From positions 999 through 64,998 of the forward strand of contig JAGVWC010000012.1 of assembly GCA_018304465.1 (NCBI GenBank): a DNA stretch of 64,000 nt. Direction: 5' to 3'. The DNA comes from Candidatus Iainarchaeum sp. (GTDB lineage: Archaea > Iainarchaeota > Iainarchaeia > Iainarchaeales > JAGVWC01). Every line of letters starts with the position of its first letter. Within the stretch, counting starts at the first letter, position 1. Position numbers and translations under genes: made by a program. This document shows positions 1 to 64,000 of this stretch, one piece after another. Under the pieces are notes generated by a model. The model was not told where the DNA came from. It made no database searches and saw only the letters and a program-made list of their open reading frames with translations.

Positions 1-573
1 ATGAACGAGTTTTCGCGTCGCGAAATCCGGACGTTTGCGGACCTGGACAAGTATTGTTATTACGTCGCGGGAACCGTGGGCCATTATTTGACGGATATTT
101 TCGCGTTCAAATTTGGATTGGAGCGCATGCGAGAAGAACTCAAAGAGCGTTGCCTGGATTTCGGGTTGTTGCTGCAAAAAGTGAATATTATCCGGGATTT
201 TTCGCGGGATTTCAAGGAAGGCCGGGTGTTTTGGCCGCGGGAACTATTCGAAGCCAAGGGAATGACGGTGGCACAGGTATTTGCGGAAGAGAATTCACAA
301 AAAAGCCAGGCCATTTTGGAAGAAATGGTGCGTGACGCCAAAAAACATGTGGAAAAATCCCGGGAATATATTCGGAAAATTCCGTCGGATCTTCGGGGCG
401 TACGCGAGTTTTGCGCGATCCCGTTGTTGATGGCGATTCCAACCCTTGAGAAATGCGAAAAAAATCCATTGGTGTTTGATTCAAGCACCAAAGTCAAACT
501 CAGCCGGGTTGAAACCGTTCAGATTATTTCGCGGATCGGCGCCTTGGCCTCAAAACAGGATTGGCCGAAGTGA
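1..573 (+). CDS. Squalene/phytoene synthase family protein, C-terminal part. The 5' end is cut by the window edge.
   Basis: Contains 'YCYYVAGTVG', the second Asp-rich motif 'NIIRDFSRD' and 'GRVFWPRELF'. These are typical of head-to-head trans-isoprenyl diphosphate synthases and look more squalene-synthase-like than CrtB-like. Confidence 0.8.
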   Translation: MNEFSRREIRTFADLDKYCYYVAGTVGHYLTDIFAFKFGLERMREELKERCLDFGLLLQKVNIIRDFSRDFKEGRVFWPRELFEAKGMTVAQVFAEENSQKSQAILEEMVRDAKKHVEKSREYIRKIPSDLRGVREFCAIPLLMAIPTLEKCEKNPLVFDSSTKVKLSRVETVQIISRIGALASKQDWPK

Positions 574-576
574 CGA

Positions 577-1983
577 TTAATTCACCGTGAATTCTTGTTT
601 TGCCGAATTGTTTAATTCGTTGGTTTCCATAACGGTGTTGTTGGCGTCAATGGCCATGGAAAACGTGTATCTTCCGGGTTTTAGTTTGGCCCTGTAACAT
701 GCGCCGCTGTCCACGGGGTTTATCTGGTAAACGACTTGTTGGAGGATTTTTCCGGTGGAATTGTGATCGAACGAAAAATCACAAATGATGTTTTTGTCGT
801 TTTGAACTAGTTGAACGGTCATTGGAAGCGTTCCGACATAGGTTTCTCCGCGCATTTCCAGGGCGTATTCGATGATGCGAGGAGAAAAATCGAGTGGAAA
901 AGGACCGCGAAGACCAAACGCGTAGGTGCGGGTATGGAACCATATATCGAGTTCGGAGTTGGTTGAAAAGAATTGCGGCGCGGAAAGCGCTTCGTCGATG
1001 GGGTTTGGTTTTGACGAGGAGATGCGTGCCGCGATGTCGGGTAGACGCGCCATGGTTTTGTTGGTGCTCGAGTAGACGCGCAAATAGTAGGGTTTTCCGA
1101 ATGCGAGGTTTTCCAGTTGAACAAGGTGATGAACGGCGTTTTCCGAACCCAGGGTTCGATAGTCCAGTTTGTCGGGAGAGGTCCCGTAAAAAACAACGGA
1201 AGTGGTCGCGATGTTGGTATCCCAGGTCGCCAACGCGGTTTTGTCGCCGGTTTCGGTTATTTCAAGTTTTTCAATGGCAAATAACCCGGTGGAATAGGAA
1301 CGAAAAAGGCTGTAATGCGTGGTAAACGACAATATTTCGGAAGAAGCGTTGTAATCGGACGTGGAATCGGTTCGGGGAATTTCAGAAAACACCCGGTAAT
1401 AATACGTGACCGCGGGTTCTAACGGTGTCATGACTACTGAATGCTGGATCGAGAGGACATTGGAATCGATTCGTTGGGTCAAATTGTTTTTGTCGGTTCC
1501 GAACCATAAAACGGAAGTGCTTTTGGAGCTGGTTTTCCAGGCGATCACCGCGTTTTGATTCGTCAAGTCGGCGATTTTTAATTCGGTGATGAACAAGCCT
1601 CGGTTGCTGTTGGAATCGGGTTCTGGGATTTGAGATCCCACGGGTTCTAGTTTTTGGCATTGGATTTGTTGGTCTTGATCAAACCAAAGATACAGTTCTT
1701 CGCGTTCTCCCTGTAAGTGAACGAAATAAAAGCGTTCGCCGGAAAGGCTTTTGACGCATTTTTGTTGCACGAGTTGGCGGTTGTTGGATAGTTTGGCCCG
1801 GTCCCATGGCTGGGTGTTGATGATGGCTTCCGGATTTTTTTCGAAAAAAGTCTTGACGGGCGGAGTGTGTTTGATCCAATCGGTGTTGTTGTCGGGCAAT
1901 GCCGCGTACGGCGTGGTGCATCCTTGCAGGATCAGTAAGCCGCACAGCGAAAAAAGGATTAGAAACGAGAGTGTCGGTTTCAT
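577..1983 (-). CDS. Secreted lipoprotein with two FN3 / purple-acid-phosphatase-N-like domains and a CARDB-like C-terminus.
   Basis: Signal peptide with lipobox 'LLILQGC'. Two ~90-aa repeats end in 'TYYYRVFS' and 'PYYLRVYS'. The C-terminal 'IDANNTVMETNELNNSA' resembles CARDB endings. Confidence 0.6.
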   Translation of the reverse strand: MKPTLSFLILFSLCGLLILQGCTTPYAALPDNNTDWIKHTPPVKTFFEKNPEAIINTQPWDRAKLSNNRQLVQQKCVKSLSGERFYFVHLQGEREELYLWFDQDQQIQCQKLEPVGSQIPEPDSNSNRGLFITELKIADLTNQNAVIAWKTSSKSTSVLWFGTDKNNLTQRIDSNVLSIQHSVVMTPLEPAVTYYYRVFSEIPRTDSTSDYNASSEILSFTTHYSLFRSYSTGLFAIEKLEITETGDKTALATWDTNIATTSVVFYGTSPDKLDYRTLGSENAVHHLVQLENLAFGKPYYLRVYSSTNKTMARLPDIAARISSSKPNPIDEALSAPQFFSTNSELDIWFHTRTYAFGLRGPFPLDFSPRIIEYALEMRGETYVGTLPMTVQLVQNDKNIICDFSFDHNSTGKILQQVVYQINPVDSGACYRAKLKPGRYTFSMAIDANNTVMETNELNNSAKQEFTVN

Positions 1984-2020
1984 CGGATAAAAATGATCCC
2001 CGATACATTTTAAATTATAA

Positions 2021-2671
2021 CTAATTTATAGTTTGCGGTTTTGGTCGTTTGGAGTAGATGATCCACGAGTACGCGATCGGGGACAACAAACAGACAAACC
2101 CCAATACCACGGCGGCCACGGAAAAGGGCCCGGTAAACAACGCGGACACGACAAACAAGGCGCCGCCAGCCCAAAACGCTTTTTGTCCGAACACGTGCGT
2201 CTGTTCCCACACCGTGTCATCGGATAGCGTCCACGGCGTGCGGATTCCGAAAAAAAACATGCGTTTTATTTTGGGAAGCATTGTTCCGATTCCCGCGATC
2301 ATCAAACCGATGAGGCCAAAAATCATCCGCGTCATGGGAAAAACAAATCCGGTGTTGTACAGGATCATCGCGCCCAGCAGAATCAAGAGAAATAACTGGA
2401 CCATCAACGCGGTGGTCCAGTACCTGTCTTCGGAGGCTTTGAAATTTTGTTTGTTGACTTCGAGTTTTGGAACCGCCCAAAAAAGAATCGCTGTTCCGAT
2501 CATGAGCACGGGAACGAAAAAAATGTGATCTTTGGTCGCGGAAAACCCGTCCGCTTCCGAGGACAAACCCCAATGAACCGCCAAAGGCAACTGGAGAAAC
2601 GGAAGACTGTAATACGCAAGCGCAAACCCGATCAGGGCCAGGAATCCCAAAACAAGTAACGGTCGTCGCAT
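2021..2671 (-). CDS. SdpI/DUF1648-family integral membrane protein.
   Basis: Multi-TM protein with 'GIRTPWTLSDDTVWEQTH', the characteristic SdpI-family motif. The N-terminal region is DUF1648-like ('HWGLSSEADGF'). Confidence 0.6.
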   Translation of the reverse strand: MRRPLLVLGFLALIGFALAYYSLPFLQLPLAVHWGLSSEADGFSATKDHIFFVPVLMIGTAILFWAVPKLEVNKQNFKASEDRYWTTALMVQLFLLILLGAMILYNTGFVFPMTRMIFGLIGLMIAGIGTMLPKIKRMFFFGIRTPWTLSDDTVWEQTHVFGQKAFWAGGALFVVSALFTGPFSVAAVVLGFVCLLSPIAYSWIIYSKRPKPQTIN

Positions 2672-2701
2672 GACAAAAATACTGCCAAAGGACGTATAAA
2701 A

Positions 2702-3340
2702 CTATATTCGACCGTTTTTTCGCCGAAGATAATAGGCGATGGACAATTCGTTTGCGCGTTCAAGCACCACAAACGTGAGGGGAATCAGGTGGCGGGCGAT
2801 CAAGAGACCGGGGTTTTTCCATGTCGCGCCTTTTAGGCGCTGAATGGCTTTGATGTCTTCAAATTGCCGCTCAATCTCGGGCAGAAACCGAAGCACGATG
2901 TATACGGGAAGCGAAACGGCTTCGGGAATTTTGAGGCGACGCAATAATTTGAGGATGTCAAACGGATCCGTGACGGTGGAAAACACTGCCGCGGAAAAAA
3001 ACACGACCGTCATTCGAAGATTGGTTTCAAGCAAGAACCGATCGATGGGCAAAAAATCCGAAAAAAAGATGAAGAACCATACGTCAACGAAAAAAAGGAA
3101 CATTCCCAACCCGAGTACCAACTGGAGCAATGATTCGTACCGGATGATCAAGAGGCAACCAAACCCAAAAGCGGCAAGCAAGATCAATGCCCACGGCGCA
3201 TGCAGGACAAACGCGAGAATATTAACGCCGGCAAACAACGCGAATTTCAATTCCGCCGGATAGGGTGAAAGAACCGTCTTGCGGTTGAAGCGGAACATTC
3301 TTTGATTCCTCCGTTTTCGACTAAAAATATCCGGTGACAA
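2702..3340 (-). CDS. ecfT: ECF transporter transmembrane (T) component, EcfT/CbiQ family.
   Basis: About 5 TM helices and a C-terminal 'RxxxIxxAxxxRG'-like coupling region ('IKAIQRLKGATWK'). Lies directly downstream of the ecfA fusion. The start is uncertain: Met at 3340 or 3298, and both overlap the ecfA 3' end. Confidence 0.7.
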   Translation of the reverse strand: MSPDIFSRKRRNQRMFRFNRKTVLSPYPAELKFALFAGVNILAFVLHAPWALILLAAFGFGCLLIIRYESLLQLVLGLGMFLFFVDVWFFIFFSDFLPIDRFLLETNLRMTVVFFSAAVFSTVTDPFDILKLLRRLKIPEAVSLPVYIVLRFLPEIERQFEDIKAIQRLKGATWKNPGLLIARHLIPLTFVVLERANELSIAYYLRRKNGRI

Positions 3341-4410
3341 TATTGCAACAATTCTTCGTCGTGCGTCGCGATGATCATGGGTTGGAAAGCACCGGAAATG
3401 AAGCCGTACACGTTTTTTCGCCGTTCGGCATCAAGCCAGGTGGTGGGTTCGTCAAGCAATAAAACGGAGTTATGGGGAGTTGCGGCAAGCGAAACGATTT
3501 TTTGCTCTCCTTTGCTTAGTAACAGTGGATGCCGTTTCGAAAAAGCCGTGATCCCAAGTTCAGCCAATCTTCCCGGCGCCGCGACGTCTTCAACCGTGGA
3601 CTCGAACAGGATTTGGCCGGGGTTTTGGGGCACGAACGCGTATCCAAGGGAAGACGAAAAGGTTCCGAAAACGGGAAAAATTCCGGCGAGGGCTTTTAGA
3701 AGCGTTGTTTTTCCGCTGCCGTTTTTTCCGATGAAAGCGATTTTTTCGTTTTCGGAAAGCGAAAAAGAGGCGTTTAGATGAAACGATTCGCGGGAAACGG
3801 AAAAATCCGCGTGTAGAACGGTTTTTCCGGTCGAAGGGAGGCGAGGTTTGGATAAAGACGCAGTTGAGAGCGGCGAAAGCGGGATTTTTTTCCAGTTTTT
3901 AACGAAGCGCTCGTCTTTGTCGAACCAAACCACGGTTTTTTCTTTTTCTTTTTCGACCAGGGTTTGGAACCGGTTGGCTTCCTGCGGATCCAACAGTTCG
4001 AGCGGTTCGTCCAACAGAATCGCAAAGCTTTCGTTCATGAGATTGGCGACGAGGTTTACTTTTTGTTTTTCGCCTTCGGATAACTCGAACACACTTTTGT
4101 CCCAAAGCGAATTCATTTCAAAGCGGGAAGCCGGTTTTTTTCCGAGTTCTTGCTCGACGCTTAGCGCGAAAAACTGGCTGGATGGATTCTGCAGAATCAA
4201 CGCGGTTTTTTCCGGAACCTGTTTTTTTCCGCCGACCTGTGCTTCGATCAGATCTGGAATCACTCCGGCCAGGTATAAGGCAAGCGAGCTTTTTCCGCTT
4301 CCGTTTTTGCCCAGAACCGCGACGTGTTCGGATTCCCCGATCGAAAAGGATAGATCCGAGATCACGGGTTTTCCGGAAAACGCGATCGATGTGTTTTCCA
4401 GACGGATCAT
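3247..4410 (-). CDS. ecfA: Fused ECF/ABC ATPase with two nucleotide-binding domains (EcfA-EcfA').
   Basis: Two Walker A motifs ('GKNGSGKSS', 'GKNGSGKTT'), two signature-like motifs ('LSEGEKQKV', 'LSKGEQKIV') and two Walker B motifs ('ILLDEP', 'LLLDEP'). An H-loop 'ATHD' is present only in the second domain. Confidence 0.85.
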   Translation of the reverse strand: MIRLENTSIAFSGKPVISDLSFSIGESEHVAVLGKNGSGKSSLALYLAGVIPDLIEAQVGGKKQVPEKTALILQNPSSQFFALSVEQELGKKPASRFEMNSLWDKSVFELSEGEKQKVNLVANLMNESFAILLDEPLELLDPQEANRFQTLVEKEKEKTVVWFDKDERFVKNWKKIPLSPLSTASLSKPRLPSTGKTVLHADFSVSRESFHLNASFSLSENEKIAFIGKNGSGKTTLLKALAGIFPVFGTFSSSLGYAFVPQNPGQILFESTVEDVAAPGRLAELGITAFSKRHPLLLSKGEQKIVSLAATPHNSVLLLDEPTTWLDAERRKNVYGFISGAFQPMIIATHDEELLQYCHRIFLVENGGIKECSASTARRFFHPIRRN

Positions 4411-4937
4411 CGAAGCGTCTCCCGTAGCGGCGTTTTAAAAAACAAAAACGCGCAGATCGCAAATTCGACCAGGGAAAGAATCACGTTGGGGATGATGATC
4501 CACAAGGCGGGAAACTCGGCCATTGCGGTTTCTGTCGGAATATTGAAAAAAACCGGGATCGCGAAATAATAGTTGAACAGCACCATTCCAAGCGAGCGAA
4601 TCGCAATCGCTGCGACGGCGGCGATGACGGCGTTTCGAAACGTTAGCATGTGTCGGTCGGCCAGCAGTCCGAATAAGACGATCATCGGTAGCGTGGCGAC
4701 GATTTTCATGATGGCTCCGACCCACCCGGTCGGGGTGAAAATCAGCAATATGCCCATGACGATCGCGGATACGATTCCGCCGACGGTTCCAAGTAGCATG
4801 GAGGCAAGGATGAGGGGGACTCCAACGATGTCGATTTTGATGAATTCGATTTTCGGGTACGGAAGCGGCAAGAGTTCCAAAACGATGCTCATGGCCGCAA
4901 GCATCGCGGCCGTGATCAGGACTTTGTATCGGTTCAT
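4407..4937 (-). CDS. ECF transporter substrate-specific (S) component. Riboflavin specificity is inferred from context only.
   Basis: 176-aa protein with about 6 TM helices. It overlaps rbkR upstream and ecfA downstream by 4 nt each. The size and hydrophobicity pattern fit an S component. Confidence 0.6.
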   Translation of the reverse strand: MNRYKVLITAAMLAAMSIVLELLPLPYPKIEFIKIDIVGVPLILASMLLGTVGGIVSAIVMGILLIFTPTGWVGAIMKIVATLPMIVLFGLLADRHMLTFRNAVIAAVAAIAIRSLGMVLFNYYFAIPVFFNIPTETAMAEFPALWIIIPNVILSLVEFAICAFLFFKTPLRETLR

Positions 4938-5569
4938 GGGTTTACCTCCAGGGAGTCTCCTTCGCTTAATCGGAATTTTTTTCTCAAATAATCGGGGGAA
5001 ACAAGCTCAAGGATGTTTAAGTCGTGCCGGGTTCGGTCAGGAATTAGGATGGCACCGATGGATGATCTGATTTTGACGGGATAAACCGTGAGCCCGCCGT
5101 AGGTGCGGTCGCCGCGGGTAAACGCTTCGACGCGAAGCGGGGTCAACTGGGAGATAAAGAGGCGGGCTTTTTCTTTGTCGACTTCAAGGTTGAGTGTTCC
5201 GGGGAAAGCCAAAAACCCAAGGGTTTTTTTTAGGTGAGAATTGTAAATTTTGATGTAGTGGGCGCCTTCGCCGAATCCTTGACGGACTTTTCCGACAATT
5301 GGCGGGGTTTTCGGATCAAATAGCTGTACAAGCGAAACGAATTGGGTTCGAAGTTCGTCTTTGCCTTTGTCGGAAAGCGATATTTCGGTTCCGCCCGGAA
5401 TGGTTTTTCTCAAAATGAATCCGTGTTGTTCTAGGGTCGTGATGCGCCGGGAGGTATTCTGCTGGGAGAATCCAAGTAGCCGCGAAAGTTTTACCGTGGA
5501 GGTCTTTAACGGCTTGTTCAGTCCGGACTGCGCGGCAATCAAAAGAAGAAGGTCCCGGTCAGAAAGCAT
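4934..5569 (-). CDS. rbkR: Winged-HTH regulator fused to an archaeal CTP-dependent riboflavin kinase (RbkR-type).
   Basis: The C-terminal ~125 aa match the MJ0056-type kinase ('GEGAHY', 'FPGTLNLEV', 'YGGLTVYPV'). The N-terminal ~80 aa are MarR/wHTH-like ('STVKLSRLLGFSQQNTSRRITTLEQHGFI'). Confidence 0.8.
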   Translation of the reverse strand: MLSDRDLLLLIAAQSGLNKPLKTSTVKLSRLLGFSQQNTSRRITTLEQHGFILRKTIPGGTEISLSDKGKDELRTQFVSLVQLFDPKTPPIVGKVRQGFGEGAHYIKIYNSHLKKTLGFLAFPGTLNLEVDKEKARLFISQLTPLRVEAFTRGDRTYGGLTVYPVKIRSSIGAILIPDRTRHDLNILELVSPDYLRKKFRLSEGDSLEVNP

Positions 5570-5573
5570 ACCA

Positions 5574-5626
5574 TAGTAGCGGAACGTACTACTTAAAAAT
5601 AAGTAGACTACAAAAAAAAGAGTAGC
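5574..5626 (-). promoter_or_regulatory. Promoter region of the rbkR operon, with AGTAG/CTACT repeats flanking a TATA-like box.
   Basis: AGTAG occurs at 5575-5579, 5602-5606 and 5621-5625, and CTACT at 5589-5593. An A/T box (minus-strand 'CTTATTTTTAAG') lies about 25-35 nt upstream of the ATG at 5569. Confidence 0.3.
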
Positions 5627-5630
5627 GAGT

Positions 5631-5648
5631 CAAAAAAAATAAAAAAAG
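5631..5648 (-). terminator. Oligo-T tract (minus strand) downstream of the small ORF 5654-5911.
   Basis: The minus strand reads 'CTTTTTTTATTTTTTTTG' immediately after the stop codon. Archaeal termination typically occurs at T runs. Confidence 0.3.
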
Positions 5649-5653
5649 ACCGC

Positions 5654-5911
5654 CTACAGCTGTATTTTCATCACTTTGGACGGGCATTTTTCCTGGGCGC
5701 AGAGGGCAATGTATTGCGTGCAAAAGCATCGCTCTCCAGATCGCTTCAGGTGACCGCATTTTGTCCAAAGCGTGGGGTCGTTTAGGAGTTGGAGTGGAAT
5801 GGATGGACCCTCGGCTTCGTCCGCACCGATGATTTTTTGCTGAGAAGACGGCTTGTTTTGAAAAACAGGTTCGTGTTTTTTTGCTGATTCAAGCATGAAG
5901 CTAAGTGACAT
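5654..5911 (-). CDS. Small Cys-containing hypothetical protein (85 aa).
   Basis: The ORF has its own TATA-like box (minus-strand 'CTATATTTATTTTA') about 17 nt upstream of the ATG and an oligo-T tract downstream. The C-terminal Cys cluster is 'CGHLKRSGERCFCTQYIALCAQEKC'. No family recognised. Confidence 0.4.
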   Translation of the reverse strand: MSLSFMLESAKKHEPVFQNKPSSQQKIIGADEAEGPSIPLQLLNDPTLWTKCGHLKRSGERCFCTQYIALCAQEKCPSKVMKIQL

Positions 5912-6056
5912 AGCAAATCTCGATTAAAATAAATATAGCAAGATATAAAAAGATTTCTTTTAGCGGCTAAAGAAAAATTCGGCCAGCGGTTTTTTCGAAA
6001 AAAAATCGCGAAAAGGTATAATCTATTTAACATCCTCGTTCTTTGGTGATAGCGCC

Positions 6057-6950
6057 ATGGATACCCCGTCAAAACCAGAGTGGCTTCGGATCCGTCCCCC
6101 GACCACGGAGCAGTTTGATTGGATTCGCAGACAAGTGGCCCACCAGTCTCTTCACACTGTGTGCCAGGAAGCGCATTGTCCGAACATGACGGAGTGCTGG
6201 AGCGCGGGAACCGCGACGTTTATGGTGCTCGGGGACACGTGTACGCGGGGTTGTCGGTTCTGTGCCGTGAAAACCGGAAGGAAAGGCCTGTCCGTTGATC
6301 CGTTCGAGCCCGAAAAACTCGCCGCCACGGTGACGCGGATGAATCTGAGGTACGTGGTGATCACGTCGGTTGACCGGGACGACTTGCCGGATCAAGGCGC
6401 GCATCATTTTGCGGCTTGCGTTTCAGCGATCAAACAAAAAAGCCCCGCAACGATTGTGGAAGTCTTGACGCCGGATTTTGGGGGCGATGAATCCTTAACG
6501 GAAATTGTGGCCAATTCGGGTTGCGAAGTGTTCGGCCACAACATCGAGACGGTTCGGCGGTTGCAGTCGGGCGTGCGGGATCGGCGCGCTCATTATGATC
6601 AGTCCCTAAGAGTGTTGTTGACCGCGAAGAAAAAAAATCCCGATTTGTATACGAAAAGCGGTTTGATGCTGGGGCTGGGCGAAAAAACAAAAGAAGTGGA
6701 AGAAACATTCGATGATTTGCTACATAACAAGGTTTCGTTTCTTTCCCTGGGCCAGTACCTTGCCCCCTCCCAAAACCACCTGCCGGTTTTCCGGTTTGTC
6801 CCGCCCGCGGAGTTTTCGGAATTAAAATCCAAGGCGATTTCGAAGGGGTTTTTGTTTTGCCAATCCGGACCGCTGGTGCGAAGCTCGTATAAAGCGGGCG
6901 AGTTTTTCTTTTCGTCCGAGCCAATCCGAAAAAGCCAACAGTCTTTTTGA
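6057..6950 (+). CDS. lipA: Lipoyl synthase.
   Basis: Auxiliary cluster motif 'CQEAHCPNMTEC' and radical-SAM motif 'CTRGCRFC'. Full length at 297 aa. Confidence 0.95.
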   Translation: MDTPSKPEWLRIRPPTTEQFDWIRRQVAHQSLHTVCQEAHCPNMTECWSAGTATFMVLGDTCTRGCRFCAVKTGRKGLSVDPFEPEKLAATVTRMNLRYVVITSVDRDDLPDQGAHHFAACVSAIKQKSPATIVEVLTPDFGGDESLTEIVANSGCEVFGHNIETVRRLQSGVRDRRAHYDQSLRVLLTAKKKNPDLYTKSGLMLGLGEKTKEVEETFDDLLHNKVSFLSLGQYLAPSQNHLPVFRFVPPAEFSELKSKAISKGFLFCQSGPLVRSSYKAGEFFFSSEPIRKSQQSF

Positions 6951-7008
6951 AAAAAAAATTCCGGAGTATGTTTTTATTCAACTCCAAGCCATTATATAGA
7001 GCGATCAA

Positions 7009-8097
7009 ATGCCAGAAAAAAAAGTTTTTGTGGGAGACGTGCGTTTTTTTTCCGTGTTGGATGAATCAGGCGCGGTTGATTCCAAACTTGAACCGGCTTT
7101 TTCGTCGGATGAACTCAAAAAACTGTTCGAATGGATGATTCAGATCCGGGCATTTGACGACAAATGCGTCAAGCTTCAGCGTTCGGGAAAACTCGGCACG
7201 TATCTTTCGGTGCTGGGCCAGGAAGCGCAAGTTGCGGCCGCGCTTGCGATGGAAAAAAACGACTGGTTGGTTCCGTATTTCCGGGATAACGGATTGATTT
7301 TGGCGCGCGGAGCCAAGTTTGAGGAATTGCTTGCGGTTGGCGGCGGAAGCGAATGGGGCAGCCAGTTTTCCGGCCCCAACATTTTGCCCGTGGCGATTCC
7401 CGTGGCCACGCAGTTGCTTCACGCGGTCGGAATCGCGTGGGGAATGAAGATTTCAAAGGAAAAAAACGCGGTGTTGGTTTCGTTCGGGGATGGGGCGACC
7501 AGCGAAGGCGATTTTCACGAAGCCATGAATTTCGCGGGCGTGTTCCAGTTACCCGTCGTGTTTTTTTGTCAAAATAATCAGTGGGCGATTTCGGTTCCGC
7601 GTAAAAACCAGACAGCATCAGAAACTATCGCCCAAAAAGCATTGGGTTACGGTTTTTCCGGCGTCCAGGTGGACGGAAACGATCCATTGGCGGTTTTTGT
7701 TGCGGTGTCCGAGGCACTCAAGAAAGCGCGGCAGGGAAAAGGACCGACCTTGATCGAAATGATCACGTACCGGATGTCGGATCATTCGACCGCGGATGAC
7801 GCTTCCAAGTATCGTTCCTTGCAGGAAACCCGCGCCTGGGAAAAAAAGGACCCGATTGATCGTTTTCGAAAATATCTCAAAGCCAAAAAAATCTGGACGC
7901 AAGCGTGGGAAGACCGCGTCGGGCAAACCATCCGAACGCGGATTGAAGAATCCATGCGAAAAGCGGAACTGATTCCAAATCACCCGTCCACCGACATCGT
8001 TGATTTCGTTTTTTTGGAATCGACAATGGAGCTGTTGCGTCAACGGGAATTCCTCGAAGAAGCCGGCAGACGCGAAAAAAGGGATGACGCGAAATGA
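7009..8097 (+). CDS. 2-oxoacid dehydrogenase E1 component, alpha subunit (TPP-dependent).
   Basis: TPP-binding motif 'GDGATSEGDFHEAMNFAGVFQLPVVFFCQNNQWAIS'. Gene order is E1a-E1b-E2-E3. Confidence 0.9.
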   Translation: MPEKKVFVGDVRFFSVLDESGAVDSKLEPAFSSDELKKLFEWMIQIRAFDDKCVKLQRSGKLGTYLSVLGQEAQVAAALAMEKNDWLVPYFRDNGLILARGAKFEELLAVGGGSEWGSQFSGPNILPVAIPVATQLLHAVGIAWGMKISKEKNAVLVSFGDGATSEGDFHEAMNFAGVFQLPVVFFCQNNQWAISVPRKNQTASETIAQKALGYGFSGVQVDGNDPLAVFVAVSEALKKARQGKGPTLIEMITYRMSDHSTADDASKYRSLQETRAWEKKDPIDRFRKYLKAKKIWTQAWEDRVGQTIRTRIEESMRKAELIPNHPSTDIVDFVFLESTMELLRQREFLEEAGRREKRDDAK

Positions 8098-9071
8098 CGT
8101 TGATGAACATGATCCAGGCGCTTAACGCGGGGCTTTTTGGCGCGATGCAAGCCGACGATTCCGTGCTGGTGCTCGGCGAAGACGTCGGCCTAAACGGCGG
8201 AGTGTTTCGGGTCACGGAAGGACTGCAGAAAAAATTCGGACCGGACCGCGTAATCGATACGCCTTTGGCCGAAAGCGCGATCGTCGGCGCTTCCATCGGA
8301 TTGGCCATCAAGGGTTTTCGTCCCGTGGCCGAAATCCAGTTTTCGGGTTTTGCGTATTCGGCGTTCGAGCAACTGGTCAGTCATGCCGCGCGCATCCGAA
8401 ACCGCTCGCGGGGAAAATTCTCGTGTCCCCTGGTGGTTCGGTCGCCTTGTTCGGGCGGCGTGCGCGCGCTGGAACATCATTCCGAATCCATGGAAGCGTT
8501 GTTTTGCCATGTTCCGGGTTTGAAAGTCGTGATGCCGTCCACGCCAAGCGACGCCAAAGGTCTCTTGGCAAGCGCGATCATTGATCCGGATCCCGTATTG
8601 TTTTTCGAGCCGCTGAAATTGTACCGGTTGAAAAAAGAAGAAGTGTCCGAGGATCATTACGAGATTCCGATTGGAAAAGCGCGGCTGGTGCGGCCGGGAA
8701 AACACGTGACCGTGGTTTCGTACGGATCCATGGTTCCGGAATGCGAAAAAGCCGCGTTGGCGTTGTCGGAAAAAGGAATCGAAACGGAGGTATTGGATTT
8801 GCGATCGCTTTCACCGCTTGATTTCGCAGCGGTGCAGGAAAGCGTAAAGCACACGAACCGGTTGGCCATCGTGCATGAAGCCCCGTACTCGTTTGGAGTC
8901 GGAGCCGAAATCGCGGCGCGTATCGCGGAACGAAACGTTTTGGAGTTGGACGCGCCCGTGGTTCGGATTGCCGGTTTGGATGCACCAATGCCGCTTTCCA
9001 AACTCGAAGAAGCGTATTTGCCGAACGCGAATCGAATCGCTTTTGAAATAGAAAAATTGATGAATTTTTAG
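8094..9071 (+). CDS. 2-oxoacid dehydrogenase E1 component, beta subunit.
   Basis: Contains 'VIDTPLAESAIVGASIGLAIKGFRPVAEIQFSGF' and shows typical transketolase-like E1 beta conservation. Overlaps E1a by 4 nt. Confidence 0.9.
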   Translation: MTLMNMIQALNAGLFGAMQADDSVLVLGEDVGLNGGVFRVTEGLQKKFGPDRVIDTPLAESAIVGASIGLAIKGFRPVAEIQFSGFAYSAFEQLVSHAARIRNRSRGKFSCPLVVRSPCSGGVRALEHHSESMEALFCHVPGLKVVMPSTPSDAKGLLASAIIDPDPVLFFEPLKLYRLKKEEVSEDHYEIPIGKARLVRPGKHVTVVSYGSMVPECEKAALALSEKGIETEVLDLRSLSPLDFAAVQESVKHTNRLAIVHEAPYSFGVGAEIAARIAERNVLELDAPVVRIAGLDAPMPLSKLEEAYLPNANRIAFEIEKLMNF

Positions 9072-9082
9072 GATGACAATGC

Positions 9083-10321
9083 ATGGCGACTGAATTTCGT
9101 TTTCCGGATGTGGGCGAAGGAATCACGGAAGGAAAACTCGTGAAATGGCTGGTGAAAGTCGGAGATACCGTGGCCAAGGACCAATCATTGTGCGAGGTTG
9201 AAACGGACAAAGCGATCGTGGAATTGCCTTCGCCGGAAAACGGGTCCGTGCTCAAGATTTTGGTCGAAGAAGGTCATTCGATTCAAGTGGGACAGGTTTT
9301 GATTGTAATCGGCCGCAGGGGCGAATCGGTGCCGCATCCAAAAGCGGAAACCAACGCGGTTTTGCCGGCGGAAAACAAAAAAGCCGCGCCCGTCGCTTTG
9401 GCGCCTTTTATTCAAACGAATCCGGCTGCGGTTCTTGCGATGCCGCATACGCGAAAACTCGCGCGGATTCTCGGAGTGGATATTTCAAAAGTGAAAGGAA
9501 GCGGACCCGGCGGAAAAGTCACGGATGCCGACGTCCAAAAATACAAGGAAAACGCGGTGCCGTCGGTTTCGTTTACCCCCAGCCGCCACGGAGGAGAAAC
9601 CCAGGAAGCCGAACATGGAACCGTCGAAGTACTTCCGTTGATTGGAATGCGCCGCGCGATTGCCGAAAAGCTTTCGGAGTCGCATCGGGAAATGGTTCAC
9701 GTGACGTTGATGGACGAAGTCGACGTGGAAGAATTGGTTTCATTGCGGGAAAAAGAAAAAACCCGTCTTGCCGCGCACAACGTCAAACTAACGTTTTTGC
9801 CGTTTATCATCAAAGCGTCGATCGTCGCGTTGACGAAGTATCCGATTTTCAATTCGGAGATCGATGTCGAAAAAAAAGAGATTCGAATCAAGCATTTTTT
9901 CAATGTCGGAATTGCGGTGGATACACCGGAAGGACTCGTCGTTCCGGTGGTTCGTGATTGCGACAAAAAATCCATCACTGAAATCGCGATCGAGATCGCG
10001 GATATGGCCAAGGAAGCGCGCGACCGGAAAATTTCGCTTGAACAGATCAAGGGAAGCAGTTTTTCGATTACGAATTACGGTTCGGTCGGAGCGCGTTTTG
10101 CGACTCCGATTATCAATCCGCCGAACACCGCGATTTTGGGCGTGGGGCGGATTTCCGATCGCGCGGTTGTTCGCGATGGAAAAGTCGTGGTTCGAAAAAT
10201 GCTTCCGTTAAGCTTTGGTTTTGACCATCGGATCGCCGACGGCGCGGTTGCCGCGGAATTTCTGTCGGAACTGATGCGTCATTTGTCCGATCCGAATACC
10301 TTGCTGTTGGATTTGATCTGA
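9083..10321 (+). CDS. Dihydrolipoamide acyltransferase (E2).
   Basis: Lipoyl domain with 'VETDKA', a peripheral-subunit-binding domain ('TRKLARILGVDISKVKGSGPGGKVT') and the catalytic 'DHRIADGA'. Confidence 0.9.
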   Translation: MATEFRFPDVGEGITEGKLVKWLVKVGDTVAKDQSLCEVETDKAIVELPSPENGSVLKILVEEGHSIQVGQVLIVIGRRGESVPHPKAETNAVLPAENKKAAPVALAPFIQTNPAAVLAMPHTRKLARILGVDISKVKGSGPGGKVTDADVQKYKENAVPSVSFTPSRHGGETQEAEHGTVEVLPLIGMRRAIAEKLSESHREMVHVTLMDEVDVEELVSLREKEKTRLAAHNVKLTFLPFIIKASIVALTKYPIFNSEIDVEKKEIRIKHFFNVGIAVDTPEGLVVPVVRDCDKKSITEIAIEIADMAKEARDRKISLEQIKGSSFSITNYGSVGARFATPIINPPNTAILGVGRISDRAVVRDGKVVVRKMLPLSFGFDHRIADGAVAAEFLSELMRHLSDPNTLLLDLI

Positions 10322-10331
10322 GGAATTTTGT

Positions 10332-11750
10332 ATGGTGATGGGTGAAAGCCTCGAGGAAACCGATTGTGTGGTGATCGGCGGCGGACCAGGCGGCTACGTG
10401 GCCGCGATCCGGCTTGGGCAACTGGGAAAACAAGTGATGCTCATTGATCGCGACGGTTTGGGGGGCGTGTGTCTTCACACCGGTTGTATTCCGTCCAAGG
10501 CCCTGATCAAAGCAGCGAACCAGTACTGGGAATGCAGAAAACCCAACGCCATGGGAATCAATGTCGGGTCGGTTTCGTTGGATTTGAAAAAGATGGCGGC
10601 ATGGAAAAACGATTCGATTTCCAGGCTTGAAAAAGGAATCGCGAACCTTTGCAAAAAATACAACGTGGAAGTCGTCAAGGGAACCGCTTTTTTCGAAGCC
10701 TCCGACCGGATCCTCGTTTCGCAAGAACACGGAACTCGACGGGTGTCGTTTCGAAACGCGATTATCGCGACGGGTTCGAAGGTATCGAATCTCCCCGGTT
10801 TGGAGCATGTCCAGGAATTTGTTTGGACCGCCGAAGACGCGCTGGAATTAACCGAGTTGCCCAAAGACCTCGTGATCGTGGGCGGCGGGTACATTGCCGC
10901 GGAAATGGTGAACGTGTACGCCAAATTCGGGTGCAATGTATCGATCGTCGAGCGAAGCGCGCATTTTCTCGAACACCTGGACCGCGACGCCGCCGAAGTG
11001 GTGTTGCGTGGAATCGAATCCATGGGAGTCCAGGTTTTTTTATCCACCGAAATTCAAAACGCAAAAAAATCCGGCAAAAAAGTATTGCTGGAATTGAAAT
11101 CGGACGAAAAATCGTTTTCGATTTCCGCGGACAAGGTTTTGGTTGCCATCGGTCGCGTGGCGAATTCAAAGCATTTGGGGTTAGAACACACGCAAGTCCA
11201 ATTGGATGAACGCGGATTTGTTCGCGTGAACAGCCAGTGCAAGTCCACGGACCCCAAGATTTTCGCGGTGGGGGATTGCACGGGCGGTCCCATGCTCGCG
11301 CATCGCGCGTTTCGAATGGGAAAAGTGGCCGCGGAAGCGGTCTGCGGCGAGTCGTCGGCGTTTGACAATACCGCGATGCCGTCGGTCGTGTTTGCGGATC
11401 CGGAAATCGCGGTGACGGGAATCAGCGAAGGACAGGCATTGGCTAAAGGCCTTGACGTGGTGATCGGAAAGTTTCCGTTTCACGCACTGGGCCGGGCGGT
11501 TTCGTCCGACGCAACGGATGGATTCGTTAAAGTCATCGCGGACCGGAAAACCAAAGTAATTTTGGGCGTGGTGATGGTCGGAGAACACGTGTCGGAGTTT
11601 TTGAGCGAAGCGACACTGGCGGTGGAAACCGCGTGCCAGTTGGAAGACGTCGCTTCGACGATTCATCCGCACCCCACGTTTTCGGAAAGCTTGGCCGAAG
11701 CGTGCGAGCAAGCGCTTGGAAAGGCGATTCACGTTCCGAACAAGAAATAA
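10332..11750 (+). CDS. lpdA: Dihydrolipoyl dehydrogenase (E3).
   Basis: FAD fold 'VVIGGGPGGYVAA', redox disulfide 'CLHTGCIPSK' and C-terminal 'HPHPTFSE'. Confidence 0.9.
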   Translation: MVMGESLEETDCVVIGGGPGGYVAAIRLGQLGKQVMLIDRDGLGGVCLHTGCIPSKALIKAANQYWECRKPNAMGINVGSVSLDLKKMAAWKNDSISRLEKGIANLCKKYNVEVVKGTAFFEASDRILVSQEHGTRRVSFRNAIIATGSKVSNLPGLEHVQEFVWTAEDALELTELPKDLVIVGGGYIAAEMVNVYAKFGCNVSIVERSAHFLEHLDRDAAEVVLRGIESMGVQVFLSTEIQNAKKSGKKVLLELKSDEKSFSISADKVLVAIGRVANSKHLGLEHTQVQLDERGFVRVNSQCKSTDPKIFAVGDCTGGPMLAHRAFRMGKVAAEAVCGESSAFDNTAMPSVVFADPEIAVTGISEGQALAKGLDVVIGKFPFHALGRAVSSDATDGFVKVIADRKTKVILGVVMVGEHVSEFLSEATLAVETACQLEDVASTIHPHPTFSESLAEACEQALGKAIHVPNKK

Positions 11751-11764
11751 AAAAAAGGGTTTGT

Positions 11765-12448
11765 ATGCCGTCGGTGCTTAATTTCAAAAAAACCGAGATT
11801 CCTGCGGTAATGGCTTTTTTGCGGCAGTACGACGAATTGTCCGCGGACAAGTACCAGAAGTACCGGACCAAAGTGGGCGCGTGTTCGGTGATCTTGTTCG
11901 ATTCGGGAAAACTTTTGATCCAAGGCGACAACGCGAACGCGGTTTCGAAACGGATTTTGGAAATGGTGAAGATCCCCGACGAACAAATCGTCGGAGTCGA
12001 CGAAACGGGACGGGGCGAGGATTTCGGACCGTTCGTGATTTGCGGAGTGCTGGGTTTGCGCTCAAAACTGCGCGAGGTGCGTGACAGCAAAAAAACCGCT
12101 AATATCGCTCAGAAAAAAGTGCTGGTGGAAAAAAACGCGGATCAGATCGCGTGCATTGAGTACTCGGCTAAAACCATTGACGAATTGCGGTCCGCGGGAA
12201 CGAACATGAACCAGATTCAGGCCAAAGCGGTTGATTTTTTGGTGGATTTTTTCCGAAGAAGCGGATTTTTGGGAAAAATCGTGATTGACGGAAACCCGAT
12301 CGCGGTCGAATCCAAAAATGTTTTTTTTATTCCGAAAGCGGATGATTCGGAACCCGCGGTGGCCGCGGCAAGCATTGTGGCCAAGTTTATCCGCGACGCG
12401 TCCAAAGACAACGACAAAAGAGCGTCATGGAAAAAAAAGTCAGCGTAA
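11765..12448 (+). CDS. Type 2 RNase H, RNase HIII-like, with an N-terminal DUF3378/TBP-like domain.
   Basis: The N-terminal 'VILFDSGKLLIQGDNA' resembles the RNase HIII N-domain 'SGKvlfQG'. Catalytic motifs are 'VGVDETGRGEDFGP', 'VRDSKK', 'VIDGNP' and 'VAAASIVAKFIRD'. The start was moved to the ATG at 11765 to avoid overlap with lpdA. Confidence 0.65.
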   Translation: MPSVLNFKKTEIPAVMAFLRQYDELSADKYQKYRTKVGACSVILFDSGKLLIQGDNANAVSKRILEMVKIPDEQIVGVDETGRGEDFGPFVICGVLGLRSKLREVRDSKKTANIAQKKVLVEKNADQIACIEYSAKTIDELRSAGTNMNQIQAKAVDFLVDFFRRSGFLGKIVIDGNPIAVESKNVFFIPKADDSEPAVAAASIVAKFIRDASKDNDKRASWKKKSA

Positions 12449-13198
12449 AGCGGTCCATTGAAAGGAACCGTATTTTTGGCCGGCAAGTTCGAGTGTTTTT
12501 TTTCGCTCGCTTAAAGACAACGGCGTGGTTTTGGAGGGTGCTCCGCAAAGCAACGCGTGTTCGATCGCGGCCATGATTTCGGATCGCGGCCGGTCGGTGT
12601 GGGAAACGAGGCGCGTCACGCGTTGATTGGCGCTTTGAATGAATTTGTCGGAAATTTTTTCTTTTCCGACGTTTAGGACCGAAAACATCGTGGCGATGTC
12701 GGGATCAAACAGGATGGTGCCGTGTTGGAGTAGCACTCCGTTTTTGCGGGTCTGTGCGTTACCCGAAATTTTTTTTCCGTCCACGAGGATGTCGTTGATG
12801 GGTTTGAATTCGGCGTTGACTCCGATGTTTTGTAATCCTTGCGCGAGGCGGCCGCAGATTTCGCGGTACGATTCGGTGATTCCTTTCGGAAAAAGGTTTT
12901 CGGGGGCGATCAAGGAATACGTGATTTCCCCGGCGGAATCGTGAAAAACCGCTCCGCCGCCAGTGGATCTTCGAACGATTTCGATTCCGCGCAAAACGCA
13001 TTCGCTTTGATTGACTTCCTGGACAAGCGACTGGAAATATCCGATGCTGACAGCGCTGGGTTGCCATTGATAAAACCGGATCGTGGGAGGCGATTCTTTT
13101 TTGGCGACGTGTTCTAGAACGGCTTCGTCCGTTGCCATATTAATCGCGGCGGAGTTGGTTTCAAACGGAAGTATTCGCCATGTTTCGTCAGTCGTCAT
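12440..13198 (-). CDS. lplA: Lipoate-protein ligase A, catalytic domain.
   Basis: Contains 'PPTIRFYQWQPSAVSIGYFQ', 'RRSTGGGAVFHD' and 'KKISGNAQ' (the lipoyl-AMP lysine). Confidence 0.9.
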   Translation of the reverse strand: MTTDETWRILPFETNSAAINMATDEAVLEHVAKKESPPTIRFYQWQPSAVSIGYFQSLVQEVNQSECVLRGIEIVRRSTGGGAVFHDSAGEITYSLIAPENLFPKGITESYREICGRLAQGLQNIGVNAEFKPINDILVDGKKISGNAQTRKNGVLLQHGTILFDPDIATMFSVLNVGKEKISDKFIQSANQRVTRLVSHTDRPRSEIMAAIEHALLCGAPSKTTPLSLSERKKTLELAGQKYGSFQWTALR

Positions 13199-13481
13199 GA
13201 TGGATCGCCTCCGCGATCACGCCGGACAAGTCCGCACTCGTGACTCCGACGAATTCGGCTTTGTTGGCTTTGAGCACCCGATCAATCCGCGTTTGAATTT
13301 CCGGTTTTGTAATCGTCACGGGCACGCCGGTCAGGATTTGTTCGATCGCTTCGATGACGGATTCGGGATGAAGAAAAAAATCGCCGTTGATCCGGATTTC
13401 GTCGATCGTTTCCGAAAAAACCACGGTTACTTTGATGAGTTTTCCCTGCGGGACCTTTTTTTCGACGAATCGGTTTCCCAT
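13188..13481 (-). CDS. lplB: Stand-alone lipoate-protein ligase C-terminal domain (LplB-like).
   Basis: 97 aa with 'KVPQGKLIKVTVVFSETIDEIRINGDFFLHPE', typical of the LplA C-terminal domain. It lies immediately upstream of lplA and overlaps it, as in the split Thermoplasma system. Confidence 0.7.
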   Translation of the reverse strand: MGNRFVEKKVPQGKLIKVTVVFSETIDEIRINGDFFLHPESVIEAIEQILTGVPVTITKPEIQTRIDRVLKANKAEFVGVTSADLSGVIAEAIHHDD

Positions 13482-13582
13482 GGTCCAAAAAAAGGCATAA
13501 ACTGTTTATAAAAAAGTTTGATTGCCGTCGGGAATATTTAAATAGTCAGGCTGGATATTATCTGTGTTTTTGGCGGTTTGAA

Positions 13583-16500
13583 ATGGATTTAAACGATATC
13601 TCGGAAGCGGCGAAAAAAAGGTGGAAAAACGCCTCTTTGGCGGTCATGAACGCGTATTATTCCGTCGAGGACCGCTATTACGAATTTCTGGATATGGTGG
13701 ACGAAAAAATCCCGGTGTATTCGGCGATCGACCCGGTCGACCGGTTAGTTCCGTCGCTGGTGTTGTTTTCGGTGATCGGAATTTTGTTGGTCGGCGGGGT
13801 TGGTGTCTGGATTTTCGGCGGTTTTGCGCCGCAACCGAAAAATCCGGGTACGAACGGACTTGCGCTTGAAGCGATTTCGAATTCGCTTGATTTGAATGAC
13901 ATCGATCCGTCCCGGGCGCCTCTGCGATCGAACCCGACGAGTAACCGGAACGGTTCGAACCGTGATCCGACTAATCCTTTGCCGGACGCGGCCAGCGTCA
14001 AGACGTTTTCGCTCGTTTTTAAAAACAAGGAAACAAACACCTTGATCACCAATCATACGGTTTCTTTTTCAGCGTCGTGTTCTCCGCAAGGAAATCTTTC
14101 TCCGGAAGAAACAACGGTAGGTTCGATCGCGGTTCGAATGCCTTCGACGTGCCAGACCGCGAATATTTCGGTCGGGTCCGAAGGATTTGAAACGTATTCG
14201 GAACGGTTGGCGTACAAGGACGCGGGGTTCGGTTCCAAAACCATTGAATTGTATCCGTTGGTCGCACCGCCCCAAACGGCTTTTTTCCTGACCGTCAAGG
14301 TGCAGAATCCGGATGGTTCGTCCGTTCAAAACGCGTTGGTGCGGATTCTCAAAAAAACCCAGAATTCAAACGAGTATCTTTCTTCGGTCGGCGAGGAAAC
14401 AACGAGAAGCGACGGAGTGGCTTCGTTTTCGCTTAACCGCGGCGGATACGTGGTGTCCGCGTTTGACTTGAACAACGGTCGGTTTGCATTCGGCGAGTTT
14501 TCGATCGAAGGCGCGGACAAATCGATTCAGATGACGCTGGATCAAAACGGGGAAGCCAAAGCGGTTTTTCTGAAAGTCGTCGAGTCCGGAACCACGGAGC
14601 CCGTCGGACTGGCCAGCGTAACGCTTTTTTTGGGTTCCAGACTTTTGTTTGAAGGCGCGACGAAAGCCAACGGGGAATTCTTGCAAGTGCTCGTTCCTCC
14701 AAGCAACCCCCAAAACGCGCGCGCCGTGATCCGCCGCAGCGGTTTTATCACCAAGGTCGCGGATGTTTCGTTCGTAAATTTCAGGAATCCAACCACGCAA
14801 ACCATCGGATTGACGCGGATGAACGCCAACAATTCCGCGAGGCTTCTCTCGCACGCTGCGGACGCCAAAGACGCTTCCCCGCTTCCGGAGACCCGCGTCA
14901 ATGTGTTCCATTCACAGTTTCATATTCCGTTGTTTGGAAACGGGTTGCTTTCGAACGCGGACGGAAACGTTTTGTTTGACGGTTTGCCCGCGGGAAAAGT
15001 GGACGTGACGTTTTCGCATGGCGGTTTTTTGGATTCGAACGTATTGAACGTTTCTCTTTTGGAAGGAAGAACCGCGTTTGTGCCGCACGCGTTGTCCGTG
15101 GGCAAAGGACGTTTTATTCTGGAAGTCCGGGAAGGCCAAAACCGCACTCTGGTGGACGGCGCCGTGGTCGAAGCGTTTGACGGATACACGGGTTCTTTGC
15201 TGTCAAGCCATGTCACCGAAACAGGAGTGGTGACGATGGATAATCTTCCGGTGAACCACAGCGTGTATTTCAAAATTTCTGCGAGCGGTTTTTTGACGCA
15301 GTTCACGGCGTTGTTTACGGTTCCGGACCAGTCGACTCCGCGTTTGCTTGTGATCTTGACTCCGGAAAACGCGATCGTGTCGAATCCGCAACTGGTCACG
15401 GGAATGATTTGGGAATCGGATCGGCAAACCGCGGCCAGGACCCTTGCGCCGGGAAAGACGTATTGGATTACGTTTCGCATTTTGATTCCCGCGCAAAAAC
15501 GCCTGCTTTCGACGAAGTTGTTCGTGCAGGACGATTCTTCCAATATCCAGATCGAAAACCTGGATTCGCCGTGGATTCCGATTGAAACCGTTTTTTCGGC
15601 GCCGCCAAACTCGAATCCTTACATACCGGGAACCCCCGTTGGCCCGAACGCGTTTTCGGACGAGGGAAAAGATTCGAAGCAATTGAATGTGTCGTGGGGG
15701 GATCTTGACGGGGGCGATTATGGTTTTTTGGTCAAAGTGACGTTTCCTCAAAACGCAGTCGGAACCCAGCGGTTAAAGTTCGGAATCAAAGGAATCGAAT
15801 CCGGTTCCAATGCGCCGGTTTCTTCGCAAAGCGAACAGACCTGGACGTTTGGACAGATTATCTGCACGACGAACTGCACGGGTCAAGACGCGATTTCGTG
15901 GACGGTATTCGTGGCCCCGAAAGGCGAAGCGCGTCCGAATTCGGGAATCGGAGCGGCGGATTTTTCCATTGAAAAAAACAAGGAGTATTCCCTTTGGTTT
16001 TCCGCGTTCAATAGCCGAAGCGCGTCGATTAGCGGCGCGAACATTCGTCTCGAAGGAGATCCCTTGTTTCGCCTTTCGGATCCGGGAAAAACCCTCGGAG
16101 ATGTCGTGGTGGCCAACCAGTTGATTCAAGCGGGAGAAACGTATTCGATTTCGGCGCCGATCTCGTTTTTGGCGACGGAGTCGAGCAATCACGCAAGACT
16201 CCGGCTCGTGATCAATGAATTGGATTCTTTTGTGGACGGAAAAAACCATGATTTTTTCTTTGATGTTTCAGGCGACCGGGAACTGGAAGCGGAGTTTTTA
16301 AGCGATCCGTTTTCGAAAACTCTGGTGGTCAAGGTCGTGGATTTTCGGACAAAACAGCCCGTGAAAGCCGCGTTGGTGAAATACAAAATAAACGCCGCGG
16401 TAGGACCGATCGCGTCTCCCGACCAGACCGCGACCACGGACGACGAGGGGTTCACCGTGTTTTCGAATTTTTTCTTAAGCCTAAGCGACGCCGCGGCGTT

Positions 16501-16990
16501 TGAAATCACGGCCGCGGATTACAAACCCGAATGGCTGGAGTACCTTGGAGTCGATTTCCATTCGATCCGTCAAAGCGCGGGTTTTTCGTGTCTGCAGCCC
16601 CGACTGTGGGATCCGTGGACCGGACAGGATGTATTGGTGAGCGAACCATTGCCGGCCTTGGTGCGAAACGGTTCTTCAACCGAGAAAACCGGCGAGATTT
16701 CCGTTGACGCCGCGACGTGCGGAGAAGCCATCGACGTTCGGATCGGCGTATTTAATTCACTGGCGGATTCGTCGCAAATCACGTTTTCGCCGTCTTCCAT
16801 GACGGTGTATCCCAAACAACTCGCACGGTTTTCGGTTTCGTTGTTGCCGACCGCGCCGTTGGGCGTGGTTCCGGTGGATATCCAAGTGAAACGCCCAAGC
16901 GAAAGCGTCTGGAGCCGGTTTCGAGTCGTTGAATTCTTGTCTTTGGGCCGCGATGCCCCGACGGACTCTTTTGGTGGGAGCGGCGGATGA
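13583..16990 (+). CDS. Giant envelope protein, module A (unit 1). Has an N-terminal conserved motif, a TM anchor and tandem beta-sandwich repeats.
   Basis: 1135 aa. Contains 'YYSVEDRYYEFLDMVDEKIPVYSAIDPVDRLVPS' followed by the TM 'LVLFSVIGILLVGGVGVWIFGG'. Has repeated ~85-aa carboxypeptidase-regulatory-like units. Paralogous to 19412, 25894 and 34521. Confidence 0.85.
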   Translation: MDLNDISEAAKKRWKNASLAVMNAYYSVEDRYYEFLDMVDEKIPVYSAIDPVDRLVPSLVLFSVIGILLVGGVGVWIFGGFAPQPKNPGTNGLALEAISNSLDLNDIDPSRAPLRSNPTSNRNGSNRDPTNPLPDAASVKTFSLVFKNKETNTLITNHTVSFSASCSPQGNLSPEETTVGSIAVRMPSTCQTANISVGSEGFETYSERLAYKDAGFGSKTIELYPLVAPPQTAFFLTVKVQNPDGSSVQNALVRILKKTQNSNEYLSSVGEETTRSDGVASFSLNRGGYVVSAFDLNNGRFAFGEFSIEGADKSIQMTLDQNGEAKAVFLKVVESGTTEPVGLASVTLFLGSRLLFEGATKANGEFLQVLVPPSNPQNARAVIRRSGFITKVADVSFVNFRNPTTQTIGLTRMNANNSARLLSHAADAKDASPLPETRVNVFHSQFHIPLFGNGLLSNADGNVLFDGLPAGKVDVTFSHGGFLDSNVLNVSLLEGRTAFVPHALSVGKGRFILEVREGQNRTLVDGAVVEAFDGYTGSLLSSHVTETGVVTMDNLPVNHSVYFKISASGFLTQFTALFTVPDQSTPRLLVILTPENAIVSNPQLVTGMIWESDRQTAARTLAPGKTYWITFRILIPAQKRLLSTKLFVQDDSSNIQIENLDSPWIPIETVFSAPPNSNPYIPGTPVGPNAFSDEGKDSKQLNVSWGDLDGGDYGFLVKVTFPQNAVGTQRLKFGIKGIESGSNAPVSSQSEQTWTFGQIICTTNCTGQDAISWTVFVAPKGEARPNSGIGAADFSIEKNKEYSLWFSAFNSRSASISGANIRLEGDPLFRLSDPGKTLGDVVVANQLIQAGETYSISAPISFLATESSNHARLRLVINELDSFVDGKNHDFFFDVSGDRELEAEFLSDPFSKTLVVKVVDFRTKQPVKAALVKYKINAAVGPIASPDQTATTDDEGFTVFSNFFLSLSDAAAFEITAADYKPEWLEYLGVDFHSIRQSAGFSCLQPRLWDPWTGQDVLVSEPLPALVRNGSSTEKTGEISVDAATCGEAIDVRIGVFNSLADSSQITFSPSSMTVYPKQLARFSVSLLPTAPLGVVPVDIQVKRPSESVWSRFRVVEFLSLGRDAPTDSFGGSGG

Positions 16991-19344
16991 ACGGATTAAA
17001 AACCTTGATCGGATTGCTGATCCTTTTGATTCTGATGGGTTGTTGTTCGGAATTACAGTCCACGGGGCTTTGGGGAAAAACCGGAACCGGAGTCAACGGA
17101 CGCGTATATTATTCGAATTGTTACGATTCAACCAACGCAGAAATGCAGCAAGCGTTCATTGACCAGGGAAAAATGCCGCCGACGAACTCGGGTGCGATCA
17201 ATGTCGCGTGTACTCCCGTGCTTTTTCCGGAAGTATTCAAAGGCGTTTTGATGTGGGGGCATATTGACGACGCGTCCGCGGAATGCGTTTCGGGCCAGGT
17301 ATGCGCGTATACTGACGCGTCTCCGGGAGGGGTTTTTGACATGGCGACCGGAAGCACCCAGTTCGCGTACTGCCAAACATTGCTTCCGCCCGCGTGTTCG
17401 TTTTCGTGCACGGAACAATTCACGCATGCCTGCGGAACCGCGTACAATGAAATGGTGTGCCCGCCGGAGTGCGGCACGTGCACGTGTACCGGACTTCAAT
17501 GCCTTGGGCCGGGAGAAATCTGCATGGGGGCTGCTGTTTGTACGGACGGTTCCACGGTGATTCCGCAAGTGCGAAAGTATACTTTTGCGACCGGAACCGA
17601 CGCTTCGACGATTCTTGCGTCGACCGGACAAGGACCCGATTTTTTCGTTTCGAATCCGTCCGCAAAACCGGTTTCGAGTGGTTTTTTGGAGTTGCCGCTG
17701 GGAGCGCTGGATTTTGTGCGTGTCAGTAGATCGTCCGTGCAAATGGACGGCGCGGCAATTCGCTGGGTATTGAAACCGGATGGTTCCTTTCAAGTGCTTG
17801 CACCCGCGGTTTTCACCACGGAGCAAGTGCCAGTCGGCGACGGAAATTATTATTCAAAGATCCGCATGGATGTTTCCGGCGGATCCGCACAGGATTTTTT
17901 GATGCGTTTTTCCAACGGGGAGGATAATTTCTGCACGAGTCCTTCGGGTTTGCCCGGTGTCACGGGACCCGCCGCGTTTCCGCGCGTGAAATTCGATTGG
18001 AGTTGGACAACGATTAACGAATCAACGTGTCTTGCAAACCAGCCGGATGGCATTTACTGCGATTCGACGCAGTTTTCGATTTCGCTTTTGCGCAGGCTCG
18101 AAAAAATCGACGCGGCGATCCGCGGCAATCAACCCTACGCGGATTTGCTTTCGTTTGACGCGCAACTGATGAAAGACGGGATTTCGCAGGATTTCCGAAA
18201 GGATTTCGATTTTTACATGAAAAACGTGGGGACATTCAAACTATCGGTTCCAACGGATTACGCCCAAAAGTTTTCGCTGCTCGTGGATTCGACCCGGTTG
18301 TCGTTTTCTTTTTCTTCGGTTCCGAAGGATCCATTGCTGTTCGACAAGCCCGGCGTGTATCGGATCGTTATCGGTTTGTCGGGTGATCCATCCAACCCCC
18401 ATCCGCCGCTGGATCCGACGATTTCGGGCAATGCGGTGCGAGTAAACGTGGAGCCTGCAAGCGATCCCTTGGAACCCAACGCGTTTTATTATTTGCCGCT
18501 GGACGCGGATCTTGGAATGCAGAAGCGGCCCGATGAAGCCGCTTCGAGCCGCGACGGATACGGAACGGTTTTTTCCGGCGAGTCGCTTTTGATTCTGCCC
18601 GAAATCCTCATCAATCCGCTTTCGTCGGTTTCGGAAGCGGTCGTGGTTTCGACAACGACGGATTTTTCCAAGACTCAGGTGCTTGAACGCGGAAAATTGT
18701 TTTCGTTTAATCGTTCGGCCAAAACGCTTTCGTGGTCGAAAGTGGACGCGACGCCTGTGCTTGCCGAGCTTGCGGGAAACGCGCAGTCCATGGCGGAGTT
18801 TTTTTATTCGATTCGGGAAAACAACGAGCCGTTGAACCGGTCGGGCTTGCAATCCAGCTGGAAAATCGCGGCGGATTCACGGCTTCCACCAGATCATTGC
18901 GCGGGAAGCGTGTTCGCGGACCGGCCGCCGTTACGCCCGTCGTGCGCCGTGCGTACACCCGAAGCCATGGGCGTGCTGCAATCGCTTTCGGCGAACAATC
19001 AGATGTTACTTGAAACGGTTTTTTTCACTCCGAGTGGAAAAAAGTATCTGATCAGTTCCGTGTGCGGACGGTTTTTGTCTCCCGACGAACTAGCCAACGG
19101 AGGAGAATCGCTTTCGTTGGCGTTTTCAGCCAACCACAACTGGTCGGCGGGATCGTTGTCGGATCTGGTGAATCAGGTCAAGGAACGACGCGTGTGCGTG
19201 GTAAGTCCCGGAGCGGATCAGATCGAATTGTTTTGGAACGAAAAAACCTTGCTTAAGACCCTTTCAGACAAGTCGATCGCGAATACGGTGCGGGATTATC
19301 GTTCCATTGTCACGGATCCGGATTGGTGGTGCCCGGAAGACTAG
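16987..19344 (+). CDS. Envelope protein, module B (unit 1). Has a signal anchor, a Cys-rich stalk and the conserved B core.
   Basis: 785 aa. N-terminal 'LIGLLILLILMGCC', with 10 Cys in 52 aa at about 17395-17549. B-core motifs are 'TGPAAFPRVKFDWSW', 'IYCDSTQFSI', 'DGISQDFRKDF' and 'FYYLPLD'. The ATGA start overlaps the module A stop. Confidence 0.85.
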   Translation: MNGLKTLIGLLILLILMGCCSELQSTGLWGKTGTGVNGRVYYSNCYDSTNAEMQQAFIDQGKMPPTNSGAINVACTPVLFPEVFKGVLMWGHIDDASAECVSGQVCAYTDASPGGVFDMATGSTQFAYCQTLLPPACSFSCTEQFTHACGTAYNEMVCPPECGTCTCTGLQCLGPGEICMGAAVCTDGSTVIPQVRKYTFATGTDASTILASTGQGPDFFVSNPSAKPVSSGFLELPLGALDFVRVSRSSVQMDGAAIRWVLKPDGSFQVLAPAVFTTEQVPVGDGNYYSKIRMDVSGGSAQDFLMRFSNGEDNFCTSPSGLPGVTGPAAFPRVKFDWSWTTINESTCLANQPDGIYCDSTQFSISLLRRLEKIDAAIRGNQPYADLLSFDAQLMKDGISQDFRKDFDFYMKNVGTFKLSVPTDYAQKFSLLVDSTRLSFSFSSVPKDPLLFDKPGVYRIVIGLSGDPSNPHPPLDPTISGNAVRVNVEPASDPLEPNAFYYLPLDADLGMQKRPDEAASSRDGYGTVFSGESLLILPEILINPLSSVSEAVVVSTTTDFSKTQVLERGKLFSFNRSAKTLSWSKVDATPVLAELAGNAQSMAEFFYSIRENNEPLNRSGLQSSWKIAADSRLPPDHCAGSVFADRPPLRPSCAVRTPEAMGVLQSLSANNQMLLETVFFTPSGKKYLISSVCGRFLSPDELANGGESLSLAFSANHNWSAGSLSDLVNQVKERRVCVVSPGADQIELFWNEKTLLKTLSDKSIANTVRDYRSIVTDPDWWCPED

Positions 19345-19411
19345 GGTTTTTCGGCCATAAAGCAATCTTTAAATACGGGGTCGGGGCTATTCTTGGTGGC
19401 CACGGTTCGGT

Positions 19412-22400
19412 ATGATTCTGACGGATCTATACTATAAAATAGAAGACAAATATTACGCCTTTTTGGACATGCTAAACCAGTATGTTCCCGTATACAAGGT
19501 CATCGACCCGATTGACAAGGTTTTTCCATCCTTGATTCTTTTTTCGGGTTTGTTCGTGATCGGAATCGCGGTCATTGTCGCATGGGTGTTGTCTTCTTCG
19601 TCCGCCTTGCCGGCGTACATTTCGGTGGTAAACGAAGACGGATCCGCGTTGACGAATGTTTCTTTTTCATTGTTGCTTGACGGCAATTCCGTGGAATTGT
19701 CCACGGGAGAAAGCGGCACCGCGGTGGTTTTGTTGAAAACCGCGCGTTCGGACGCGTCGATTTCGGCCAGTATTGAAAATTACGAACCCGTCGACGCGAA
19801 AAACATCACGTTGGTGGCCGGCGAGTATTACAAACTGCAATTGGCGCTTTCGGGTCCGCGAAACGATTTTCCGATCGTAATTCAGTTCATTGACGAATCC
19901 AGCGGCAACTTGATTTCGGGAAAATCCGTGACGATTTCGTTTTCATGCCAGATCGGAGACGCGCCGTCGTCGAAATCCACGCGAAACGGCGAAGTGACCG
20001 TTGAACCGCCCGCGGCGTGCGGGACGCTTACCGCCAAAGACGTGACGGTGACGGGTTTTGAATCCGTGCATGATTTTGAGATTTCTCCGGGAACCAACCG
20101 CAAGGTTCAGATTTCATTAAAGCCCACGGCGCTTCCGCCGGCCAAAAAAGGCGCGTTGTCGGTGCTTGTGGTTGACGACGCAGGGCGGCCCGTAAAAGAC
20201 GCGGAAGTCGTGGTCATGGATGGCTTTGGAGTAACGCAGGCCACGCAGCTTTCAAGCGGGCTGGGAATGGCGTCGTTTTCGCTTAACGAAGGATCGTATC
20301 AAGTCCAGTCGAAAGTGACGCGCGAAGGAAGGTTTTCGGACAAGAACACCGTGGTCATTCGCCAAGACGAAACCACGTCGCTTACGCAAAACATCGGAGC
20401 GATTCCAAACGACAAGAAAGTATTGTACAAATTCCTGGATTCGAATTCTTCGGATCCCGTCGAAGGCGCGTCCGTTTGGCTTAGTCAGGGAACCAGCGTG
20501 CTTGTTTCCGACGGAAAAACCGATTCCGCGGGTTTGTTCGAGCAACCGGTGCAAGACCTGAATGGTTCGTATCATTTGGTGGCGGATCACCCCAATTACG
20601 TGCTGGGGATTTTTCCGAATGTGGTGCTTGTTAAAAAGTTCGATTCGAACGCGCAAGTCGCGCGATTGACGCGGCTAAAAGACGACGCGGCGGGAAATCC
20701 GCAAAATTACGGAAAAGTGTTGGTGACGGTGTTTGACGAGGATCGAAAATTGATCGACAACGCGACGATCCAGTTGTTGCGGTCCGGCGTGGATGCTCCG
20801 ATCGCCGAAAAGAAAACAGGCAAAGACGGAAACGTTTTGTTTTCGCGTTTGCCCGCGGGAACGTATCTGGCGCGGGCCATTAAAGAGGATTCGAACAAAA
20901 CCAGCGAATCGTTTTCTTTGGCCGTGGGGCAAATCCAGGAAATCGAAGTCGCGTTGGCGTTGGCCAAACGCGTGTTCCGTATTACCGCGCTGGGCGGTTC
21001 CAACCACGTGGTCAAAATCAATAACGCGGATGTGGAAGTGAAGATTTTTGATCCCGTCGCCCAGAAGTTTGTCAAAAAACAAGACGGAAAAACGGGTTCG
21101 ACGGGCGATTTTAAAACCGGCGGCTTGCCGGTGGGTTCCACGGTGGCTTTTTTGGTGAGCCGAAGCGATTATTTGTCGTTTCATTCCGGTCCTTATGTGG
21201 TGCCGCCGGGAAAACTTTCGGATGAAATCAAACTTGATTTTTGGATGTATAAAAAAGAGGATCTGGCCGCGGACCAACACATCAAGATCGAGTTTGCGGA
21301 TTTGATGGATGCGTCGGGAACCGTTCGACCCAACGTGCTTGACGCGGGAAAAGAATACTGGGGTGTTTTCAACATCACGTTGCGGGACGGCAACTTTGAC
21401 GATCCCAAAATCAGCGTGCGCGCCGGCCCCAATGCCTTGCCCTTGGCCACTCAAAACAATATTTTTATCGAGAACGCGGAAGCCGGAGCGGTTCTAGGCG
21501 AAGTCTCGTTTTCTTCTTCCTTAAATCCGTCCGATGTTTTCGCGACGCCGGAAGGAGTTTCTTCGAATAATCACGCCAAATTGACCGTGGTCACATGGGA
21601 TCGGTTGTCGCAGGGAACCTTTCAGGCCAAAGTCAAGTTTTCGGTAAAAGAAAGCCTTCCAAAAGGAAGCACGGTGGAATTGCATTACCAATTGGCGGCA
21701 ACGTCTGCCACAGGAACCAAAACCACGCCTGATTCGACGCAGTCGTTTACGGTTGGAAGCGGCGTGTGCAAGCAGAATTGTCCGACCTTGTTTTGGGCGT
21801 TTTATTATTCCGCGTCCGCGGACGAACCGTGGGTTCCGCTGGACATCACAGCGCCGCCGATGTTGCTTTCGAATCAGCCGTACCGGATCGGATACGTGAT
21901 TTACAATTTGTCGCAGACCGATTACACGGCAAGCGTTTCGTTTGAAAACAAGGATACTTTGTTGGGCCTCGGAAGATCATCTGGACGCACGCAAACCAGC
22001 GGGTTTTCCAACCAGTTGATTGCGGCCCAAGGATCCGTTGAAACCGGGTTAAGCCAGCCGCTTTCGATCCTGCCGGGAGTCGGAACCGGCGGATTGCTGG
22101 AAGCCCGCGTTGCCACCACCCCGGATTTGACGGAATTGTCCGCGACGCGAAAACAAATTTTGTTTTCGATTCAAGGCGCGCGAAACCTCTTGATGGATTC
22201 GATGTATGACGGCGCCCGTCTCACTGTGATTGTGCGTGACCAGTTAACGAACGAACTCGTCAAAGACGCGTTGATCGAAGTGGGGGAAATCAATGACGGA
22301 AGCGTCGCGACGGGGTTTTCGAAACCCGTGCAATTTTCTACGCTTTCGGCGGAAAACGGAGTCGCGTCTTTTTCGCTTGAACTGGGCGAAAACGAATCCG

Positions 22401-22882
22401 TAATCGTGCAAGGGCGAAAAGCGGGGTTTGCGACAAAACGGATGGAAGTCGGAAACGAACAGTCTGGATCGTTGGATCCGGGTGCCGCGTGCATTTCTTT
22501 GGATATGGTATCGGCAACCGATTATCCGAATATTGAAACCGAAGCCGATGTCACTCGACCGGGATCGGTCGCGATCGAAATTTCGAGTCATAATTGTGCC
22601 GAAGCTTTTTCGATTAACGTGAAGCGCCCGTCGTTTTTGCGTTCGTCCGTCATTTCCATGGACGAGGATTCGTTTGATCTTGGAACCAACGATTCCAAAA
22701 CCGTTAATATTTCGGTTTCCGCGGACGCGCCCGCCGGAATCATTCCGATCTGGATCGAAGGAAAAAAGAAATCCCAAAACCAACCCAAACAAGTGATCGG
22801 AATCGGAGAGCTTTGGATCACCGCAAACGACGATATTGGAAAAGGAAACGCGTGCTTTGGAATTGTGGAGAAAACCGGGTGA
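19412..22882 (+). CDS. Giant envelope protein, module A (unit 2).
   Basis: 1156 aa. Contains 'YYKIEDKYYAFLDMLNQYVPVYKVIDPIDKVFPS' plus a TM helix. Domain order is the same as in 13583-16990. Confidence 0.85.
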   Translation: MILTDLYYKIEDKYYAFLDMLNQYVPVYKVIDPIDKVFPSLILFSGLFVIGIAVIVAWVLSSSSALPAYISVVNEDGSALTNVSFSLLLDGNSVELSTGESGTAVVLLKTARSDASISASIENYEPVDAKNITLVAGEYYKLQLALSGPRNDFPIVIQFIDESSGNLISGKSVTISFSCQIGDAPSSKSTRNGEVTVEPPAACGTLTAKDVTVTGFESVHDFEISPGTNRKVQISLKPTALPPAKKGALSVLVVDDAGRPVKDAEVVVMDGFGVTQATQLSSGLGMASFSLNEGSYQVQSKVTREGRFSDKNTVVIRQDETTSLTQNIGAIPNDKKVLYKFLDSNSSDPVEGASVWLSQGTSVLVSDGKTDSAGLFEQPVQDLNGSYHLVADHPNYVLGIFPNVVLVKKFDSNAQVARLTRLKDDAAGNPQNYGKVLVTVFDEDRKLIDNATIQLLRSGVDAPIAEKKTGKDGNVLFSRLPAGTYLARAIKEDSNKTSESFSLAVGQIQEIEVALALAKRVFRITALGGSNHVVKINNADVEVKIFDPVAQKFVKKQDGKTGSTGDFKTGGLPVGSTVAFLVSRSDYLSFHSGPYVVPPGKLSDEIKLDFWMYKKEDLAADQHIKIEFADLMDASGTVRPNVLDAGKEYWGVFNITLRDGNFDDPKISVRAGPNALPLATQNNIFIENAEAGAVLGEVSFSSSLNPSDVFATPEGVSSNNHAKLTVVTWDRLSQGTFQAKVKFSVKESLPKGSTVELHYQLAATSATGTKTTPDSTQSFTVGSGVCKQNCPTLFWAFYYSASADEPWVPLDITAPPMLLSNQPYRIGYVIYNLSQTDYTASVSFENKDTLLGLGRSSGRTQTSGFSNQLIAAQGSVETGLSQPLSILPGVGTGGLLEARVATTPDLTELSATRKQILFSIQGARNLLMDSMYDGARLTVIVRDQLTNELVKDALIEVGEINDGSVATGFSKPVQFSTLSAENGVASFSLELGENESVIVQGRKAGFATKRMEVGNEQSGSLDPGAACISLDMVSATDYPNIETEADVTRPGSVAIEISSHNCAEAFSINVKRPSFLRSSVISMDEDSFDLGTNDSKTVNISVSADAPAGIIPIWIEGKKKSQNQPKQVIGIGELWITANDDIGKGNACFGIVEKTG

Positions 22883-22887
22883 AAAAG

Positions 22888-25821
22888 ATGGATCAGAAAG
22901 GAATTTTGCCGTTGTTGATCGCGGGCGCGATCATGTTGATTCTGGGATTGCTCATGACTTTTCTGATGGCAATCATCGGCGTGTCGAGTGCCCAAGACGC
23001 GATTTGGTGCAAGATCATGAAAGACCAGTACAACGCGGAAGACATGCAGGTCTGCAGCGATACGATTATCGAAGCGTTGCAATCCACGGGACAGATTCCA
23101 CAGGATCAGATCAAACTGACGGCCAATCAGGCGTTAAGCGTTCATTGTACTTTTGACGTTTTGGGCGGAGCCTACGGAAGATTCGATCCCTGGCCGCCCA
23201 TTACCGACGACTGCGGATTACGAGGCGCGGTGTGCAAAGACCGCGACGCGGCGGGAGAATTGATTCCCGCGGTATGCGAAGTCGCGAATCCACCGGCCGG
23301 CGTGACCCGGATCGGCGTTGTTTTGGGGGATCAATCGTGTCCGGAAAGCTTTGTGGCCATCGGACCCGCGGCATTCAAGTCTCCGGACGGACAGAATTAT
23401 TGGATTTGCAAGCAAATGGGCGAAGCGACCGTTGCCGCGATTGAAGCGCCGGTTTCACCCAACGGTTCCGCGGATTCCGCATGCAGTGGCGCAGGGTTTG
23501 TTCCGCTTTCAACCAATCCCCCGGCCGCCACGTTGTTTACGGGAAGTGACGGCGCGTCGTACCAATTGTGCCAAAAAACCGGCACCGGACAGATTTTGGA
23601 TATTGTTTCCGTTGAAAAAACCGCCGCGGACACCTCATGCGGCGACTTGTCTCTTTTAACCTCGTTGACAGGCGGAGACGACAAGGAGTATTTGGTGTGT
23701 TTTAAGCAACAAGCGCAGCAAGGGAGTTGTAACTGCGCGACGACCCCGGAACAACTCGCCGCTGTGTCGTGTAGTACGGATCAATGGGCCACGGTTTCAC
23801 CGGAATGCCAGGCGGTTTGCCCGCAGTTTGGAACCGCGTGTACGGAGGATCCCGCAAAACCCATTTGTAATGCGGGCACGCATGCGTGCGTGAGTTTAAG
23901 CGATTATCCCTGCGGACAAGAAGTCTTGGGTTCGCCCGGAGTCAAAGGCGTGGGTTGTGCCGCGGGCCAGGTCTGTAATCTCGAATCAAGCGTATGCGTG
24001 GATGTCGGAGACCAGACCACGGGCGCGTTGTCGCGTCCCAAGTACGCGTTTGATGTCGCCAACACCCAGGACACGGCCGACAGCGTGAACGCGTGTTTTG
24101 GATTCGGAACCGAAGCAGAAACCGTTTCTTCCGCCGGAAAACTCGTGTCCATCGCGCTTGGAATGCCGTCGGAAGACAATGCGAAATTCAGGCTTTCAAA
24201 CGAAAAACTGCTCAGTGGCCTCGGAAAAGGAGGCGTACTGCCGTTCTCGATATCGAACGAATCGTTGAGCGGATCGTACAATTACGCGTTGATCAACGTG
24301 TCCGACACCGTGTTAAAGTCGGACGGAACACTGGGATTGAAAACCGAAGAATTTTTAGTGAAATTACGGGCGCGCGACGCAACGGTTTGTTACAGCGAAG
24401 ACGGTTTGGAGGGCCACACGGGACCCAGTATGGCACCGCGTCTTCGGTATACGTGGTCGTTTGAGGATTCAACCGGAATCGCGATCGATTCGTGCGACCA
24501 GAAAAAAATCGATGGTTCGCCGAACACGGGTTTCATTTATTGTGACGCCACGCAGTTTTCCATTGAATTAAGCAAAAAGCTTAGCCAAATTATTTCGACC
24601 GCGGAAGAAGGACAACCCGTGGCGGCGGATTCGCTGTTGCTTGATTTTAACGCGTATTTGATGCCGGATGGTTTTTCAAGCGATTTTAGGAAAGATTTCA
24701 ATTTTGTGCAGGAAAACGTCGCGTTTTTCAGTCAAAACGACGCGTACAAAAAAATCGCGTCGTATTTTACGAACGAAAGCCGGTTGGTGTTGCCGACACG
24801 GGTTCCAAAGCTTGGAAAATACCGAGTCGTGATCACGCAGGGGTTTGCCCAGGGAAAATCAAACGTGTTTTTCGAGGACAATTTTCCGATCGCCAATCTG
24901 GTGTTGACCATGACGTTGCTTGAGGAAAATCTTTCGAAGAATCCGCTGTATTTCATGCCGGTGGATTACAAAATCGGAACCGTCAAACGACCCGGCGAAA
25001 ACGCAGCGGGCCGCAACGGATACGGAATCGGATTAAGCGCGCCGATGAACGCAAACGCAGAAGTGGGCATTGACGCGGTAACGAGTACCGGCGGATCCGG
25101 TTCGTTTGGATCCGAAAACCAGACCAATTGGCTTTCGAGTTTGGACGCGCCAAACCGCGGAATCGTGCTCGAGTTGTCTTCTCCCACTGTGGATGCGCCG
25201 GGATTGTTTTCATGGAGTATCAGCAAGGCGACGCCGGTCATGATTTCAATTCCGCTAAAAAGCGGCAAGGCCCAAGCGTTTTTTGAATTGATGCAAAACG
25301 AATCCAGCGTGAATACCGCGGGAAAACCCATCGGGCTTTGGACCGGCGCGGGTTCCACCGCGGGCGATCCATGCGCCGACTTTTCGGGTCAACCCTTGCT
25401 TTCAAACGCTTCCGAGCCTTCGCCGGTTGCGGGCACTTGCGCAGAGACTTCCGCGGATGCGCGCGGTTTTTTGCTTTCGGGTAACAAGGAAGGCAAACAA
25501 GTGTTTTACAAAACCGTGATTTATACGCCGGCGGGAAATTTTTCCTTGCGAAAAGCCGCGGGTTGTGAAACCGCGTTTGAAATTCTTTCTCCGACCGACT
25601 TGACGAATGCAAGCCAGTCCACGGTTGGTTTGGGTTACTTTGATTTGCAATTGTCTTCTTTGCAAATGTATTCGGGTACGGGGACCGCCGTGTTTTATTG
25701 GAACCGCGACGTGGTGTTGGATGCCTTAGGCCACCCGCAGAATTTCGTTCCGCGACCGTTGTTTGACCAAACCAATTTGAGCGGTTTTTCCACGGTGACC
25801 GCATGCACTCAGGCAACTTAA
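22888..25821 (+). CDS. Envelope protein, module B (unit 2).
   Basis: 977 aa counted from the ATG at 22888, which lies 5 nt after the module A stop and is preceded by GGGTGA. Has a 27-aa hydrophobic N-terminus, a Cys-rich stalk and the B-core motifs 'TGPSMAPRLRYTWSF', 'IYCDATQFSI', 'DGFSSDFRKDF' and 'LYFMPVD'. Confidence 0.85.
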   Translation: MDQKGILPLLIAGAIMLILGLLMTFLMAIIGVSSAQDAIWCKIMKDQYNAEDMQVCSDTIIEALQSTGQIPQDQIKLTANQALSVHCTFDVLGGAYGRFDPWPPITDDCGLRGAVCKDRDAAGELIPAVCEVANPPAGVTRIGVVLGDQSCPESFVAIGPAAFKSPDGQNYWICKQMGEATVAAIEAPVSPNGSADSACSGAGFVPLSTNPPAATLFTGSDGASYQLCQKTGTGQILDIVSVEKTAADTSCGDLSLLTSLTGGDDKEYLVCFKQQAQQGSCNCATTPEQLAAVSCSTDQWATVSPECQAVCPQFGTACTEDPAKPICNAGTHACVSLSDYPCGQEVLGSPGVKGVGCAAGQVCNLESSVCVDVGDQTTGALSRPKYAFDVANTQDTADSVNACFGFGTEAETVSSAGKLVSIALGMPSEDNAKFRLSNEKLLSGLGKGGVLPFSISNESLSGSYNYALINVSDTVLKSDGTLGLKTEEFLVKLRARDATVCYSEDGLEGHTGPSMAPRLRYTWSFEDSTGIAIDSCDQKKIDGSPNTGFIYCDATQFSIELSKKLSQIISTAEEGQPVAADSLLLDFNAYLMPDGFSSDFRKDFNFVQENVAFFSQNDAYKKIASYFTNESRLVLPTRVPKLGKYRVVITQGFAQGKSNVFFEDNFPIANLVLTMTLLEENLSKNPLYFMPVDYKIGTVKRPGENAAGRNGYGIGLSAPMNANAEVGIDAVTSTGGSGSFGSENQTNWLSSLDAPNRGIVLELSSPTVDAPGLFSWSISKATPVMISIPLKSGKAQAFFELMQNESSVNTAGKPIGLWTGAGSTAGDPCADFSGQPLLSNASEPSPVAGTCAETSADARGFLLSGNKEGKQVFYKTVIYTPAGNFSLRKAAGCETAFEILSPTDLTNASQSTVGLGYFDLQLSSLQMYSGTGTAVFYWNRDVVLDALGHPQNFVPRPLFDQTNLSGFSTVTACTQAT

Positions 25822-25893
25822 GGGAAAAACACGAAAAAAAGTCGGGCCAATAATTATATACGGGAAATACACTTAGATATTCAATCGAAAACA

Positions 25894-28800
25894 GTGGTTT
25901 TGATGGGTATTGGCCAAAACCTGAAGGATTTTTACGTTTCGCTTGAAGACGGCTATTACTCCGTGCTCGACAAGGTTTCAAACACCTTGCCGGTGTATAC
26001 GGTCGTGGATCCCGTGGACCGGGTTTTTCCGTCTTTTTTGCTTTTGATTCTGCTCGTGATCGCCGGCATCGGTTTTCTGACTGTTTCTGGGTTTGGCCCT
26101 GTCGTCATCGGCGGCGATCAGGTGTTTGTCAATGTCGTCGTGGAAAACCGGGTGGGGGACAAGCTTCCCAACGTGCCCGTAACGCTCGTGATTAACGGCG
26201 TCTCGACGGACAGGCAAACGGATCAAGATGGGTTTCTTTCGTTTTCGGCTCCTAAAAATTCTTCGGGCAAATTATTGATTTCCATCGAAGGCTATCAGAA
26301 CGTGGATGAAAACTTTTCGATTTCGGATCAAAACGTGGCCAAGCGATTGGTGTTGCGTCAAATCGAATTGCCCAAGACGCGCGTGATCCAGTTCGCGGAT
26401 GCCGCGGGACGCGCGATTATCGGAACCACGATTACCGCGAAATTCACGTGTTCGAATACCGAAGCCAAACTGGAAAAAGACACGTTGTCGTCGGATTCAT
26501 TGGGAAAAATATCGATCGTGGAACCCGCCAACTGCGGTTCATTGCAAGCAACCGTGTTGGGTCCCGCCGAGTACGCCCAAACGCCTTTTTTGGTGAACCA
26601 GCCGTCGCCCGTGATCCGGCTCGAAGCCGTGCAACAGCCCGTCGGAAACGCGCGTATTCGCGTCGAGGACGAACAAGCCGATTTGCTTTCGGATTTGGCG
26701 GCAAGCGTGGTGTTGTACAATGATTCGGGCGAAGTCAAGCGATTGTCACTCGAAAACGGGTTCGCGCAGTTTCGCGATGTTTCCGTTGGATCGTATTATG
26801 CCACCGTGACGCCGACTCAGAACGGTTTTGGTTCGGGAAAAAGCGCGTCGTTTGAAGTCAAGGAAGGCCAGTTGGTGCACGCGACCATCAAACTGTCTAA
26901 AAGCGTCCGGCAAAACCTGACGATTACGGTGCTGGATCTTGAATCGAATCTGTCCGTCAAAGACGCCAAAGTGGTGCTGCAAAGCCGCGGAACGGGAAAA
27001 GAATTGTATTCGAAGGAAACAGATGCAAGCGGCAAAGCGGTTTTCGGTTTGACGGATCCGGAAGAATGGCTTGTGCAGGCAAGCTTGGCGGATTATTATC
27101 CCGACGAAAGCGTAGTGTCGGCGACGGATTCTTTCCTTACGTTAAAACTGGAAAAAATTTCGGGAGAAAACACGGGCATCGTGAATGTTTTCGTAGTGGA
27201 TGAAAAAAACAAGCCGGTTGAAAACGCCAAAGTGCGTTTGCGGTACAAGGAAACGGATTCGATCGCGCCGTACGACGCGTTGTTGACGGATGTCAACGGA
27301 GAAGCCAAGTATCGCGGGGTTAAAGACGGAAAAGAATTGTACGGTTACGCCGAAAAGTTTCCGGCAACCGGCGTTTCGGACGCGGTTTTGATTCAGAAAT
27401 TAACGCCAAACCAGATGAAAGTCAAGATGGAAATCGGCGACGCCTTGATTTCGGTGTCCGCGGTGACCGAAGACAACGAACCCATCGTGGAATCAACAGC
27501 GGAAATATTTGATTCCACCGGGGAACGCGTGGGCGAGATTCCGCTTTCCAACGGCAGCGGTTCGCTTTCCGTGAAAGCCGATAAACGCATCTATGTTGTG
27601 GTTTCAAACCCCGATTTTTTCGGTTATCAAAGCGAAACATTCCAATTGTATAAAGACAAGAAAGTTCAGGTTGTTGCGGCGTTGCCGTCGCGACTCGTGA
27701 GCGGCGGTCCGAAGGTTTCCTTGGTCGGCGTGTTTGACGCATCCGGCAAAACCGTGGACCAAATGGAAGCGGGCAACAACTACATGGTGAGGTTACAGTT
27801 GAAAATCCCGGAGGATTCGTCGTTTGAACAAGCGGGAATTCATTTTAGGGTCGGAAGCCAAGCCTTGATGGAAAACGACCAGATCGTCATCAAGGGAATC
27901 AATGTCGCCAACGCGGCGTTGGTCCAGGGGTCCACGTTTAATCCGCCGAAAGGGCAAGTCATTGATTTGAACCCGGCGAATCAGTCGTTTGGCGACGCCA
28001 AATGGGCCAATATCGTGTTTTCAAACCCGGTTCCGCAGGTGTATAACGTGGCCGTGGATGTACGCGTGAAAAACACGGCGACATTAAACGCTCCGATTCC
28101 GATGTTTTATCGCGCCTGGGGCAAAACCAACCAAAGCACGATGGTGCGCGATCCGCAGGACAACGAATTGGGCGAATCCTTTCAGACCGGAAGACTGCAG
28201 GAATTATATGCCAACGCTTATCCCGTGACGAGATTTTTTGAAGGCGCGGGAAGCGAATGCGATGATTACGTTTGTTATTCGAATGTCCGTTTTTTTGACC
28301 ACAATCAGGGACTCTATATTCAAAGTCCGTTTGAACTGGTCAACAACCGGGATTACGAGTTTTCGTTTTCCTTGACGAATTCTTCCCAAGCCAATTTTTC
28401 GGGGGCTTCGTTCCAGTTTTCGATTTTAACCGACGGAAAAGAAAGCCGGGATTACGTCGTTTCGGATTACCGTATTTCGAACGCGTCCGCCCAGCCGTTT
28501 TCCGGTGGAAGCATGGCCAACAACAAGCTTGAAATCGACGCCGGAAGCATGGTGGTCAACGCGGGAATCAGCGGGTCCGTAAAATTCCGTCCCACGCGGA
28601 TTCTGCCCGGATCCATTCTGCTCAAAACCGTTTACCAAGGCGAAATCGTGAGCCTTAAAGAAATTTCGTTCGTCACGATCGCGGATAAAAAACTCGTGAT
28701 TGGTCTTTCGCCTGATCCGATTCCGGCGTTAATCGAAGTTCCGGCCGTGGTGTCGGTTGCCGAAGAAGGAAACGAAGAACCGGTTTCGGAAGCGGTCGTG

Positions 28801-31800
28801 ACATTGATCCGTGAAACCCGTGACCGCGTGCGGCAAAACCAAACCAAGATGTCAAACACTTTGGGAAACGCCGAGTTCGTGATTGCGGCGTCGTCTCCCG
28901 GAACCCGCATTATTGTCGAAGCCCAAAAACCAAATTTTATCTCCGAGCCATTGGTTCGCGTGGTCGATGAAAACGTTTTGCTTTTTTATCCGAACGAATT
29001 GAGTTTGGCGCTCAAAACCCAAAGTCAGCGCGAAGCCGAAGCCAAAGTAACGATTGAAAACGTGACCGCGACCCAGATCCGTTTATCCAAACTCCAGCTT
29101 GTTGGCGATTTCGCGGGCTTGTTGGATCAAACCAAAATCAACGGGTACTTGTCCACCTTGATCGGAACCAGGGTAGATCCGAATTCCACCCAAGAAGTCG
29201 TTCTCTTAAAAGCGTTTTTGTCTCCGACCGCGACGTTGTTTTCGAACCAGTCATTGGACGCGTCGCTTGCCATCGAAGCCGTGGATTCAAGATTGAATAC
29301 CAAGTGGGTGTTTTCGGTTCCGGTCAAGATCTCCGTTTCGATTGACGGCATGCCCGAAAACGAATCGTGTCTTTCGATCGACGAACCCCTTTGGGAAGAT
29401 TCAAGCCTGGAAAACAATTTGCAGCATTCGTTTACGTTGACCAACAATTGTAAAGTCGCGGGAAGCGCGCTTTCGCTTCGCGGTTTGGCCAGCCAAGTGT
29501 TGTGGAATGATAACGCCGTTGGAAACGTGGAATTGACGTTAACGGACGCGTCAAACCCGAATAATTCCATCACCCAAGTGCTGCGCGACAATGCGTGGTC
29601 GCATTTGTTCGATCAAATGTCCGCGGACGGCGTGTATTACGGCGTTCTTACGTTTGTGCCCAAAAGCGGAAAAACAGGTCAAGAAGCCCGGTTTACCGTG
29701 GACTTTGCCGCACAAACCCAAACCGAAAGCGGAGCCAAAAAATTGTCGACCAAAGAACCCATTACCGCCAGTATTCTGATTACGAATTTGCAGTTTTGCA
29801 TGCAGTATTCCGCCACGGGGGCGGGCACCCGAAACGTTGCGGAGTTTCCGAATCCCTTAAACGATTCGGAGTCCACCGAACCCAAACCGCCGGATTCAAA
29901 TCCTTCGAACGGAACCGTGACCGCAAAGCCGGTGAATGAATTGGTTTCCGCGACCGTGCAAACGGCTACGTCCGATGATGAATTTACTACGGTCAAACTG
30001 GGCACCGGAAACGACGCGAAGTTATTGATTGACATGAGCCGTTGCGGTGAACTTCCCATTGACATCGTGTTGTGCAAAGGAGACGATTATTGCCGCGGCG
30101 GAACCGAAGACGGCGGAATTCAGGTCAAGCCATTGCAGTTTTCGCTTTCGCCGGACACGCCTGTTCGCGAAGTCACGGTGTCGCGCATGGAAGTGCCGGG
30201 AATCTACGGTTTGACCGTGTGGGCGCGTACCAAAGGACGCAACTACAACAAAGTCGCGACCATCGACGTGTTGGTGGATCCGCGCACCGAAGACGGACAG
30301 TATTTTTCGCTTTCCAAATACGAATTGTTCATCAAAGGAACGGGAACCAAAGATTCGGTCGTGCTCAAAAACAGCAATTACGTGACCACGACCACCGTGG
30401 ACGCGCCCGCCAGTATGTGGGGACAGAAAAAACAACCCAAAGACAACGGCATGGGTTCCATGTTGCCTTTGCTTGGGGCCGCGATGCTGCCGCAAATGCT
30501 TCCGCCGCTGCTCGATGGAATGCAAGGCGCGTTTCAAGGCGCAAAAGATTTGTCCAATAAAAACCTGGGGGCTGTAAAAGAAGCTCAAACAGCCTGTAAA
30601 AAAGCGGATGCCGGAGTTGAAAAATTAAACAAAGGATTTGATAAAGAATTTTCAGATCCCGCTGGAATCATTAACAAAAGCAAAACCGACTTGCAGGGAG
30701 AATTCGCGGACGATAAGGGTTTAACCAGCCAATGTGAAACATTTCAAACCATTGTCAACTCGTGTCCCACGGGATGCGTTAGTTCATCTGGAGTTGACGA
30801 CTTGATGACCAAATGCAATGCGGCGGCGGATGGACTCAAAAAAAGCGTGGACGATTCACTATTGAAAGAAGGAGAAAACGGAGGGGTTCTTTCCAATCTG
30901 GATTCCCAACGTGACATCTTATCCAAACTTGACTCGACCGCGACCACCACGTGTGGCGCGTTGCCCACTGGAAAATTCGATAAAGGCGCCGGTATTTCAG
31001 ATCAATTCAAATTGCAGGCAGAAACCTGCGGCACCCAATGCCAAGTGTTAAAGGACAGCATTACTGGACCCAATGGACTGGATATGTTCAAAAAAACGGT
31101 TGGGGACGCAACCAAAGAACTTGGCGACTACAAAAAAGAGTTATCCGATCTCTCGGACGTGTCGAATAATCAAGCGCTTTCCGAAATGGCGAGCGCCAAA
31201 GTCACTGCGTTTACGGAGCATATGACCGAACCAAGCGACGTACAATATTGTACTCCTTGTTATGCCAAAGCAGACGAAGCGCTTTCCACATTTAATACTG
31301 CGTATAAGGAAAAAATCCAGACCGTGAATCAGAAAGTGGACACGATTGAAAAACAATTGTCGGACCAATATGGCGAAAACGGAGCCGCGTATAAAGAGGC
31401 GCAACAAGGGTTAAGTGACGCTCAAAAAAGCTGTGGACTGGGACAACAAGCACTAACCGACCAATCAAAAGCCACGCCGGTGGTATCCGATGACGCGGGA
31501 ATGCGCCGGTTCGATTCGGGCGCCTTAAGCAGCATGATGTCGCAAGTCGCCATGCTGGGTTTGATGTCGGGTGCAATGGGAAACGGCTTCGCGTCCGATC
31601 CCACCGAAGATGCTCCGCAAGAACACGTGCAACAACAACAGCAAGTGTTTGCGATTAACCTGCCAAGCGATGCGCGATCGACGACAATGAACAACGAAGG
31701 AATCGGCGTGTCCATGGATGCCGAGAACGTCAAGGTCATGGGAAAAACGGATTTGCGCGACCAGCGTGTGCCCGTGATTTTCGAAAACGCGGGTCTCGAA

Positions 31801-33714
31801 GAAGACAAGCCCACGTACGCGGTGATGACTATCGACGCGGTGGAACACGTGTTTGACGCGGTCACCAAGATTCCGTTCGGGGATTCGCGTTTCCTGCAAA
31901 CCGATTCGTGGGGACTAGGCCAGTTTTTCGGAAAACAACAGAATTACAACCAGAAATTCCATTTAAGATTCGTTTCAAAAGACACCTTGGTGGAATTGCC
32001 GCCGGTCATCGGAGACCAGTTCGCGTGCACGCAAGGCGCAATGGTGGGACAAACCGGACCGGATGCGTTGCCGAGAATCAAGTTGAAGTGGAACTGGACC
32101 GATATTACGATGGATTCGTGCGACGCGAAAAACCCGGAGTTCATTTACTGTGACGCCACCCAATTCTCCATCATGATGACCAAACGCTTGCAGGCCGTCA
32201 ACGACTTTTTGGCGGCAAACCCGGGTATTCCATGTCCCACGAACTGGCTGGAAGAACAAGTGCAAGCCGAGCTTGATCCGTTTAACGAATACTTGGTCGC
32301 GTTGGATTTTAGAGAATTCCAAACGAGCGATTACGTGACGGGCTGTTGGCTGCCCAAAACCACGGACATGTTCGACAACAAATCCGCGTTGGAGTTTTAC
32401 GTGGATGACTACAAGGAAAACATCCGTTGGACCGACCAGGTGCCGAATTCGCAGGCCTTGCACGAACTCTTGTATTTCGACGCGTATTTGATCCAGGACG
32501 GATATACGTCCGACTTTAGACAAGACTTCGCGCATTATTTTTCGAATGTGTCGTTTGCGGATACGCCTTCGTTTTTCAACCAGGATCCGACCGGTCACAA
32601 TTGGAGCAAGTATTTTTCGTTGGAAGGAATCACGTTCACGCAAAAATTCACGGAAAACGACCAGCTTCCAACCAGCGGCTTGTACCGCGTGGAAACCGTC
32701 GCGGATTTCAAGAACGATGACTGGGCGTTTTTTGACGGACAAACCTTAAACGCGTCCATCAATGTCGGTTTGCTTGCGTTACAACAGAGTTCGCTTAACA
32801 GCGTGTTTTATTATCTGCCGTTTGACGGCGAAGTTGGAACCGAAGGACAAAGTTTGGATCGCCAGGGATACGGAACCGGATACGAAATCGCGAATCATCA
32901 AGCGGTGCAGATTTCAAGACAAAGCGGAATCACGACGTTGGCCAACGCGGGATCGAATCCCGTGCAAGTCGTGGAAGTATCCACGGGTGGATCGTTTGAT
33001 TCCTTAAACGCGTTTGCGTCGCAACGCGGATTCATTTTGGATATTGAAAACAAGGACTTGACCAAGAAAGTCTTGCGGTTTACGCCAAGTCTTGCAACCC
33101 CGATTTTGCTGAAAGTGACGCAAGGCGCGACACCCGAACCATTCGGCGCGTTTTATACGATCCGAAACGCGGATATTCCGCAGAACCTGGGTCAAAGCGC
33201 GGCGTATTGGAGCGGTGCCGGCGCGTGTTTGGACTTTTCAGGTAACCTGGTCGCGGACGCGTGGGATTTCCGCCCCGACCGCAAAGCCCAGTCATCGGAC
33301 CGGATTCCGAACTGGACGATTTCGTACGGCATTGATTGGTCCGCGGCGGAAACCGCCGGAGACGTGTTCTTGAAAACCGTCATGTATTCGCCGTTAAACG
33401 GTCGTTTTTCGATTAATGCCGCGTCCGACAACGTGTTGATCGCAACGCCGGACCAGCCGTTTGGAAAAGCCCAGGATCTTGCGGGAGTATCCACCATGGC
33501 GTTTAATCGCCAGGGAACCACGGCCCAAGACCGGATTACGGCGTTGGATGATTTGTTTGAATTGGTTTTCGAGCAAAAAGTGTGCGTGACCAATACGGGG
33601 ATTCGATCCAGTTTCTGGTGGAACCCCAAAACGGTTTTCAACCAGGCGGGCGGATCCGGAAGCAGTATTTCGGATATCGAAGCCACGTTGCAGTCCGGAA
33701 AAACCTGCCGATAA
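25894..33714 (+). CDS. Giant envelope protein, fused modules A-linker-B (unit 3, 2606 aa).
   Basis: The N-terminal 'FYVSLEDGYYSVLDKVSNTLPVYTVVDPVDRVFPS' plus TM is A-like. The C-terminal 'TGPDALPRIKLKWNW...IYCDATQFSI...DGYTSDFRQDF...FYYLPFD' is B-like. The start is GTG at 25894 or ATG at 25903. Confidence 0.85.
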   Translation: MVLMGIGQNLKDFYVSLEDGYYSVLDKVSNTLPVYTVVDPVDRVFPSFLLLILLVIAGIGFLTVSGFGPVVIGGDQVFVNVVVENRVGDKLPNVPVTLVINGVSTDRQTDQDGFLSFSAPKNSSGKLLISIEGYQNVDENFSISDQNVAKRLVLRQIELPKTRVIQFADAAGRAIIGTTITAKFTCSNTEAKLEKDTLSSDSLGKISIVEPANCGSLQATVLGPAEYAQTPFLVNQPSPVIRLEAVQQPVGNARIRVEDEQADLLSDLAASVVLYNDSGEVKRLSLENGFAQFRDVSVGSYYATVTPTQNGFGSGKSASFEVKEGQLVHATIKLSKSVRQNLTITVLDLESNLSVKDAKVVLQSRGTGKELYSKETDASGKAVFGLTDPEEWLVQASLADYYPDESVVSATDSFLTLKLEKISGENTGIVNVFVVDEKNKPVENAKVRLRYKETDSIAPYDALLTDVNGEAKYRGVKDGKELYGYAEKFPATGVSDAVLIQKLTPNQMKVKMEIGDALISVSAVTEDNEPIVESTAEIFDSTGERVGEIPLSNGSGSLSVKADKRIYVVVSNPDFFGYQSETFQLYKDKKVQVVAALPSRLVSGGPKVSLVGVFDASGKTVDQMEAGNNYMVRLQLKIPEDSSFEQAGIHFRVGSQALMENDQIVIKGINVANAALVQGSTFNPPKGQVIDLNPANQSFGDAKWANIVFSNPVPQVYNVAVDVRVKNTATLNAPIPMFYRAWGKTNQSTMVRDPQDNELGESFQTGRLQELYANAYPVTRFFEGAGSECDDYVCYSNVRFFDHNQGLYIQSPFELVNNRDYEFSFSLTNSSQANFSGASFQFSILTDGKESRDYVVSDYRISNASAQPFSGGSMANNKLEIDAGSMVVNAGISGSVKFRPTRILPGSILLKTVYQGEIVSLKEISFVTIADKKLVIGLSPDPIPALIEVPAVVSVAEEGNEEPVSEAVVTLIRETRDRVRQNQTKMSNTLGNAEFVIAASSPGTRIIVEAQKPNFISEPLVRVVDENVLLFYPNELSLALKTQSQREAEAKVTIENVTATQIRLSKLQLVGDFAGLLDQTKINGYLSTLIGTRVDPNSTQEVVLLKAFLSPTATLFSNQSLDASLAIEAVDSRLNTKWVFSVPVKISVSIDGMPENESCLSIDEPLWEDSSLENNLQHSFTLTNNCKVAGSALSLRGLASQVLWNDNAVGNVELTLTDASNPNNSITQVLRDNAWSHLFDQMSADGVYYGVLTFVPKSGKTGQEARFTVDFAAQTQTESGAKKLSTKEPITASILITNLQFCMQYSATGAGTRNVAEFPNPLNDSESTEPKPPDSNPSNGTVTAKPVNELVSATVQTATSDDEFTTVKLGTGNDAKLLIDMSRCGELPIDIVLCKGDDYCRGGTEDGGIQVKPLQFSLSPDTPVREVTVSRMEVPGIYGLTVWARTKGRNYNKVATIDVLVDPRTEDGQYFSLSKYELFIKGTGTKDSVVLKNSNYVTTTTVDAPASMWGQKKQPKDNGMGSMLPLLGAAMLPQMLPPLLDGMQGAFQGAKDLSNKNLGAVKEAQTACKKADAGVEKLNKGFDKEFSDPAGIINKSKTDLQGEFADDKGLTSQCETFQTIVNSCPTGCVSSSGVDDLMTKCNAAADGLKKSVDDSLLKEGENGGVLSNLDSQRDILSKLDSTATTTCGALPTGKFDKGAGISDQFKLQAETCGTQCQVLKDSITGPNGLDMFKKTVGDATKELGDYKKELSDLSDVSNNQALSEMASAKVTAFTEHMTEPSDVQYCTPCYAKADEALSTFNTAYKEKIQTVNQKVDTIEKQLSDQYGENGAAYKEAQQGLSDAQKSCGLGQQALTDQSKATPVVSDDAGMRRFDSGALSSMMSQVAMLGLMSGAMGNGFASDPTEDAPQEHVQQQQQVFAINLPSDARSTTMNNEGIGVSMDAENVKVMGKTDLRDQRVPVIFENAGLEEDKPTYAVMTIDAVEHVFDAVTKIPFGDSRFLQTDSWGLGQFFGKQQNYNQKFHLRFVSKDTLVELPPVIGDQFACTQGAMVGQTGPDALPRIKLKWNWTDITMDSCDAKNPEFIYCDATQFSIMMTKRLQAVNDFLAANPGIPCPTNWLEEQVQAELDPFNEYLVALDFREFQTSDYVTGCWLPKTTDMFDNKSALEFYVDDYKENIRWTDQVPNSQALHELLYFDAYLIQDGYTSDFRQDFAHYFSNVSFADTPSFFNQDPTGHNWSKYFSLEGITFTQKFTENDQLPTSGLYRVETVADFKNDDWAFFDGQTLNASINVGLLALQQSSLNSVFYYLPFDGEVGTEGQSLDRQGYGTGYEIANHQAVQISRQSGITTLANAGSNPVQVVEVSTGGSFDSLNAFASQRGFILDIENKDLTKKVLRFTPSLATPILLKVTQGATPEPFGAFYTIRNADIPQNLGQSAAYWSGAGACLDFSGNLVADAWDFRPDRKAQSSDRIPNWTISYGIDWSAAETAGDVFLKTVMYSPLNGRFSINAASDNVLIATPDQPFGKAQDLAGVSTMAFNRQGTTAQDRITALDDLFELVFEQKVCVTNTGIRSSFWWNPKTVFNQAGGSGSSISDIEATLQSGKTCR
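32065..32190 (+). repeat. 126-nt segment that is near-identical to 40179-40304 (4 mismatches).
   Basis: Direct base-by-base comparison of the two stretches. Both encode 'ALPRIKLKWNWTDIT.DSCDAKNP.FIYCDATQFSIMMTKRL'. Confidence 0.9.
33541..33627 (+). repeat. 87-nt segment that is near-identical to 41637-41723 (3 mismatches).
   Basis: Direct comparison. Both encode 'ALDDLF.LVFEQKVCVTNTGIRSSFWWNP'. Confidence 0.9.
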
Positions 33715-33747
33715 TATATATTCCAAACCATTGCAGAGAGTTCGAAT

Positions 33748-34437
33748 ATGAAAAGACGATCACGGACACCAACGCCCCCCATCCAAAACCGATCCCGGCA
33801 AAAAGTAGGGCGAAGAACGGTGTTACGAACGGTGGTTTCGGCGGCGATCGTAATGCCGTTAGGTTGCGGTTTAAAGATGCCGCGGACCGAAAGAATTTCC
33901 CAGGTAAAGGAGTATGGCTGGCGGCATCGCACCGGAAATCTTCGGCGGTTAATTGTTTCCCAAAAAGTGTACCCAAAAGTGCCGGTTGAATATTATTTGG
34001 CTGAAATTGCGCGACTGAGTGCAAAAGCAAGCCGGCAAAAGCTGTCCCCGCAAAGCAACGTTTCTCCCGAACTTGAATTAATTACCCCTCTTTTTTCGGC
34101 CGAAGCATTAAAGTGGATGGTGAAAAGAAAACACGTTTCCCAGATTGTTGCCGATGAAATTAAAAAATACCAGAAAGGGGTTCCCAAGCAACGGATTCCA
34201 GTGAATCTATATTTGACCGCTCGCTCGGAATGGACGCGGTATGTGCATGAAAACCTAAAAACCAGGTCTTTTTTTACGGAGCTTCAATGGACTCCAAAAA
34301 AGCAGTTGGATTTTTTGCTGGTGGCAATGAAAGATTGGAATTCGTATCAGCGCGTGATACAGCAAGGACATATTCGAGATGCGGCATCCGCCAAGTATTT
34401 ATCGGAATTAAAGGCTTATGCCGAGACATTTCAATGA
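33748..34437 (+). CDS. Hypothetical basic protein (229 aa) between the two fused giant genes.
   Basis: ORF with an Arg/Lys-rich N-terminus ('MKRRSRTPTPPIQNRSRQKVGRRTVLRTVVSAAIVMPLGCG') and a helical-looking remainder. No family recognised. Confidence 0.5.
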   Translation: MKRRSRTPTPPIQNRSRQKVGRRTVLRTVVSAAIVMPLGCGLKMPRTERISQVKEYGWRHRTGNLRRLIVSQKVYPKVPVEYYLAEIARLSAKASRQKLSPQSNVSPELELITPLFSAEALKWMVKRKHVSQIVADEIKKYQKGVPKQRIPVNLYLTARSEWTRYVHENLKTRSFFTELQWTPKKQLDFLLVAMKDWNSYQRVIQQGHIRDAASAKYLSELKAYAETFQ

Positions 34438-34520
34438 CAAAAAGGTTTTCCTAGGCCAAAACGCTTTCTTTTGTAACCTTAATATAGGAGAATTCAGTAT
34501 TCTATACGAAGGTTTTTTGG

Positions 34521-37500
34521 GTGTCAACCGAATTTAACGAAGCAGTGAATCAGTTCAAGGAAAAATGGGTTGCGCCGCATCGCACCGTGATTTTGAGCGC
34601 TCTCGTGGCCGGGTTTATTCTGGCGTCCTTGTTTGTTTTTTTTCTGATTCCAAACACATCCACGGTGACGATCCGGTTTGAAGACCAAAACCATGTCGCT
34701 GTGAAAAACGTTTTGGTGGTCGTCCGTCAGCCGTTTTCGAAAACGTTGGAGTCAAACGCTTCCGGAACCATTGAAGTGATCGCGTCGCCAAACGACACGA
34801 TTTTTTTTCGCGCGGAAAAACCCGGGTTTTCGGTCATTGAAGCCAACATCACGCCCGAAAATCGGAAACCGGTGCACGTGTTTGAATTGGAATCCGCGTC
34901 CAAAACCAGTATTCAAACCATCGTGTTTTCGGGGCTGGATAATCAAAAAATTGTCGGAAAACAACTCGAAGTCCGGTTGAGTTGCGCAAATCTAAATGCG
35001 TCGATGGCACCGGCTGAAAAAACGGTTTCTTCGGAGGATCCGTTGCCGGTCACGTTGCCCAAGGATTGCGGCGGTTTGGTTGTTTCGGTTGTTTCTCCCG
35101 TGGAGTATGCGGGTTATTCATATTCGGTGAGCGCGGAATCGGGATTGATCCGGCTGAAAACAAAAAAGGCGGAAGCGGCAAGACCCGGCGGGTCTTTGAC
35201 GGTTCGGGTCACGGCCGAAAAAGGAAGCGTTTTGGCGTCGGATTTGGAAGCGGTGTTGTTCTTGGATTCGAAACGGTTGTCGGAACAGACGGTTCAAAAC
35301 GGTTCGGTCGTGTTTGAAAACCTGGAACCCGGAAAATACGCGGTTCGGTTGCATGACCGCAAAGGCGTGTGGGCGGACGCGGTTTCGGAGATCGCGTCGT
35401 TGTCTTCGGGAAAAAAAGGAGCGGTGTCGGTTTCGCTTCGTCAAGCCGTTGGAAAAATTTCAATGCAAACCTCGGATGCTTCGTCTTCTTTCCCGGTCGC
35501 GGGCGCGTGGGTGTCGATCGTGAATCCTTCAACGAACGCGTTGCTTGGCATCGGACAAACCGATCACGCGGGAAAAATCGTTTTTTCTTTTTCGCAAGCG
35601 GTTCCAAGCGGATTGGTCGCGGATATTTTCGCTCAAGGGTATTCGTTTCTTTCTCGGCGGCCCGTGACGGAACAAAACGAGTATCATTTGATTCCGGTTC
35701 AAAAAAAATCGGTTCAAATCGTTCGGGTGGTGGATTCTTCCGGGCAGTTGTTGGAAAACGCGCGGGTGTTTGCCGCGAACCCGGATTCGTTTGAAGCGTT
35801 TTCTTCGGTGTCGTATCAGGCAACGGATCATACGGGAACCGCGCGGTTTGAGGGGTTGTCAGGGCCCGTCGGGTTTGTGGGTTCCAAAGGATTGTTAAGC
35901 GGAAAATCAGGCGTGGTGGAGATCGGAAAAGGAACCGAGGTGCGCATCGTGCTGGTTTCGTCTGCGGCCACGATGCAGATTCGGGTGACGGATGAATCCG
36001 CTAAAGGAATTGCCGGTGCCCAGGTGTCGGTCAAAAACCGGTTAGGCGGAATTAGCGAGCTTAAAACCGGTTCGAATGGATCGGTGGGATTAAACGCCAA
36101 TGAAGGGGACGAAGTCCAGTTATCGGTTTCAAAAGAAGGGTTTTCGAGGGTTGAAACGGATTGGTTTTGGGTGCAACACCAGTCCGAACGGATCGTGGTG
36201 TTATCCAAGCCGTCTTCTCGGGTTTTGATCGAATGGGAAGGTGTGTTTGATCCGAACGGAAAACCCGTGACCAGTTTGTCGCCAAAAAGCAGGTATTTGG
36301 CCCGGATAGCGGTCAGCGTTCCGGATGATTCGGTGGAGACCGGCGTGATGATGGCGGTCGGAAACAAAACCGACGTCACGGAAGAAAACGCGTTCATTTC
36401 GTTTGTGGATTCCACGGGAATGGATATTTCCATGGGAAAAAAGCTGGACAGCACCTTAAGTGAAACGGAATTGGTTTCGGCTCAAAACTTGGATTTTTCA
36501 AAAGCCAAATGGGTTTTGTTGCGGCAGTTTAATCCCAAGCCGGGCAAACGGTTGGTGGGCGTTTGGTTTGAAACAACGGCGGGTTTTTCGGAGCCGCTTG
36601 AAATCCAGTTCAGGGCGTGGAACCGCTCTGCGGGCGGGATTCAACTGGATCCGGCGGATTCGCAAGCGCAAGCAAAGCAAAAGCCGCTTCTTTTTTCGAA
36701 CATGCGCGCAATCACGGTGGCTGCAAGCGGTTTGGGTTCGGATTGTCTGGAAACGATTTGTGTTTCAAACCTTCAGCTGGAAACCGAATCCGAAGTGGAT
36801 TCGGAACCGCCGTTTGACTTAGCGTCTTCTGCACATGGGTCTTTGCATTTGTCCGTTAAAAATACGTCCAGTGAAAACCTGAATGAATTGTCGTTTTCGG
36901 TGGCAAAAACCCAGGATGACGCGGCGACCCCGCTTTTTACCGTGCAGGAAATTCGCGTGGCGGGACAGAAAAAAGACGCGCCGGTTTTGTTTGATTTGAA
37001 AGCGGGAGAAGAAAAAGAAATCGAGGTCGTGTTGGAAGGAAAAACCACGGGACCGTTCGGATTAAAATTGTCTTTGTTGAACCGGGAAGAACCGTTGTGG
37101 GAAAGGGAAATCGCGTTTAATCCGAGTCAAAATCGTTCCTTGAAAATGAATCTGGATGCGTTGTCGGTGCCGGCGTTTTCCCCGTTTTTGCTTTCGATTG
37201 TGGTGCAAGACGCCGCGACATTGGAAGCGGTTCCGGACGCGCTCGTAACGATCGAGAGAACGTCTCCGGACGGGTCCGTTTCGGTGTCTTCGATGCGTGC
37301 GGATAGTCTTGGAACGGCGGAATTTGATTTTACGGGAGTGCCAAACGGCACAAGTTTATACATAACTTCTTCCAGCGATGGCTTCGATCCCTCCTCCGCA
37401 ACGCTTATGGCCACTCCGTTGCTTTCGTTTTCCCCGCCGTTTATCGGGGTTTTGCTTTCGGGTGAAAACAGGGATGAAAAAGCGGTGATTTCGGTTCAAA

Positions 37501-40500
37501 ACCTTACGACCGAAAAAATCAAAGTGAACCGGATTGATTGGACGGGAAATTTCTTTTCGATCATCAACATGACCAAACTCTTGTCCGACGCCGATGCTTT
37601 TTCGGGAAGCGAAATCGGAAGCGGCGGTTTTGTCTCGGCCGAGTACGCGTTTAATTTGCATTCCGCGTTTTCTCCGACAGTAGACGAGTCTTTTTCGGGA
37701 ACCCACCTCGTCGAAGCGGCTTTGGGCGTCCAGAAATTCGTTTTCGTTTTGCCGGTGGAAGTAACCGTGAAGGCGAATCCGCAGACCGCGAATGCGGAGG
37801 ATTGTCTTAAGGTGAGCCAATCCGCGTGGAGCGGAAACACCGTGGAAAATCGCAGCGATTTCGCGTTTGTATTGGAAAACAATTGCGATGAGGATTTTTC
37901 GTCGCTTGAATCCCAGGTGGTTTGGGACAAAAATCCGATTGGAAACATCGAGTTGTCTTTTGACCAGCAGTCGCCGGTCGCGCTTGCGGACAAACAGTGG
38001 GCGTCTCTTGCGGAAACGGTTCCGAAAAAAGAATTCGCCGGAATACTGACGTTTACGCCAGGCGAAAACGAATTGGGGCAAGAAGCCAAGTTTACCGTGT
38101 ATCTCGCGGGGGTCAAACGATCCGATAAAGCCAGGGTGTTTTCCAAGACGATTTCGGCGAGCATCGCGGTGACGAATCTTGAAAATTGTTTGGTGTATTC
38201 GCCACATCCGGGCACGGGGTTGTCGATTGAGTACGGAAAAGAATCGGCGTTTTCCTTGGACGCGTCCGGCTGCGGAGAACTGGATCTTTCGGTTGAATTG
38301 TGCAAAGACGATCCGGGTTGTTCGGGCGGAGCGCCGGAAGGAAAAATTTCCGTGGAACCGCTTGAATTCGATTTGGGTGTTGAAAACCCGGTTCAGGAAA
38401 TCAGGGTCAAAGGAATGGATTTGCCCGGAACGTACGACATCGGGGTTTTTGCGCAGACGCCATCAATCGATTTTGTTCAGATCAGTACCATGGCGATTCG
38501 GATTAAAACGGATCCGAACGCGTTTTTGGATCTTGAAAAAACCGAGTTTTTCCTTAAAGGCGCCGGCAAAACGGATTCCGCGCAGGTGGAAAACAGGAAC
38601 CTTTCAACCATCGTGAATGTGGAAGCGCGTGCCGAAGACTGGGCGCGATTGTCCGGAGAAAACCTTGCAGCGTTTTCGTTGGCTGGCACAGGCTTGTCAC
38701 CGGCAGGCGCCTCGGCGTTGGTGGACGCGGCCACGGAGGCCAAAAACCAGGCCGCCGAACTTGCGCGTTCCACGGCGCAGCAAATGGAACAGGCCCAGCA
38801 ATTGTCCCAACAAGCCATGAACCAGCAGAACGATTCGGCCCAAAAGACTTCGGACGCCGAACAACAGGTGAGCACCGCGGCCGGGCTTGGTTCGCAAGGC
38901 GTGAACATGATTCAGATGCTTTCGACGCAATGCGCCGCGGTTGAAACCGCATGTGTTACTCCGATTTATCCCGCGTGCCAAGGCATTCCGCAGGCATGCG
39001 CCGCTGCACAGAGTATTTTCGGAGCGTTAAAAGGCGCGGAAGGCGCGGGAAATGCCGCGGCCGGCGCGGTGCAAGAAGCCCTTGAACAAACCGGTCCCCC
39101 TGGAGTCGTTTTGGCGAAAGGACAAAAAGATTCCTTGTTTAGGATCTTGTTGGCGGGCGCAAACGCGGTGGGTTCCGCCCAAACCGCGTTAACGGAAATT
39201 AATAGTGCGGAGCAAACCGCGGCCGTGGAGACCTCAGCGGAATTATCCCAAGGCGCCGAAAGCGCAAGCGGTCTTGGAGCCAGTTCGTGTCAGAACAGCA
39301 ATCAAGCGCAGCAATCCGCGCAAGAAGCGGGTCAGAAAACCGGGCAAGCGGGAATGAACCTGGGATTGGCGGGCGCAAGCATCGGAATGTCGGTCACGCA
39401 AGCCGCGGCCATGGAAGCGTCCATGGGTTCGTGTACGTGTCCCGCGGCGGTTTCGATGAAAAACCAGTTTTATGCATTTAAAGGGGTGCAAACGAGTCTG
39501 GATGGAACCAACGTGGCCGCGACTTCGGCCGCCAATGACCAGGCCAAACCCAGTCAGCAGCAAGCGCAAATGGGGTCGCAGGCCGCGTCCGCGGCGGCTT
39601 GTGCGGCAAGCGAACAGTTAAACAAGTTCGCGGATGCGTCCGAACAGTTGTCCGGGGATCTGAACGGGGAAAACGAGGAAGTCACCCAAAATATCGCGGC
39701 GATTTTGGCCGGCGGGGTTTCTACCGGATACCTGGAAGGCATTTATCGTCCGGATGATGTGGTGCGAAATCAGTTAACGGGATTTGTGATTAATTTGAAA
39801 GCGGACGCCAAAACCGTTTCAACGGGAACCGAAAAAGTGTCAGGCGTGTTTGAAACCACGGATGCCTCGGTCGTGGGCGAATACAAAACCCAGTCCGCCG
39901 GCGTCGTTTTCTCGAACAAGTCGCTTGAAGAAGAAACGATTTTTGCAACCGTCGTGCTGGATACGAATCTGCACGAATATGCCGATCCTACGGTTGTTCC
40001 GGCGGGAGCAACGGGCTGGGGGCCTTTCCAATTGGAGTCGTTAAGTGAAGTGTCGTCGCACCAGCAAAAATTCCATGTCAAGTTCACGGGAAAAGAAGAG
40101 CCCCAAGTGATCGAACAGCAAGGACAACACGCGGTTGCATGTCAAAGTGGAGCCTTGTTGGGCCGAACCGGTCCGGACGCGTTGCCGAGAATCAAGTTGA
40201 AGTGGAACTGGACCGATATCACGTTGGATTCATGCGACGCGAAAAACCCGGATTTCATTTACTGTGACGCCACCCAATTCTCCATCATGATGACCAAACG
40301 CTTGTACGCGTTACGGGAGTTTTTGTCCCAAAACACCCATCTGAGTTGTCCGACGAACACGTACCAGGTGAACCTGGACGCGGAAATGAGCGGTTTTAAC
40401 CGGCAATTGAACGCGGGATTCGCGTCCGCCAATTATGTTTCGGGTTGCTGGTTGCCGCGTTCCACGCGCTTGTTTGACAAACGCTCCGCGCTGGAATATT

Positions 40501-41810
40501 TCGTGGAAGCGACTCCGGATATTTCCTGGACCGACGATGTTCCGAATGTGTCGGCGTTGCATGATTTGCTTTTTTTCGACGCGTATTTGATCCAGGACGG
40601 TTACTCGCCGGATTTTGGGGAAGATTTCACTTTTTTCTTTTCCAACGTGGCGTTTGCGGACACGCCCAATTATTTTTTCAACGATCCGTCCAAGCAAAAC
40701 ATGTCCGAGTTTTTTGACAAACAGAAAATTTCGTTTTCCCAAAAATTTTCCGGCAGCGATCAGCTTCCGACCAGCGGTCTTTTTTCCGTTGAAACCAACG
40801 CGGATTTTTCGGAGGAATGGTCTTTTTTTGGAGCGAACCAGGTGCCGTCCGCAAGCTTCAATATCGAATTTTTGTATGAGGAATCGGGTCAACTCGACAG
40901 CCCGTTTTATTATCTGCCGTTTGACGGCGAAGTCGGGGTGCGGGGCGAGGAGTTTGAGCGAAATGGTTACGGCGTCGGATACGATGTGTTGGGAGACAAC
41001 GAGTTCCGGATTTCGCGCGCAAGCGAAGTGCACACGCGGCAAAATTCTGGAACCGCGTTCCAGCAGTTTTCGGTTTTGAAAAAATCTTCGTTTGGAGAGC
41101 TTAATTTGATTCCGTCGCGGCGCGGGTATATTTTGGACGTGTACCAGAATTCGAACACGAAAAAAACAGGCGTTTTTTCGCCGTCGATTGCCACGCCGGT
41201 TCTTTTGAAAGTGCATCAAGACCAATCGCTCAAGCCGTTTTCCGCCTTGTATTCGCTTCGCATTGGGGACAACGCCATGGATGTCGGGGAACAGTCGGCG
41301 TTCTGGAGCGGCGCGGGGGCTTGCCTTGATTTTGACGGAAAAGACGTGGCCGACAACTGGCGTTTTTCGGCGGATCGGCGGGGACAGGCATCCGATCACG
41401 TGACCGGAGCGGAAAAGTTTTACGGGATTTCGTGGCCCAAAGCCGATGAAGAAGCGACGGTGTATCTCAAAACGGTTTTTTTCCTTCCGATTGGAACGGG
41501 TTTCGATTTGCGATCGGAGACACTCAACGTGCGGTTTTTGACGGCGGACGAGCTTGAAGCGTCTTCCGTTAAACTCGGTGGGATTTCGACAATGGCGTTT
41601 AACCGCCGCGGATCAACGGCGACCGATCACGTCACGGCGTTGGATGATTTGTTCGATTTGGTTTTCGAGCAAAAAGTATGCGTGACCAATACGGGGATTC
41701 GATCCAGTTTCTGGTGGAACCCCGACGCGGTGTTCGAACAGCGGGGCTTAAGCGGAAAAAGCATCGATGAAACCGAAAGTGGTTTGGTTTCCGGCACTAC
41801 CTGTCGGTAA
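34521..41810 (+). CDS. Giant envelope protein, fused modules A-linker-B (unit 4, 2429 aa).
   Basis: GTG start. Has a TM anchor 'VILSALVAGFILASLFVFFLI' but lacks the YY-ED-YY motif. A repeats are present, including the Cys pair 'LSCANL...PKDCGG'. The B core is close to unit 3 and includes near-identical DNA stretches. Confidence 0.85.
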   Translation: MSTEFNEAVNQFKEKWVAPHRTVILSALVAGFILASLFVFFLIPNTSTVTIRFEDQNHVAVKNVLVVVRQPFSKTLESNASGTIEVIASPNDTIFFRAEKPGFSVIEANITPENRKPVHVFELESASKTSIQTIVFSGLDNQKIVGKQLEVRLSCANLNASMAPAEKTVSSEDPLPVTLPKDCGGLVVSVVSPVEYAGYSYSVSAESGLIRLKTKKAEAARPGGSLTVRVTAEKGSVLASDLEAVLFLDSKRLSEQTVQNGSVVFENLEPGKYAVRLHDRKGVWADAVSEIASLSSGKKGAVSVSLRQAVGKISMQTSDASSSFPVAGAWVSIVNPSTNALLGIGQTDHAGKIVFSFSQAVPSGLVADIFAQGYSFLSRRPVTEQNEYHLIPVQKKSVQIVRVVDSSGQLLENARVFAANPDSFEAFSSVSYQATDHTGTARFEGLSGPVGFVGSKGLLSGKSGVVEIGKGTEVRIVLVSSAATMQIRVTDESAKGIAGAQVSVKNRLGGISELKTGSNGSVGLNANEGDEVQLSVSKEGFSRVETDWFWVQHQSERIVVLSKPSSRVLIEWEGVFDPNGKPVTSLSPKSRYLARIAVSVPDDSVETGVMMAVGNKTDVTEENAFISFVDSTGMDISMGKKLDSTLSETELVSAQNLDFSKAKWVLLRQFNPKPGKRLVGVWFETTAGFSEPLEIQFRAWNRSAGGIQLDPADSQAQAKQKPLLFSNMRAITVAASGLGSDCLETICVSNLQLETESEVDSEPPFDLASSAHGSLHLSVKNTSSENLNELSFSVAKTQDDAATPLFTVQEIRVAGQKKDAPVLFDLKAGEEKEIEVVLEGKTTGPFGLKLSLLNREEPLWEREIAFNPSQNRSLKMNLDALSVPAFSPFLLSIVVQDAATLEAVPDALVTIERTSPDGSVSVSSMRADSLGTAEFDFTGVPNGTSLYITSSSDGFDPSSATLMATPLLSFSPPFIGVLLSGENRDEKAVISVQNLTTEKIKVNRIDWTGNFFSIINMTKLLSDADAFSGSEIGSGGFVSAEYAFNLHSAFSPTVDESFSGTHLVEAALGVQKFVFVLPVEVTVKANPQTANAEDCLKVSQSAWSGNTVENRSDFAFVLENNCDEDFSSLESQVVWDKNPIGNIELSFDQQSPVALADKQWASLAETVPKKEFAGILTFTPGENELGQEAKFTVYLAGVKRSDKARVFSKTISASIAVTNLENCLVYSPHPGTGLSIEYGKESAFSLDASGCGELDLSVELCKDDPGCSGGAPEGKISVEPLEFDLGVENPVQEIRVKGMDLPGTYDIGVFAQTPSIDFVQISTMAIRIKTDPNAFLDLEKTEFFLKGAGKTDSAQVENRNLSTIVNVEARAEDWARLSGENLAAFSLAGTGLSPAGASALVDAATEAKNQAAELARSTAQQMEQAQQLSQQAMNQQNDSAQKTSDAEQQVSTAAGLGSQGVNMIQMLSTQCAAVETACVTPIYPACQGIPQACAAAQSIFGALKGAEGAGNAAAGAVQEALEQTGPPGVVLAKGQKDSLFRILLAGANAVGSAQTALTEINSAEQTAAVETSAELSQGAESASGLGASSCQNSNQAQQSAQEAGQKTGQAGMNLGLAGASIGMSVTQAAAMEASMGSCTCPAAVSMKNQFYAFKGVQTSLDGTNVAATSAANDQAKPSQQQAQMGSQAASAAACAASEQLNKFADASEQLSGDLNGENEEVTQNIAAILAGGVSTGYLEGIYRPDDVVRNQLTGFVINLKADAKTVSTGTEKVSGVFETTDASVVGEYKTQSAGVVFSNKSLEEETIFATVVLDTNLHEYADPTVVPAGATGWGPFQLESLSEVSSHQQKFHVKFTGKEEPQVIEQQGQHAVACQSGALLGRTGPDALPRIKLKWNWTDITLDSCDAKNPDFIYCDATQFSIMMTKRLYALREFLSQNTHLSCPTNTYQVNLDAEMSGFNRQLNAGFASANYVSGCWLPRSTRLFDKRSALEYFVEATPDISWTDDVPNVSALHDLLFFDAYLIQDGYSPDFGEDFTFFFSNVAFADTPNYFFNDPSKQNMSEFFDKQKISFSQKFSGSDQLPTSGLFSVETNADFSEEWSFFGANQVPSASFNIEFLYEESGQLDSPFYYLPFDGEVGVRGEEFERNGYGVGYDVLGDNEFRISRASEVHTRQNSGTAFQQFSVLKKSSFGELNLIPSRRGYILDVYQNSNTKKTGVFSPSIATPVLLKVHQDQSLKPFSALYSLRIGDNAMDVGEQSAFWSGAGACLDFDGKDVADNWRFSADRRGQASDHVTGAEKFYGISWPKADEEATVYLKTVFFLPIGTGFDLRSETLNVRFLTADELEASSVKLGGISTMAFNRRGSTATDHVTALDDLFDLVFEQKVCVTNTGIRSSFWWNPDAVFEQRGLSGKSIDETESGLVSGTTCR
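40179..40304 (+). repeat. Partner copy of 32065-32190.
   Basis: Same comparison: 122 of 126 nt are identical. Confidence 0.9.
41637..41723 (+). repeat. Partner copy of 33541-33627.
   Basis: 84 of 87 nt are identical. Confidence 0.9.
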
Positions 41811-41851
41811 GATTCGGGGAACTTTTTTAAACTGTTAGATGGATGGTATAA

Positions 41852-42436
41852 TTGAATTTTATGAATGTTTTGGCTGTTTTTCTCGTAATTTTCGGTTTGG
41901 TATTGTCCGGATGCGTTTCGATTCCGCAACCCGAAAATAAAGCGATCGAAATCGCGAACAAATCCACGGAAGGCCGCGCTTTGTTCGTGATGAGAGATGC
42001 GTTTTCGAAAACGCCGCAATGTACGGTTGAAGAATACCTGCAAGTGGTTGGAATCGTGAATCCGATGCTTGCGGGATTGTCTCCGCGCGTGCAGTTGATC
42101 ACGGATCCCGCGCAAGCGCAGGTATTGGTGGCCACGGCCAAGGAGTGCAATCCGATGGTTTTGATCAGACCAAGCGACCCGGCAAACAACAAAGCATTGG
42201 TTTCGTATTCGATTTCGACGCCTTCTGCGTGTCCGGTCAGCGACCTGGCGGGAAAAACGCGTTCCGTGCTTGAAATCGAATCGGATTTTTCCACCCAGTC
42301 ACCCAGAATCGTTTCGGGGGAATTGAAGGAATCGGATGAAAAAACCCTTCAAGGGGTTTTGCCGGCCGTGGGTTTGATGGGAAATTGTGCGGCGCCCGTT
42401 TTGATGCAATCTCAATCGGTTCCAATGTTTTCATAA
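41852..42436 (+). CDS. Putative lipoprotein (194 aa).
   Basis: Signal peptide with lipobox 'LVLSGC' and four further Cys. Starts 41 nt after the last giant gene on the same strand. Confidence 0.6.
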   Translation: MNFMNVLAVFLVIFGLVLSGCVSIPQPENKAIEIANKSTEGRALFVMRDAFSKTPQCTVEEYLQVVGIVNPMLAGLSPRVQLITDPAQAQVLVATAKECNPMVLIRPSDPANNKALVSYSISTPSACPVSDLAGKTRSVLEIESDFSTQSPRIVSGELKESDEKTLQGVLPAVGLMGNCAAPVLMQSQSVPMFS

Positions 42437-42450
42437 AAAAGGTTTTGAAT

Positions 42451-42930
42451 ATGAATGGAATTCAAAAATCAATGCTGTTATGGGGCGTCATTTGTCTTAT
42501 TGGTTTTGGCGTGTTTCAGTTTTGGCACGCAAGTCTCGCCGAAGTCAATACGACGTTAGCGGTGCTTTCCATTATCGGATTGTTCGCGTTGTATTACTGG
42601 GTACCGCAAGCCAACCGGAAAAAACTGTTGGTCGCATGGTCCATTCTCGTGATTTTGGGTTTGGTGATCAGTATTTTTTGGATGAACGGCTGGCTTTCCA
42701 CTGCGGGAATAACCGCTCCGTTCATTTCGATGTGGCTGGTATTGTTTACCCTGGGTTTTGCTTACACGGGGCATTACACCAAGGAAAACGCGTGGTTTGC
42801 CGCGGCGTTGATTCAAATCCTTCTGTTGATCGGGGTCTGGCTGCATGTGGCGTCAGTGTGGGATTTTTCTTACTTATTGCTTGGAATCATCACGGGGATC
42901 CCCTTGATTCTGATGAGTTTCAAATATTAG
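42451..42930 (+). CDS. Integral membrane protein (about 5 TM helices), hypothetical.
   Basis: Strongly hydrophobic ORF. The start was set at the ATG at 42451 ('MNGIQKSMLLWGVICLIGF'), just after the upstream stop. Confidence 0.55.
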   Translation: MNGIQKSMLLWGVICLIGFGVFQFWHASLAEVNTTLAVLSIIGLFALYYWVPQANRKKLLVAWSILVILGLVISIFWMNGWLSTAGITAPFISMWLVLFTLGFAYTGHYTKENAWFAAALIQILLLIGVWLHVASVWDFSYLLLGIITGIPLILMSFKY

Positions 42931-42946
42931 GACCTGGTGATGGAGT

Positions 42947-44185
42947 ATGCCTGAAAAATCGTTTGACGCAATCGTGGTGGGCGCGGGTCCCGGCGGGTCT
43001 ACGGCCGCGATGTATCTTGGAAACGCGGGGTACAACGTATTATTGCTTGACAAAGCGGTTTTTCCGCGCGACAAAACCTGCGGGGACGCGATTGGCGCCA
43101 AAAGCCAGGCGGTTATCCGGGAACTTGGTTTTTTGAACGAAATCGAATCGATTCCGCACGCAAAAGTGTACGGCGTGTTGTTTTCGGCGCCGAACCAGAA
43201 GTCGGTGACGATCCGGTTTCCGGGAACCGATCCGGAAAAAGGAAAAGGCGGGTATTGTATTCGCCGCGAAGTATTTGACAATTTCGTGTTTTCGCACGCA
43301 AAGAAAAACAAAAACGTGACCGCGATCGAATCGTTTCAGGTAACGGATATCGCGTCGGAAAACGGTTTTGTGGTCGGCGTCAAGGGGATGGATGTCAAAA
43401 CAAAGCAAGCCGCCGAGTTCCGCGCAAAAATCGTGGTGGGTGCGGATGGCGCGAGTTCGATCGTGGCGACCAAACTGGGGTTGAACCCCGTGATTCCGGA
43501 GCATGATTGTTTGGCGTTACGCGCGTACTATCAGGATATCGGCGGATTGACCCCCAACATCGAGATTCATTTCGTGGATTCTTTGCTCCCGGGTTACTTT
43601 TGGATTTTTCCATTGGAAAACGGACTGGCGAACGTCGGCGTTGGAATGATCACCAAGGATATCAAAGAACACAACATTAAATTGCAGGAAGAAATGTTCA
43701 AGGTCATTGAAAACCATCCGATGTTCAAGGAACGCTTCAAGAACGCAAAACGCGTAACTGACGTGAAAGGATGGCGGTTGCCGTTTGGTTCGCATCACCG
43801 AAAAGCGCATGGAAACGGCTGGGTTTTGATCGGAGACGCCGCGTCTTTAATCGATCCGTTTTCAGGCGAAGGGATTTCCAATTCGATGTATTCGGGAAAA
43901 TTGGCCGCGGAACAAATCATCGAGATCATGAACGCAAAACAGCCGCTGTCCGAAGAAGCGCTGGCGCCTTACGAGGACAAACTCTGGAAGACGCTTGGAA
44001 ACGAATTGTCCACCAGTTACAAACTGCAGCGCATCGGTCGCATCAAATTTCTCTTGAATTTGGTCGTGAGCCGCGCGTCAAAAAGCAAAAAAATGCAGGA
44101 AATGATTTCGGGAATGCTTGGAAACGAGGAAGTCAAGAAAGAATTAACGGGGCCGTTGTTTTATCTCAAGCTTTTGTTCGCGTGA
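42947..44185 (+). CDS. Geranylgeranyl reductase family flavoprotein (archaeal lipid saturase-like).
   Basis: Contains 'FDAIVVGAGPGGSTAA...LLLDKAVFPRDKTCGDAIG', 'GDAASLIDPFSGEGI' and a C-terminal helical region. Confidence 0.85.
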   Translation: MPEKSFDAIVVGAGPGGSTAAMYLGNAGYNVLLLDKAVFPRDKTCGDAIGAKSQAVIRELGFLNEIESIPHAKVYGVLFSAPNQKSVTIRFPGTDPEKGKGGYCIRREVFDNFVFSHAKKNKNVTAIESFQVTDIASENGFVVGVKGMDVKTKQAAEFRAKIVVGADGASSIVATKLGLNPVIPEHDCLALRAYYQDIGGLTPNIEIHFVDSLLPGYFWIFPLENGLANVGVGMITKDIKEHNIKLQEEMFKVIENHPMFKERFKNAKRVTDVKGWRLPFGSHHRKAHGNGWVLIGDAASLIDPFSGEGISNSMYSGKLAAEQIIEIMNAKQPLSEEALAPYEDKLWKTLGNELSTSYKLQRIGRIKFLLNLVVSRASKSKKMQEMISGMLGNEEVKKELTGPLFYLKLLFA

Positions 44186-44200
44186 ATCGGATTTGAAAAA

Positions 44201-44425
44201 ATGTCCGGGGCAGTTGAAAAATGCAAAAAATGCGGAAACGAAATGCGCTGGGGTTATTCCCAGTCCGCAGTTGATTTTGCCGCGTCCAAACGAGGCACGT
44301 CCGAACAGGAAATCATCAACGATTTTTTCGAATTAAACCCGGGCATTCTGCGGAAAAAACCGGTTCAATGCACGGTTTGTCAGGCGCCGCAAAGCGAATT
44401 CGAAACCGTACATCGGTATCCGTAA
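44201..44425 (+). CDS. Small zinc-ribbon protein (74 aa).
   Basis: Two CxxC pairs ('CKKCGNEM', 'CTVCQAP'). Confidence 0.45.
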   Translation: MSGAVEKCKKCGNEMRWGYSQSAVDFAASKRGTSEQEIINDFFELNPGILRKKPVQCTVCQAPQSEFETVHRYP

Positions 44426-44426
44426 A

Positions 44427-45047
44427 TCAAAAACCGGCTTTTTTTGTTTTGAACGCATCCACTAAGAGTTTTTCAAGCGGAATTTTTTTTTCTTCGATTT
44501 CGATTTTTTCCACCGTGCACACCGTGGCGGGTTTTTTGGGGCCAAGCGCGTCGCAGACTTCGGGACCGATGGATAAGTCGTGCGTGCCGAATTTTTTGGA
44601 TAAATCAATGATTTCTTGCTTGTCTAAGCACAGCAAGGGCCGCATCACGGACAGTTTCGTTGCCGGAGCGATCGCCGCGATGTTGGACAGCGTCTGACTG
44701 GATACTTGTCCGAGGTTTTCGCCGGTAATGATCATTTCGCACTTGTTTTCGTTGGCGATTGTTTCGGAAATGCGCAAAAACAAGCGTTTCATGAAAACAA
44801 AATAGTATTTATGATTCGCATCGCGGGCAAATTGGGACAGCATCGGTCCGATGTCGATCGTGGTGAAGGTTTTGGCCTGAATTTTTTCGGCGAGTGCTTT
44901 GGCTTTGGGAAGGCTTTGCATGCCAAACATGGGGTGCGCGGTAAAGTGCAAGGCGTGCACTTCGATTCCTTGTCGCTGGGCCAGTAAACCGGCGACGGGA
45001 GAATCGAATCCACCTGAAAGTAGCAGAAGTCCTTTGGTGTTGGCCAT
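44427..45047 (-). CDS. Stand-alone ThiI-type PP-loop ATP pyrophosphatase domain. Lacks the THUMP and N-terminal ferredoxin-like domains.
   Basis: PP-loop 'LLLSGGFDSPVAG', 'ITGENLGQVSSQTLSN' and 'RPLLCLDKQEII', with a Cys-containing 'EVCDALGPKKPAT' that matches the ThiI C-terminal half. Only 206 aa. Confidence 0.7.
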   Translation of the reverse strand: MANTKGLLLLSGGFDSPVAGLLAQRQGIEVHALHFTAHPMFGMQSLPKAKALAEKIQAKTFTTIDIGPMLSQFARDANHKYYFVFMKRLFLRISETIANENKCEMIITGENLGQVSSQTLSNIAAIAPATKLSVMRPLLCLDKQEIIDLSKKFGTHDLSIGPEVCDALGPKKPATVCTVEKIEIEEKKIPLEKLLVDAFKTKKAGF

Positions 45048-45128
45048 AGGGTATACCTGCTTCGAAAACCATTTAAAACGACAAAGACGAGAAAAACGGT
45101 TAAAAACGTATTCCTAGATTATAATCGC

Positions 45129-46301
45129 ATGCCGGAATCTTTTGACGTAGCGATTATTGGCGCCGGACCTGCGGGCGGTTCCGCCGCGGTGCACGCGGCC
45201 GAGCGGGGTCTTTCCGCGGTTATTTTGGAAGAACACGAGGTCGTGGGCGAACCCGTGCATTGCGGCGAGTGTTTGTCCCAAACCGCGATGGATCGCATGG
45301 GGTGGAAGTTTCCAAGCGAAGTGGTTTCGTTTCCGGTGAAAGGCGTTCGCACGATTTTTCCGAATAGCGAATCGCGGCTCTTGACCGAACCCGGCGTTGT
45401 GCTTGAAAAACAAAAGTGGGAGCAATTTATCGTAAACAAAGCCCAAGACAAAGGCGCTGAGTTGCGTTTGGGTCATCGCGTGAAAGGATTGGCCCGCGAA
45501 AAAGGGGTTTGGAAAATCGAGTCTTCCAAAGGCGATGTGTTCGGAAAGGTTTTGATGGATGGAAGCGGGGTTCAGTCGGTTTCGAATGCTCTTTTGAAGT
45601 TAAACAAGCGGTTTTCGGCTGTGGTCGGAATTCAATATGAAATGGAGGATATTCCGCGTGACGGCTGGCTGGATTTTTATTTGTGGCCGCATCTGGCCGC
45701 GCAAGGTTATCTTTGGATGATTCCAAAATCCGACGGGCGCGCGAACGTGGGGCTGGTTACGCATGACAATAACCAGGCGAAAGCGTGTTTGAATCAATTC
45801 GTCGCGCAGATGGGTTGGAAAGACAAGCCGATCGTCAAGACGTTTGGCGGTTTGATCCCGTCGTCAGGGGCCATGGAAAAAACGGTTTCCGACGGGTTGC
45901 TTTTGATTGGGGACGCCGCGGGTTTTACGTCGCCGTTGTTTGAAGGCGGAAGCCAGTTGGGTTTGATGAGCGGAAAATTGGCGGCGTTGACGGCAAAAGA
46001 AGGTTTGGATGCGAGCGATGTTTCCGCGGGTTTTTTGAAGCGTTACGAGACAAAGTGGAAAAAAGAGTTTCCGCCGTATGAAAAACTCATCAAGGGAAAA
46101 AACCAGTTGTATTCCTTGACGGAAAACGAATTAAACGAAGTGGCGCGCGTGCTTCCCCGAGAAATGGGCGGCACCAATTATTTGGATTATTTTAAGATTG
46201 GAATCAATATTACGGTTTCGAATCCGCAGTTATGGTCGCGCGGGGTCATGCGGGTTTTCGAAGCGTTCAAGTACAGTCGTTCAAGATTTTACGGCTGGTA
46301 A
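45129..46301 (+). CDS. Geranylgeranyl reductase family flavoprotein, second paralog.
   Basis: Contains '[16 protein letters not shown]', 'VHCGECLS' and '[14 protein letters not shown]'. Confidence 0.85.
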
Positions 46302-46324
46302 ACAGTTTAGGGAGGAGATCGATA

Positions 46325-46936
46325 ATGGCAAATGAATTACCAAAACTACCGTATCCGTATAATGCGCTGGAGCCTTACATTGACGAAAACACAATGACGA
46401 TTCATCACACCAAGCATCATCAAGCGTACATCGATAAGTATGTGGCCGCCATTAGGGGGACCAAGTACGAAAAAATGGATGTGAACGCCGTGTTAAAAGA
46501 ATTGAATTCGGTTCCGGAAAACATCAAAAACGCGGTGCGAAACCACGGCGGAGGACACGCCAATCACTCGTTTTTTTGGCTTGTGATGGCCCCGAAAGCC
46601 GGCGGAACGCCAAGCGGAAAAATCGGCGAAGCCATCATGAAAACTTTCGGCTCGTTCGACAAATTCAAGGAAGAGTTTGCCGCCGCGGGAATGAACCGGT
46701 TCGGTTCGGGCTGGGCGTGGCTGGTGGTCAACAATGGAAAAATTGAAATCATGTCGACGCAAAACCAGGACTCGCCGCTTTCCGAAGGAAAGACACCGGT
46801 GCTGGGATTGGATGTATGGGAACACAGTTATTACATTCGATACTTTAACAAGCGTGCAGATTATATCGATGCGTGGTGGAATGTGGTGAATTGGCTGCAA
46901 GTGGAAAAAAATTATTTGGAGGCGATGAAAAAATAG
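46325..46936 (+). CDS. sod: Fe/Mn superoxide dismutase.
   Basis: Contains '[16 protein letters not shown]', '[10 protein letters not shown]', 'GSGWAWL' and 'DVWEHSYY'. The start was set at the ATG at 46325. Confidence 0.92.
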
Positions 46937-46959
46937 TCGTTTCTTTTTTTCTTCTTTTT

Positions 46960-48036
46960 TTATTTTTTCAGGTAAACCGTCTGCGTGGGAAACGCGAATT
47001 CGATTTTTGCTTTTTCAAATTCGGTTTTGATCTGCGTGTTCACGCGGTCTTTTATTTTTTGTGCAAACGGCCAGTCCGGGTTCAGAATGAAATACTGGAC
47101 GTAGATGTTGATGGAAGAATCCTTGAATTGATTGAATACCACCAATGGTTCGGGATCTTTTTCCAGTTCGTTTACGGACAAAAGAATGTTGCGAATGATT
47201 TGTTTTGCTTGTTCGATTTTTTTGGAGGGCGTTCCGTACACCAGGCCAAGATCCATGGTGACCCGACGTTTTGCAGTCTCGGTGAGATTCGTGATGACGG
47301 AACTCGCGAGTTTGGAATTCGGAACGGTTAAGAGCTGCTGGTCGCTGGTGCGAATGCGCGTGGTCCGAATTCCGACTTGTTCCACCATTCCGGTGGTTTG
47401 ATCGAAAGCGATCCATTCTCCGACGACAAAGGGCCTTGAAGTAAAGATGCTAAAACCGCCGAACACGTCGGCGATGGTTTGTTGCGCGGCAAACGCGATC
47501 GCGATTCCGCCGATTCCAAGCCCGACCAATGGAGCCGTGACATCGATGCCGAAAAAAGTATCCGCGATTAGAATGAGTGCCACGATAACGACGATGATTT
47601 TGAGTCCGCGACTGATCACGGGGACGAGTTGATCGTCAAGCCTGGACGCACTTTTTCGGGTCATTGGAAGAACGATTTCGCGTACGAATCCGTCCACGAG
47701 TTTGATCAAAAACCATGCGAATCCGAGCATGGTGGCCGCGCCGATGAGATTTTGAAGCGTTTTTTCGGCGCCTACGCCAAAGTCCACGACTTCGAGCGCG
47801 AACCAGAATCCGATGAGCAAAACGAAAAACAAGAGAGGGGTTTCGATGGCGTGAAGAAAAATGTCGTCGAGTTTGGATTTGGTGTATTTGGCGAACTGGG
47901 ACAGATAGTTTTTGATAACGAAATTCGCGATTTTTCCGAACACGAACGAGGCGATCAGTATGGTGACGAAACTGACGTACTGTAAAAGCGTGTTTCCGAA
48001 ATAAACCGTGGAAAGAAAATCAAAGTCAAGGGCCAT
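46960..48036 (-). CDS. Small-conductance mechanosensitive channel (MscS family).
   Basis: Three or four N-terminal TM helices, then 'GLGIGGIAIAFAAQQTIADVFGGFSIFTSRPFVVGEWI', which is the typical MscS pore/beta-domain junction. Confidence 0.85.
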   Translation of the reverse strand: MALDFDFLSTVYFGNTLLQYVSFVTILIASFVFGKIANFVIKNYLSQFAKYTKSKLDDIFLHAIETPLLFFVLLIGFWFALEVVDFGVGAEKTLQNLIGAATMLGFAWFLIKLVDGFVREIVLPMTRKSASRLDDQLVPVISRGLKIIVVIVALILIADTFFGIDVTAPLVGLGIGGIAIAFAAQQTIADVFGGFSIFTSRPFVVGEWIAFDQTTGMVEQVGIRTTRIRTSDQQLLTVPNSKLASSVITNLTETAKRRVTMDLGLVYGTPSKKIEQAKQIIRNILLSVNELEKDPEPLVVFNQFKDSSINIYVQYFILNPDWPFAQKIKDRVNTQIKTEFEKAKIEFAFPTQTVYLKK

Positions 48037-48072
48037 GAAAAGGGTGGGTGAAAAAAAGGTTAAAAAGAGATT

Positions 48073-48408
48073 TCATTGTTTGCCTTTGGCTTTCGGGTCG
48101 TGGGCGCGGGTTTTTTCTTTGTTGAAGTGTTCGAAGAAAACCACGGTGAGAAAAAAAAGCGACAGACTGAGGATTATTTTTTCGATGGGCAGGGCTTGCA
48201 GGAAAAATTGGGCGGTTTGTTCGGGTGAAAACCGCCAGAGCGTGTTTTGGGTGGCCCAGTTGTCCAACAGCAAGGAGAGTAACAGGACGCCGCCGAGTCC
48301 AAGTAGCAGTGGTTTTTGGTGTTTTGGAAAAATTGCCTGGGTGTACAGCAGAAAAATGGTGCATAAAAACACGATCAGGGAAAACCAGGAGTACGGCGGA
48401 ATCGTCAT
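48073..48408 (-). CDS. Lycopene-cyclase-domain protein, second half of a split pair (111 aa).
   Basis: Three-TM protein with 'LPIEKIILSL', which is PxE(E)-like. Its start overlaps the upstream partner's stop (ATGA). Only the C-terminal part of ORF 48073-48747 is used. Confidence 0.55.
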   Translation of the reverse strand: MTIPPYSWFSLIVFLCTIFLLYTQAIFPKHQKPLLLGLGGVLLLSLLLDNWATQNTLWRFSPEQTAQFFLQALPIEKIILSLSLFFLTVVFFEHFNKEKTRAHDPKAKGKQ

Positions 48409-48716
48409 AGGGTCACCTTTTGTTTGCATATTTGCCAGAACACGGCGTACAATAGGGGAATCGTGAGGAAAAACAGGAGTGCTTCGACGGGAATGCCGCC
48501 GATGAGAAATCCGCTCGACGCAATGGAATTGTATTGGAGGATTCCAAGGTTTAACACCCAGTATTCGAGCGCGAGAAAAATACTTCCGGAAAGCAATGCC
48601 GTGACGATGGTTTTTCCCCAGTGCAAGCGGGGTTTGAAGTATCCGACCAGTAATAGGACCAGTCCGACGATTACGGCGAGGTATCTGAAATATTCGAAGG
48701 CCATTTCGCAAAACAA
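48405..48716 (-). CDS. Lycopene-cyclase-domain protein, first half of a split pair (103 aa).
   Basis: Three-TM protein with 'GGIPVEALLFF', which resembles the 'PxEExLFF' motif of CrtYc/CrtYd and the fungal CarRA cyclase domain. Confidence 0.55.
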   Translation of the reverse strand: MFCEMAFEYFRYLAVIVGLVLLLVGYFKPRLHWGKTIVTALLSGSIFLALEYWVLNLGILQYNSIASSGFLIGGIPVEALLFFLTIPLLYAVFWQICKQKVTL

Positions 48717-48792
48717 TGGTCTTTGAAGAATTTAAAGGAAACGGCAAAAAACGGTCTGGTTTTTATGCATCAAAAACGTTGGTTTAACCGGT

Positions 48793-49572
48793 ATGGAAAA
48801 TCGAATCGTTTCATTGGCGCCAAGCAACACGGAGATTTTGTTCGGATTGGGCAAGGGCGCGGACATCGTCGGAGTCACGGCGTTTTGTGATTATCCCGAA
48901 GAAGCGAAATTGATTCCGAAAGTGGGGTCGTGGACGAAAGTGGACATGAAGAAGATCTCGGTGTTGCAGCCGGATTTGTGCGCGACTTCGACTTTTGTGC
49001 AAAAACCGATCGCCGACGAATTGGAGCAAAAAGGGTTTTCGGTGTTTCACGCGAATCCGAACGGGTTGGAAGACGTGTTCGCGAGCGTGGAAGCACTGGC
49101 TCGTCGAACGGGAGTGTCTGAAAAAGGCAAAGCGTTGGCGGATGGAATGCGAATCGGAATGAGTGAAATTGGTTTTTTGCGCGAGACCGATACGGTGCAG
49201 CCGAGCCTGTTTGTGTTGGAGTGGAATAATCCGTTGACGGTGTCGGGGAATTGGGTTCCGGAAATGGTGGAAATTGCGGGAGCGGTTCCGGTGCTTGCCC
49301 GGAAAGGAAAACCGAGTTTGTCCGTGACGACCGACCAGTTGATTGATGCAAACCCCGATTTGATCGTGGTGTCGTTGTGCGGTCGCGGAATCAAGGCGGA
49401 TCCGAACAAAGTGTTTTACAACAAGGAGTTGCAGCGTCTCGGCGCGTTCAAGTCCAAATCCGTGTACGTGGTGGATGACTCATTGTTGAATCGACCCGGA
49501 CCGCGTTTGGTGGAAGGGCTTTCCAAACTAACGGAGTGCATTGACGACTGGAAACAGCGCAGCTTCGGTTGA
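48793..49572 (+). CDS. TroA/BtuF-like (cluster A) substrate-binding protein with no evident signal peptide.
   Basis: Contains 'IVSLAPSNTEILFGLG...IVGVT..CDYP', 'QPDLC', 'PDLIVVS' and 'LLNRPGPRLVEGL', as in cobalamin/iron-siderophore binding proteins. Confidence 0.7.
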   Translation: MENRIVSLAPSNTEILFGLGKGADIVGVTAFCDYPEEAKLIPKVGSWTKVDMKKISVLQPDLCATSTFVQKPIADELEQKGFSVFHANPNGLEDVFASVEALARRTGVSEKGKALADGMRIGMSEIGFLRETDTVQPSLFVLEWNNPLTVSGNWVPEMVEIAGAVPVLARKGKPSLSVTTDQLIDANPDLIVVSLCGRGIKADPNKVFYNKELQRLGAFKSKSVYVVDDSLLNRPGPRLVEGLSKLTECIDDWKQRSFG

Positions 49573-49697
49573 CTTCAACATAACAAAACCGTTATAAAGT
49601 CGTACAGCGTTCTTCTACTATATGATCGATATCTTACTGTATCTGGTCATTGCGGCCCTGTTGTATTGGGTCTGGAAATACAAACGGTGAGTCCCCC

Positions 49698-49931
49698 ATG
49701 GGAATGACGGAAAATTTTTTCTCGTACCTGATGAAAATTTTTACGGCTTCCATCAAGGGTTTTGTGGCTTTCCTTTTTTTTGTTTTTTCCGCCGGAATGC
49801 TGTTTGGTTTGTTCATCAGCCGGTTTGATCCCGTGTTTTTGTTTTTGCCGCCGCTTTTGGGTTTGGTGTCATATTATAACGAAAAAGTGGCGATTTTGGC
49901 GTTTGTGTTGCTTTTGCTCATTTTTATCTGA
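49698..49931 (+). CDS. Small membrane protein (77 aa), hypothetical.
   Basis: Two hydrophobic helices, with GGTGA about 9 nt upstream of the ATG at 49698. It is the downstream part of ORF 49650-49931. Confidence 0.35.
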   Translation: MGMTENFFSYLMKIFTASIKGFVAFLFFVFSAGMLFGLFISRFDPVFLFLPPLLGLVSYYNEKVAILAFVLLLLIFI

Positions 49932-50153
49932 GACGGATTCGTAAAAGAATGCGGTTTTCGGATAGTGAGGCGGAGTAGCTCAATTTTTGGAAAATGGCCG
50001 AACAATTTATATTCTTTTCCCAGACAATTAATTGTATATTGATTCTAGCATGTGCTAGGGTTTCGTATCGATTTTTTTGGGTTCTGGGAACAATGGTAAC
50101 TGAGTAAAAATCAGTGACCACCGTGCAATCCAAGAAGTCGAATTGCTTTCGCG

Positions 50154-50396
50154 GTGTTTGGTGTGGCGTTTCGGTTAATCGATAATTATTTGGTTCCAAA
50201 GCATGAAATCGTTCCAAAGGAACAAATCGAAGAACTATTGAAGAAACTTGCAACGGATTCCAAAAAGCTTCCAAAACTTCTTCCCGACGACCCCATTGTG
50301 ACTGAAATCGGGGCAAAGCCGGGTGATATCATCAAAATTGACCGCTTCAGCCATACGGCTGGAAAAAGCGTGTATTATCGTTTAGTGGAGCAATAA
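50154..50396 (+). CDS. rpoH: DNA-directed RNA polymerase subunit H (Rpo5).
   Basis: Contains 'LVPKHEIVPKEQIEELLKKL...LPKLLPDDPIV..IGAKPGDIIKIDR.S.TAG.SVYYRLV'. The start codon is uncertain (GTG at 50154). Confidence 0.85.
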   Translation: MFGVAFRLIDNYLVPKHEIVPKEQIEELLKKLATDSKKLPKLLPDDPIVTEIGAKPGDIIKIDRFSHTAGKSVYYRLVEQ

Positions 50397-50410
50397 GTGG
50401 GGTTGAATCG

Positions 50411-51889
50411 ATGAAACAAAAGATTTCGCACTGGCCGTTAATCGAATCCTATTTTGCAGAGCGGACGATCGCCAAACAGGAAGTTGATTCGTTCAACCAG
50501 TTTTTGGATCAAAAGTTATCCGAAATCGTTGAAGAAAACAAAACCGTTACCCCAAAAATCGAAGAAGTAAAAATCGAATTTTCAAATATTGAAGTTTTTT
50601 CTCCGCGCATCGTTGAAGCCGACGGTTCTCCGCGTGCCAGTTTTTTTCCCATGGAAGCCCGCATTCGAAACCGAACGTACGCGGGACCGATTTTTTTAAC
50701 GATGAAATTGTTGCGCCGCGATGTCGAACAAGACGTCAAGCACGCGTACATCGGAGACATGCCGATCATGGTCAAATCCGGCAAATGTTGGTTGAACGGA
50801 AAAACAAATGATGAACTCGTCGAAATGGGCGAGGATCCGATGGACTTCGGGGGATATTTTATCGTGAACGGATCGGAAAAAGCCTTGATGACCCAGGAAG
50901 TCTTGGCGTCCGATCGGGTGATTATTTCGGAGAAAACCGAGGAAAAAGTTTCGGCGGAAGTCATTTCGACGCGCGGCGCCTTCAAGGGACGCGTGCGCAT
51001 CATGCGAACCGCGGACGGAATGCTGGGCGTCACGTTTCCCGCGTCTCCGCGAAAATTACGCTTGTTCGTATTGTTAAAAGCCCTGGGTTTGAAAAGCCGA
51101 AAAGATTTGATGGAAGCGTTTCCGGATGAAATGGAAATCCAAAACGACGTTTTGGTGAACCTTGAAAATACTCCGGTAAAAGACCAGGAAGAAGCATTGG
51201 ACCGGATCGGAAAGTTCGTGGCGCCAGGACAAGTCATTGATTATCGTTTGAAACGCGCGCAAGAAGTCATTGACGCGTTTTTGTTGCCGCACATCGGCCA
51301 GACCCAGGAATCGCGTCTTGCGAAAGCCTATTATCTGGTGATGATGGCGACCAAAGCCATGGAACGCGCGTATAACCTGCGCGAAGAAGACGACAAAGAC
51401 CATTACGTGAACAAGCGATTGGAGTTGTCCGGAAAGCTCATGGAGCACTTGTTTCGATACAGCTTCAAGTATTTTATCAAGGATTTGACGTTCCAGATCG
51501 ACCGCACGATTACACGGCGCAGAAAACTGAATATTTCAACCGTCGTTCGACCCGGCGCGATTACGGAACGGATTAAATTCGCGATGTCGACCGGAAACTG
51601 GATCGGTCGCGCGACAGGCGTTTCAAAATTCATGGACCGCACGAATTATTTGTCCCCGTTAACGGATCTGCGAAAAGTAAAGTCGCCGCTGGACAAAAAC
51701 CGCGAGTTGTACGAGGCCCGCGATGTGCACGGAACCCACTGGGGTCGCTTGTGCCCGATCGAAACCCCGGACGGACCCATGTGTGGACTCGTCAAAAACC
51801 TGGCGCTGCTCTCCGAAGTCACAACGGAAACCAGCGAAGAACCCGTCGAAAAAATGTTGTTGCGCATGGGCGTTTCATTGAAGAAGTGA
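50411..51889 (+). CDS. rpoB2: RNA polymerase subunit B'' (N-terminal half of a split Rpo2).
   Basis: Contains 'GGYFIVNGSEKALMTQE' and 'HWGRLCPIETPDGPMCGLVKNLAL'. Positioned between rpoH and rpoB'. Confidence 0.95.
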   Translation: MKQKISHWPLIESYFAERTIAKQEVDSFNQFLDQKLSEIVEENKTVTPKIEEVKIEFSNIEVFSPRIVEADGSPRASFFPMEARIRNRTYAGPIFLTMKLLRRDVEQDVKHAYIGDMPIMVKSGKCWLNGKTNDELVEMGEDPMDFGGYFIVNGSEKALMTQEVLASDRVIISEKTEEKVSAEVISTRGAFKGRVRIMRTADGMLGVTFPASPRKLRLFVLLKALGLKSRKDLMEAFPDEMEIQNDVLVNLENTPVKDQEEALDRIGKFVAPGQVIDYRLKRAQEVIDAFLLPHIGQTQESRLAKAYYLVMMATKAMERAYNLREEDDKDHYVNKRLELSGKLMEHLFRYSFKYFIKDLTFQIDRTITRRRKLNISTVVRPGAITERIKFAMSTGNWIGRATGVSKFMDRTNYLSPLTDLRKVKSPLDKNRELYEARDVHGTHWGRLCPIETPDGPMCGLVKNLALLSEVTTETSEEPVEKMLLRMGVSLKK

Positions 51890-51902
51890 GGATGAAAGGA
51901 TT

Positions 51903-53729
51903 ATGGCAAAGCAAGGAAAGGTTTACATTAACGGTCGCTTCATCGGATTCCATAACAATCCCGAGAAAGTCACGCGAGACCTTATTGGCGCGCGCCGCGA
52001 AGGAAAAATCGATCCGATTGTAAACGTCGCGTTTCACGGGGACACCAACGAAGTGTACATCAATACCGATGCGGGTCGCGTGCAACGCCCCTTGATCGTG
52101 GTGGAAAACGGAAAATCTTTGCTTACCGAAGACTTGGTTAAACAAGTCACGGACAAAAAACTCACTTGGAAAGACTTGGTCGCCAAGGGAATTATCGAAT
52201 ACCTGGACGCCGAAGAAGAAGAAAACACATTAGTGGCCGTGTCCGAACCCGAACTGAACAAGAATCACACGCACTTGGAAGTCGATGGCGCCGCGATTTT
52301 TTCGATCGTGACCGGGATGATTCCGTATGTCACGCACAATATGGCCGGAAAATCCTTGCACGGGGCCAAGATGTTTAAGCAAGCATTGGGTTTCGGAGCT
52401 TCGAATCTCGCGATCCGAACCGATACCGAATCGTACATGCTGCAGTATCCTCAAAAACACATGATCAAAACCAAGGTCATGGATTTGATCGGAATGGCCA
52501 AGCGACCGCAAGTCATTAACATGGTGGTCGCGATTTTGCCGTACCGCGGATTCAATATGTTGGACGCCGTGGTATTGAACAAAGGCGCCGTTGAACGCGG
52601 AATGGGCCGCGCGTTGTATTACCGCAATTACGAGTCTTTTGAAAACCGCTATCCCGGCGGACAAAAAGACCAGTTTGAACGCCCGACCGAAGAAACCGTC
52701 GGATTCATGGGTGAAGAATATTACAAGCACATCGGCGAAGACGGTTTGCCCGAATTGGAAACCGTGTTGAAGGAAAAAGCCGTTGTGATCGGAAAAACCT
52801 CGCCGCCGCGTTTTTTGGAAGAAATCAACGAATTCGGTGTCGTCAAGGAAAAACGACGCGAGTCCTCGATTCTTTCTCGTAAAGGAAAATCCGGAATCGT
52901 CGACAAAGTCGTGATCACGGAAGACGAAGCCGGAAACAAGCTTGTGAAGGTGAAAGTCCGAAGCGAAATGACCCCTGAATTGGGAGACAAGTTTTCGTCG
53001 CGCCACGGACAAAAAGGAGTCATCGGAGCGATTGTTGCCGAAGAAGACATGCCGTTTTCGGAAGACGGCGTGCGACCCGATTTGATTTTAAATCCGCACT
53101 CGGTACCAAGCCGTATGACCGTTGGTCACTTGCTTGAAATGCTGGGCGGAAAAGCGTATAGCGTCAGCCCGGAAACCCCGGATGGATTGGACGGAACGCC
53201 GTTCGAAGAAGTTCCGTACGAAGAACTCAAGGATATGCTTAAAGCCCGCGGATTCAGAAGCGATGGAAAAGAAACGTTTTACGACGGAGTCACCGGAGAA
53301 AAACTCGAAGGAGAATTGTTCGTCGGAGTCGTCGGATACCAGCGATTGTTCCACATGGTCTCGCACAAACTGCAGGCCCGCTCGCGCGGACCCGTCCAGA
53401 TTTTGACGCGCCAGCCAACCGAAGGAAAAGAAAAGGAAGGCGGTTTGCGATTCGGAGAAATGGAAGGCGAAACCCTGGTCGGTCACGGAGCCGCGATGCT
53501 TTTGCACGAAAAACTTATTGACGATTCGGACAAAACCGTCGAGCTCGTGTGCGAAAAATGCGGAATCATCGGAATCAACGACCAGATTCGCAACAAGAAG
53601 TATTGCCCGGTGTGCAACGGCAGCAGAGTATACCCGGTCGAAATGACGTACAGCTTCAAGTTGTTGCTCGATGAATTGAAAGCGTTGGGAATCCTGCCCC
53701 GAATCGTTTTGCGGGACAAGGTGCAGTGA
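51903..53729 (+). CDS. rpoB1: RNA polymerase subunit B' (C-terminal half of a split Rpo2).
   Basis: Contains 'GDKFSSRHGQKGVIG', 'PDLILNPHSVPSRMTVGHLLE', 'GGLRFGEMEGE' and a C-terminal Zn ribbon 'CEKCG...CPVCNG'. Confidence 0.95.
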   Translation: MAKQGKVYINGRFIGFHNNPEKVTRDLIGARREGKIDPIVNVAFHGDTNEVYINTDAGRVQRPLIVVENGKSLLTEDLVKQVTDKKLTWKDLVAKGIIEYLDAEEEENTLVAVSEPELNKNHTHLEVDGAAIFSIVTGMIPYVTHNMAGKSLHGAKMFKQALGFGASNLAIRTDTESYMLQYPQKHMIKTKVMDLIGMAKRPQVINMVVAILPYRGFNMLDAVVLNKGAVERGMGRALYYRNYESFENRYPGGQKDQFERPTEETVGFMGEEYYKHIGEDGLPELETVLKEKAVVIGKTSPPRFLEEINEFGVVKEKRRESSILSRKGKSGIVDKVVITEDEAGNKLVKVKVRSEMTPELGDKFSSRHGQKGVIGAIVAEEDMPFSEDGVRPDLILNPHSVPSRMTVGHLLEMLGGKAYSVSPETPDGLDGTPFEEVPYEELKDMLKARGFRSDGKETFYDGVTGEKLEGELFVGVVGYQRLFHMVSHKLQARSRGPVQILTRQPTEGKEKEGGLRFGEMEGETLVGHGAAMLLHEKLIDDSDKTVELVCEKCGIIGINDQIRNKKYCPVCNGSRVYPVEMTYSFKLLLDELKALGILPRIVLRDKVQ

Positions 53730-53740
53730 GGGATCTTGAC

Positions 53741-56356
53741 ATGTTGATGAAAAAAATTGCGGCGATTGAATTCAACGTGCTTTCACCGGAACAAATCCGG
53801 AAGATGAGCGCGCTTGAAATCAAGACCCCGGAAACGTACGATAAAGACGGGTACCCCATGGAAGGCGGTCTGATGGATCCGCATCTTGGTGTTATCAATC
53901 CCGGTTTGCGCTGTAAAACCTGCGGTCAACGCATGAAAGATTGTCCCGGTCACTTCGGATCATTGGAAATGGTTCGACCCGTGGTTCATCCCGAATTTTC
54001 GCGAAAACTCGAGGAACTCATGCATTCGTCCTGCCAATCGTGCGGTCGCATCGTGATTTCGGAAGACAAACTCAAGGTGTACGAGCAAGAATTGAAAGAC
54101 AATCCCCAAGCGGATGTCACCAAACGCATTTTGGCGAAAGCGAAAAAAATCACCAAGTGTCCGCATTGCGGAACGGGAAAAGGAACCGTTATTTTGGACC
54201 GTCCGACCAACTTTTATTTGAACAAGGAACGCATCTATCCGACGCAGATCCGCGAATGGGTTGAAAAAGTGCCGGATTCGGATTTGCGATTGATGAGCTA
54301 CGATTCCGAAAAAGTCCGACCCGAATGGTTCGTCATGACGGTGCTTGGAATTCCCCCCATTACGATTCGTCCCTCGATTACGCTTGAATCCGGAATCAAG
54401 TCCGAAGACGACTTGACGCACAAGCTCGTGGATATTGTCCGCATTAACGATCGGTTGCGCGATAACATCGAAGCCGGCGCGCCCCAGTTGATCATCGAAG
54501 ACTTGTGGGATTTGCTTCAGTATCACTTAACCACGTATTTTGACAACAACACCGCGGGTGTTCCCCCGGCAAAACACCGGTCCGGACGCGCCTTGCGAAC
54601 GATTGTTCAGCGATTGAAAGGAAAAAAAGGCCGTTTCAGATACAATTTGACGGGAAAACGCGTCAATTTTGCGGCACGGTCCACGATTTCGCCCGATCCG
54701 TATCTTTCGATTAACGAAGTGGGAATTCCCGAAACCATCGCCCACGAATTAACGGTTCCCGAATACGTGACCGAATGGAACCGTAAAAAAATCGAGGAAT
54801 TAATCAAAAAAACCGACAAGGTCGTGTATTTGGTTCGCCCGAATGGAGTGCGAAAAAAAGTGACCGAAGAAAACCGCGAAGACGTTCTCAAGGAACTCGA
54901 CGCGGGATTTCGGATCGAACGCCAGTTGATGGACGGCGATATTGTCGTGTTCAACCGACAGCCGTCGTTGCACCGCTTGTCCATGATGGGTCATCGCGCG
55001 CGCATCATGCCGAACAAAACCATCCGCATGAATCCGATCGTGTGTAAGCCGTACAATGCGGACTTTGACGGAGACGAAATGAACCTGCATGTCCCGCAGA
55101 CCGAAGAAGGAAAAACCGAAGCGGAACAATTGATGCTGGTTCAAAAACAGATTATTTCGCCGCGTTTTGGCGCACCCGTGATCACGTTTGAAGAAGACGG
55201 AATTTCAGGCGCCTTTTTGCTGACGTTTCCAACCACGCGTTTTACCCGAAAACAAATGATGCAAATGCTTTACAACGCGGGGTTAACGGATTTGCCCGCG
55301 CCGGACGCCGGAAAAGAATACACCGGAAAAGTCATTTTTTCGGAATTGTTACCCGCCGGAATCGATTTGGAATACGAGAGTTTCACGCACAAAAACCTTG
55401 AAAAAGCGGGGTTTTTTGAGAAGGAATCCGACAAAGCCAAGTTTGATACCGTGGTCAAAATAAAGGATTCAAAACTTTTGGCCGGAATCATTGACGCGGA
55501 GTCGCTTGGAGAAGGACGCGGAAAACTCGTGGATTTCCTCGCGCGCGAATATCCACCGGAAATCATTGAAAAGTTTTACATGCAAACCAGCCGCGTGGTC
55601 ATCGAACTCTTGACCATGAAAGGATTGACGGTGGGTTTGGACGAATACGAAACAACCAAAGACACCATGAAAATCCATCAAAAAGCAGTCGAAGAAGAAA
55701 TGGAAGAAACCGCGGAAACCGTGAAAAAATTCGAAAAGAAAACATTGGATCACATTCCGGGCCGCAGTTTGCAGGAAAGCTTTGAAATTTACATGATGCG
55801 AACGGCCGCGAAAGTCAAGAAAAAAGTGGAAAGCCAGATCATGCGCGAGAAAATCGATGAAATGTTCCACTCGCCGTACCCGAAATACAACTCAACGGTT
55901 ATGATCCTGGCCAAGTCGCGCGGTTCTTCGTTAAACCTCGTGAATATTTCAGGAATGTGGGGCCAGGCCGCCGTCCGTGAAGGACGCCCGCGCCGCGGAT
56001 TCAAAGCCCGACTCATCACCAGCAATCGTCCCGGAGACGTAGGCGCGCTTGCGGGCGGATTCATTCAGTCGAATTTCATGGAAGGACTCAACCCGAAAGA
56101 GTTTTTCTATCACTCGATGGGTGGACGCCAGGGAGAAGTCGATACGGGTGTCGCAACCAAAGTATCCGGTTATTTGTACCGCCGATTGGCCAATTCGCTT
56201 AAAGATCTCGTCGTGGTCGAAGACGGATCGGTGCGAACCGCCGCGAATAACCTGATTCAGTTCAAGTACGGAGAAGACGGCGTGTTCCCCGGAAAAGCAA
56301 ATCACACGAAAAGCGTGGATGTCCGCAAAGAATACAAGCGGTTTTTCAAGAAATGA
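53741..56356 (+). CDS. rpoA1: RNA polymerase subunit A' (Rpo1N).
   Basis: Contains 'CKTCGQRMKDCPGHFG', 'NRQPSLHRLSMMGHR' and the catalytic 'YNADFDGDEMNLHVPQ'. An alternative GTG start at 53726 overlaps the rpoB' stop. Confidence 0.95.
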   Translation: MLMKKIAAIEFNVLSPEQIRKMSALEIKTPETYDKDGYPMEGGLMDPHLGVINPGLRCKTCGQRMKDCPGHFGSLEMVRPVVHPEFSRKLEELMHSSCQSCGRIVISEDKLKVYEQELKDNPQADVTKRILAKAKKITKCPHCGTGKGTVILDRPTNFYLNKERIYPTQIREWVEKVPDSDLRLMSYDSEKVRPEWFVMTVLGIPPITIRPSITLESGIKSEDDLTHKLVDIVRINDRLRDNIEAGAPQLIIEDLWDLLQYHLTTYFDNNTAGVPPAKHRSGRALRTIVQRLKGKKGRFRYNLTGKRVNFAARSTISPDPYLSINEVGIPETIAHELTVPEYVTEWNRKKIEELIKKTDKVVYLVRPNGVRKKVTEENREDVLKELDAGFRIERQLMDGDIVVFNRQPSLHRLSMMGHRARIMPNKTIRMNPIVCKPYNADFDGDEMNLHVPQTEEGKTEAEQLMLVQKQIISPRFGAPVITFEEDGISGAFLLTFPTTRFTRKQMMQMLYNAGLTDLPAPDAGKEYTGKVIFSELLPAGIDLEYESFTHKNLEKAGFFEKESDKAKFDTVVKIKDSKLLAGIIDAESLGEGRGKLVDFLAREYPPEIIEKFYMQTSRVVIELLTMKGLTVGLDEYETTKDTMKIHQKAVEEEMEETAETVKKFEKKTLDHIPGRSLQESFEIYMMRTAAKVKKKVESQIMREKIDEMFHSPYPKYNSTVMILAKSRGSSLNLVNISGMWGQAAVREGRPRRGFKARLITSNRPGDVGALAGGFIQSNFMEGLNPKEFFYHSMGGRQGEVDTGVATKVSGYLYRRLANSLKDLVVVEDGSVRTAANNLIQFKYGEDGVFPGKANHTKSVDVRKEYKRFFKK

Positions 56357-56374
56357 AAGAGAGACGGTGAAAAA

Positions 56375-57601
56375 ATGGCAAAGAAAGAAAAAGAACCAGC
56401 AAAGGAAAAACCCGCGCAAGAAACGGGAACGGTTACCGTTGAACAGCCGATTGAAGAGCCCTCGCGCCCGCTGATTACCGGAATGGAAGGACTTCCGAAA
56501 AACATCGTGGATGAATTGTTTGTCGTGATCGATGAAAACAAATTAAGCGATTCGGATTCCAAGAAATTCATCAAGCACGTGGGCAAGAAATATTATGCCA
56601 TGGTCGTGGAACCCGGCGAAGCCGTTGGAATCATCGCCGCGCAGTCCTTGGGAGAACCCGGAACCCAGTTGACGTTGCGAACCAAGCACTTTGCGGGTGC
56701 CGCTGAAGTGTCGGTTGGAAGCGGAATCCAGCGAATGGAAGAAATCGTGGACGGCCGAAGCAAAGCACGGTATCCCACCATGACGATTTATTTGGGCGAA
56801 GAAATTCGCAAAAATCGGGACGAATCCGACAAGTTTTCAAAGTCGTTAATCGACGTGCGAATCGGCGATGTCGTCAAGATCTCGGAAAACCTGACCGAAA
56901 ACCGCGTGGTGTTCCAGCCGGACGAAGAAGCGTTAAGCGAACGGGGAATCGACAAGAAAGAACTGTTTGAAAAAATCGAAAAACAATTGAAAGCAAAGGG
57001 AACATCCAAGAAAAACGGGTTGGAATTCGCGTTCGGAAAAGAGCCTTTGTTAAAAGTGCGCCGAAGCGTGCTCAAAACCCTTGCGACCCGCAGCCAAGGC
57101 GTACGCGGAATCGACAAGACGATTCTGGTCCAAGAAAACGGCGAATTCGTCGTGAAAACCAGCGGAACCAATCTAAAGGCGATTTTGAAAATGCTCGAGA
57201 TCGATCCGGTGCGCACGACCACCAACGACGTCAAGGAAATTTCAAAAGTGCTGGGAATCGAAGCGGGCCGCCAGGCGATCGTCAACGAGCTTTACAAGAA
57301 TCTGAAAGACAACGGAATCGCCGTTGACATCCGTCACATCATGGTGCTTGCGGATCTCATGACGTTTGACGGCGAAATCCGCGGAATCGTCCGGACGGGA
57401 ATCACCAAGATGAAAGAATCCCCGTTTGCGCGCGCGGCGTTTGAAGAAACCACCAAACATCTGTTGGACGCGGCGTTCAAGGGCGAAAAAGACTTTTTAA
57501 CCGGTGTGGTTGAGAATATCATTGTGGGCCAACCCATCAAAGTGGGAACCGGCCGCGTCGAATTGATGATGAAACCCATCGACAAGAAAAAGGTGAAATG
57601 A
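56375..57601 (+). CDS. rpoA2: RNA polymerase subunit A'' (Rpo1C).
   Basis: Contains '[29 protein letters not shown]' and '[19 protein letters not shown]'. Confidence 0.95.
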
Positions 57602-57602
57602 A

Positions 57603-57947
57603 ATGGACATGGTAGAGATTCAGCGCGAAATCCGAAGAAGTGTCGATACGGGAAAAGTAGCGTTTGGAGAAAAGGAAACCGAGAAGAACGTTTTAAAAGG
57701 AAACGGGGCGTTAATTATTGTAAGCGATAGTGCGACGGCTTCAACCAAGGAAAAAGCCAAGCATTGGTCCAAAATCTTCAGTATTCCGGTTTTTGAGTAC
57801 CACGGAAAAGGACTCGAACTCGGTTCGGTTTGTGGAAAACCATTCTCGGTTGGAACCATGCTCGTGCTCGATTCCGGCAAAAGCCGCGTACTCGAAGTCA
57901 TAGCTGTTCCCGCTTCAGCGAAAAAAACAAAGAAAACCAGAGAATAA
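57603..57947 (+). CDS. rpl30e: Ribosomal protein eL30 (L30e).
   Basis: Contains 'GKVAFGEKETEKNVLKGNGALIIVS'. Sits at the conserved position after rpoA''. Confidence 0.85.
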   Translation: MDMVEIQREIRRSVDTGKVAFGEKETEKNVLKGNGALIIVSDSATASTKEKAKHWSKIFSIPVFEYHGKGLELGSVCGKPFSVGTMLVLDSGKSRVLEVIAVPASAKKTKKTRE

Positions 57948-57948
57948 G

Positions 57949-58362
57949 ATGAAGTTTGGCGAACAGGAAATACAGCTGCTAAACGCTTTGCGCTCGATTT
58001 CGCGGGTGGAAGCAAAGGATTGCTTGGTTTTGGACAAAACCATAAGTTTTGTCGTGGAAGAAGGAAAAATCGGCCAGGCGATCGGAAAAGGCGGCCAAAA
58101 CATCAAAAAACTCGAGGAAACATTCAAGAAAAGAATCGAAATCGTTGAGTTTAGGGAAAAACCGGAAAATTTTTTGGCCGGCGCGTTTTCGAACATCAAA
58201 TTCAACGGTTTTGAGTTTTCGCAAAACGGAGAACAAAAAAAAGTTCTGGTCGCGAAAACGGATCAGGAAAACAAGAGGAAATTGCTTAACAGCACGGGAA
58301 AATTAAAACGCATGAAAGAGTTGCTTGAACGCAACTTCGATATTGCGGATGTAAAAATTTAA
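57949..58362 (+). CDS. nusA: Archaeal NusA-like KH-domain termination factor.
   Basis: KH motif 'GQAIGKGGQNIKKLEETF'. About 137 aa, at the conserved position before rps12. Confidence 0.85.
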   Translation: MKFGEQEIQLLNALRSISRVEAKDCLVLDKTISFVVEEGKIGQAIGKGGQNIKKLEETFKKRIEIVEFREKPENFLAGAFSNIKFNGFEFSQNGEQKKVLVAKTDQENKRKLLNSTGKLKRMKELLERNFDIADVKI

Positions 58363-58374
58363 ACGGTGAAAAAA

Positions 58375-58803
58375 ATGGGATATGGAGAATTTGCAGCTCG
58401 CCAATTGGAACGCAAAAGAATGAAGTGGCGCAAAAAAAAGCGAGTGAACAAGGAAAGAATCTTTAAGACGCGCGAAAAGTTCGACATGCTCGAAGGCGCT
58501 CCGCAAGGAAAAGGAATCGTCATCGAAAAACGAACCGTCGAAGCAAAACAACCGAATTCCGGTTTGCGAAAATGCGTGCGCGTGCAGTTGATCAAAAACG
58601 GCCGCCAGTTGACGGCATTGGCTCCGCGCGACGGCGCCATCAAGTTTATCGACGAGCACGACGAAGTCATTGTCGAAGGAATCGGCGGCGCTCGACACGG
58701 TCCCAAAGGAGACTTGTGGGGAGTGAAATACCGCGTTACGCATGTCAACGGCCAGCCTTTGCAGATGCTGCGAAAAGGAAAAATCGAAAAGGCCAAACGA
58801 TAA
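58375..58803 (+). CDS. rps12: Ribosomal protein uS12.
   Basis: Contains '[30 protein letters not shown]' and '[11 protein letters not shown]'. The ATG at 58375 has GGTGA upstream. An alternative GTG start is at 58366. Confidence 0.92.
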
Positions 58804-58818
58804 AGGAATGGATGATTT

Positions 58819-59445
58819 ATGGAACAACAGGAAGCAGGATTCAAGCCCAAGATATTCGGAAAATATTCGACCGACGGGGTCAAAATCAACGATGTGAGCC
58901 TCGCGCCGTACATCAATTTGGAACCGCACAACACGCCGCATAGTTTCGGCCGTGCAGCAGCCGCGCGATTCGGAAAAGGAAAAGTCAACATCGTGGAACG
59001 ATTGATCAACAAGGTCATGCGAAGCGGGCAAGGAAAACGCAAAATGTCCGGAAAATACATTCGCGGTCGCGGTGCCACGGGAAAAAAAATCAACGCCATG
59101 AAAATCATCGAAAAAGCATTTGAAATCATTGAAAGAGAAACCAAGCAAAACCCGGTTCAGATTCTGATCCAGGCCATCGAAAATTCGGCCATGCGCGAAG
59201 ACACGACGCGGATCAAGAAAGGCGGAGTCGCGTATTCGGTTTCGGTGGATGTTTCACCGATGCGGCGCGTGGACGAAGCCGTCAAGAACCTGGGTTTGGC
59301 GGGATTCGCATCTTCTTTTAACAGCAAAGTTTCTGCCGAAGAAGGACTCGCAAAAGAAATCATCCTGGCTGCCAAAGGCGATAACGCTTCTTTTTCCATC
59401 CGTCGCCGCGACGAAGTCGAGCGCATCGCGATGGCTTCACGATAA
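58819..59445 (+). CDS. rps7: Ribosomal protein uS7.
   Basis: Contains 'NPVQILIQAIENSAMREDTTRIKKGGVAYSVSVDVSP.RR'. Confidence 0.92.
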   Translation: MEQQEAGFKPKIFGKYSTDGVKINDVSLAPYINLEPHNTPHSFGRAAAARFGKGKVNIVERLINKVMRSGQGKRKMSGKYIRGRGATGKKINAMKIIEKAFEIIERETKQNPVQILIQAIENSAMREDTTRIKKGGVAYSVSVDVSPMRRVDEAVKNLGLAGFASSFNSKVSAEEGLAKEIILAAKGDNASFSIRRRDEVERIAMASR

Positions 59446-59469
59446 TGAAAACACGCAAGGGATGATGCG

Positions 59470-61665
59470 ATGGGTCGACGAGAAGAAATGGTGGCTTTGG
59501 CCGAAAAGCTGATGCAAAGCAAGGACAACATCCGGAACATCGGAACCGTTGCCCACATCGATCACGGAAAAACCACGTTATCCGACTCGTTGATTGCCGC
59601 CGCGGGACTGATTTCCCACGAAGCCGCGGGAAACGCGCAAGTCATGGATTATGAAGACCAGGAACAAGAACGCGGAATCACGATTAATGCGGCGAATATT
59701 TCGCTCGTGTTCAATTTCGAAGGAACTCAGACATTGGTCAATCTGATCGATACGCCGGGTCACGTGGATTTTACGGGCGAAGTCATCCGGGCCATGCGTG
59801 CCGTTGACGGCGTGATCGTCGTGGTCGACGCAGTGGAAGGAATCATGCCACAGACCGAAACCGTGATTCGCCAGGCATTACGCGAATACGTGCAACCCGT
59901 TTTATTCATCAACAAGGTTGACCGATTAATCAAGGAACTGCAGGTCACTGAAGAAGACATGCAAAAACGATTCGCCAAAATCATTACCGCGGTCAACACG
60001 CTGATTGTCAAAAACGCGCCGGATCAGTTCAAGAAGGATTGGCAAGTCGACGCGGTCAAGGGAACCGTCGCCTTTGGAAGCGCCAAGCGAAAATGGGCGG
60101 TTTCGGTTCCGTACATGCAAAAATCCAACATCAAGTTCAAACAAGTGTATGATCATCTGAAAAACGACCAGGAAGGCGAATTGGCCAAGATTTCCCCGGT
60201 CCACGAAGTCACGTTGCAGATGGTTAAGAATTTCTTACCGTCGCCGAAAAAAGCCCAAGCATACCGTATCCGCCGCATCTGGGCGGGGGATCAGGAACTG
60301 CCGATTTACAAAAGCATGACGACGTGCGATGAAAAAGGCGATATCGCCATGATGATTACGGATGTTTCGGTCGACCAGCACGCGGGAGACATCGCGACTG
60401 GCCGTATTTATTCGGGAACCGTCGAGCCCGGCATGACCGTCAAACTCGTTGGAATGCAAAAAGATGCGCGAGTGCAAAAAGTCGGATTGTTTATGGGAAA
60501 CGAGTTCATCAATGTTTCGCACGCGGGACCCGGAAACATCGCGGCGTTGGTCGGAATCAAGGATGTGTACGCCGGTGAAACCGTTTCCACGGCCGCCGAT
60601 ATGAAAGAATTCGAATCGTTTATGAGCTCGGTCGAACCGGTCATTACTGTCAGTGTCGAAGCCAAAAAAACGCAGGATTTACCGAAACTGATCACTGCGA
60701 TCCGCCAGTTGACCAAAGAAGACCCAAACCTGCGCGCGTCGATCAACCAGGAGACCGGCGAACATTTGCTCTCCGGAATGGGTGAATTGCACCTTGATGT
60801 CAACCGCTACCGGATTGAAAACAATTACAAGGTTCCCGTGCAGATGGGAAACCCGATTGTCGTGTACAAAGAAACCATGACCAAAAAGTCGCCGACACTT
60901 GAAGGAAAGACTCCGAACCGGCATAACCGGTTCTTGATGCACGTCGAACCGTTATCCAAAGACTTTCTTGAAAAACTCATTGACACCAAGATCGATGGGA
61001 AAATCCGCGACAAGGACCGCGCGATCGTGGACAAACTGATCGAAATCGGTCTTGACCGCGACGAAGCCAAGAAAACCTGGGCAGTTCACAACAACAGCCT
61101 GCTCGTGGATGCGACCCGCGGAATTTCATCCTTGTTTGAAATCAAAGAACTGGTAATCCAGGGGTTTAACGACGCACTGGATGCCGGACCGCTGGCGAAA
61201 GAAAAAGTATTCGGACTCAAAGTCGTGCTTGAAGATGCGACCTTGCACGAAGACTCGATTCACCGCGGACCCGCGCAAATGCTGCCCGCGATGGTGCGAA
61301 CCATTTACGCCGGCGTCTTGGCCGGAAACCCGGTGCTCTACGAACCAAAGCAATTATTGACGATCACGGTGCCGCAGGACCAAATGGGTTCTACCACCAA
61401 GGAATTGTCGGCCCGCCGGACCCAGATTCAGGAAATGCGCACCGAAGGCGACGCCACGGTCATTATTTCCAAGGCTCCGGTCAAGGAACTAATCGGGTTT
61501 GCCGCGGCGATCCGTGGCGCGACCCAGGGACGCGCGATTTGGACCGCCGAGTACGCGGGATACGAACAATTGCCCACAGAACTCCAAAAACCCACGATTA
61601 CGGAGATCCGTAAACGCAAGGGAATGGACCCGGAAGTCAAAGCGTTCACGTTCTTTTTGGATTGA
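59470..61665 (+). CDS. fusA: Elongation factor 2 (aEF-2).
   Basis: Contains 'NIGTVAHIDHGKTTLSD', 'DTPGHVDF', 'NKVDR' and the diphthamide loop 'HEDSIHRGPAQ'. Confidence 0.95.
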   Translation: MGRREEMVALAEKLMQSKDNIRNIGTVAHIDHGKTTLSDSLIAAAGLISHEAAGNAQVMDYEDQEQERGITINAANISLVFNFEGTQTLVNLIDTPGHVDFTGEVIRAMRAVDGVIVVVDAVEGIMPQTETVIRQALREYVQPVLFINKVDRLIKELQVTEEDMQKRFAKIITAVNTLIVKNAPDQFKKDWQVDAVKGTVAFGSAKRKWAVSVPYMQKSNIKFKQVYDHLKNDQEGELAKISPVHEVTLQMVKNFLPSPKKAQAYRIRRIWAGDQELPIYKSMTTCDEKGDIAMMITDVSVDQHAGDIATGRIYSGTVEPGMTVKLVGMQKDARVQKVGLFMGNEFINVSHAGPGNIAALVGIKDVYAGETVSTAADMKEFESFMSSVEPVITVSVEAKKTQDLPKLITAIRQLTKEDPNLRASINQETGEHLLSGMGELHLDVNRYRIENNYKVPVQMGNPIVVYKETMTKKSPTLEGKTPNRHNRFLMHVEPLSKDFLEKLIDTKIDGKIRDKDRAIVDKLIEIGLDRDEAKKTWAVHNNSLLVDATRGISSLFEIKELVIQGFNDALDAGPLAKEKVFGLKVVLEDATLHEDSIHRGPAQMLPAMVRTIYAGVLAGNPVLYEPKQLLTITVPQDQMGSTTKELSARRTQIQEMRTEGDATVIISKAPVKELIGFAAAIRGATQGRAIWTAEYAGYEQLPTELQKPTITEIRKRKGMDPEVKAFTFFLD

Positions 61666-61675
61666 AAAAACCAGG

Positions 61676-61704
61676 AAAGAACCCTTGGAAACGGGTTCTT
61701 TTTC
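61676..61704 (+). terminator. Hairpin plus T tract after aEF-2.
   Basis: 'AAAGAACCC' (61676-61684) pairs with 'GGGTTCTTT' (61693-61701) across an 8-nt loop and is followed by TT(C). Lies 11 nt after the stop codon. Confidence 0.4.
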
Positions 61705-61805
61705 AATGGTTTTTTAAAGAGTTGTGTTCGAAGAATATTGTAGTTATGTTAAACGCGAGAATCGGCTTTTTTAGCACAGATTCGATGATTTGGAGGTAAT
61801 TTGTC

Positions 61806-63083
61806 ATGGCAACAAAGCCGCATATAAACCTGATCTTCATTGGTCACGTCGACCACGGTAAGTCCACTACAGTTGGACGACTATTGTACGATACTGGGTC
61901 GTTGTCGGAACAGGAATACAGAAAATTGAAAGAAGAAGCCGACAGCCGAGGAAAAGGTTCGTTTGCATTCGCATATGCCATGGACCGCCTTAAAGAAGAA
62001 CGCGAACGCGGTGTTACCATCGACGTGGCGTACAAAAAGTTTCAGGGAAAGAAAAACGATTTTACGATTATCGATGCCCCGGGACACAAAGACTTTATCA
62101 AAAATATGATTACCGGAACCAGCCAGGCAGACGCCGCGGTGTTGGTTTGTGCCGCCAAGGAAGGAATCCAGCCGCAGACCAAAGAACACGCGTTCTTGGC
62201 TCAAGTGATGGGTTTGAAACAGTTGATCGTCGCGTTCAACAAAATGGACGAAGTCAACTATGATGAAAAGAAATTCAACGAAGTTAAAGACGAAATGACC
62301 AAGTTGCTCCAAAGCGTCGGATACAAAATGGATACCGTCAAGTTTATCCCGATTTCCGCGTTTTTGGGAGACAATGTCGCCAAGAAATCCGAAAAACTGG
62401 CATGGTTTAAAGGCCCGACGTTGGTTGAAGCATGCGACGAATTGGTCGCACCCGTGTTGCCGACCGACAAGCCGTTGCGCATGCCGTTGCAGGACGTTTA
62501 CACGATCAAAGGAGTCGGAACTGTTCCGGTGGGACGAATCGAAACCGGAATCATGCGACCCAACGACAAGATTATCGTGATGCCGTCCGGAAAAACCGGC
62601 GAAGTAAAATCGATTGAAATGCACCACGAGTCTTTGACCGAAGCAAAACCGGGAGACAACGTGGGAATCAATGTTCGCGGACTGAACCGAGAAGATTTGG
62701 CCAAAGGCGACGTGATTGGACATGTGTCGGATCCGCCCATGGTAGCCAAGGATTTTACGGCGCAGATCGTGGTGTTGAATCACCCGACGGCAATCCCGAT
62801 CGGATACACTCCGGTGTTCCACTTGCATACCGTGCAATTGTCCTGTACTTTGACGGAAATCCAAAAGAAATTGGATCCGAAAACCGGTCAGGTCAAGGAA
62901 GAGAACCCGAAGTTCCTCAAAACCGGCGACGTTGCAATCGTCAAGATTACGCCGTTAAAGCCTCTTGTTGTGGAAGAATTCAAGAAATTCCCGCAATTGG
63001 GTCGCTTTGCTATCCGTGATATGGGTCAAACCGTTGCGGCTGGCATTGTTTTGAGCGTCACGCCAAGAGAAGCCAAGAAGTAA
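61806..63083 (+). CDS. tuf: Elongation factor 1-alpha (aEF-1a).
   Basis: Contains '[15 protein letters not shown]', 'DAPGHKDF' and 'NKMD'. GGAGGT lies 8 nt upstream of the ATG. Confidence 0.95.
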
Positions 63084-63150
63084 TTTTCTTCTCCTTCTCT
63101 TTTTTAATCTTTTTTCCAAACACTTAGTATAGAATTCATTGTGATATTTT

Positions 63151-63462
63151 ATGGCTGAAAGAGCACGAATCAAACTTAGTTCGCCTTCCTACGATCAGGT
63201 TTCGGATATTGCCGCGAAAATTATCGACATCGCGGAAAAAGCCGGTACCAAGCATTCGGGAGCGATTCCGTTGCCAACCAAAAAACTGACGGTTCCGACC
63301 CGAAAAGCCCCGTGCGGTGGCGGAACGGAAACCTACGAAAAATGGCAAATGCGAATCCACAAACGCATTATTGATATTGCTCCGGATGTCCGGACATTGC
63401 ATCGCGTGATGCGAATCGACATTCCCGAAAACGTCCGAATGGAAATCGATTTGAAATCGTAA
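63151..63462 (+). CDS. rps10: Ribosomal protein uS10.
   Basis: Contains 'RIKLSS.....V......I...A...G......PLPTK' and 'HKRIIDI'. Sits at the conserved position after tuf. Confidence 0.9.
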   Translation: MAERARIKLSSPSYDQVSDIAAKIIDIAEKAGTKHSGAIPLPTKKLTVPTRKAPCGGGTETYEKWQMRIHKRIIDIAPDVRTLHRVMRIDIPENVRMEIDLKS

Positions 63463-63467
63463 AACTA

Positions 63468-63488
63468 TTTTTTTCAATCTTTTTTTCA
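63468..63488 (+). terminator. T-rich tracts after rps10.
   Basis: 'TATTTTTTTCAATCTTTTTTTC' lies between the convergent genes. Confidence 0.3.
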
Positions 63489-63496
63489 ACAAGCAT

Positions 63497-64000
63497 TTAT
63501 CCGATTCTGATTTTTCCCATGGCGATCAGGGCCGCCAGTGCAAGGATGAGTAGGATCACCAGCAAAACCAAAAGAATCGGTAACAGCGATTTGGACAGTT
63601 TTGAAACCGTGCGCGGCACCGTGACGTACGCGGGCGGGTTTTGTTTTTCGCGATCCATTTTGATTTTTTGTTCGACTTCCCACAGACTTAATCCTCGCGG
63701 TTTGATTTTGGCAAGGTTTGACAACGACAAGCGGTCGGTTGCGTTTTCGGTTTTTGGTCGTTTGGCGCTGTACTTCGAAACAAGCGCAGTATCCGTCGCC
63801 GACAACAATGTTTCATCCGGCAAAACGTCCATGAAGCTTTGCGGCGGAAAAAAAACGGTTTTTACCGGCGAAAGCAGTTCTCCTTTCGGGTTTAGCGCGG
63901 AAACGAATCCGGTTCCGACCGCCAAAGTTTTGAGTTCGTCGGAAAGCGCGTAAAAATCGCTTTTGGGAAACGCGCCCGCAATGGCTTTGAGGTCTTTTAC
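63497..64000 (-). CDS. Hypothetical protein with a C-terminal TM anchor. It is partial, and its 5' end lies beyond the window.
   Basis: The reading frame stays open from 64000 to the stop at 63497. The ORF-track start at 63925 is a TTG inside this open frame. The C-terminus is 'LLPILLVLLVILLILALAALIAMG'. Confidence 0.4.
   Translation of the reverse strand, partial: VKDLKAIAGAFPKSDFYALSDELKTLAVGTGFVSALNPKGELLSPVKTVFFPPQSFMDVLPDETLLSATDTALVSKYSAKRPKTENATDRLSLSNLAKIKPRGLSLWEVEQKIKMDREKQNPPAYVTVPRTVSKLSKSLLPILLVLLVILLILALAALIAMGKIRIG

Follow-up and report, generated by a model that had tools for sequence, protein, structure and literature searches.

A tandem array of giant two-module proteins, putatively of the cell envelope, in Candidatus Iainarchaeum

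Genes and modules of the array

The window analysed, a stretch of 64,000 bases from a Candidatus Iainarchaeum contig, carries six consecutive large ORFs and a small one, all on the + strand (Table 1). As the first-pass annotation had described, these genes extend from position 13,583 to 41,810 and cover 28,228 bases, or 44% of the window. All-against-all BLASTP comparison revealed that the six large ORFs are made of only two types of module, A and B, which bears out the anatomy proposed in that annotation: units 1 and 2 consist of separate A and B genes (O1 plus O2, O3 plus O4), and units 3 and 4 (O5, O6) encode single A-linker-B polypeptides. The ORF lengths given there also stood for the most part, although the 977 aa of O4 and the 2606 aa of O5 depend on the start codon chosen: O4 reaches 1002 aa from the TTG at 22813 (its longest ORF) and 989 aa according to one gene caller, and the gene callers start O5 at the ATG at 25903, yielding 2603 aa.

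Table 1. Window positions of the array genes, of the parts of O5 and of the first TATA-like element
Feature	Position	Strand	Evidence
TATA-like hexamer TTTAAA	13537..13542	+	Consensus match; 46 nt upstream of O1 start
O1, split module A, 1135 aa	13583..16990	+	ORF, BLASTP, Pfam, alignment, hydropathy, repeat HMM
O2, split module B, 785 aa	16987..19344	+	ORF, BLASTP, hydropathy
O3, split module A, 1156 aa	19412..22882	+	ORF, BLASTP, Pfam, alignment, hydropathy, repeat HMM
O4, split module B, 977 aa from ATG 22888	22888..25821	+	ORF, BLASTP, hydropathy
O5, fused A-linker-B, 2606 aa from GTG 25894	25894..33714	+	ORF, BLASTP, alignment
O5 module A, aa 1-1520	25894..30453	+	Alignment, repeat HMM
O5 linker, aa 1521-1900	30454..31593	+	Hydropathy, helical periodicity
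O5 module B: pre-core aa 1901-2029, conserved core aa 2030-2606	31594..33714	+	Homology, AlphaFold2
Os, orphan ORF (229 aa) separating units 3 and 4	33748..34437	+	ORF
O6, fused A-linker-B, 2429 aa	34521..41810	+	ORF, BLASTP, alignment, hydropathy

In the split units, the stop codon of O1 overlaps the start codon of O2 (ATGA), and O3 and O4 are separated by 5 nt, the start of O4 being preceded by a GGTGA sequence; within each of these units, the A and B genes appear to be translationally coupled, as had been suggested. In addition to the hexamer upstream of O1, similar TATA-like elements were found by consensus match 43–48 nt upstream of the starts of O3, O5, and O6 (at 19368, 25855, and about 34478), and each unit thus seems to be preceded by its own box, always at the same spacing, which could act as a promoter. 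The small Os product, with a basic N-terminus and a single hydrophobic segment, matched nothing in Pfam, NCBIfam, or PHROG and had no homologue among 38 related loci; it probably lies outside the A-B system.

That collapsed or duplicated repeats had given rise to a false array, a danger pointed out in the first-pass annotation, has next to no probability. Array proteins were found on seven to nine independently assembled contigs, with the O2 protein and, separately, the Os protein each present on nine. The two contigs inspected in detail carry O1-O2-O3 and O4-O5-Os-O6 in the order of the window, and the remaining ones mostly show the same neighbouring genes. Moreover, the paralogues are only 19–30% identical overall and are therefore too diverged for collapse or mis-joining. 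One ENA scaffold does split O6 into pieces of 1732 and 701 aa, but the break is an N-gap with duplicated flanks, i.e., a scaffolding error, and a natural split of this gene was ruled out.

The A modules are related in pairs by BLASTP (O1 and O3, E 1e-40 over about 1180 aa; O3 and O5, E 6e-24; O5 and O6, E 9e-102 over 1581 aa). All four exceed the gathering score (32.3 bits) of PF13620, CarboxypepD_reg, with 65.1 (O1), 88.5 (O3), 44.2 (O5), and 61.7 bits (O6), which agrees with the CarboxypepD_reg/PEGA-like repeats recognised previously. A repeat HMM trained on the family detected four N-terminal repeats in O1 and five each in O3, O5, and O6, plus an extra one at about 890–1018 in every A module. 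The second repeat of A, which carries a Cys pair invariant in the four-way alignment (C166/C190, O1 numbering), was detected by this HMM in O3 only. Counting it, the N-terminal run comprises six repeats in O3, O5, and O6, the number anticipated in the first-pass annotation, but five in O1, and the distal repeat comes on top in all of them. Each A module shows one strong N-terminal TM helix by Kyte–Doolittle hydropathy, preceded in O1, O3, and O5 by the expected cytoplasmic N-terminal motif, which is absent from the short N-terminus of O6. The terminal "C...CGE" domain holds for O1, O5, and O6 but reads CAE in O3.

Along the proteins, O1 contains the TM helix at about aa 56–78, the Cys-pair domain, transthyretin-like repeats at 229–573 and 904–981, and a terminal C1003...C1046-GE domain; O3, the TM helix at about aa 41–60, repeats at 60–498 and 933–1009, the Cys pair C179/C203, and a terminal C1027...C1062-AE domain. 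In O5, the N-terminal motif and TM helix are followed by five HMM-detected repeats (aa 76–578), with the Cys-pair repeat C186/C214, one more repeat at 947–1018, additional beta-rich domains, and the C1302...C1384-GE end domain. No anchor is present at the C-terminal end of the split A genes, and neither the distal part of A (Pfam, NCBIfam, PHROGs) nor the N-terminal motif matched any named family.

Tandem PF13620-type beta-sandwiches on a single TM helix, a "beads on a string" membrane-tethered spacer, are also found in eukaryotic NOMO (PF23193 was a weak match). The repeat fold alone is common, however, and distal A, the linker, and module B have no counterpart in that protein. In NOMO, the anchor is C-terminal. 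Weak MG3 and MG4 matches and the "CGE" tripeptide of the last A domain recall bacterial alpha-2-macroglobulin/thioester proteins; this identity was rejected, as the motifs read CGEA, CAEA, CGEL, and CGEL, without the Gln of CGEQ, and no TED or A2M domain appeared in the Pfam scan. MG4 reaches its gathering score (24.7 bits) only in O1 (29.7) and O3 (24.9), the remaining MG matches fall below, and the MG3/MG4 matches overlap the CarboxypepD_reg repeats.

Module B links O2 with O4 (BLASTP E 8e-39) and both with the C-termini of O5 and O6 (E 1e-15 to 1e-19), the B cores of the last two being 48% identical over 706 aa. As previously described, a hydrophobic N-terminus and a variable stalk precede a conserved core, the stalks of O2 and O4 being Cys-rich (7–8% Cys) and non-alignable. 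In O2, an N-terminal signal anchor is followed by the stalk (aa 19–185) and by pre-core and core (about aa 200–785). Its anchor reads LILLILMGCCS, with a lipobox-like LMGC in which Met at -2 is non-canonical with respect to [LVI][ASTVI][GAS]C; O4 has no such Cys. In O4, a TM/signal anchor precedes a stalk that spans about 350 aa and includes three repeats of ~50 aa; the core follows at about aa 396–1000 (numbering of the 1002-aa ORF).

The B core, of about 580 aa, is defined by the signature YCDATQF; F.AYL..DG...DF..DF; FYYLPFDG.VG...R.GYG; ATP; W.GAG.C.DF; PDR; FWWNP; and eight conserved Cys. These motifs are found in O2, O4, O5, and O6, with minor substitutions in the first two. Across 143 B cores, the listed residues are 85–100% conserved, as are the eight Cys throughout the set, and D58, D173, D178, D182, D418, D433, R294, R349, W37, W39, Y277, Y297, W410, and W547 are invariant or nearly so. 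By 100-aa windows, B is the most conserved part between O5 and O6 (45–63% identity, vs. 17–35% in A).

An AlphaFold2 model of the O5 core (aa 2030–2606) built from 46 sequences reached a pLDDT of 93.1; a model based on 11 sequences was of low quality (pLDDT 64) and gave meaningless Foldseek matches. In line with the first-pass annotation, which had recognised no named family for the core, there was no Pfam, NCBIfam, or PHROG match, and searches of the PDB with single sequences and with a 46-sequence profile returned nothing below E 0.5. The better model gave no Foldseek match at E ≤ 1e-3 in PDB or BFVD; its matches were non-significant (E at least 0.06, query-normalised TM at most 0.12), and the only half-plausible one was the CLIPPER-domain adhesin beta-sandwich 9ifr (probability 0.72, target-normalised TM 0.46), covering one subdomain. 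From this model, the B core would be a disulfide-stabilised globular domain with a fold unlike any solved structure, and it lends itself well both to the definition of a new domain family and to structural study.

The same core could be a new hydrolase or a carbohydrate-active or -binding domain, held by A in the pseudo-periplasm or at the surface as a membrane-tethered exo-enzyme. Its conserved acidic, Arg, and aromatic positions form a pattern common in sites that bind or cleave glycans, and CBM and glycosidase beta-sandwiches appear among the low-ranking Foldseek matches. We consider this unlikely: those matches are not significant, no enzyme family was matched by sequence or fold, the conserved residues might just as well have a structural role or bind Ca, and four giant paralogues would be an odd deployment of an enzyme.

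Distribution and gene order of the family

An exhaustive HMMER search for relatives of the B core yielded 832 clusters (50% identity), of which 529 reach E ≤ 1e-30; a word-indexed homologue search under-reports the family badly, with 8, 6, and 2 matches. Among the best 154 of the 832 clusters, 92 are complete fusions (median 2,430 aa) and 8–10 are split. A scan of GTDB species genomes with one peptide pattern identified 35 loci, all from Iainarchaeum or unclassified archaeal MAGs except for one labelled Micrarchaeota, and most of them tandem arrays of two to three giant paralogues. The A-B proteins are thus a large family found across Iainarchaeia, whose members are fused as a rule and normally arrayed in tandem. 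We found no description of this family in the literature; it is a new family within a known kind, that of giant archaeal surface proteins.

In a neighbour-joining tree (computed without support values), upstream genes of the arrays cluster with upstream genes of other genomes, and downstream genes with downstream ones. This pattern suggests that the array copies are old, non-redundant paralogue clades whose order has been conserved, so that the expression "fourfold paralogous" used in the first-pass annotation understates their age. Related arrays lie among housekeeping genes (PolB, GluRS, M17 aminopeptidase) and that of the window between a 2-oxoacid dehydrogenase cluster and RNA polymerase genes; the arrays are not in islands. 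Several genes recur beside related arrays, among them one for a small 3-TM protein, but these are absent from the window.

Linkers, anchors and predicted topology

In O5, the linker between A and B contains a weakly hydrophobic, Met/Pro-rich segment, H2 (SMLPLLGAAMLPQMLPPLL, KD 1.31), followed by an amphipathic, helical, K/D/A-rich region of about 325 aa with the 11 Cys of the linker, and ends in the hydrophobic H3 (LSSMMSQVAMLGLMSGAMGNGF). A periodicity of 3.5 residues reaches 3.7x in this helical region, compared with 0.65x in A. O6 is laid out similarly, with module A at aa 1–1400, an A/Q-rich helical linker at aa 1401–1740, and module B at aa 1741–2429. The linker matched no named family in Pfam, NCBIfam, or PHROGs, as had been noted before. 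It is flanked by moderately hydrophobic segments rich in Gly and Ala, for example GAVVGAIAGTLY and GALIGFIAG.

In 44 of 95 fusions, a hydrophobic hairpin (KD 1.6–3.0) was found between A and B, a strong stretch of 45–60 aa separated from the B core by only about 60–150 aa, and the split B genes begin with an equivalent anchor. The presence of this hairpin in many relatives had been missed earlier, as had the fact that the family is Iainarchaeia-wide and not one genome's peculiarity. Where present, it would make B begin at the membrane of the cell itself instead of at the far end of the A stalk, and is best read as an ordinary membrane anchor. In the long-linker subtype, to which O5 and O6 belong, the flanking hydrophobic segments remain under the TM threshold, and in some relatives Cys-rich repeats of extracellular type fill the interval between them; therefore, the hairpin model is not valid for every member. 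The natural split, hairpin, and long-linker variants represent a built-in experiment on the export and anchoring of two giant ectodomains in archaea.

Topology was predicted from Kyte–Doolittle hydropathy only. The TM anchors, the eight conserved Cys of the B core, and the Cys-rich stalks are consistent with the surface location proposed in the first-pass annotation and point to the envelope. As reported there too, no PGF-CTERM/archaeosortase or sortase signal was detected: there was no NCBIfam match and no C-terminal hydrophobic segment, O5 ending in ...SGKTCR and O6 in ...SGTTCR.

Bunyavirus Gn-Gc precursors contain two large ectodomains in one polypeptide with an internal stop-transfer/signal hairpin, and the split and fused states of A and B likewise recall viral glycoprotein precursors. 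In A-B, too, a hydrophobic hairpin can lie between two ectodomains, and the split genes are comparable to the two separate products. A-B could be taken for a membrane-fusion or -insertion device made as a precursor-like glycoprotein, in which A would bind a receptor and the Gly-rich segments beside the heptad-like helix would act as fusion peptides on the membrane of another cell. The Gly/Ala-rich linker flanks and the strong periodicity fit this picture, and flavivirus E proteins top the Foldseek lists. These matches are noise, however, even with the pLDDT-93 model (E 0.04–0.4, probability 0.01–0.06, TM 0.04–0.06, rmsd 25–31 A), and BFVD gave none, so a class II fusogen or fusexin identity was discarded. 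Fusogens of classes I, II, and III showed no structural resemblance, B has no C-terminal anchor, and A-B is a cellular, chromosomal family. Half of the family has the strong hairpin as its hydrophobic stretch, and nothing points to cleavage, trimerisation, or a host, so we regard such a device as very improbable.

By analogy with the same precursors, A-B might be a cellular membrane-interaction machine, with A binding a partner cell, the Gly-rich segments beside the helical linker inserting into the membrane of that partner, and the B head, with its new fold, driving or regulating close apposition, bridging, or fusion. The chance that this is so seems slight indeed; if true, it would make the family a candidate for the long-sought apparatus connecting DPANN archaea to other cells.

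Possible roles at the cell surface

The reading that we favour, and hold tentatively, is that the array encodes four paralogous units of a family, specific to Iainarchaeia (Diapherotrites, DPANN), of giant, membrane-anchored envelope proteins with two ectodomains, which would build a constitutive, multi-paralogue scaffold or coat. Module A would be held in the cytoplasmic membrane by its single N-terminal TM helix and would project a rod of about seven transthyretin-like beta-sandwiches and further beta-rich domains, which we infer to be tens of nanometres long. Module B could enter the envelope in three ways: by means of an N-terminal signal anchor of its own where the genes are split (O2, O4), through the hydrophobic hairpin, acting as stop-transfer and re-start, in roughly every second fused relative, or through a long, amphipathic, helical, Cys-containing linker with weakly hydrophobic Gly/Met-rich flanks (O5, O6). 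A would then serve as spacer and stalk and B as a conserved interaction head, and the old, order-conserved paralogues might be co-expressed and, singly or jointly, form a coat or spacer layer that is constitutively present and defines the cell's outer face. That B is the most conserved part between O5 and O6 fits a head with conserved contacts. Moreover, Iainarchaeota have been reported as possibly free-living (PMC10936187), which speaks more for a general role in the envelope than for attachment to a host. For a Diapherotrites MAG, a preprint (bioRxiv 10.1101/2024.05.28.596244) lists an S-layer protein of 1039 aa that is distinct from A-B; if this holds, the A-B giants may not be the lattice itself.

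The six proteins showed no match at E ≤ 0.1 in Pfam/NCBIfam to known archaeal S-layer families (MSTP/DUF1608-type, SlaA/SlaB, haloarchaeal csg), no match to PDB sequences, and, for the B core, none in Foldseek. In the Sulfolobales, the SlaB stalk/anchor carries the SlaA canopy, and in Staphylothermus tetrabrachion, which has a helical stalk segment, a membrane-anchored stalk is likewise combined with a separately encoded or processed outer protein, these components being large, beta-rich, and glycosylated. A-B resembles them in the anchored stalk plus outer protein, in size and beta-rich content, and, in the case of tetrabrachion, in the helical stalk, which parallels the O5/O6 linker. It differs in having no sequence or fold relationship to them, an N-terminal instead of C-terminal anchor, a B module with its own anchor, four diverged paralogues, and proteins two to three times larger.

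A membrane anchor, an Ig-like repeat stalk, and a globular head are also the classic architecture of giant adhesins, which by analogy speaks against a coat. In the main rival, an adhesin or cell-contact apparatus, the A stalk would present B, or its own distal domains, to a cell, particle, or polymer, and the paralogues would have different specificities. The weak Pfam matches in the array proteins are to the adhesin stalk domains SpaA, SdrD_B, and Big_1, the 9ifr match of the B core is an adhesin domain, and an episymbiotic life is common among DPANN archaea. Symbionts, too, are known to carry giant surface genes in tandem, as in Giant1-5 of Apilactobacillus kunkeei (PMC12863079). However, in A-B conservation is highest in the head and lowest in the stalk, the opposite of many adhesins; B of the hairpin subtype would start at the cell's own membrane, hence away from the stalk tip; and the conserved paralogue order, the housekeeping neighbours, and a possibly free-living lifestyle do not favour it either. 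We therefore take a contact apparatus to be possible but rather doubtful.

Ca. Nanohaloarchaeum antarcticus has, in its SPEARE proteins (PMC6642349), surface proteins of very large size with Ig-like repeat stalks that occupy much of a small genome, and Giant1-5 share these traits and are encoded by consecutive genes. The domain content of both is unrelated to that of A-B, which has a unique B core, is confined to Iainarchaeia, and shows conserved order and housekeeping neighbours.

With ~28 kb of an expectedly small DPANN genome devoted to the array, and with its recurrence as tandem arrays across the lineage, the A-B family likely dominates the look and the interactions of these cells. We know of no cultured member of Iainarchaeia, and if the A-B proteins form a coat or a contact organ, they could provide markers and antigens for visualising and enriching these archaea.

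Composition and assembly of the array

The six long plus-strand ORFs that the first-pass annotation had placed at 13583–41810 (O1 to O6) were all recovered and, together with the small ORF Os, they cover 44% of the window (see table). All-against-all BLASTP showed exactly two homology classes, as had been claimed from the translations, in which all the peptides quoted at that stage were found. O1, O3, and the first ~1400–1520 aa of O5 and O6 belong to module A (O1 to O3, E 1e-40; O5 to O6, E 9e-102); O2, O4, and the last ~700 aa of O5 and O6 belong to module B (O2 to O4, E 8e-39; O5 and O6 cores 48% identical). O1 and O2 overlap by ATGA, and a gap of 5 nt separates the O3 stop from the start of O4, which has GGTGA ahead of it. 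The TATA-like hexamers detected 43–48 nt upstream of the starts of O1, O3, O5, and O6 suggest four transcription units. Regarding Os, no family match was obtained and no homologue was present in any of 38 related loci; it is kept in nine independent assemblies of this population.

Features of the window and of related loci (L numbers) used for comparison
Feature	Coordinates	Strand	Description
O1	13583–16990	+	1135 aa; module A
O2	16987–19344	+	785 aa; module B
O3	19412–22882	+	1156 aa; module A
O4	22888–25821 (ATG)	+	977 aa; frame open from TTG 22813 (1002 aa); module B
O5	25894–33714	+	2606 aa; ATG 25903 used by gene callers (2603 aa); A-linker-B
Os	33748–34437	+	229-aa orphan ORF between fused giants; basic N-terminus, one hydrophobic segment
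O6	34521–41810	+	2429 aa; A-linker-B
Tyr-rich N-terminal motif	13583–13720 (O1), 19412–19540 (O3), 25903–26040 (O5)	+	Predicted cytoplasmic
2-oxoacid dehydrogenase cluster	6057–13198		Complete: E1alpha, E1beta, E2 with lipoyl domain, E3; also lipoyl synthase, lipoate-protein ligase (minus strand), RNase HII
Small predicted membrane/lipoprotein-like genes	41852–42436, 42385–42930		Between array and flavoproteins
Geranylgeranyl-reductase-like flavoproteins	42947–44185, 45129–46301		Just downstream of array
Fe/Mn superoxide dismutase	46232–46936		Just downstream of array
RNA polymerase	50411–57601		B split as B'' and B', A as A' and A''
aEF-2, aEF-1alpha	59470–63083		Further downstream of RNA polymerase genes
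M gene	L001 8158–10005; L035 6285–8018; L036 6096–7973		~600 aa
Small 3-TM protein	L008 18201–18959		Homologues in L009, L010, L011, L021, L024, L025

The window's own proteins were found on 7–9 independently assembled contigs (NCBI, JGI, ENA, Logan), and those inspected carried O1-O2-O3 and O4-O5-Os-O6 in an order identical to that of the window. With paralogues only 19–30% identical overall, an assembly artefact as the origin of the array is ruled out as far as possible short of read mapping. In ENA ERZ28563625 scaffold_150 (L039/L041), O6 appears broken into genes of 1732 and 701 aa at the equivalent of window position ~39700. A run of N, duplicated flanks, and foreign filler identify this apparent natural split as a scaffolding artefact, which puts a false "split" state of O6 into protein databases.

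Modules A and B and their junction

Every A module showed one strong N-terminal TM helix (KD 2.6–2.8). Ahead of it, O1, O3, and O5 carry a conserved acidic motif of ~45 aa with many Tyr (YY..ED.YY..LD......PVY..IDP.D...PS); in O6, the N-terminus is short and lacks the motif, and each type recurs across the family. The strict core form of the motif was present in 35 of the 100 complete A-module N-termini examined, and the alignment consensus suggests that the motif is commoner than that. A cytoplasmic partner could dock on it, and a low-sensitivity search did not find the motif outside the family.

The PEGA- or carboxypeptidase-regulatory-like character attributed to the A repeats was borne out by PF13620 scores above the Pfam gathering threshold in each of the four A modules. 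From the TM helix to ~aa 580, a repeat HMM built from family sequences counted four repeats in O1 and five each in O3, O5, and O6; in all four, it also placed one at ~aa 890–1018. The Cys-pair repeat, whose Cys pair is indeed invariant, was recognised by this HMM in O3 only; with it added, the N-terminal run amounts to six repeats in O3, O5, and O6, as proposed, but to five in O1. Likewise, the terminal C...CGE domain was found in module A but reads CAE in O3, and CGE as a thioester motif was ruled out because the Gln is missing. Weak MG3, MG4, SpaA, Big_1, and SdrD_B matches coincide with PF13620-type beta-sandwiches, and no Pfam or PDB match was obtained for ~aa 600–900 or from ~aa 1010 to the end of module A. 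Compared with O1 and O3, O5 and O6 carry ~300 aa of additional domains in these regions.

The A-B linkers of O5 (380 aa) and O6 (294 aa) have a weakly hydrophobic Met/Gly/Pro-rich segment at each end (KD 1.2–1.3) and an A/Q/K/D-rich middle with no Trp, little Pro, and 7–11 Cys. This composition and a 3.5-residue hydrophobic periodicity of 3.3–3.7 times mean power, versus 0.65 in A, mark the middle as amphipathic and helical. An extra ~500–600-aa insert, with much W, Y, G, and P and no Pfam match, sits in the helical linker of some O5-type relatives (P0011, P0012, and P0014), for a total of ~3,100 aa.

A short linker was found in 44/95 complete fused relatives. It holds a 45–60-aa stretch (KD 1.6–3.0) in which a tight turn joins a Gly/Ala-rich helix to a second, very hydrophobic one; [DE]DPC...DY[VI]INL follows and marks the start of B. 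By standard Sec logic, such a stretch is a stop-transfer and re-initiation hairpin, so A and B would both lie outside, with B starting at the cell's own membrane. Split genes break exactly at the hairpin point, A having no hydrophobic tail and B opening with an anchor. In a third subtype (relatives P0118, P0139, and P0150), C..YC...C...CC..C repeats lie between two GxxxG-like segments, an interval that, from its sequence, must be extracellular; thus, the hairpin topology cannot hold for every member, and we assign none to the O5/O6 linker.

The hydrophobic N-terminus, variable stalk, and shared core described for module B were all seen in O2 and O4, which begin with a hydrophobic signal anchor (holding a lipobox-like LMGC in O2) followed by Cys-rich (7–8% Cys), mutually non-homologous stalks, a shared pre-core, and the core. 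The signature of the latter, defined from an alignment of 143 diverse cores, includes eight conserved Cys and the motifs YCDATQF, F.AYL..DG...DF..DF, FYYLPFDG.VG...R.GYG, ATP, W.GAG.C.DF, PDR, and FWWNP.

No named family had been recognised for this core, and we found no match in Pfam, NCBIfam, PHROG, or PDB sequences, even with a 46-sequence profile. AlphaFold2 gave a poor model with 11 sequences (pLDDT 64), and with 46 sequences (O5 aa 2030–2606) a model of pLDDT 93.1 and pTM 0.88, with a helical N-terminal and a beta-rich C-terminal part. Foldseek of this model against 350,542 PDB chains returned nothing at E<=1e-3 (best match E 0.059, TM 0.09), and no match in BFVD. The sole suggestive match, a 123-aa adhesin CLIPPER beta-sandwich (probability 0.72, target-normalised TM 0.46), spans one B-core subdomain. 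Flavivirus E matches were rejected as noise (probability at most 0.06, rmsd 25–31 A). The B core is therefore without relative among the PDB and BFVD structures and sequence-family databases searched.

The family across Iainarchaeia

A word-indexed homologue search gave 8 relatives of B, and an exhaustive HMMER search 832 clusters (clustered at 50% identity) that contain the B core, 529 of them at E<=1e-30. Among the best 154 of the 832, there were 92 complete fusions (1,949–3,251 aa, median 2,430 aa), 8 split B proteins (two being O2 and O4 themselves), 2 split one domain earlier, and 52 fragments. Fusion is the default state, and splitting a derived or alternative one. B-encoding loci in GTDB species genomes belonged to Iainarchaeum or unclassified archaeal MAGs in 34/35 cases, the other being labelled Micrarchaeota, and in most arrays two or three giant genes follow one another on the same strand. 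These giant proteins, with an N-terminal anchor and two ectodomain modules, form a large family restricted to this lineage. Deep-branching Iainarchaeia (L001, L035, and L036) presented a three-gene A-M-B form, in which the M protein, without Pfam match, opens with a signal peptide, has a beta-rich body with the Cys-rich motif C..GG.C..GE.C....CC...C, and is anchored by a TM helix at its C-terminus.

In a neighbour-joining tree of B cores, which carries no support values, genes cluster by array position across genomes: O5 and O6 are sisters in a "downstream-type" clade with L004_g2 and L005_g1, while O2 and O4 branch deep, O4 alongside the upstream neighbour of L004_g2. On this position-wise grouping, the tandem arrays are made of old paralogues that keep their order. 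Conservation along orthologues and paralogues was highest in B and lowest in the repeat stalk, joined in the O5 lineage by the linker. Array neighbours in other genomes are housekeeping genes (PolB, GluRS, M17 peptidase) and sometimes a TrmB regulator. In seven genomes, the array has downstream of it a gene for a ~150–200-aa protein with a charged tail and three predicted TM helices, in several directly after the last giant gene; none of the recurrent unknown neighbours, this one included, was found in the window.

Proposed role at the cell envelope, and genomic setting

Conserved Cys, Cys-rich stalks, the anchors, and N-X-S/T sequons at a density of about one per 100 aa make it probable that A and B are extracellular. 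Our preferred, still tentative reading is that the giant proteins constitute a constitutive envelope scaffold or coat, in which A would be a membrane-tethered spacer and B a conserved contact head, several non-redundant paralogues being built in together. Lineage-wide retention, conserved paralogue order, and housekeeping surroundings argue for it, as do the higher conservation of B than of A, the membrane-adjacent position of B in relatives with the hairpin, and the report that Iainarchaeota are possibly free-living (PMC10936187). Against a coat counts a separate 1039-aa S-layer protein assigned to a Diapherotrites MAG in a preprint (bioRxiv 10.1101/2024.05.28.596244), in which case the giants may be located within or outside an ordinary S-layer instead of forming it. 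An adhesin, somewhat less probable, would agree with the overall architecture, but the pattern of conservation and a B close to the membrane suit it less. For an enzyme or lectin head, which we consider unlikely, the sole hint is a set of invariant Asp, Arg, and aromatic residues. The boldest reading, a fusion-like device, is very improbable.

The nearest functional analogies to the A-B proteins include two-component archaeal S-layers (SlaB/SlaA), tetrabrachion, giant surface proteins of other symbionts, and NOMO-type transthyretin-repeat spacers, although none is related to them beyond the PF13620 repeats, the only known family to which they could be assigned. No paper describing the family was found in a literature search, and we rate its members as giant archaeal surface proteins containing a new domain family. 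With this family, which is solidly established, widespread, and undescribed, and whose function we infer, the Iainarchaeia envelope becomes accessible to study.

The split RNA polymerase genes (RpoB'/B'' and RpoA'/A''), the elongation factors aEF-2 and aEF-1alpha, and the metabolic genes in the flanks identify the window as archaeal, and the nearest named relatives of A and B come from "Candidatus Diapherotrites archaeon" MAGs. The two small genes next to the array gave no family match. RNA polymerase and elongation factor genes are useful for placing the organism, and the complete 2-oxoacid dehydrogenase cluster, unusual for a DPANN archaeon, fits reports of less reduced Iainarchaeota.

Follow-up and report, generated by a model that had tools for sequence, protein, structure and literature searches.

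Two-component or stalked archaeal S-layers, such as those formed by SlaA/SlaB in the Sulfolobales and by tetrabrachion in Staphylothermus, provide a close parallel to the proteins considered here. The likeness lies in large exported glycoprotein-type arrays of beta-sandwiches with a helical or coiled stalk element, in neighbouring genes of like orientation that encode an outer and an anchoring part, and in the occurrence of both split and single-chain solutions. The present family differs from S-layers in that its anchor is N-terminal and sits on the stalk, its helical part is found in the middle of the protein with a hydrophobic arm on either side, and five to six paralogous units occur per genome. 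Homology to S-layer proteins (SlaA/SlaB, Haloferax-type, MSTP-type) beyond generic Ig-like sandwiches was not found in Pfam, NCBIfam, PDB-sequence or Foldseek searches.

Giant repeat adhesins and the SPEARE-type giants of small-genome DPANN archaea are likewise surface proteins of several thousand residues, and reportedly combine one anchor with long Ig-like repeats and a presumed contact function. Unlike the SPEARE-type proteins, members of the present family carry no protease, nuclease or ATPase domains detectable with Pfam or NCBIfam, and their module B forms a separate family. We know of no counterpart, among giant adhesins or SPEARE-type proteins, of the hydrophobic junction found in the middle of these proteins. 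Two further systems invite comparison with that junction. Two-helix membrane hairpins of the glycine-zipper type (a Pfam clan) are resembled by the Gly/Ala-rich, uncharged helix pairs of compact relatives; the arms of the protein designated unit 3 differ in being Met/Pro-rich and 332 aa apart, and have no Pfam match at E<=1. Proteins of the ClyA family (ClyA, AhlB, SmhB, YaxA) share with the unit 3 model a long antiparallel helical bundle and short hydrophobic segments, but the predicted bundle of unit 3 is an internal, hypervariable insert of a 2,600-aa anchored protein and has no sequence similarity to them.

The family itself is barely mentioned in the literature, where the one comment on such proteins is a single sentence on a tandem cluster of five giant membrane-anchored proteins, for which cell-cell interaction was suggested (PMC5905446). 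That cluster comes from the same phylum and likewise occupies several per cent of a genome of roughly 1 Mb; domain architecture, junction, arms, split or fused variants and family are not given there, and the likeness is by description only.

The array of units and the family

The window, by which we mean the whole 64-kb stretch of DNA analysed, contains an array in which units split into separate A and B proteins (units 1 and 2) lie side by side with fused units (units 3 and 4), all on one strand (Table 1). It also encodes split rpoB and rpoA, EF-2 and EF-1alpha of archaeal type, and the source genome is 1.25 Mb in size. Units 1 A, 2 A, 3 and 4 match an N-terminal profile and have TM-grade segments, and so do their relatives.

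Table 1. Features of the array and of the junctions of its fused units; domain and arm assignments are predictions from sequence and models.
Feature	Coordinates	Strand	Residues or length	Description
Unit 1, split pair	13583..19344	+	A 1135 aa; B 785 aa	A 13583-16990; B 16987-19344
Unit 2, split pair	19412..25821	+	A 1156 aa	A 19412-22882; B from ATG at 22888 to 25821
Unit 3, fused giant protein	25894..33714	+	2606 aa counted from GTG at 25894	ORF list and translation
Module A of unit 3, last beta-sandwich domain	30211..30429	+	about 1440-1512	just upstream of segment 1
Segment 1 (arm 1)	30451..30522	+	1520-1543	MGSMLPLLGAAMLPQMLPPLLDGM
Linker	30523..31518	+	332 aa	K/D/Q-rich helical insert, 11 Cys
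Segment 2 (arm 2)	31519..31590	+	1876-1899	GALSSMMSQVAMLGLMSGAMGNGF; Gly/Met/Ala-rich helix
Module B of unit 3, N-terminal beta domain	31636..31998	+	1915-2035	AlphaFold2 strands, pLDDT 80-96
Module B of unit 3, core (conserved head domain)	31999..33711	+	2036-2606	pLDDT >90
Unit 4, fused paralog	34521..41810	+	2429 aa	translation
Unit 4 junction	38649..39771	+	1377-1751	HMM-defined borders
Unit 4 arm 1 equivalent	38664-38720	+		LAAFSLAGTGLSPAGASAL
Unit 4 arm 2 equivalent	39690-39746	+	1724-1742	NIAAILAGGVSTGYLEGIY

Unit 3 begins with an N-terminal motif, followed by a TM anchor (residues 48-66, its only TM-grade segment), the module A stalk, the junction and the module B head. In database entries, including that of the identical protein P0007, the start is the ATG at 25903 and the length 2603 aa. 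Its module A contains CarboxypepD_reg, Big_1 and MG-type beta-sandwich domains (Pfam/NCBIfam), and AlphaFold2 models the last domain of the module as strands with a pLDDT of about 90 (model residues 30-66). Profiles for the end of module A ('A-end') and the start of module B ('B-start') matched 168 family proteins and 179 proteins, respectively. Unit 4 represents the sister lineage of unit 3 in a common clade (support 98-100) and is 48% identical to it over module B (BLAST); both have end-to-end matches to hundreds of homologs and carry the invariants of module B, among them a GxTGxxAxPRxxxxWxW block, YCDATQFS, FWWNP and a C-terminal Cys.

These A-junction-B giant surface proteins make up a large family that, on sequence evidence, is confined to a single order of Iainarchaeota (DPANN archaea). 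The B core was detected in 599 cluster representatives at E<=1e-3 and in 123 of the 151 genomes of the order (51 of 55 high-quality genomes), with one to eight copies per genome. Related loci were seen in Iainarchaeum/Diapherotrites, including Ca. Iainarchaeum andersonii and AR10, in a locus scan based on an alignment of 8 sequences. Pfam and NCBIfam searches with the six module proteins of the array returned generic beta-sandwich domains in module A only, with no match for module B or the junction, and no Pfam model was recovered even at E<=1 for the junctions of units 3 and 4, a unit on contig C13 (a contig in which a frameshift was noted) and the compact homolog L050. No PDB sequence matched the B core, the linker or the B profile. 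Foldseek comparison of the unit 3 model with PDB or BFVD yielded nothing at E<=1e-3 and only weak similarity to long-helix proteins, and that of L050 yielded only Ig-like sandwiches of 100-130 residues.

The arms and linkers of units 3 and 4

Translation confirmed the two hydrophobic stretches that an earlier note on this DNA had described in unit 3, and placed them, with the linker that they enclose, precisely where module A meets module B (arms at residues 1522 and 1877 by the count of the junction survey). The same layout recurs in unit 4 and across about 150 of the family members surveyed, in fused Group II only. Segment 1 is Pro/Met/Leu-rich and uniformly hydrophobic, with four prolines and a low hydrophobic moment. 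Segment 2 lies directly upstream of the start of module B (DY[VI]INL / QVFAINL), at the position taken by a membrane-grade helix in compact relatives. AlphaFold2 gave segment 1 a pLDDT below 50 and predicted segment 2 as a helix at 41-59.

Neither arm of unit 3 is hydrophobic enough to rank as a membrane helix by summed dG and Kyte-Doolittle hydropathy on what is a crude scale. Summed Hessa dG, a crude addition of central-position values, was +8.9 for segment 1 and +5.1 for segment 2, and Kyte-Doolittle values were 1.31 and 1.21; the window's six genuine anchors score -4.1 to +0.3 and 2.1-2.8 on these two measures. The low translocon score of segment 1 is largely due to its four prolines; on the octanol scale, in which Pro and Met count as hydrophobic, its mean H of 1.05 equals that of a true TM helix.

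Within the unit 3 clade, identity amounts to 0.59 for segment 1, 0.47 for segment 2, 0.20 for the linker, 0.44 for module A and 0.55 for the B core, and the two segments stand as conserved islands on either side of a hypervariable linker. Segment 1 lies at the 85th percentile of conservation among all 24-aa windows, and both segments are kept in eight to ten cluster representatives, as judged by motif matches. Because the arms are conserved like folded domains while the linker between them is not, they appear to be under purifying selection and not in decay. Two other readings of the arms were considered: a Tat-like interpretation of the MRRFDSG motif upstream of segment 2 was dropped, as the motif varies among relatives, and the ideas of Met-rich copper-binding or SRP-M-domain-like arms found nothing in their favour.

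The linker of unit 3 (K 10.2%, D 9.6%, Q 6.9%, E 5.4%) agrees well with its previous description as a Cys-bearing, probably coiled region of about 330 aa. Several stretches show amphipathic periodicity of 3.4-3.7 residues (z-scores of 3-5 in several windows), and AlphaFold2 places ten helices of 14-52 residues in it at a pLDDT of 55-77. The model predicts a predominantly alpha-helical structure that, with this periodicity, would fit a coiled-coil or helical-bundle spacer. Pfam, PDB-sequence and Foldseek searches gave no significant match to the linker, and its N-glycosylation sequons are few and not separable from shuffled expectation. The Cys motifs singled out previously lie at 30733-30777, 31027-31041 and 31246-31260, and spacings of the CxxC and CxxxC types are among those present. 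Although both the sequence and the length (318-826 aa) of the linker are hypervariable in the seven-member clade, exactly eight linker Cys occur in six of the seven members. Module A has 10 Cys throughout this clade and module B 8 or 10, such that Cys counts are even in linker, module A and module B of all seven proteins except for the linker of unit 3, with its 11.

In unit 4, the corresponding layout had been correctly located at an A/Q/S/G-rich junction (A 21%, Q 13.5%, S 10%, G 9%), which is helical and contains 8 Cys. The hydrophobic stretch that had been quoted as its second (residues 1611-1636) proved to lie in the middle of the linker, the true equivalent of arm 2 being NIAAILAGGVSTGYLEGIY. 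Both arm equivalents are barely hydrophobic (dG +5.6 and +7.5), and in the alignment of the unit 4 clade those of its relatives lack any hydrophobicity, which implies that the junction crosses the membrane zero times in that clade. Junction identity in the same alignment is 0.40-0.48, as against 0.29 for module A.

Junction classes, tree placement and B leaders

Among the junctions surveyed, 46 were classed as compact/TM-grade and 45 as expanded/weak. Short junctions (60-100 aa) consist of two adjacent helices, with dG ranges of +1 to +4 and -4 to +1, respectively, and long junctions (200-1000 aa) have arms at both ends with a dG of +2 to +9; junction length is correlated with minimum dG (Spearman rho 0.39, p = 7e-7, without phylogenetic correction). 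Every one of the 37 compact hairpins has its stronger helix in second place. Their turns are uncharged and show no positive-inside signal, and the stretch downstream of the second helix is acidic. The AlphaFold2 model of the L050 junction, at a pLDDT below 50, is uninformative on a helical hairpin.

Units 3 and 4 belong to Group II, whose 185 sequences are essentially all fused, with one putative split member. Units 1 and 2 were placed in a separate, split-rich Group I, in which their B proteins are found with support of 100, and an AU test rejected a tree in which units 3 and 4 were joined to the split-rich group (p = 0.007). The tree is unrooted and was built without an outgroup, and polarises neither the fused and split states nor the compact and expanded ones. 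Because a basal clade of the fused group, with 34 members, is entirely expanded/weak, the compact TM hairpins could be a derived state.

The leaders of the B proteins had been taken for membrane anchors, a view at odds with most split B N-termini, which have the look of cleavable Sec signal peptides with AxA-type sites. The leader of unit 1 B is of the lipobox type (LLILLILMGC), and that of unit 2 B is long and hydrophobic (GILPLLIAGAIMLILGLLMTFLMAIIGVSSA/QD). An ortholog pair of unit 2, of 1152 + 966 aa, occurs in L009.

A probable exported helical spacer and its alternatives

Our preferred reading, to which we assign a probability of roughly 0.6, is that 30451-31590 is a junction module and that the unit 3 linker most likely serves as an exported helical spacer between stalk and head. 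A short N-terminal motif and a single anchor are followed by a stalk of about 1,450 aa of Ig-like/CarboxypepD_reg-type beta-sandwiches, and the conserved module B, of about 690 aa, would form the head. Throughout the fused branch, the junction is bounded by two hydrophobic, Gly/Ala/Met-rich arms. In compact junctions, where the second arm is of predicted membrane grade, the arm pair would most likely form a hairpin in the cell's own membrane and would thereby leave stalk and head both outside. In the lineage of units 3 and 4, an insert of 320-900 aa, predicted to be all-helical and with an eight-Cys framework, lies between the arms. Because the arms of this lineage appear too weakly hydrophobic to span a membrane, with arm 1 also broken by prolines, the whole unit 3 junction would most likely be exported together with modules A and B, as a rod-like or bundle-like spacer. 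Its conserved arms may be buried packing elements or elements at the membrane surface.

Constraints on topology come from the split members of the family. Since split B proteins carry signal peptides, module B probably works outside the cell; with B outside and A following an N-terminal anchor, the junction would have to cross the membrane either zero times or twice. The earlier note had raised, as one of two outcomes, three membrane passes and a cytoplasmic linker for the fused proteins. In such an arrangement segment 1 would lead in and segment 2 out, and the linker might bind metal or take part in signalling. Three passes are plausible for many relatives because they have membrane-grade helices at the junction position, and such a hairpin is very probable in the compact ones, but the proposal is unlikely to hold for unit 3. 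It could draw on the uniform hydrophobicity of segment 1 on the octanol scale, on CxxC- and CxxxC-type spacings that could bind metal, and on the RR upstream and the acidic flank downstream of segment 2. However, the dG values of both arms, and the four prolines of segment 1, put them far below membrane-helix hydrophobicity, which makes a cytoplasm-facing linker improbable; the RR varies among relatives; and in the unit 4 clade the same layout occurs with non-hydrophobic arms, which would keep the linker on the side of A and B. Even Cys counts, as in ectodomains, fit disulfides. Unit 3 most likely has no membrane crossing at either arm.

According to a second proposal of the same note, segment 1 is the decaying signal anchor of a B gene that was once separate, as in units 1 and 2, and is thus a relic of A + B fusion. 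Its position at the A/B boundary, the adjoining split and fused units of the array, and the fact that it can be aligned locally to the leader of unit 2 B (MLPLL-GAAML against ILPLLIAGAIML; Smith-Waterman score 26) speak in its favour, and the unrooted tree would be compatible with a fusion that took place very early, when the fused group arose. Yet we regard it as quite unlikely, in that, among 606 unrelated TM-grade segments from this genome, 21 (3.5%) also scored at least 26, which puts the alignment at chance level, and the unit 2 B ortholog in L009, its closest, lacks the ILPLL motif. Segment 1 is, moreover, among the best-conserved parts of the protein, and the AU test stands against a joining of units 3 and 4, nested among about 165 fused proteins, with the split-rich group. 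A relative with a unit 3 ortholog that is only 36% identical across the linker region already has the same split/fused array, and the AR10 protein and other fused members of the split-rich group have no hydrophobic junction. We consider it very unlikely that the junction is a deployable, membrane-active device which, from its place between stalk and head, would enter a neighbouring (host) cell's membrane in the manner of ClyA-type toxins or viral fusion peptides, and it is equally improbable that these archaea use it to engage or breach a partner membrane, with linker hypervariability reflecting an arms race or partner specificity. AhlB, SmhB, ClyA and YaxA were the top Foldseek hits, though weak (E 0.01-0.1, probability 0.6-0.95), the arms are hydrophobic, non-amphipathic and conserved, and DPANN archaea are mostly cell-contact symbionts. 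For proteins of this kind, cell-cell interaction has been suggested in print (PMC5905446). Against this, no match to the ClyA fold was significant: none reached E<=1e-3 (best E 0.01), TM-scores were 0.2-0.3 and rmsd 17-37 A, scores that would be expected of any long helical bundle, and the linker model is of moderate confidence only. The linker is also hypervariable and dispensable in many relatives, and the arms are not hydrophobic in the unit 4 clade. The resemblance to the ClyA family may be taken as a lead, not as a match.

The mid-protein hydrophobic elements of these proteins thus prove to be conserved, positionally fixed arms of one junction module, which ranges from a compact membrane-grade hairpin to two arms held apart by a helical insert that can reach about 1,000 aa. 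The account of a fossil signal anchor, tempting as it was, appears to be wrong and is now removed. In its place, the family has a testable structural model, in which a stalk is followed by a tether or spacer and then by a head. DPANN archaea spend several per cent of their tiny genomes on these giant proteins, and the linker, as the fast-evolving part of the unit 3 clade, would be the place to look for specificity towards a partner or an environment.

Four giant units and the junctions of the two fused ones

The four giant surface-protein units occupy 13.6-41.8 kb of the window, all on one strand, in a genome of 1.25 Mb and about 92% completeness; archaeal markers (split rpoB and rpoA, EF-2, EF-1alpha) are found at 50-63 kb. 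BLAST among the four units showed that the A (stalk) modules are paralogous to one another and that the B (head) modules are likewise. Module A contains CarboxypepD_reg, Big_1 and macroglobulin-type beta-sandwich domains, and module B is without any Pfam or NCBIfam family match. The longest ORF of unit 3 begins at a GTG at 25894 (window 25894-25905). Because the orthologs all begin with MGIGQNL, as does the identical database protein (2603 aa), the true start is probably the ATG at 25903. Units 3 and 4 are separated by a 229-aa ORF that is missing from the syntenic array of a related genome, where the same two giant genes are just 60 nt apart (L009:18010-18071).

Family units, junction parts and neighboring ORFs (window coordinates unless a locus is named)
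Feature	Location	Form	Size	B core start (residue near)
Unit 1		split pair	A 1135 aa + B 785 aa	298 of B
Unit 2		split pair	A 1156 aa + B about 977 aa (from ATG at 22888)	508 of B
Unit 3		fused	2606 aa	2020
Unit 3 segment 1 (arm 1)	30451-30522
Unit 3 linker	30523-31518
Unit 3 segment 2 (arm 2)	31519-31590
ORF between units 3 and 4	33748-34437		229 aa
Unit 4		fused	2429 aa	1849
Unit 4 junction	38649-39771
Further unit, contig C13 of the same genome	L054:6616-14267	two overlapping ORFs
Sixth giant ORF, contig C13, very divergent	L054:29-5875	extends past end of stretch examined
AR10 fused Group I protein	L103:4266-10763	fused	2166 aa

The earlier note had described a helical, Cys-bearing region between two hydrophobic stretches at 30451-31590, and this observation was confirmed: every peptide that it quoted was found in place, and the region is 332 aa long, rich in K/D/Q/E, with 11 Cys and an amphipathic alpha-helical periodicity. 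The parallel layout proposed for unit 4 holds in its arrangement (residues 1377-1751, A/Q/S/G-rich), but the stretch quoted as its second arm sits mid-linker; by position, the counterpart of segment 2 is NIAAILAGGVSTGYLEGIY, immediately ahead of the B start. The description of the layout as unusual was likewise upheld. Measured between profile borders, the junction is 403 aa in unit 3 and 374 aa in unit 4.

An AlphaFold2 model of unit 3 residues 1440-2606 (51 sequences; mean pLDDT 79.6) was confident for the last A domain and module B, and predicted an all-helical linker of ten long helices (pLDDT 55-77), with segment 1 below 50 and segment 2 a helix at 41-59. In the model of a compact relative B folds well, the junction is unconfident, and Foldseek returned generic Ig-like matches only.

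Conservation of the junction across the family

Among 1.84 billion cluster representatives searched, 599 were relatives of the unit 3 B core, the best being mostly fused proteins of 2,300-2,600 aa. Genome scans located the family in Iainarchaeota/Diapherotrites, with Ca. Iainarchaeum andersonii and AR10 (a complete genome) among its carriers. Within one order 123 of 151 genomes have it, with 1-8 copies each, and it was not found in the other classes sampled. Two family-bearing contigs filed as CPR bacteria (L018 and L028, in Woesebacteria and Falkowbacteria bins) are probably mis-binned Iainarchaeota contigs.

Profiles of the last A domain and the B start allowed junctions to be measured in about 150 fused proteins. 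Those of 60-100 aa hold two adjacent uncharged helices, the first Gly/Ala-rich (+1 to +4) and the second membrane-grade (-4 to +1); CPPC or CxxC often separates the two, and the flank after the second is acidic ('GEDPC'). The second helix, directly ahead of the B start DY[VI]INL, was the stronger in all 37 non-redundant compact cases. Junctions of 200-1000 aa, among them those of units 3 and 4 and of the further unit on C13, carry an arm of weaker hydrophobicity (+2 to +9) at either end. Taken across both classes, the survey identifies segments 1 and 2 as the pair of arms that bound a family-wide junction module; the position that the membrane-grade helix has in compact relatives is held by segment 2, not segment 1.

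Only a handful of proteins are related to the unit 3 linker itself. Among these, conservation is clear for segment 1 (F[GD]SMLPLL.A..[LV]PQML.PL) and for segment 2 (ALSN.L.QA.QMGLM.AAMG), while the span between them is variable in sequence and ranges from about 330 to about 830 aa. Over six clade members, identity to unit 3 was 0.59 for segment 1, 0.47 for segment 2 and 0.20 for the linker (module A, 0.44; B core, 0.55), a pattern that marks the segments as conserved islands, not sequence in decay. In the unit 4 clade the order of conservation is the opposite, the seemingly low-complexity A/Q-rich junction being 0.40-0.48 identical versus 0.29 for the A stalk. Of seven clade members, six (unit 4 among them) have exactly eight Cys in the linker, and unit 3 alone has three extra; module A has 10 and module B 8-10. 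The constancy of eight Cys despite linker lengths of 318-826 aa and about 20% identity points to a conserved framework, probably disulfide-bonded.

Further units vary in gene structure. On C13, the TGA stop of a 1340-aa A ORF and the TTG start codon of a 1210-aa ORF overlap (ATTGA). The 1210-aa ORF encodes the final A domain, a coiled linker, Met/Gly-rich arms and module B, with no export signal; the arrangement resembles a fused gene split by a frameshift and may be a pseudogene, an assembly error or a case of recoding. The sixth giant ORF, which forms the longest branch of the tree, has a B-like module at its end (…LLIKDNYSQQLKDNF… / …VCISSSGG…HWNAKQIK). In other genera of the order, some units are split into three genes (L090, L093, L094, L097, L100, L102, L104): A, about 1,250-1,500 aa long; a central ORF, about 580-610 aa long, that matched no profile; and B, which has a signal peptide. 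Such units are often followed immediately by a fused paralog of about 2,200 aa.

Origin and membrane topology

Unrooted B-core trees (FastTree, n=212; IQ-TREE with LG+C20 PMSF, n=73) both contained two groups. Units 1 B and 2 B fall in Group I (27 sequences, support 100*), together with most of the split forms. A few fused proteins of about 2,200 aa that lack a hydrophobic junction belong there as well; one of them, from AR10, bears a vWA-like 'DIAFLIDTSGSMG' motif in the stretch between A and B. Group II (185 sequences) is fused except for one putative split member; all members of its basal clade have expanded, weak junctions, and units 3 and 4 are sisters within a small, well-supported clade. 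At least four split/fused changes are required. Joining the unit 3/4 clade to Group I was rejected (AU test, p = 0.007, the group having been named after the tree was seen). The gene order of units 2-4, one split pair and then two fused genes, is shared with a relative in which the unit 3 ortholog has just 36% identity to unit 3 over the linker region, and split-plus-fused arrays recur in other genera. Tree placement, the AU test and this shared array rule out recent fusion of unit 1/2-like pairs as the origin of units 3 and 4.

Segment 1 had been proposed to align with the unit 2 B anchor as a fossil signal anchor left by gene fusion. Its local alignment score with that leader, 26, was reached against segment 1 by 21 of 606 TM-grade segments (3.5%) from ORFs of the same genome, segment 2 scored at the null mean, and the unit 2 B ortholog in a related genome has a differing leader, GFPMMMILLVVGLIAV. 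The resemblance is thus at the level expected by chance for hydrophobic segments, and, with both segments conserved and units 3 and 4 in Group II, the fossil-anchor proposal is not supported.

A three-pass topology with a cytoplasmic linker fared no better for unit 3. The N-termini of split B proteins resemble cleavable signal peptides, with a basic n-region, an h-region and AxA-type sites (a lipobox instead in unit 1 B), suggesting that B works outside the cell. Module A, made of typical extracellular domains, comes after an N-terminal anchor. With A and B both outside, the junction crosses the membrane twice or never. A hairpin with two crossings is the natural reading of the compact forms. 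On Hessa sums over 19-residue windows, which are crude, six genuine N-terminal anchors or leaders of the window gave -4.1 to +0.3 kcal/mol, segment 1 +8.9, segment 2 +5.1 and the unit 4 equivalents +5.6 to +7.5; Kyte-Doolittle values were 1.31 and 1.21 for segments 1 and 2 versus 2.1-2.8 for anchors. The low translocon score of segment 1 is due mainly to its four prolines, as its octanol-scale hydrophobicity equals that of a real TM helix. Neither segment is amphipathic. Because both arms of unit 3 fall below membrane-helix thresholds and the arm equivalents of unit 4 clade relatives are not hydrophobic at all, zero crossings, with the linker outside, would be the better reading for units 3 and 4. 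That the junction is instead a membrane-active element has a low probability. Foldseek with the unit 3 model gave no significant match in PDB or BFVD; the best matches were weak (E about 0.01, TM-score 0.2-0.3) and were long helical bundles, ClyA-family pore formers among them.

The interpretation in the earlier note is therefore partly supported. With a probability of about 0.6, 30451-31590 would be a conserved junction module in its expanded form, in which two conserved hydrophobic arms flank a helical insert that evolves fast around a framework of eight Cys, the whole being exported together with stalk and head. Comparable giant proteins of Forterrea, likened by description, have drawn a single printed remark, suggesting cell-cell interaction (PMC5905446). 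The junction is a variant within giant archaeal surface proteins, an already known kind; membrane activity, if true, would be of much greater interest.
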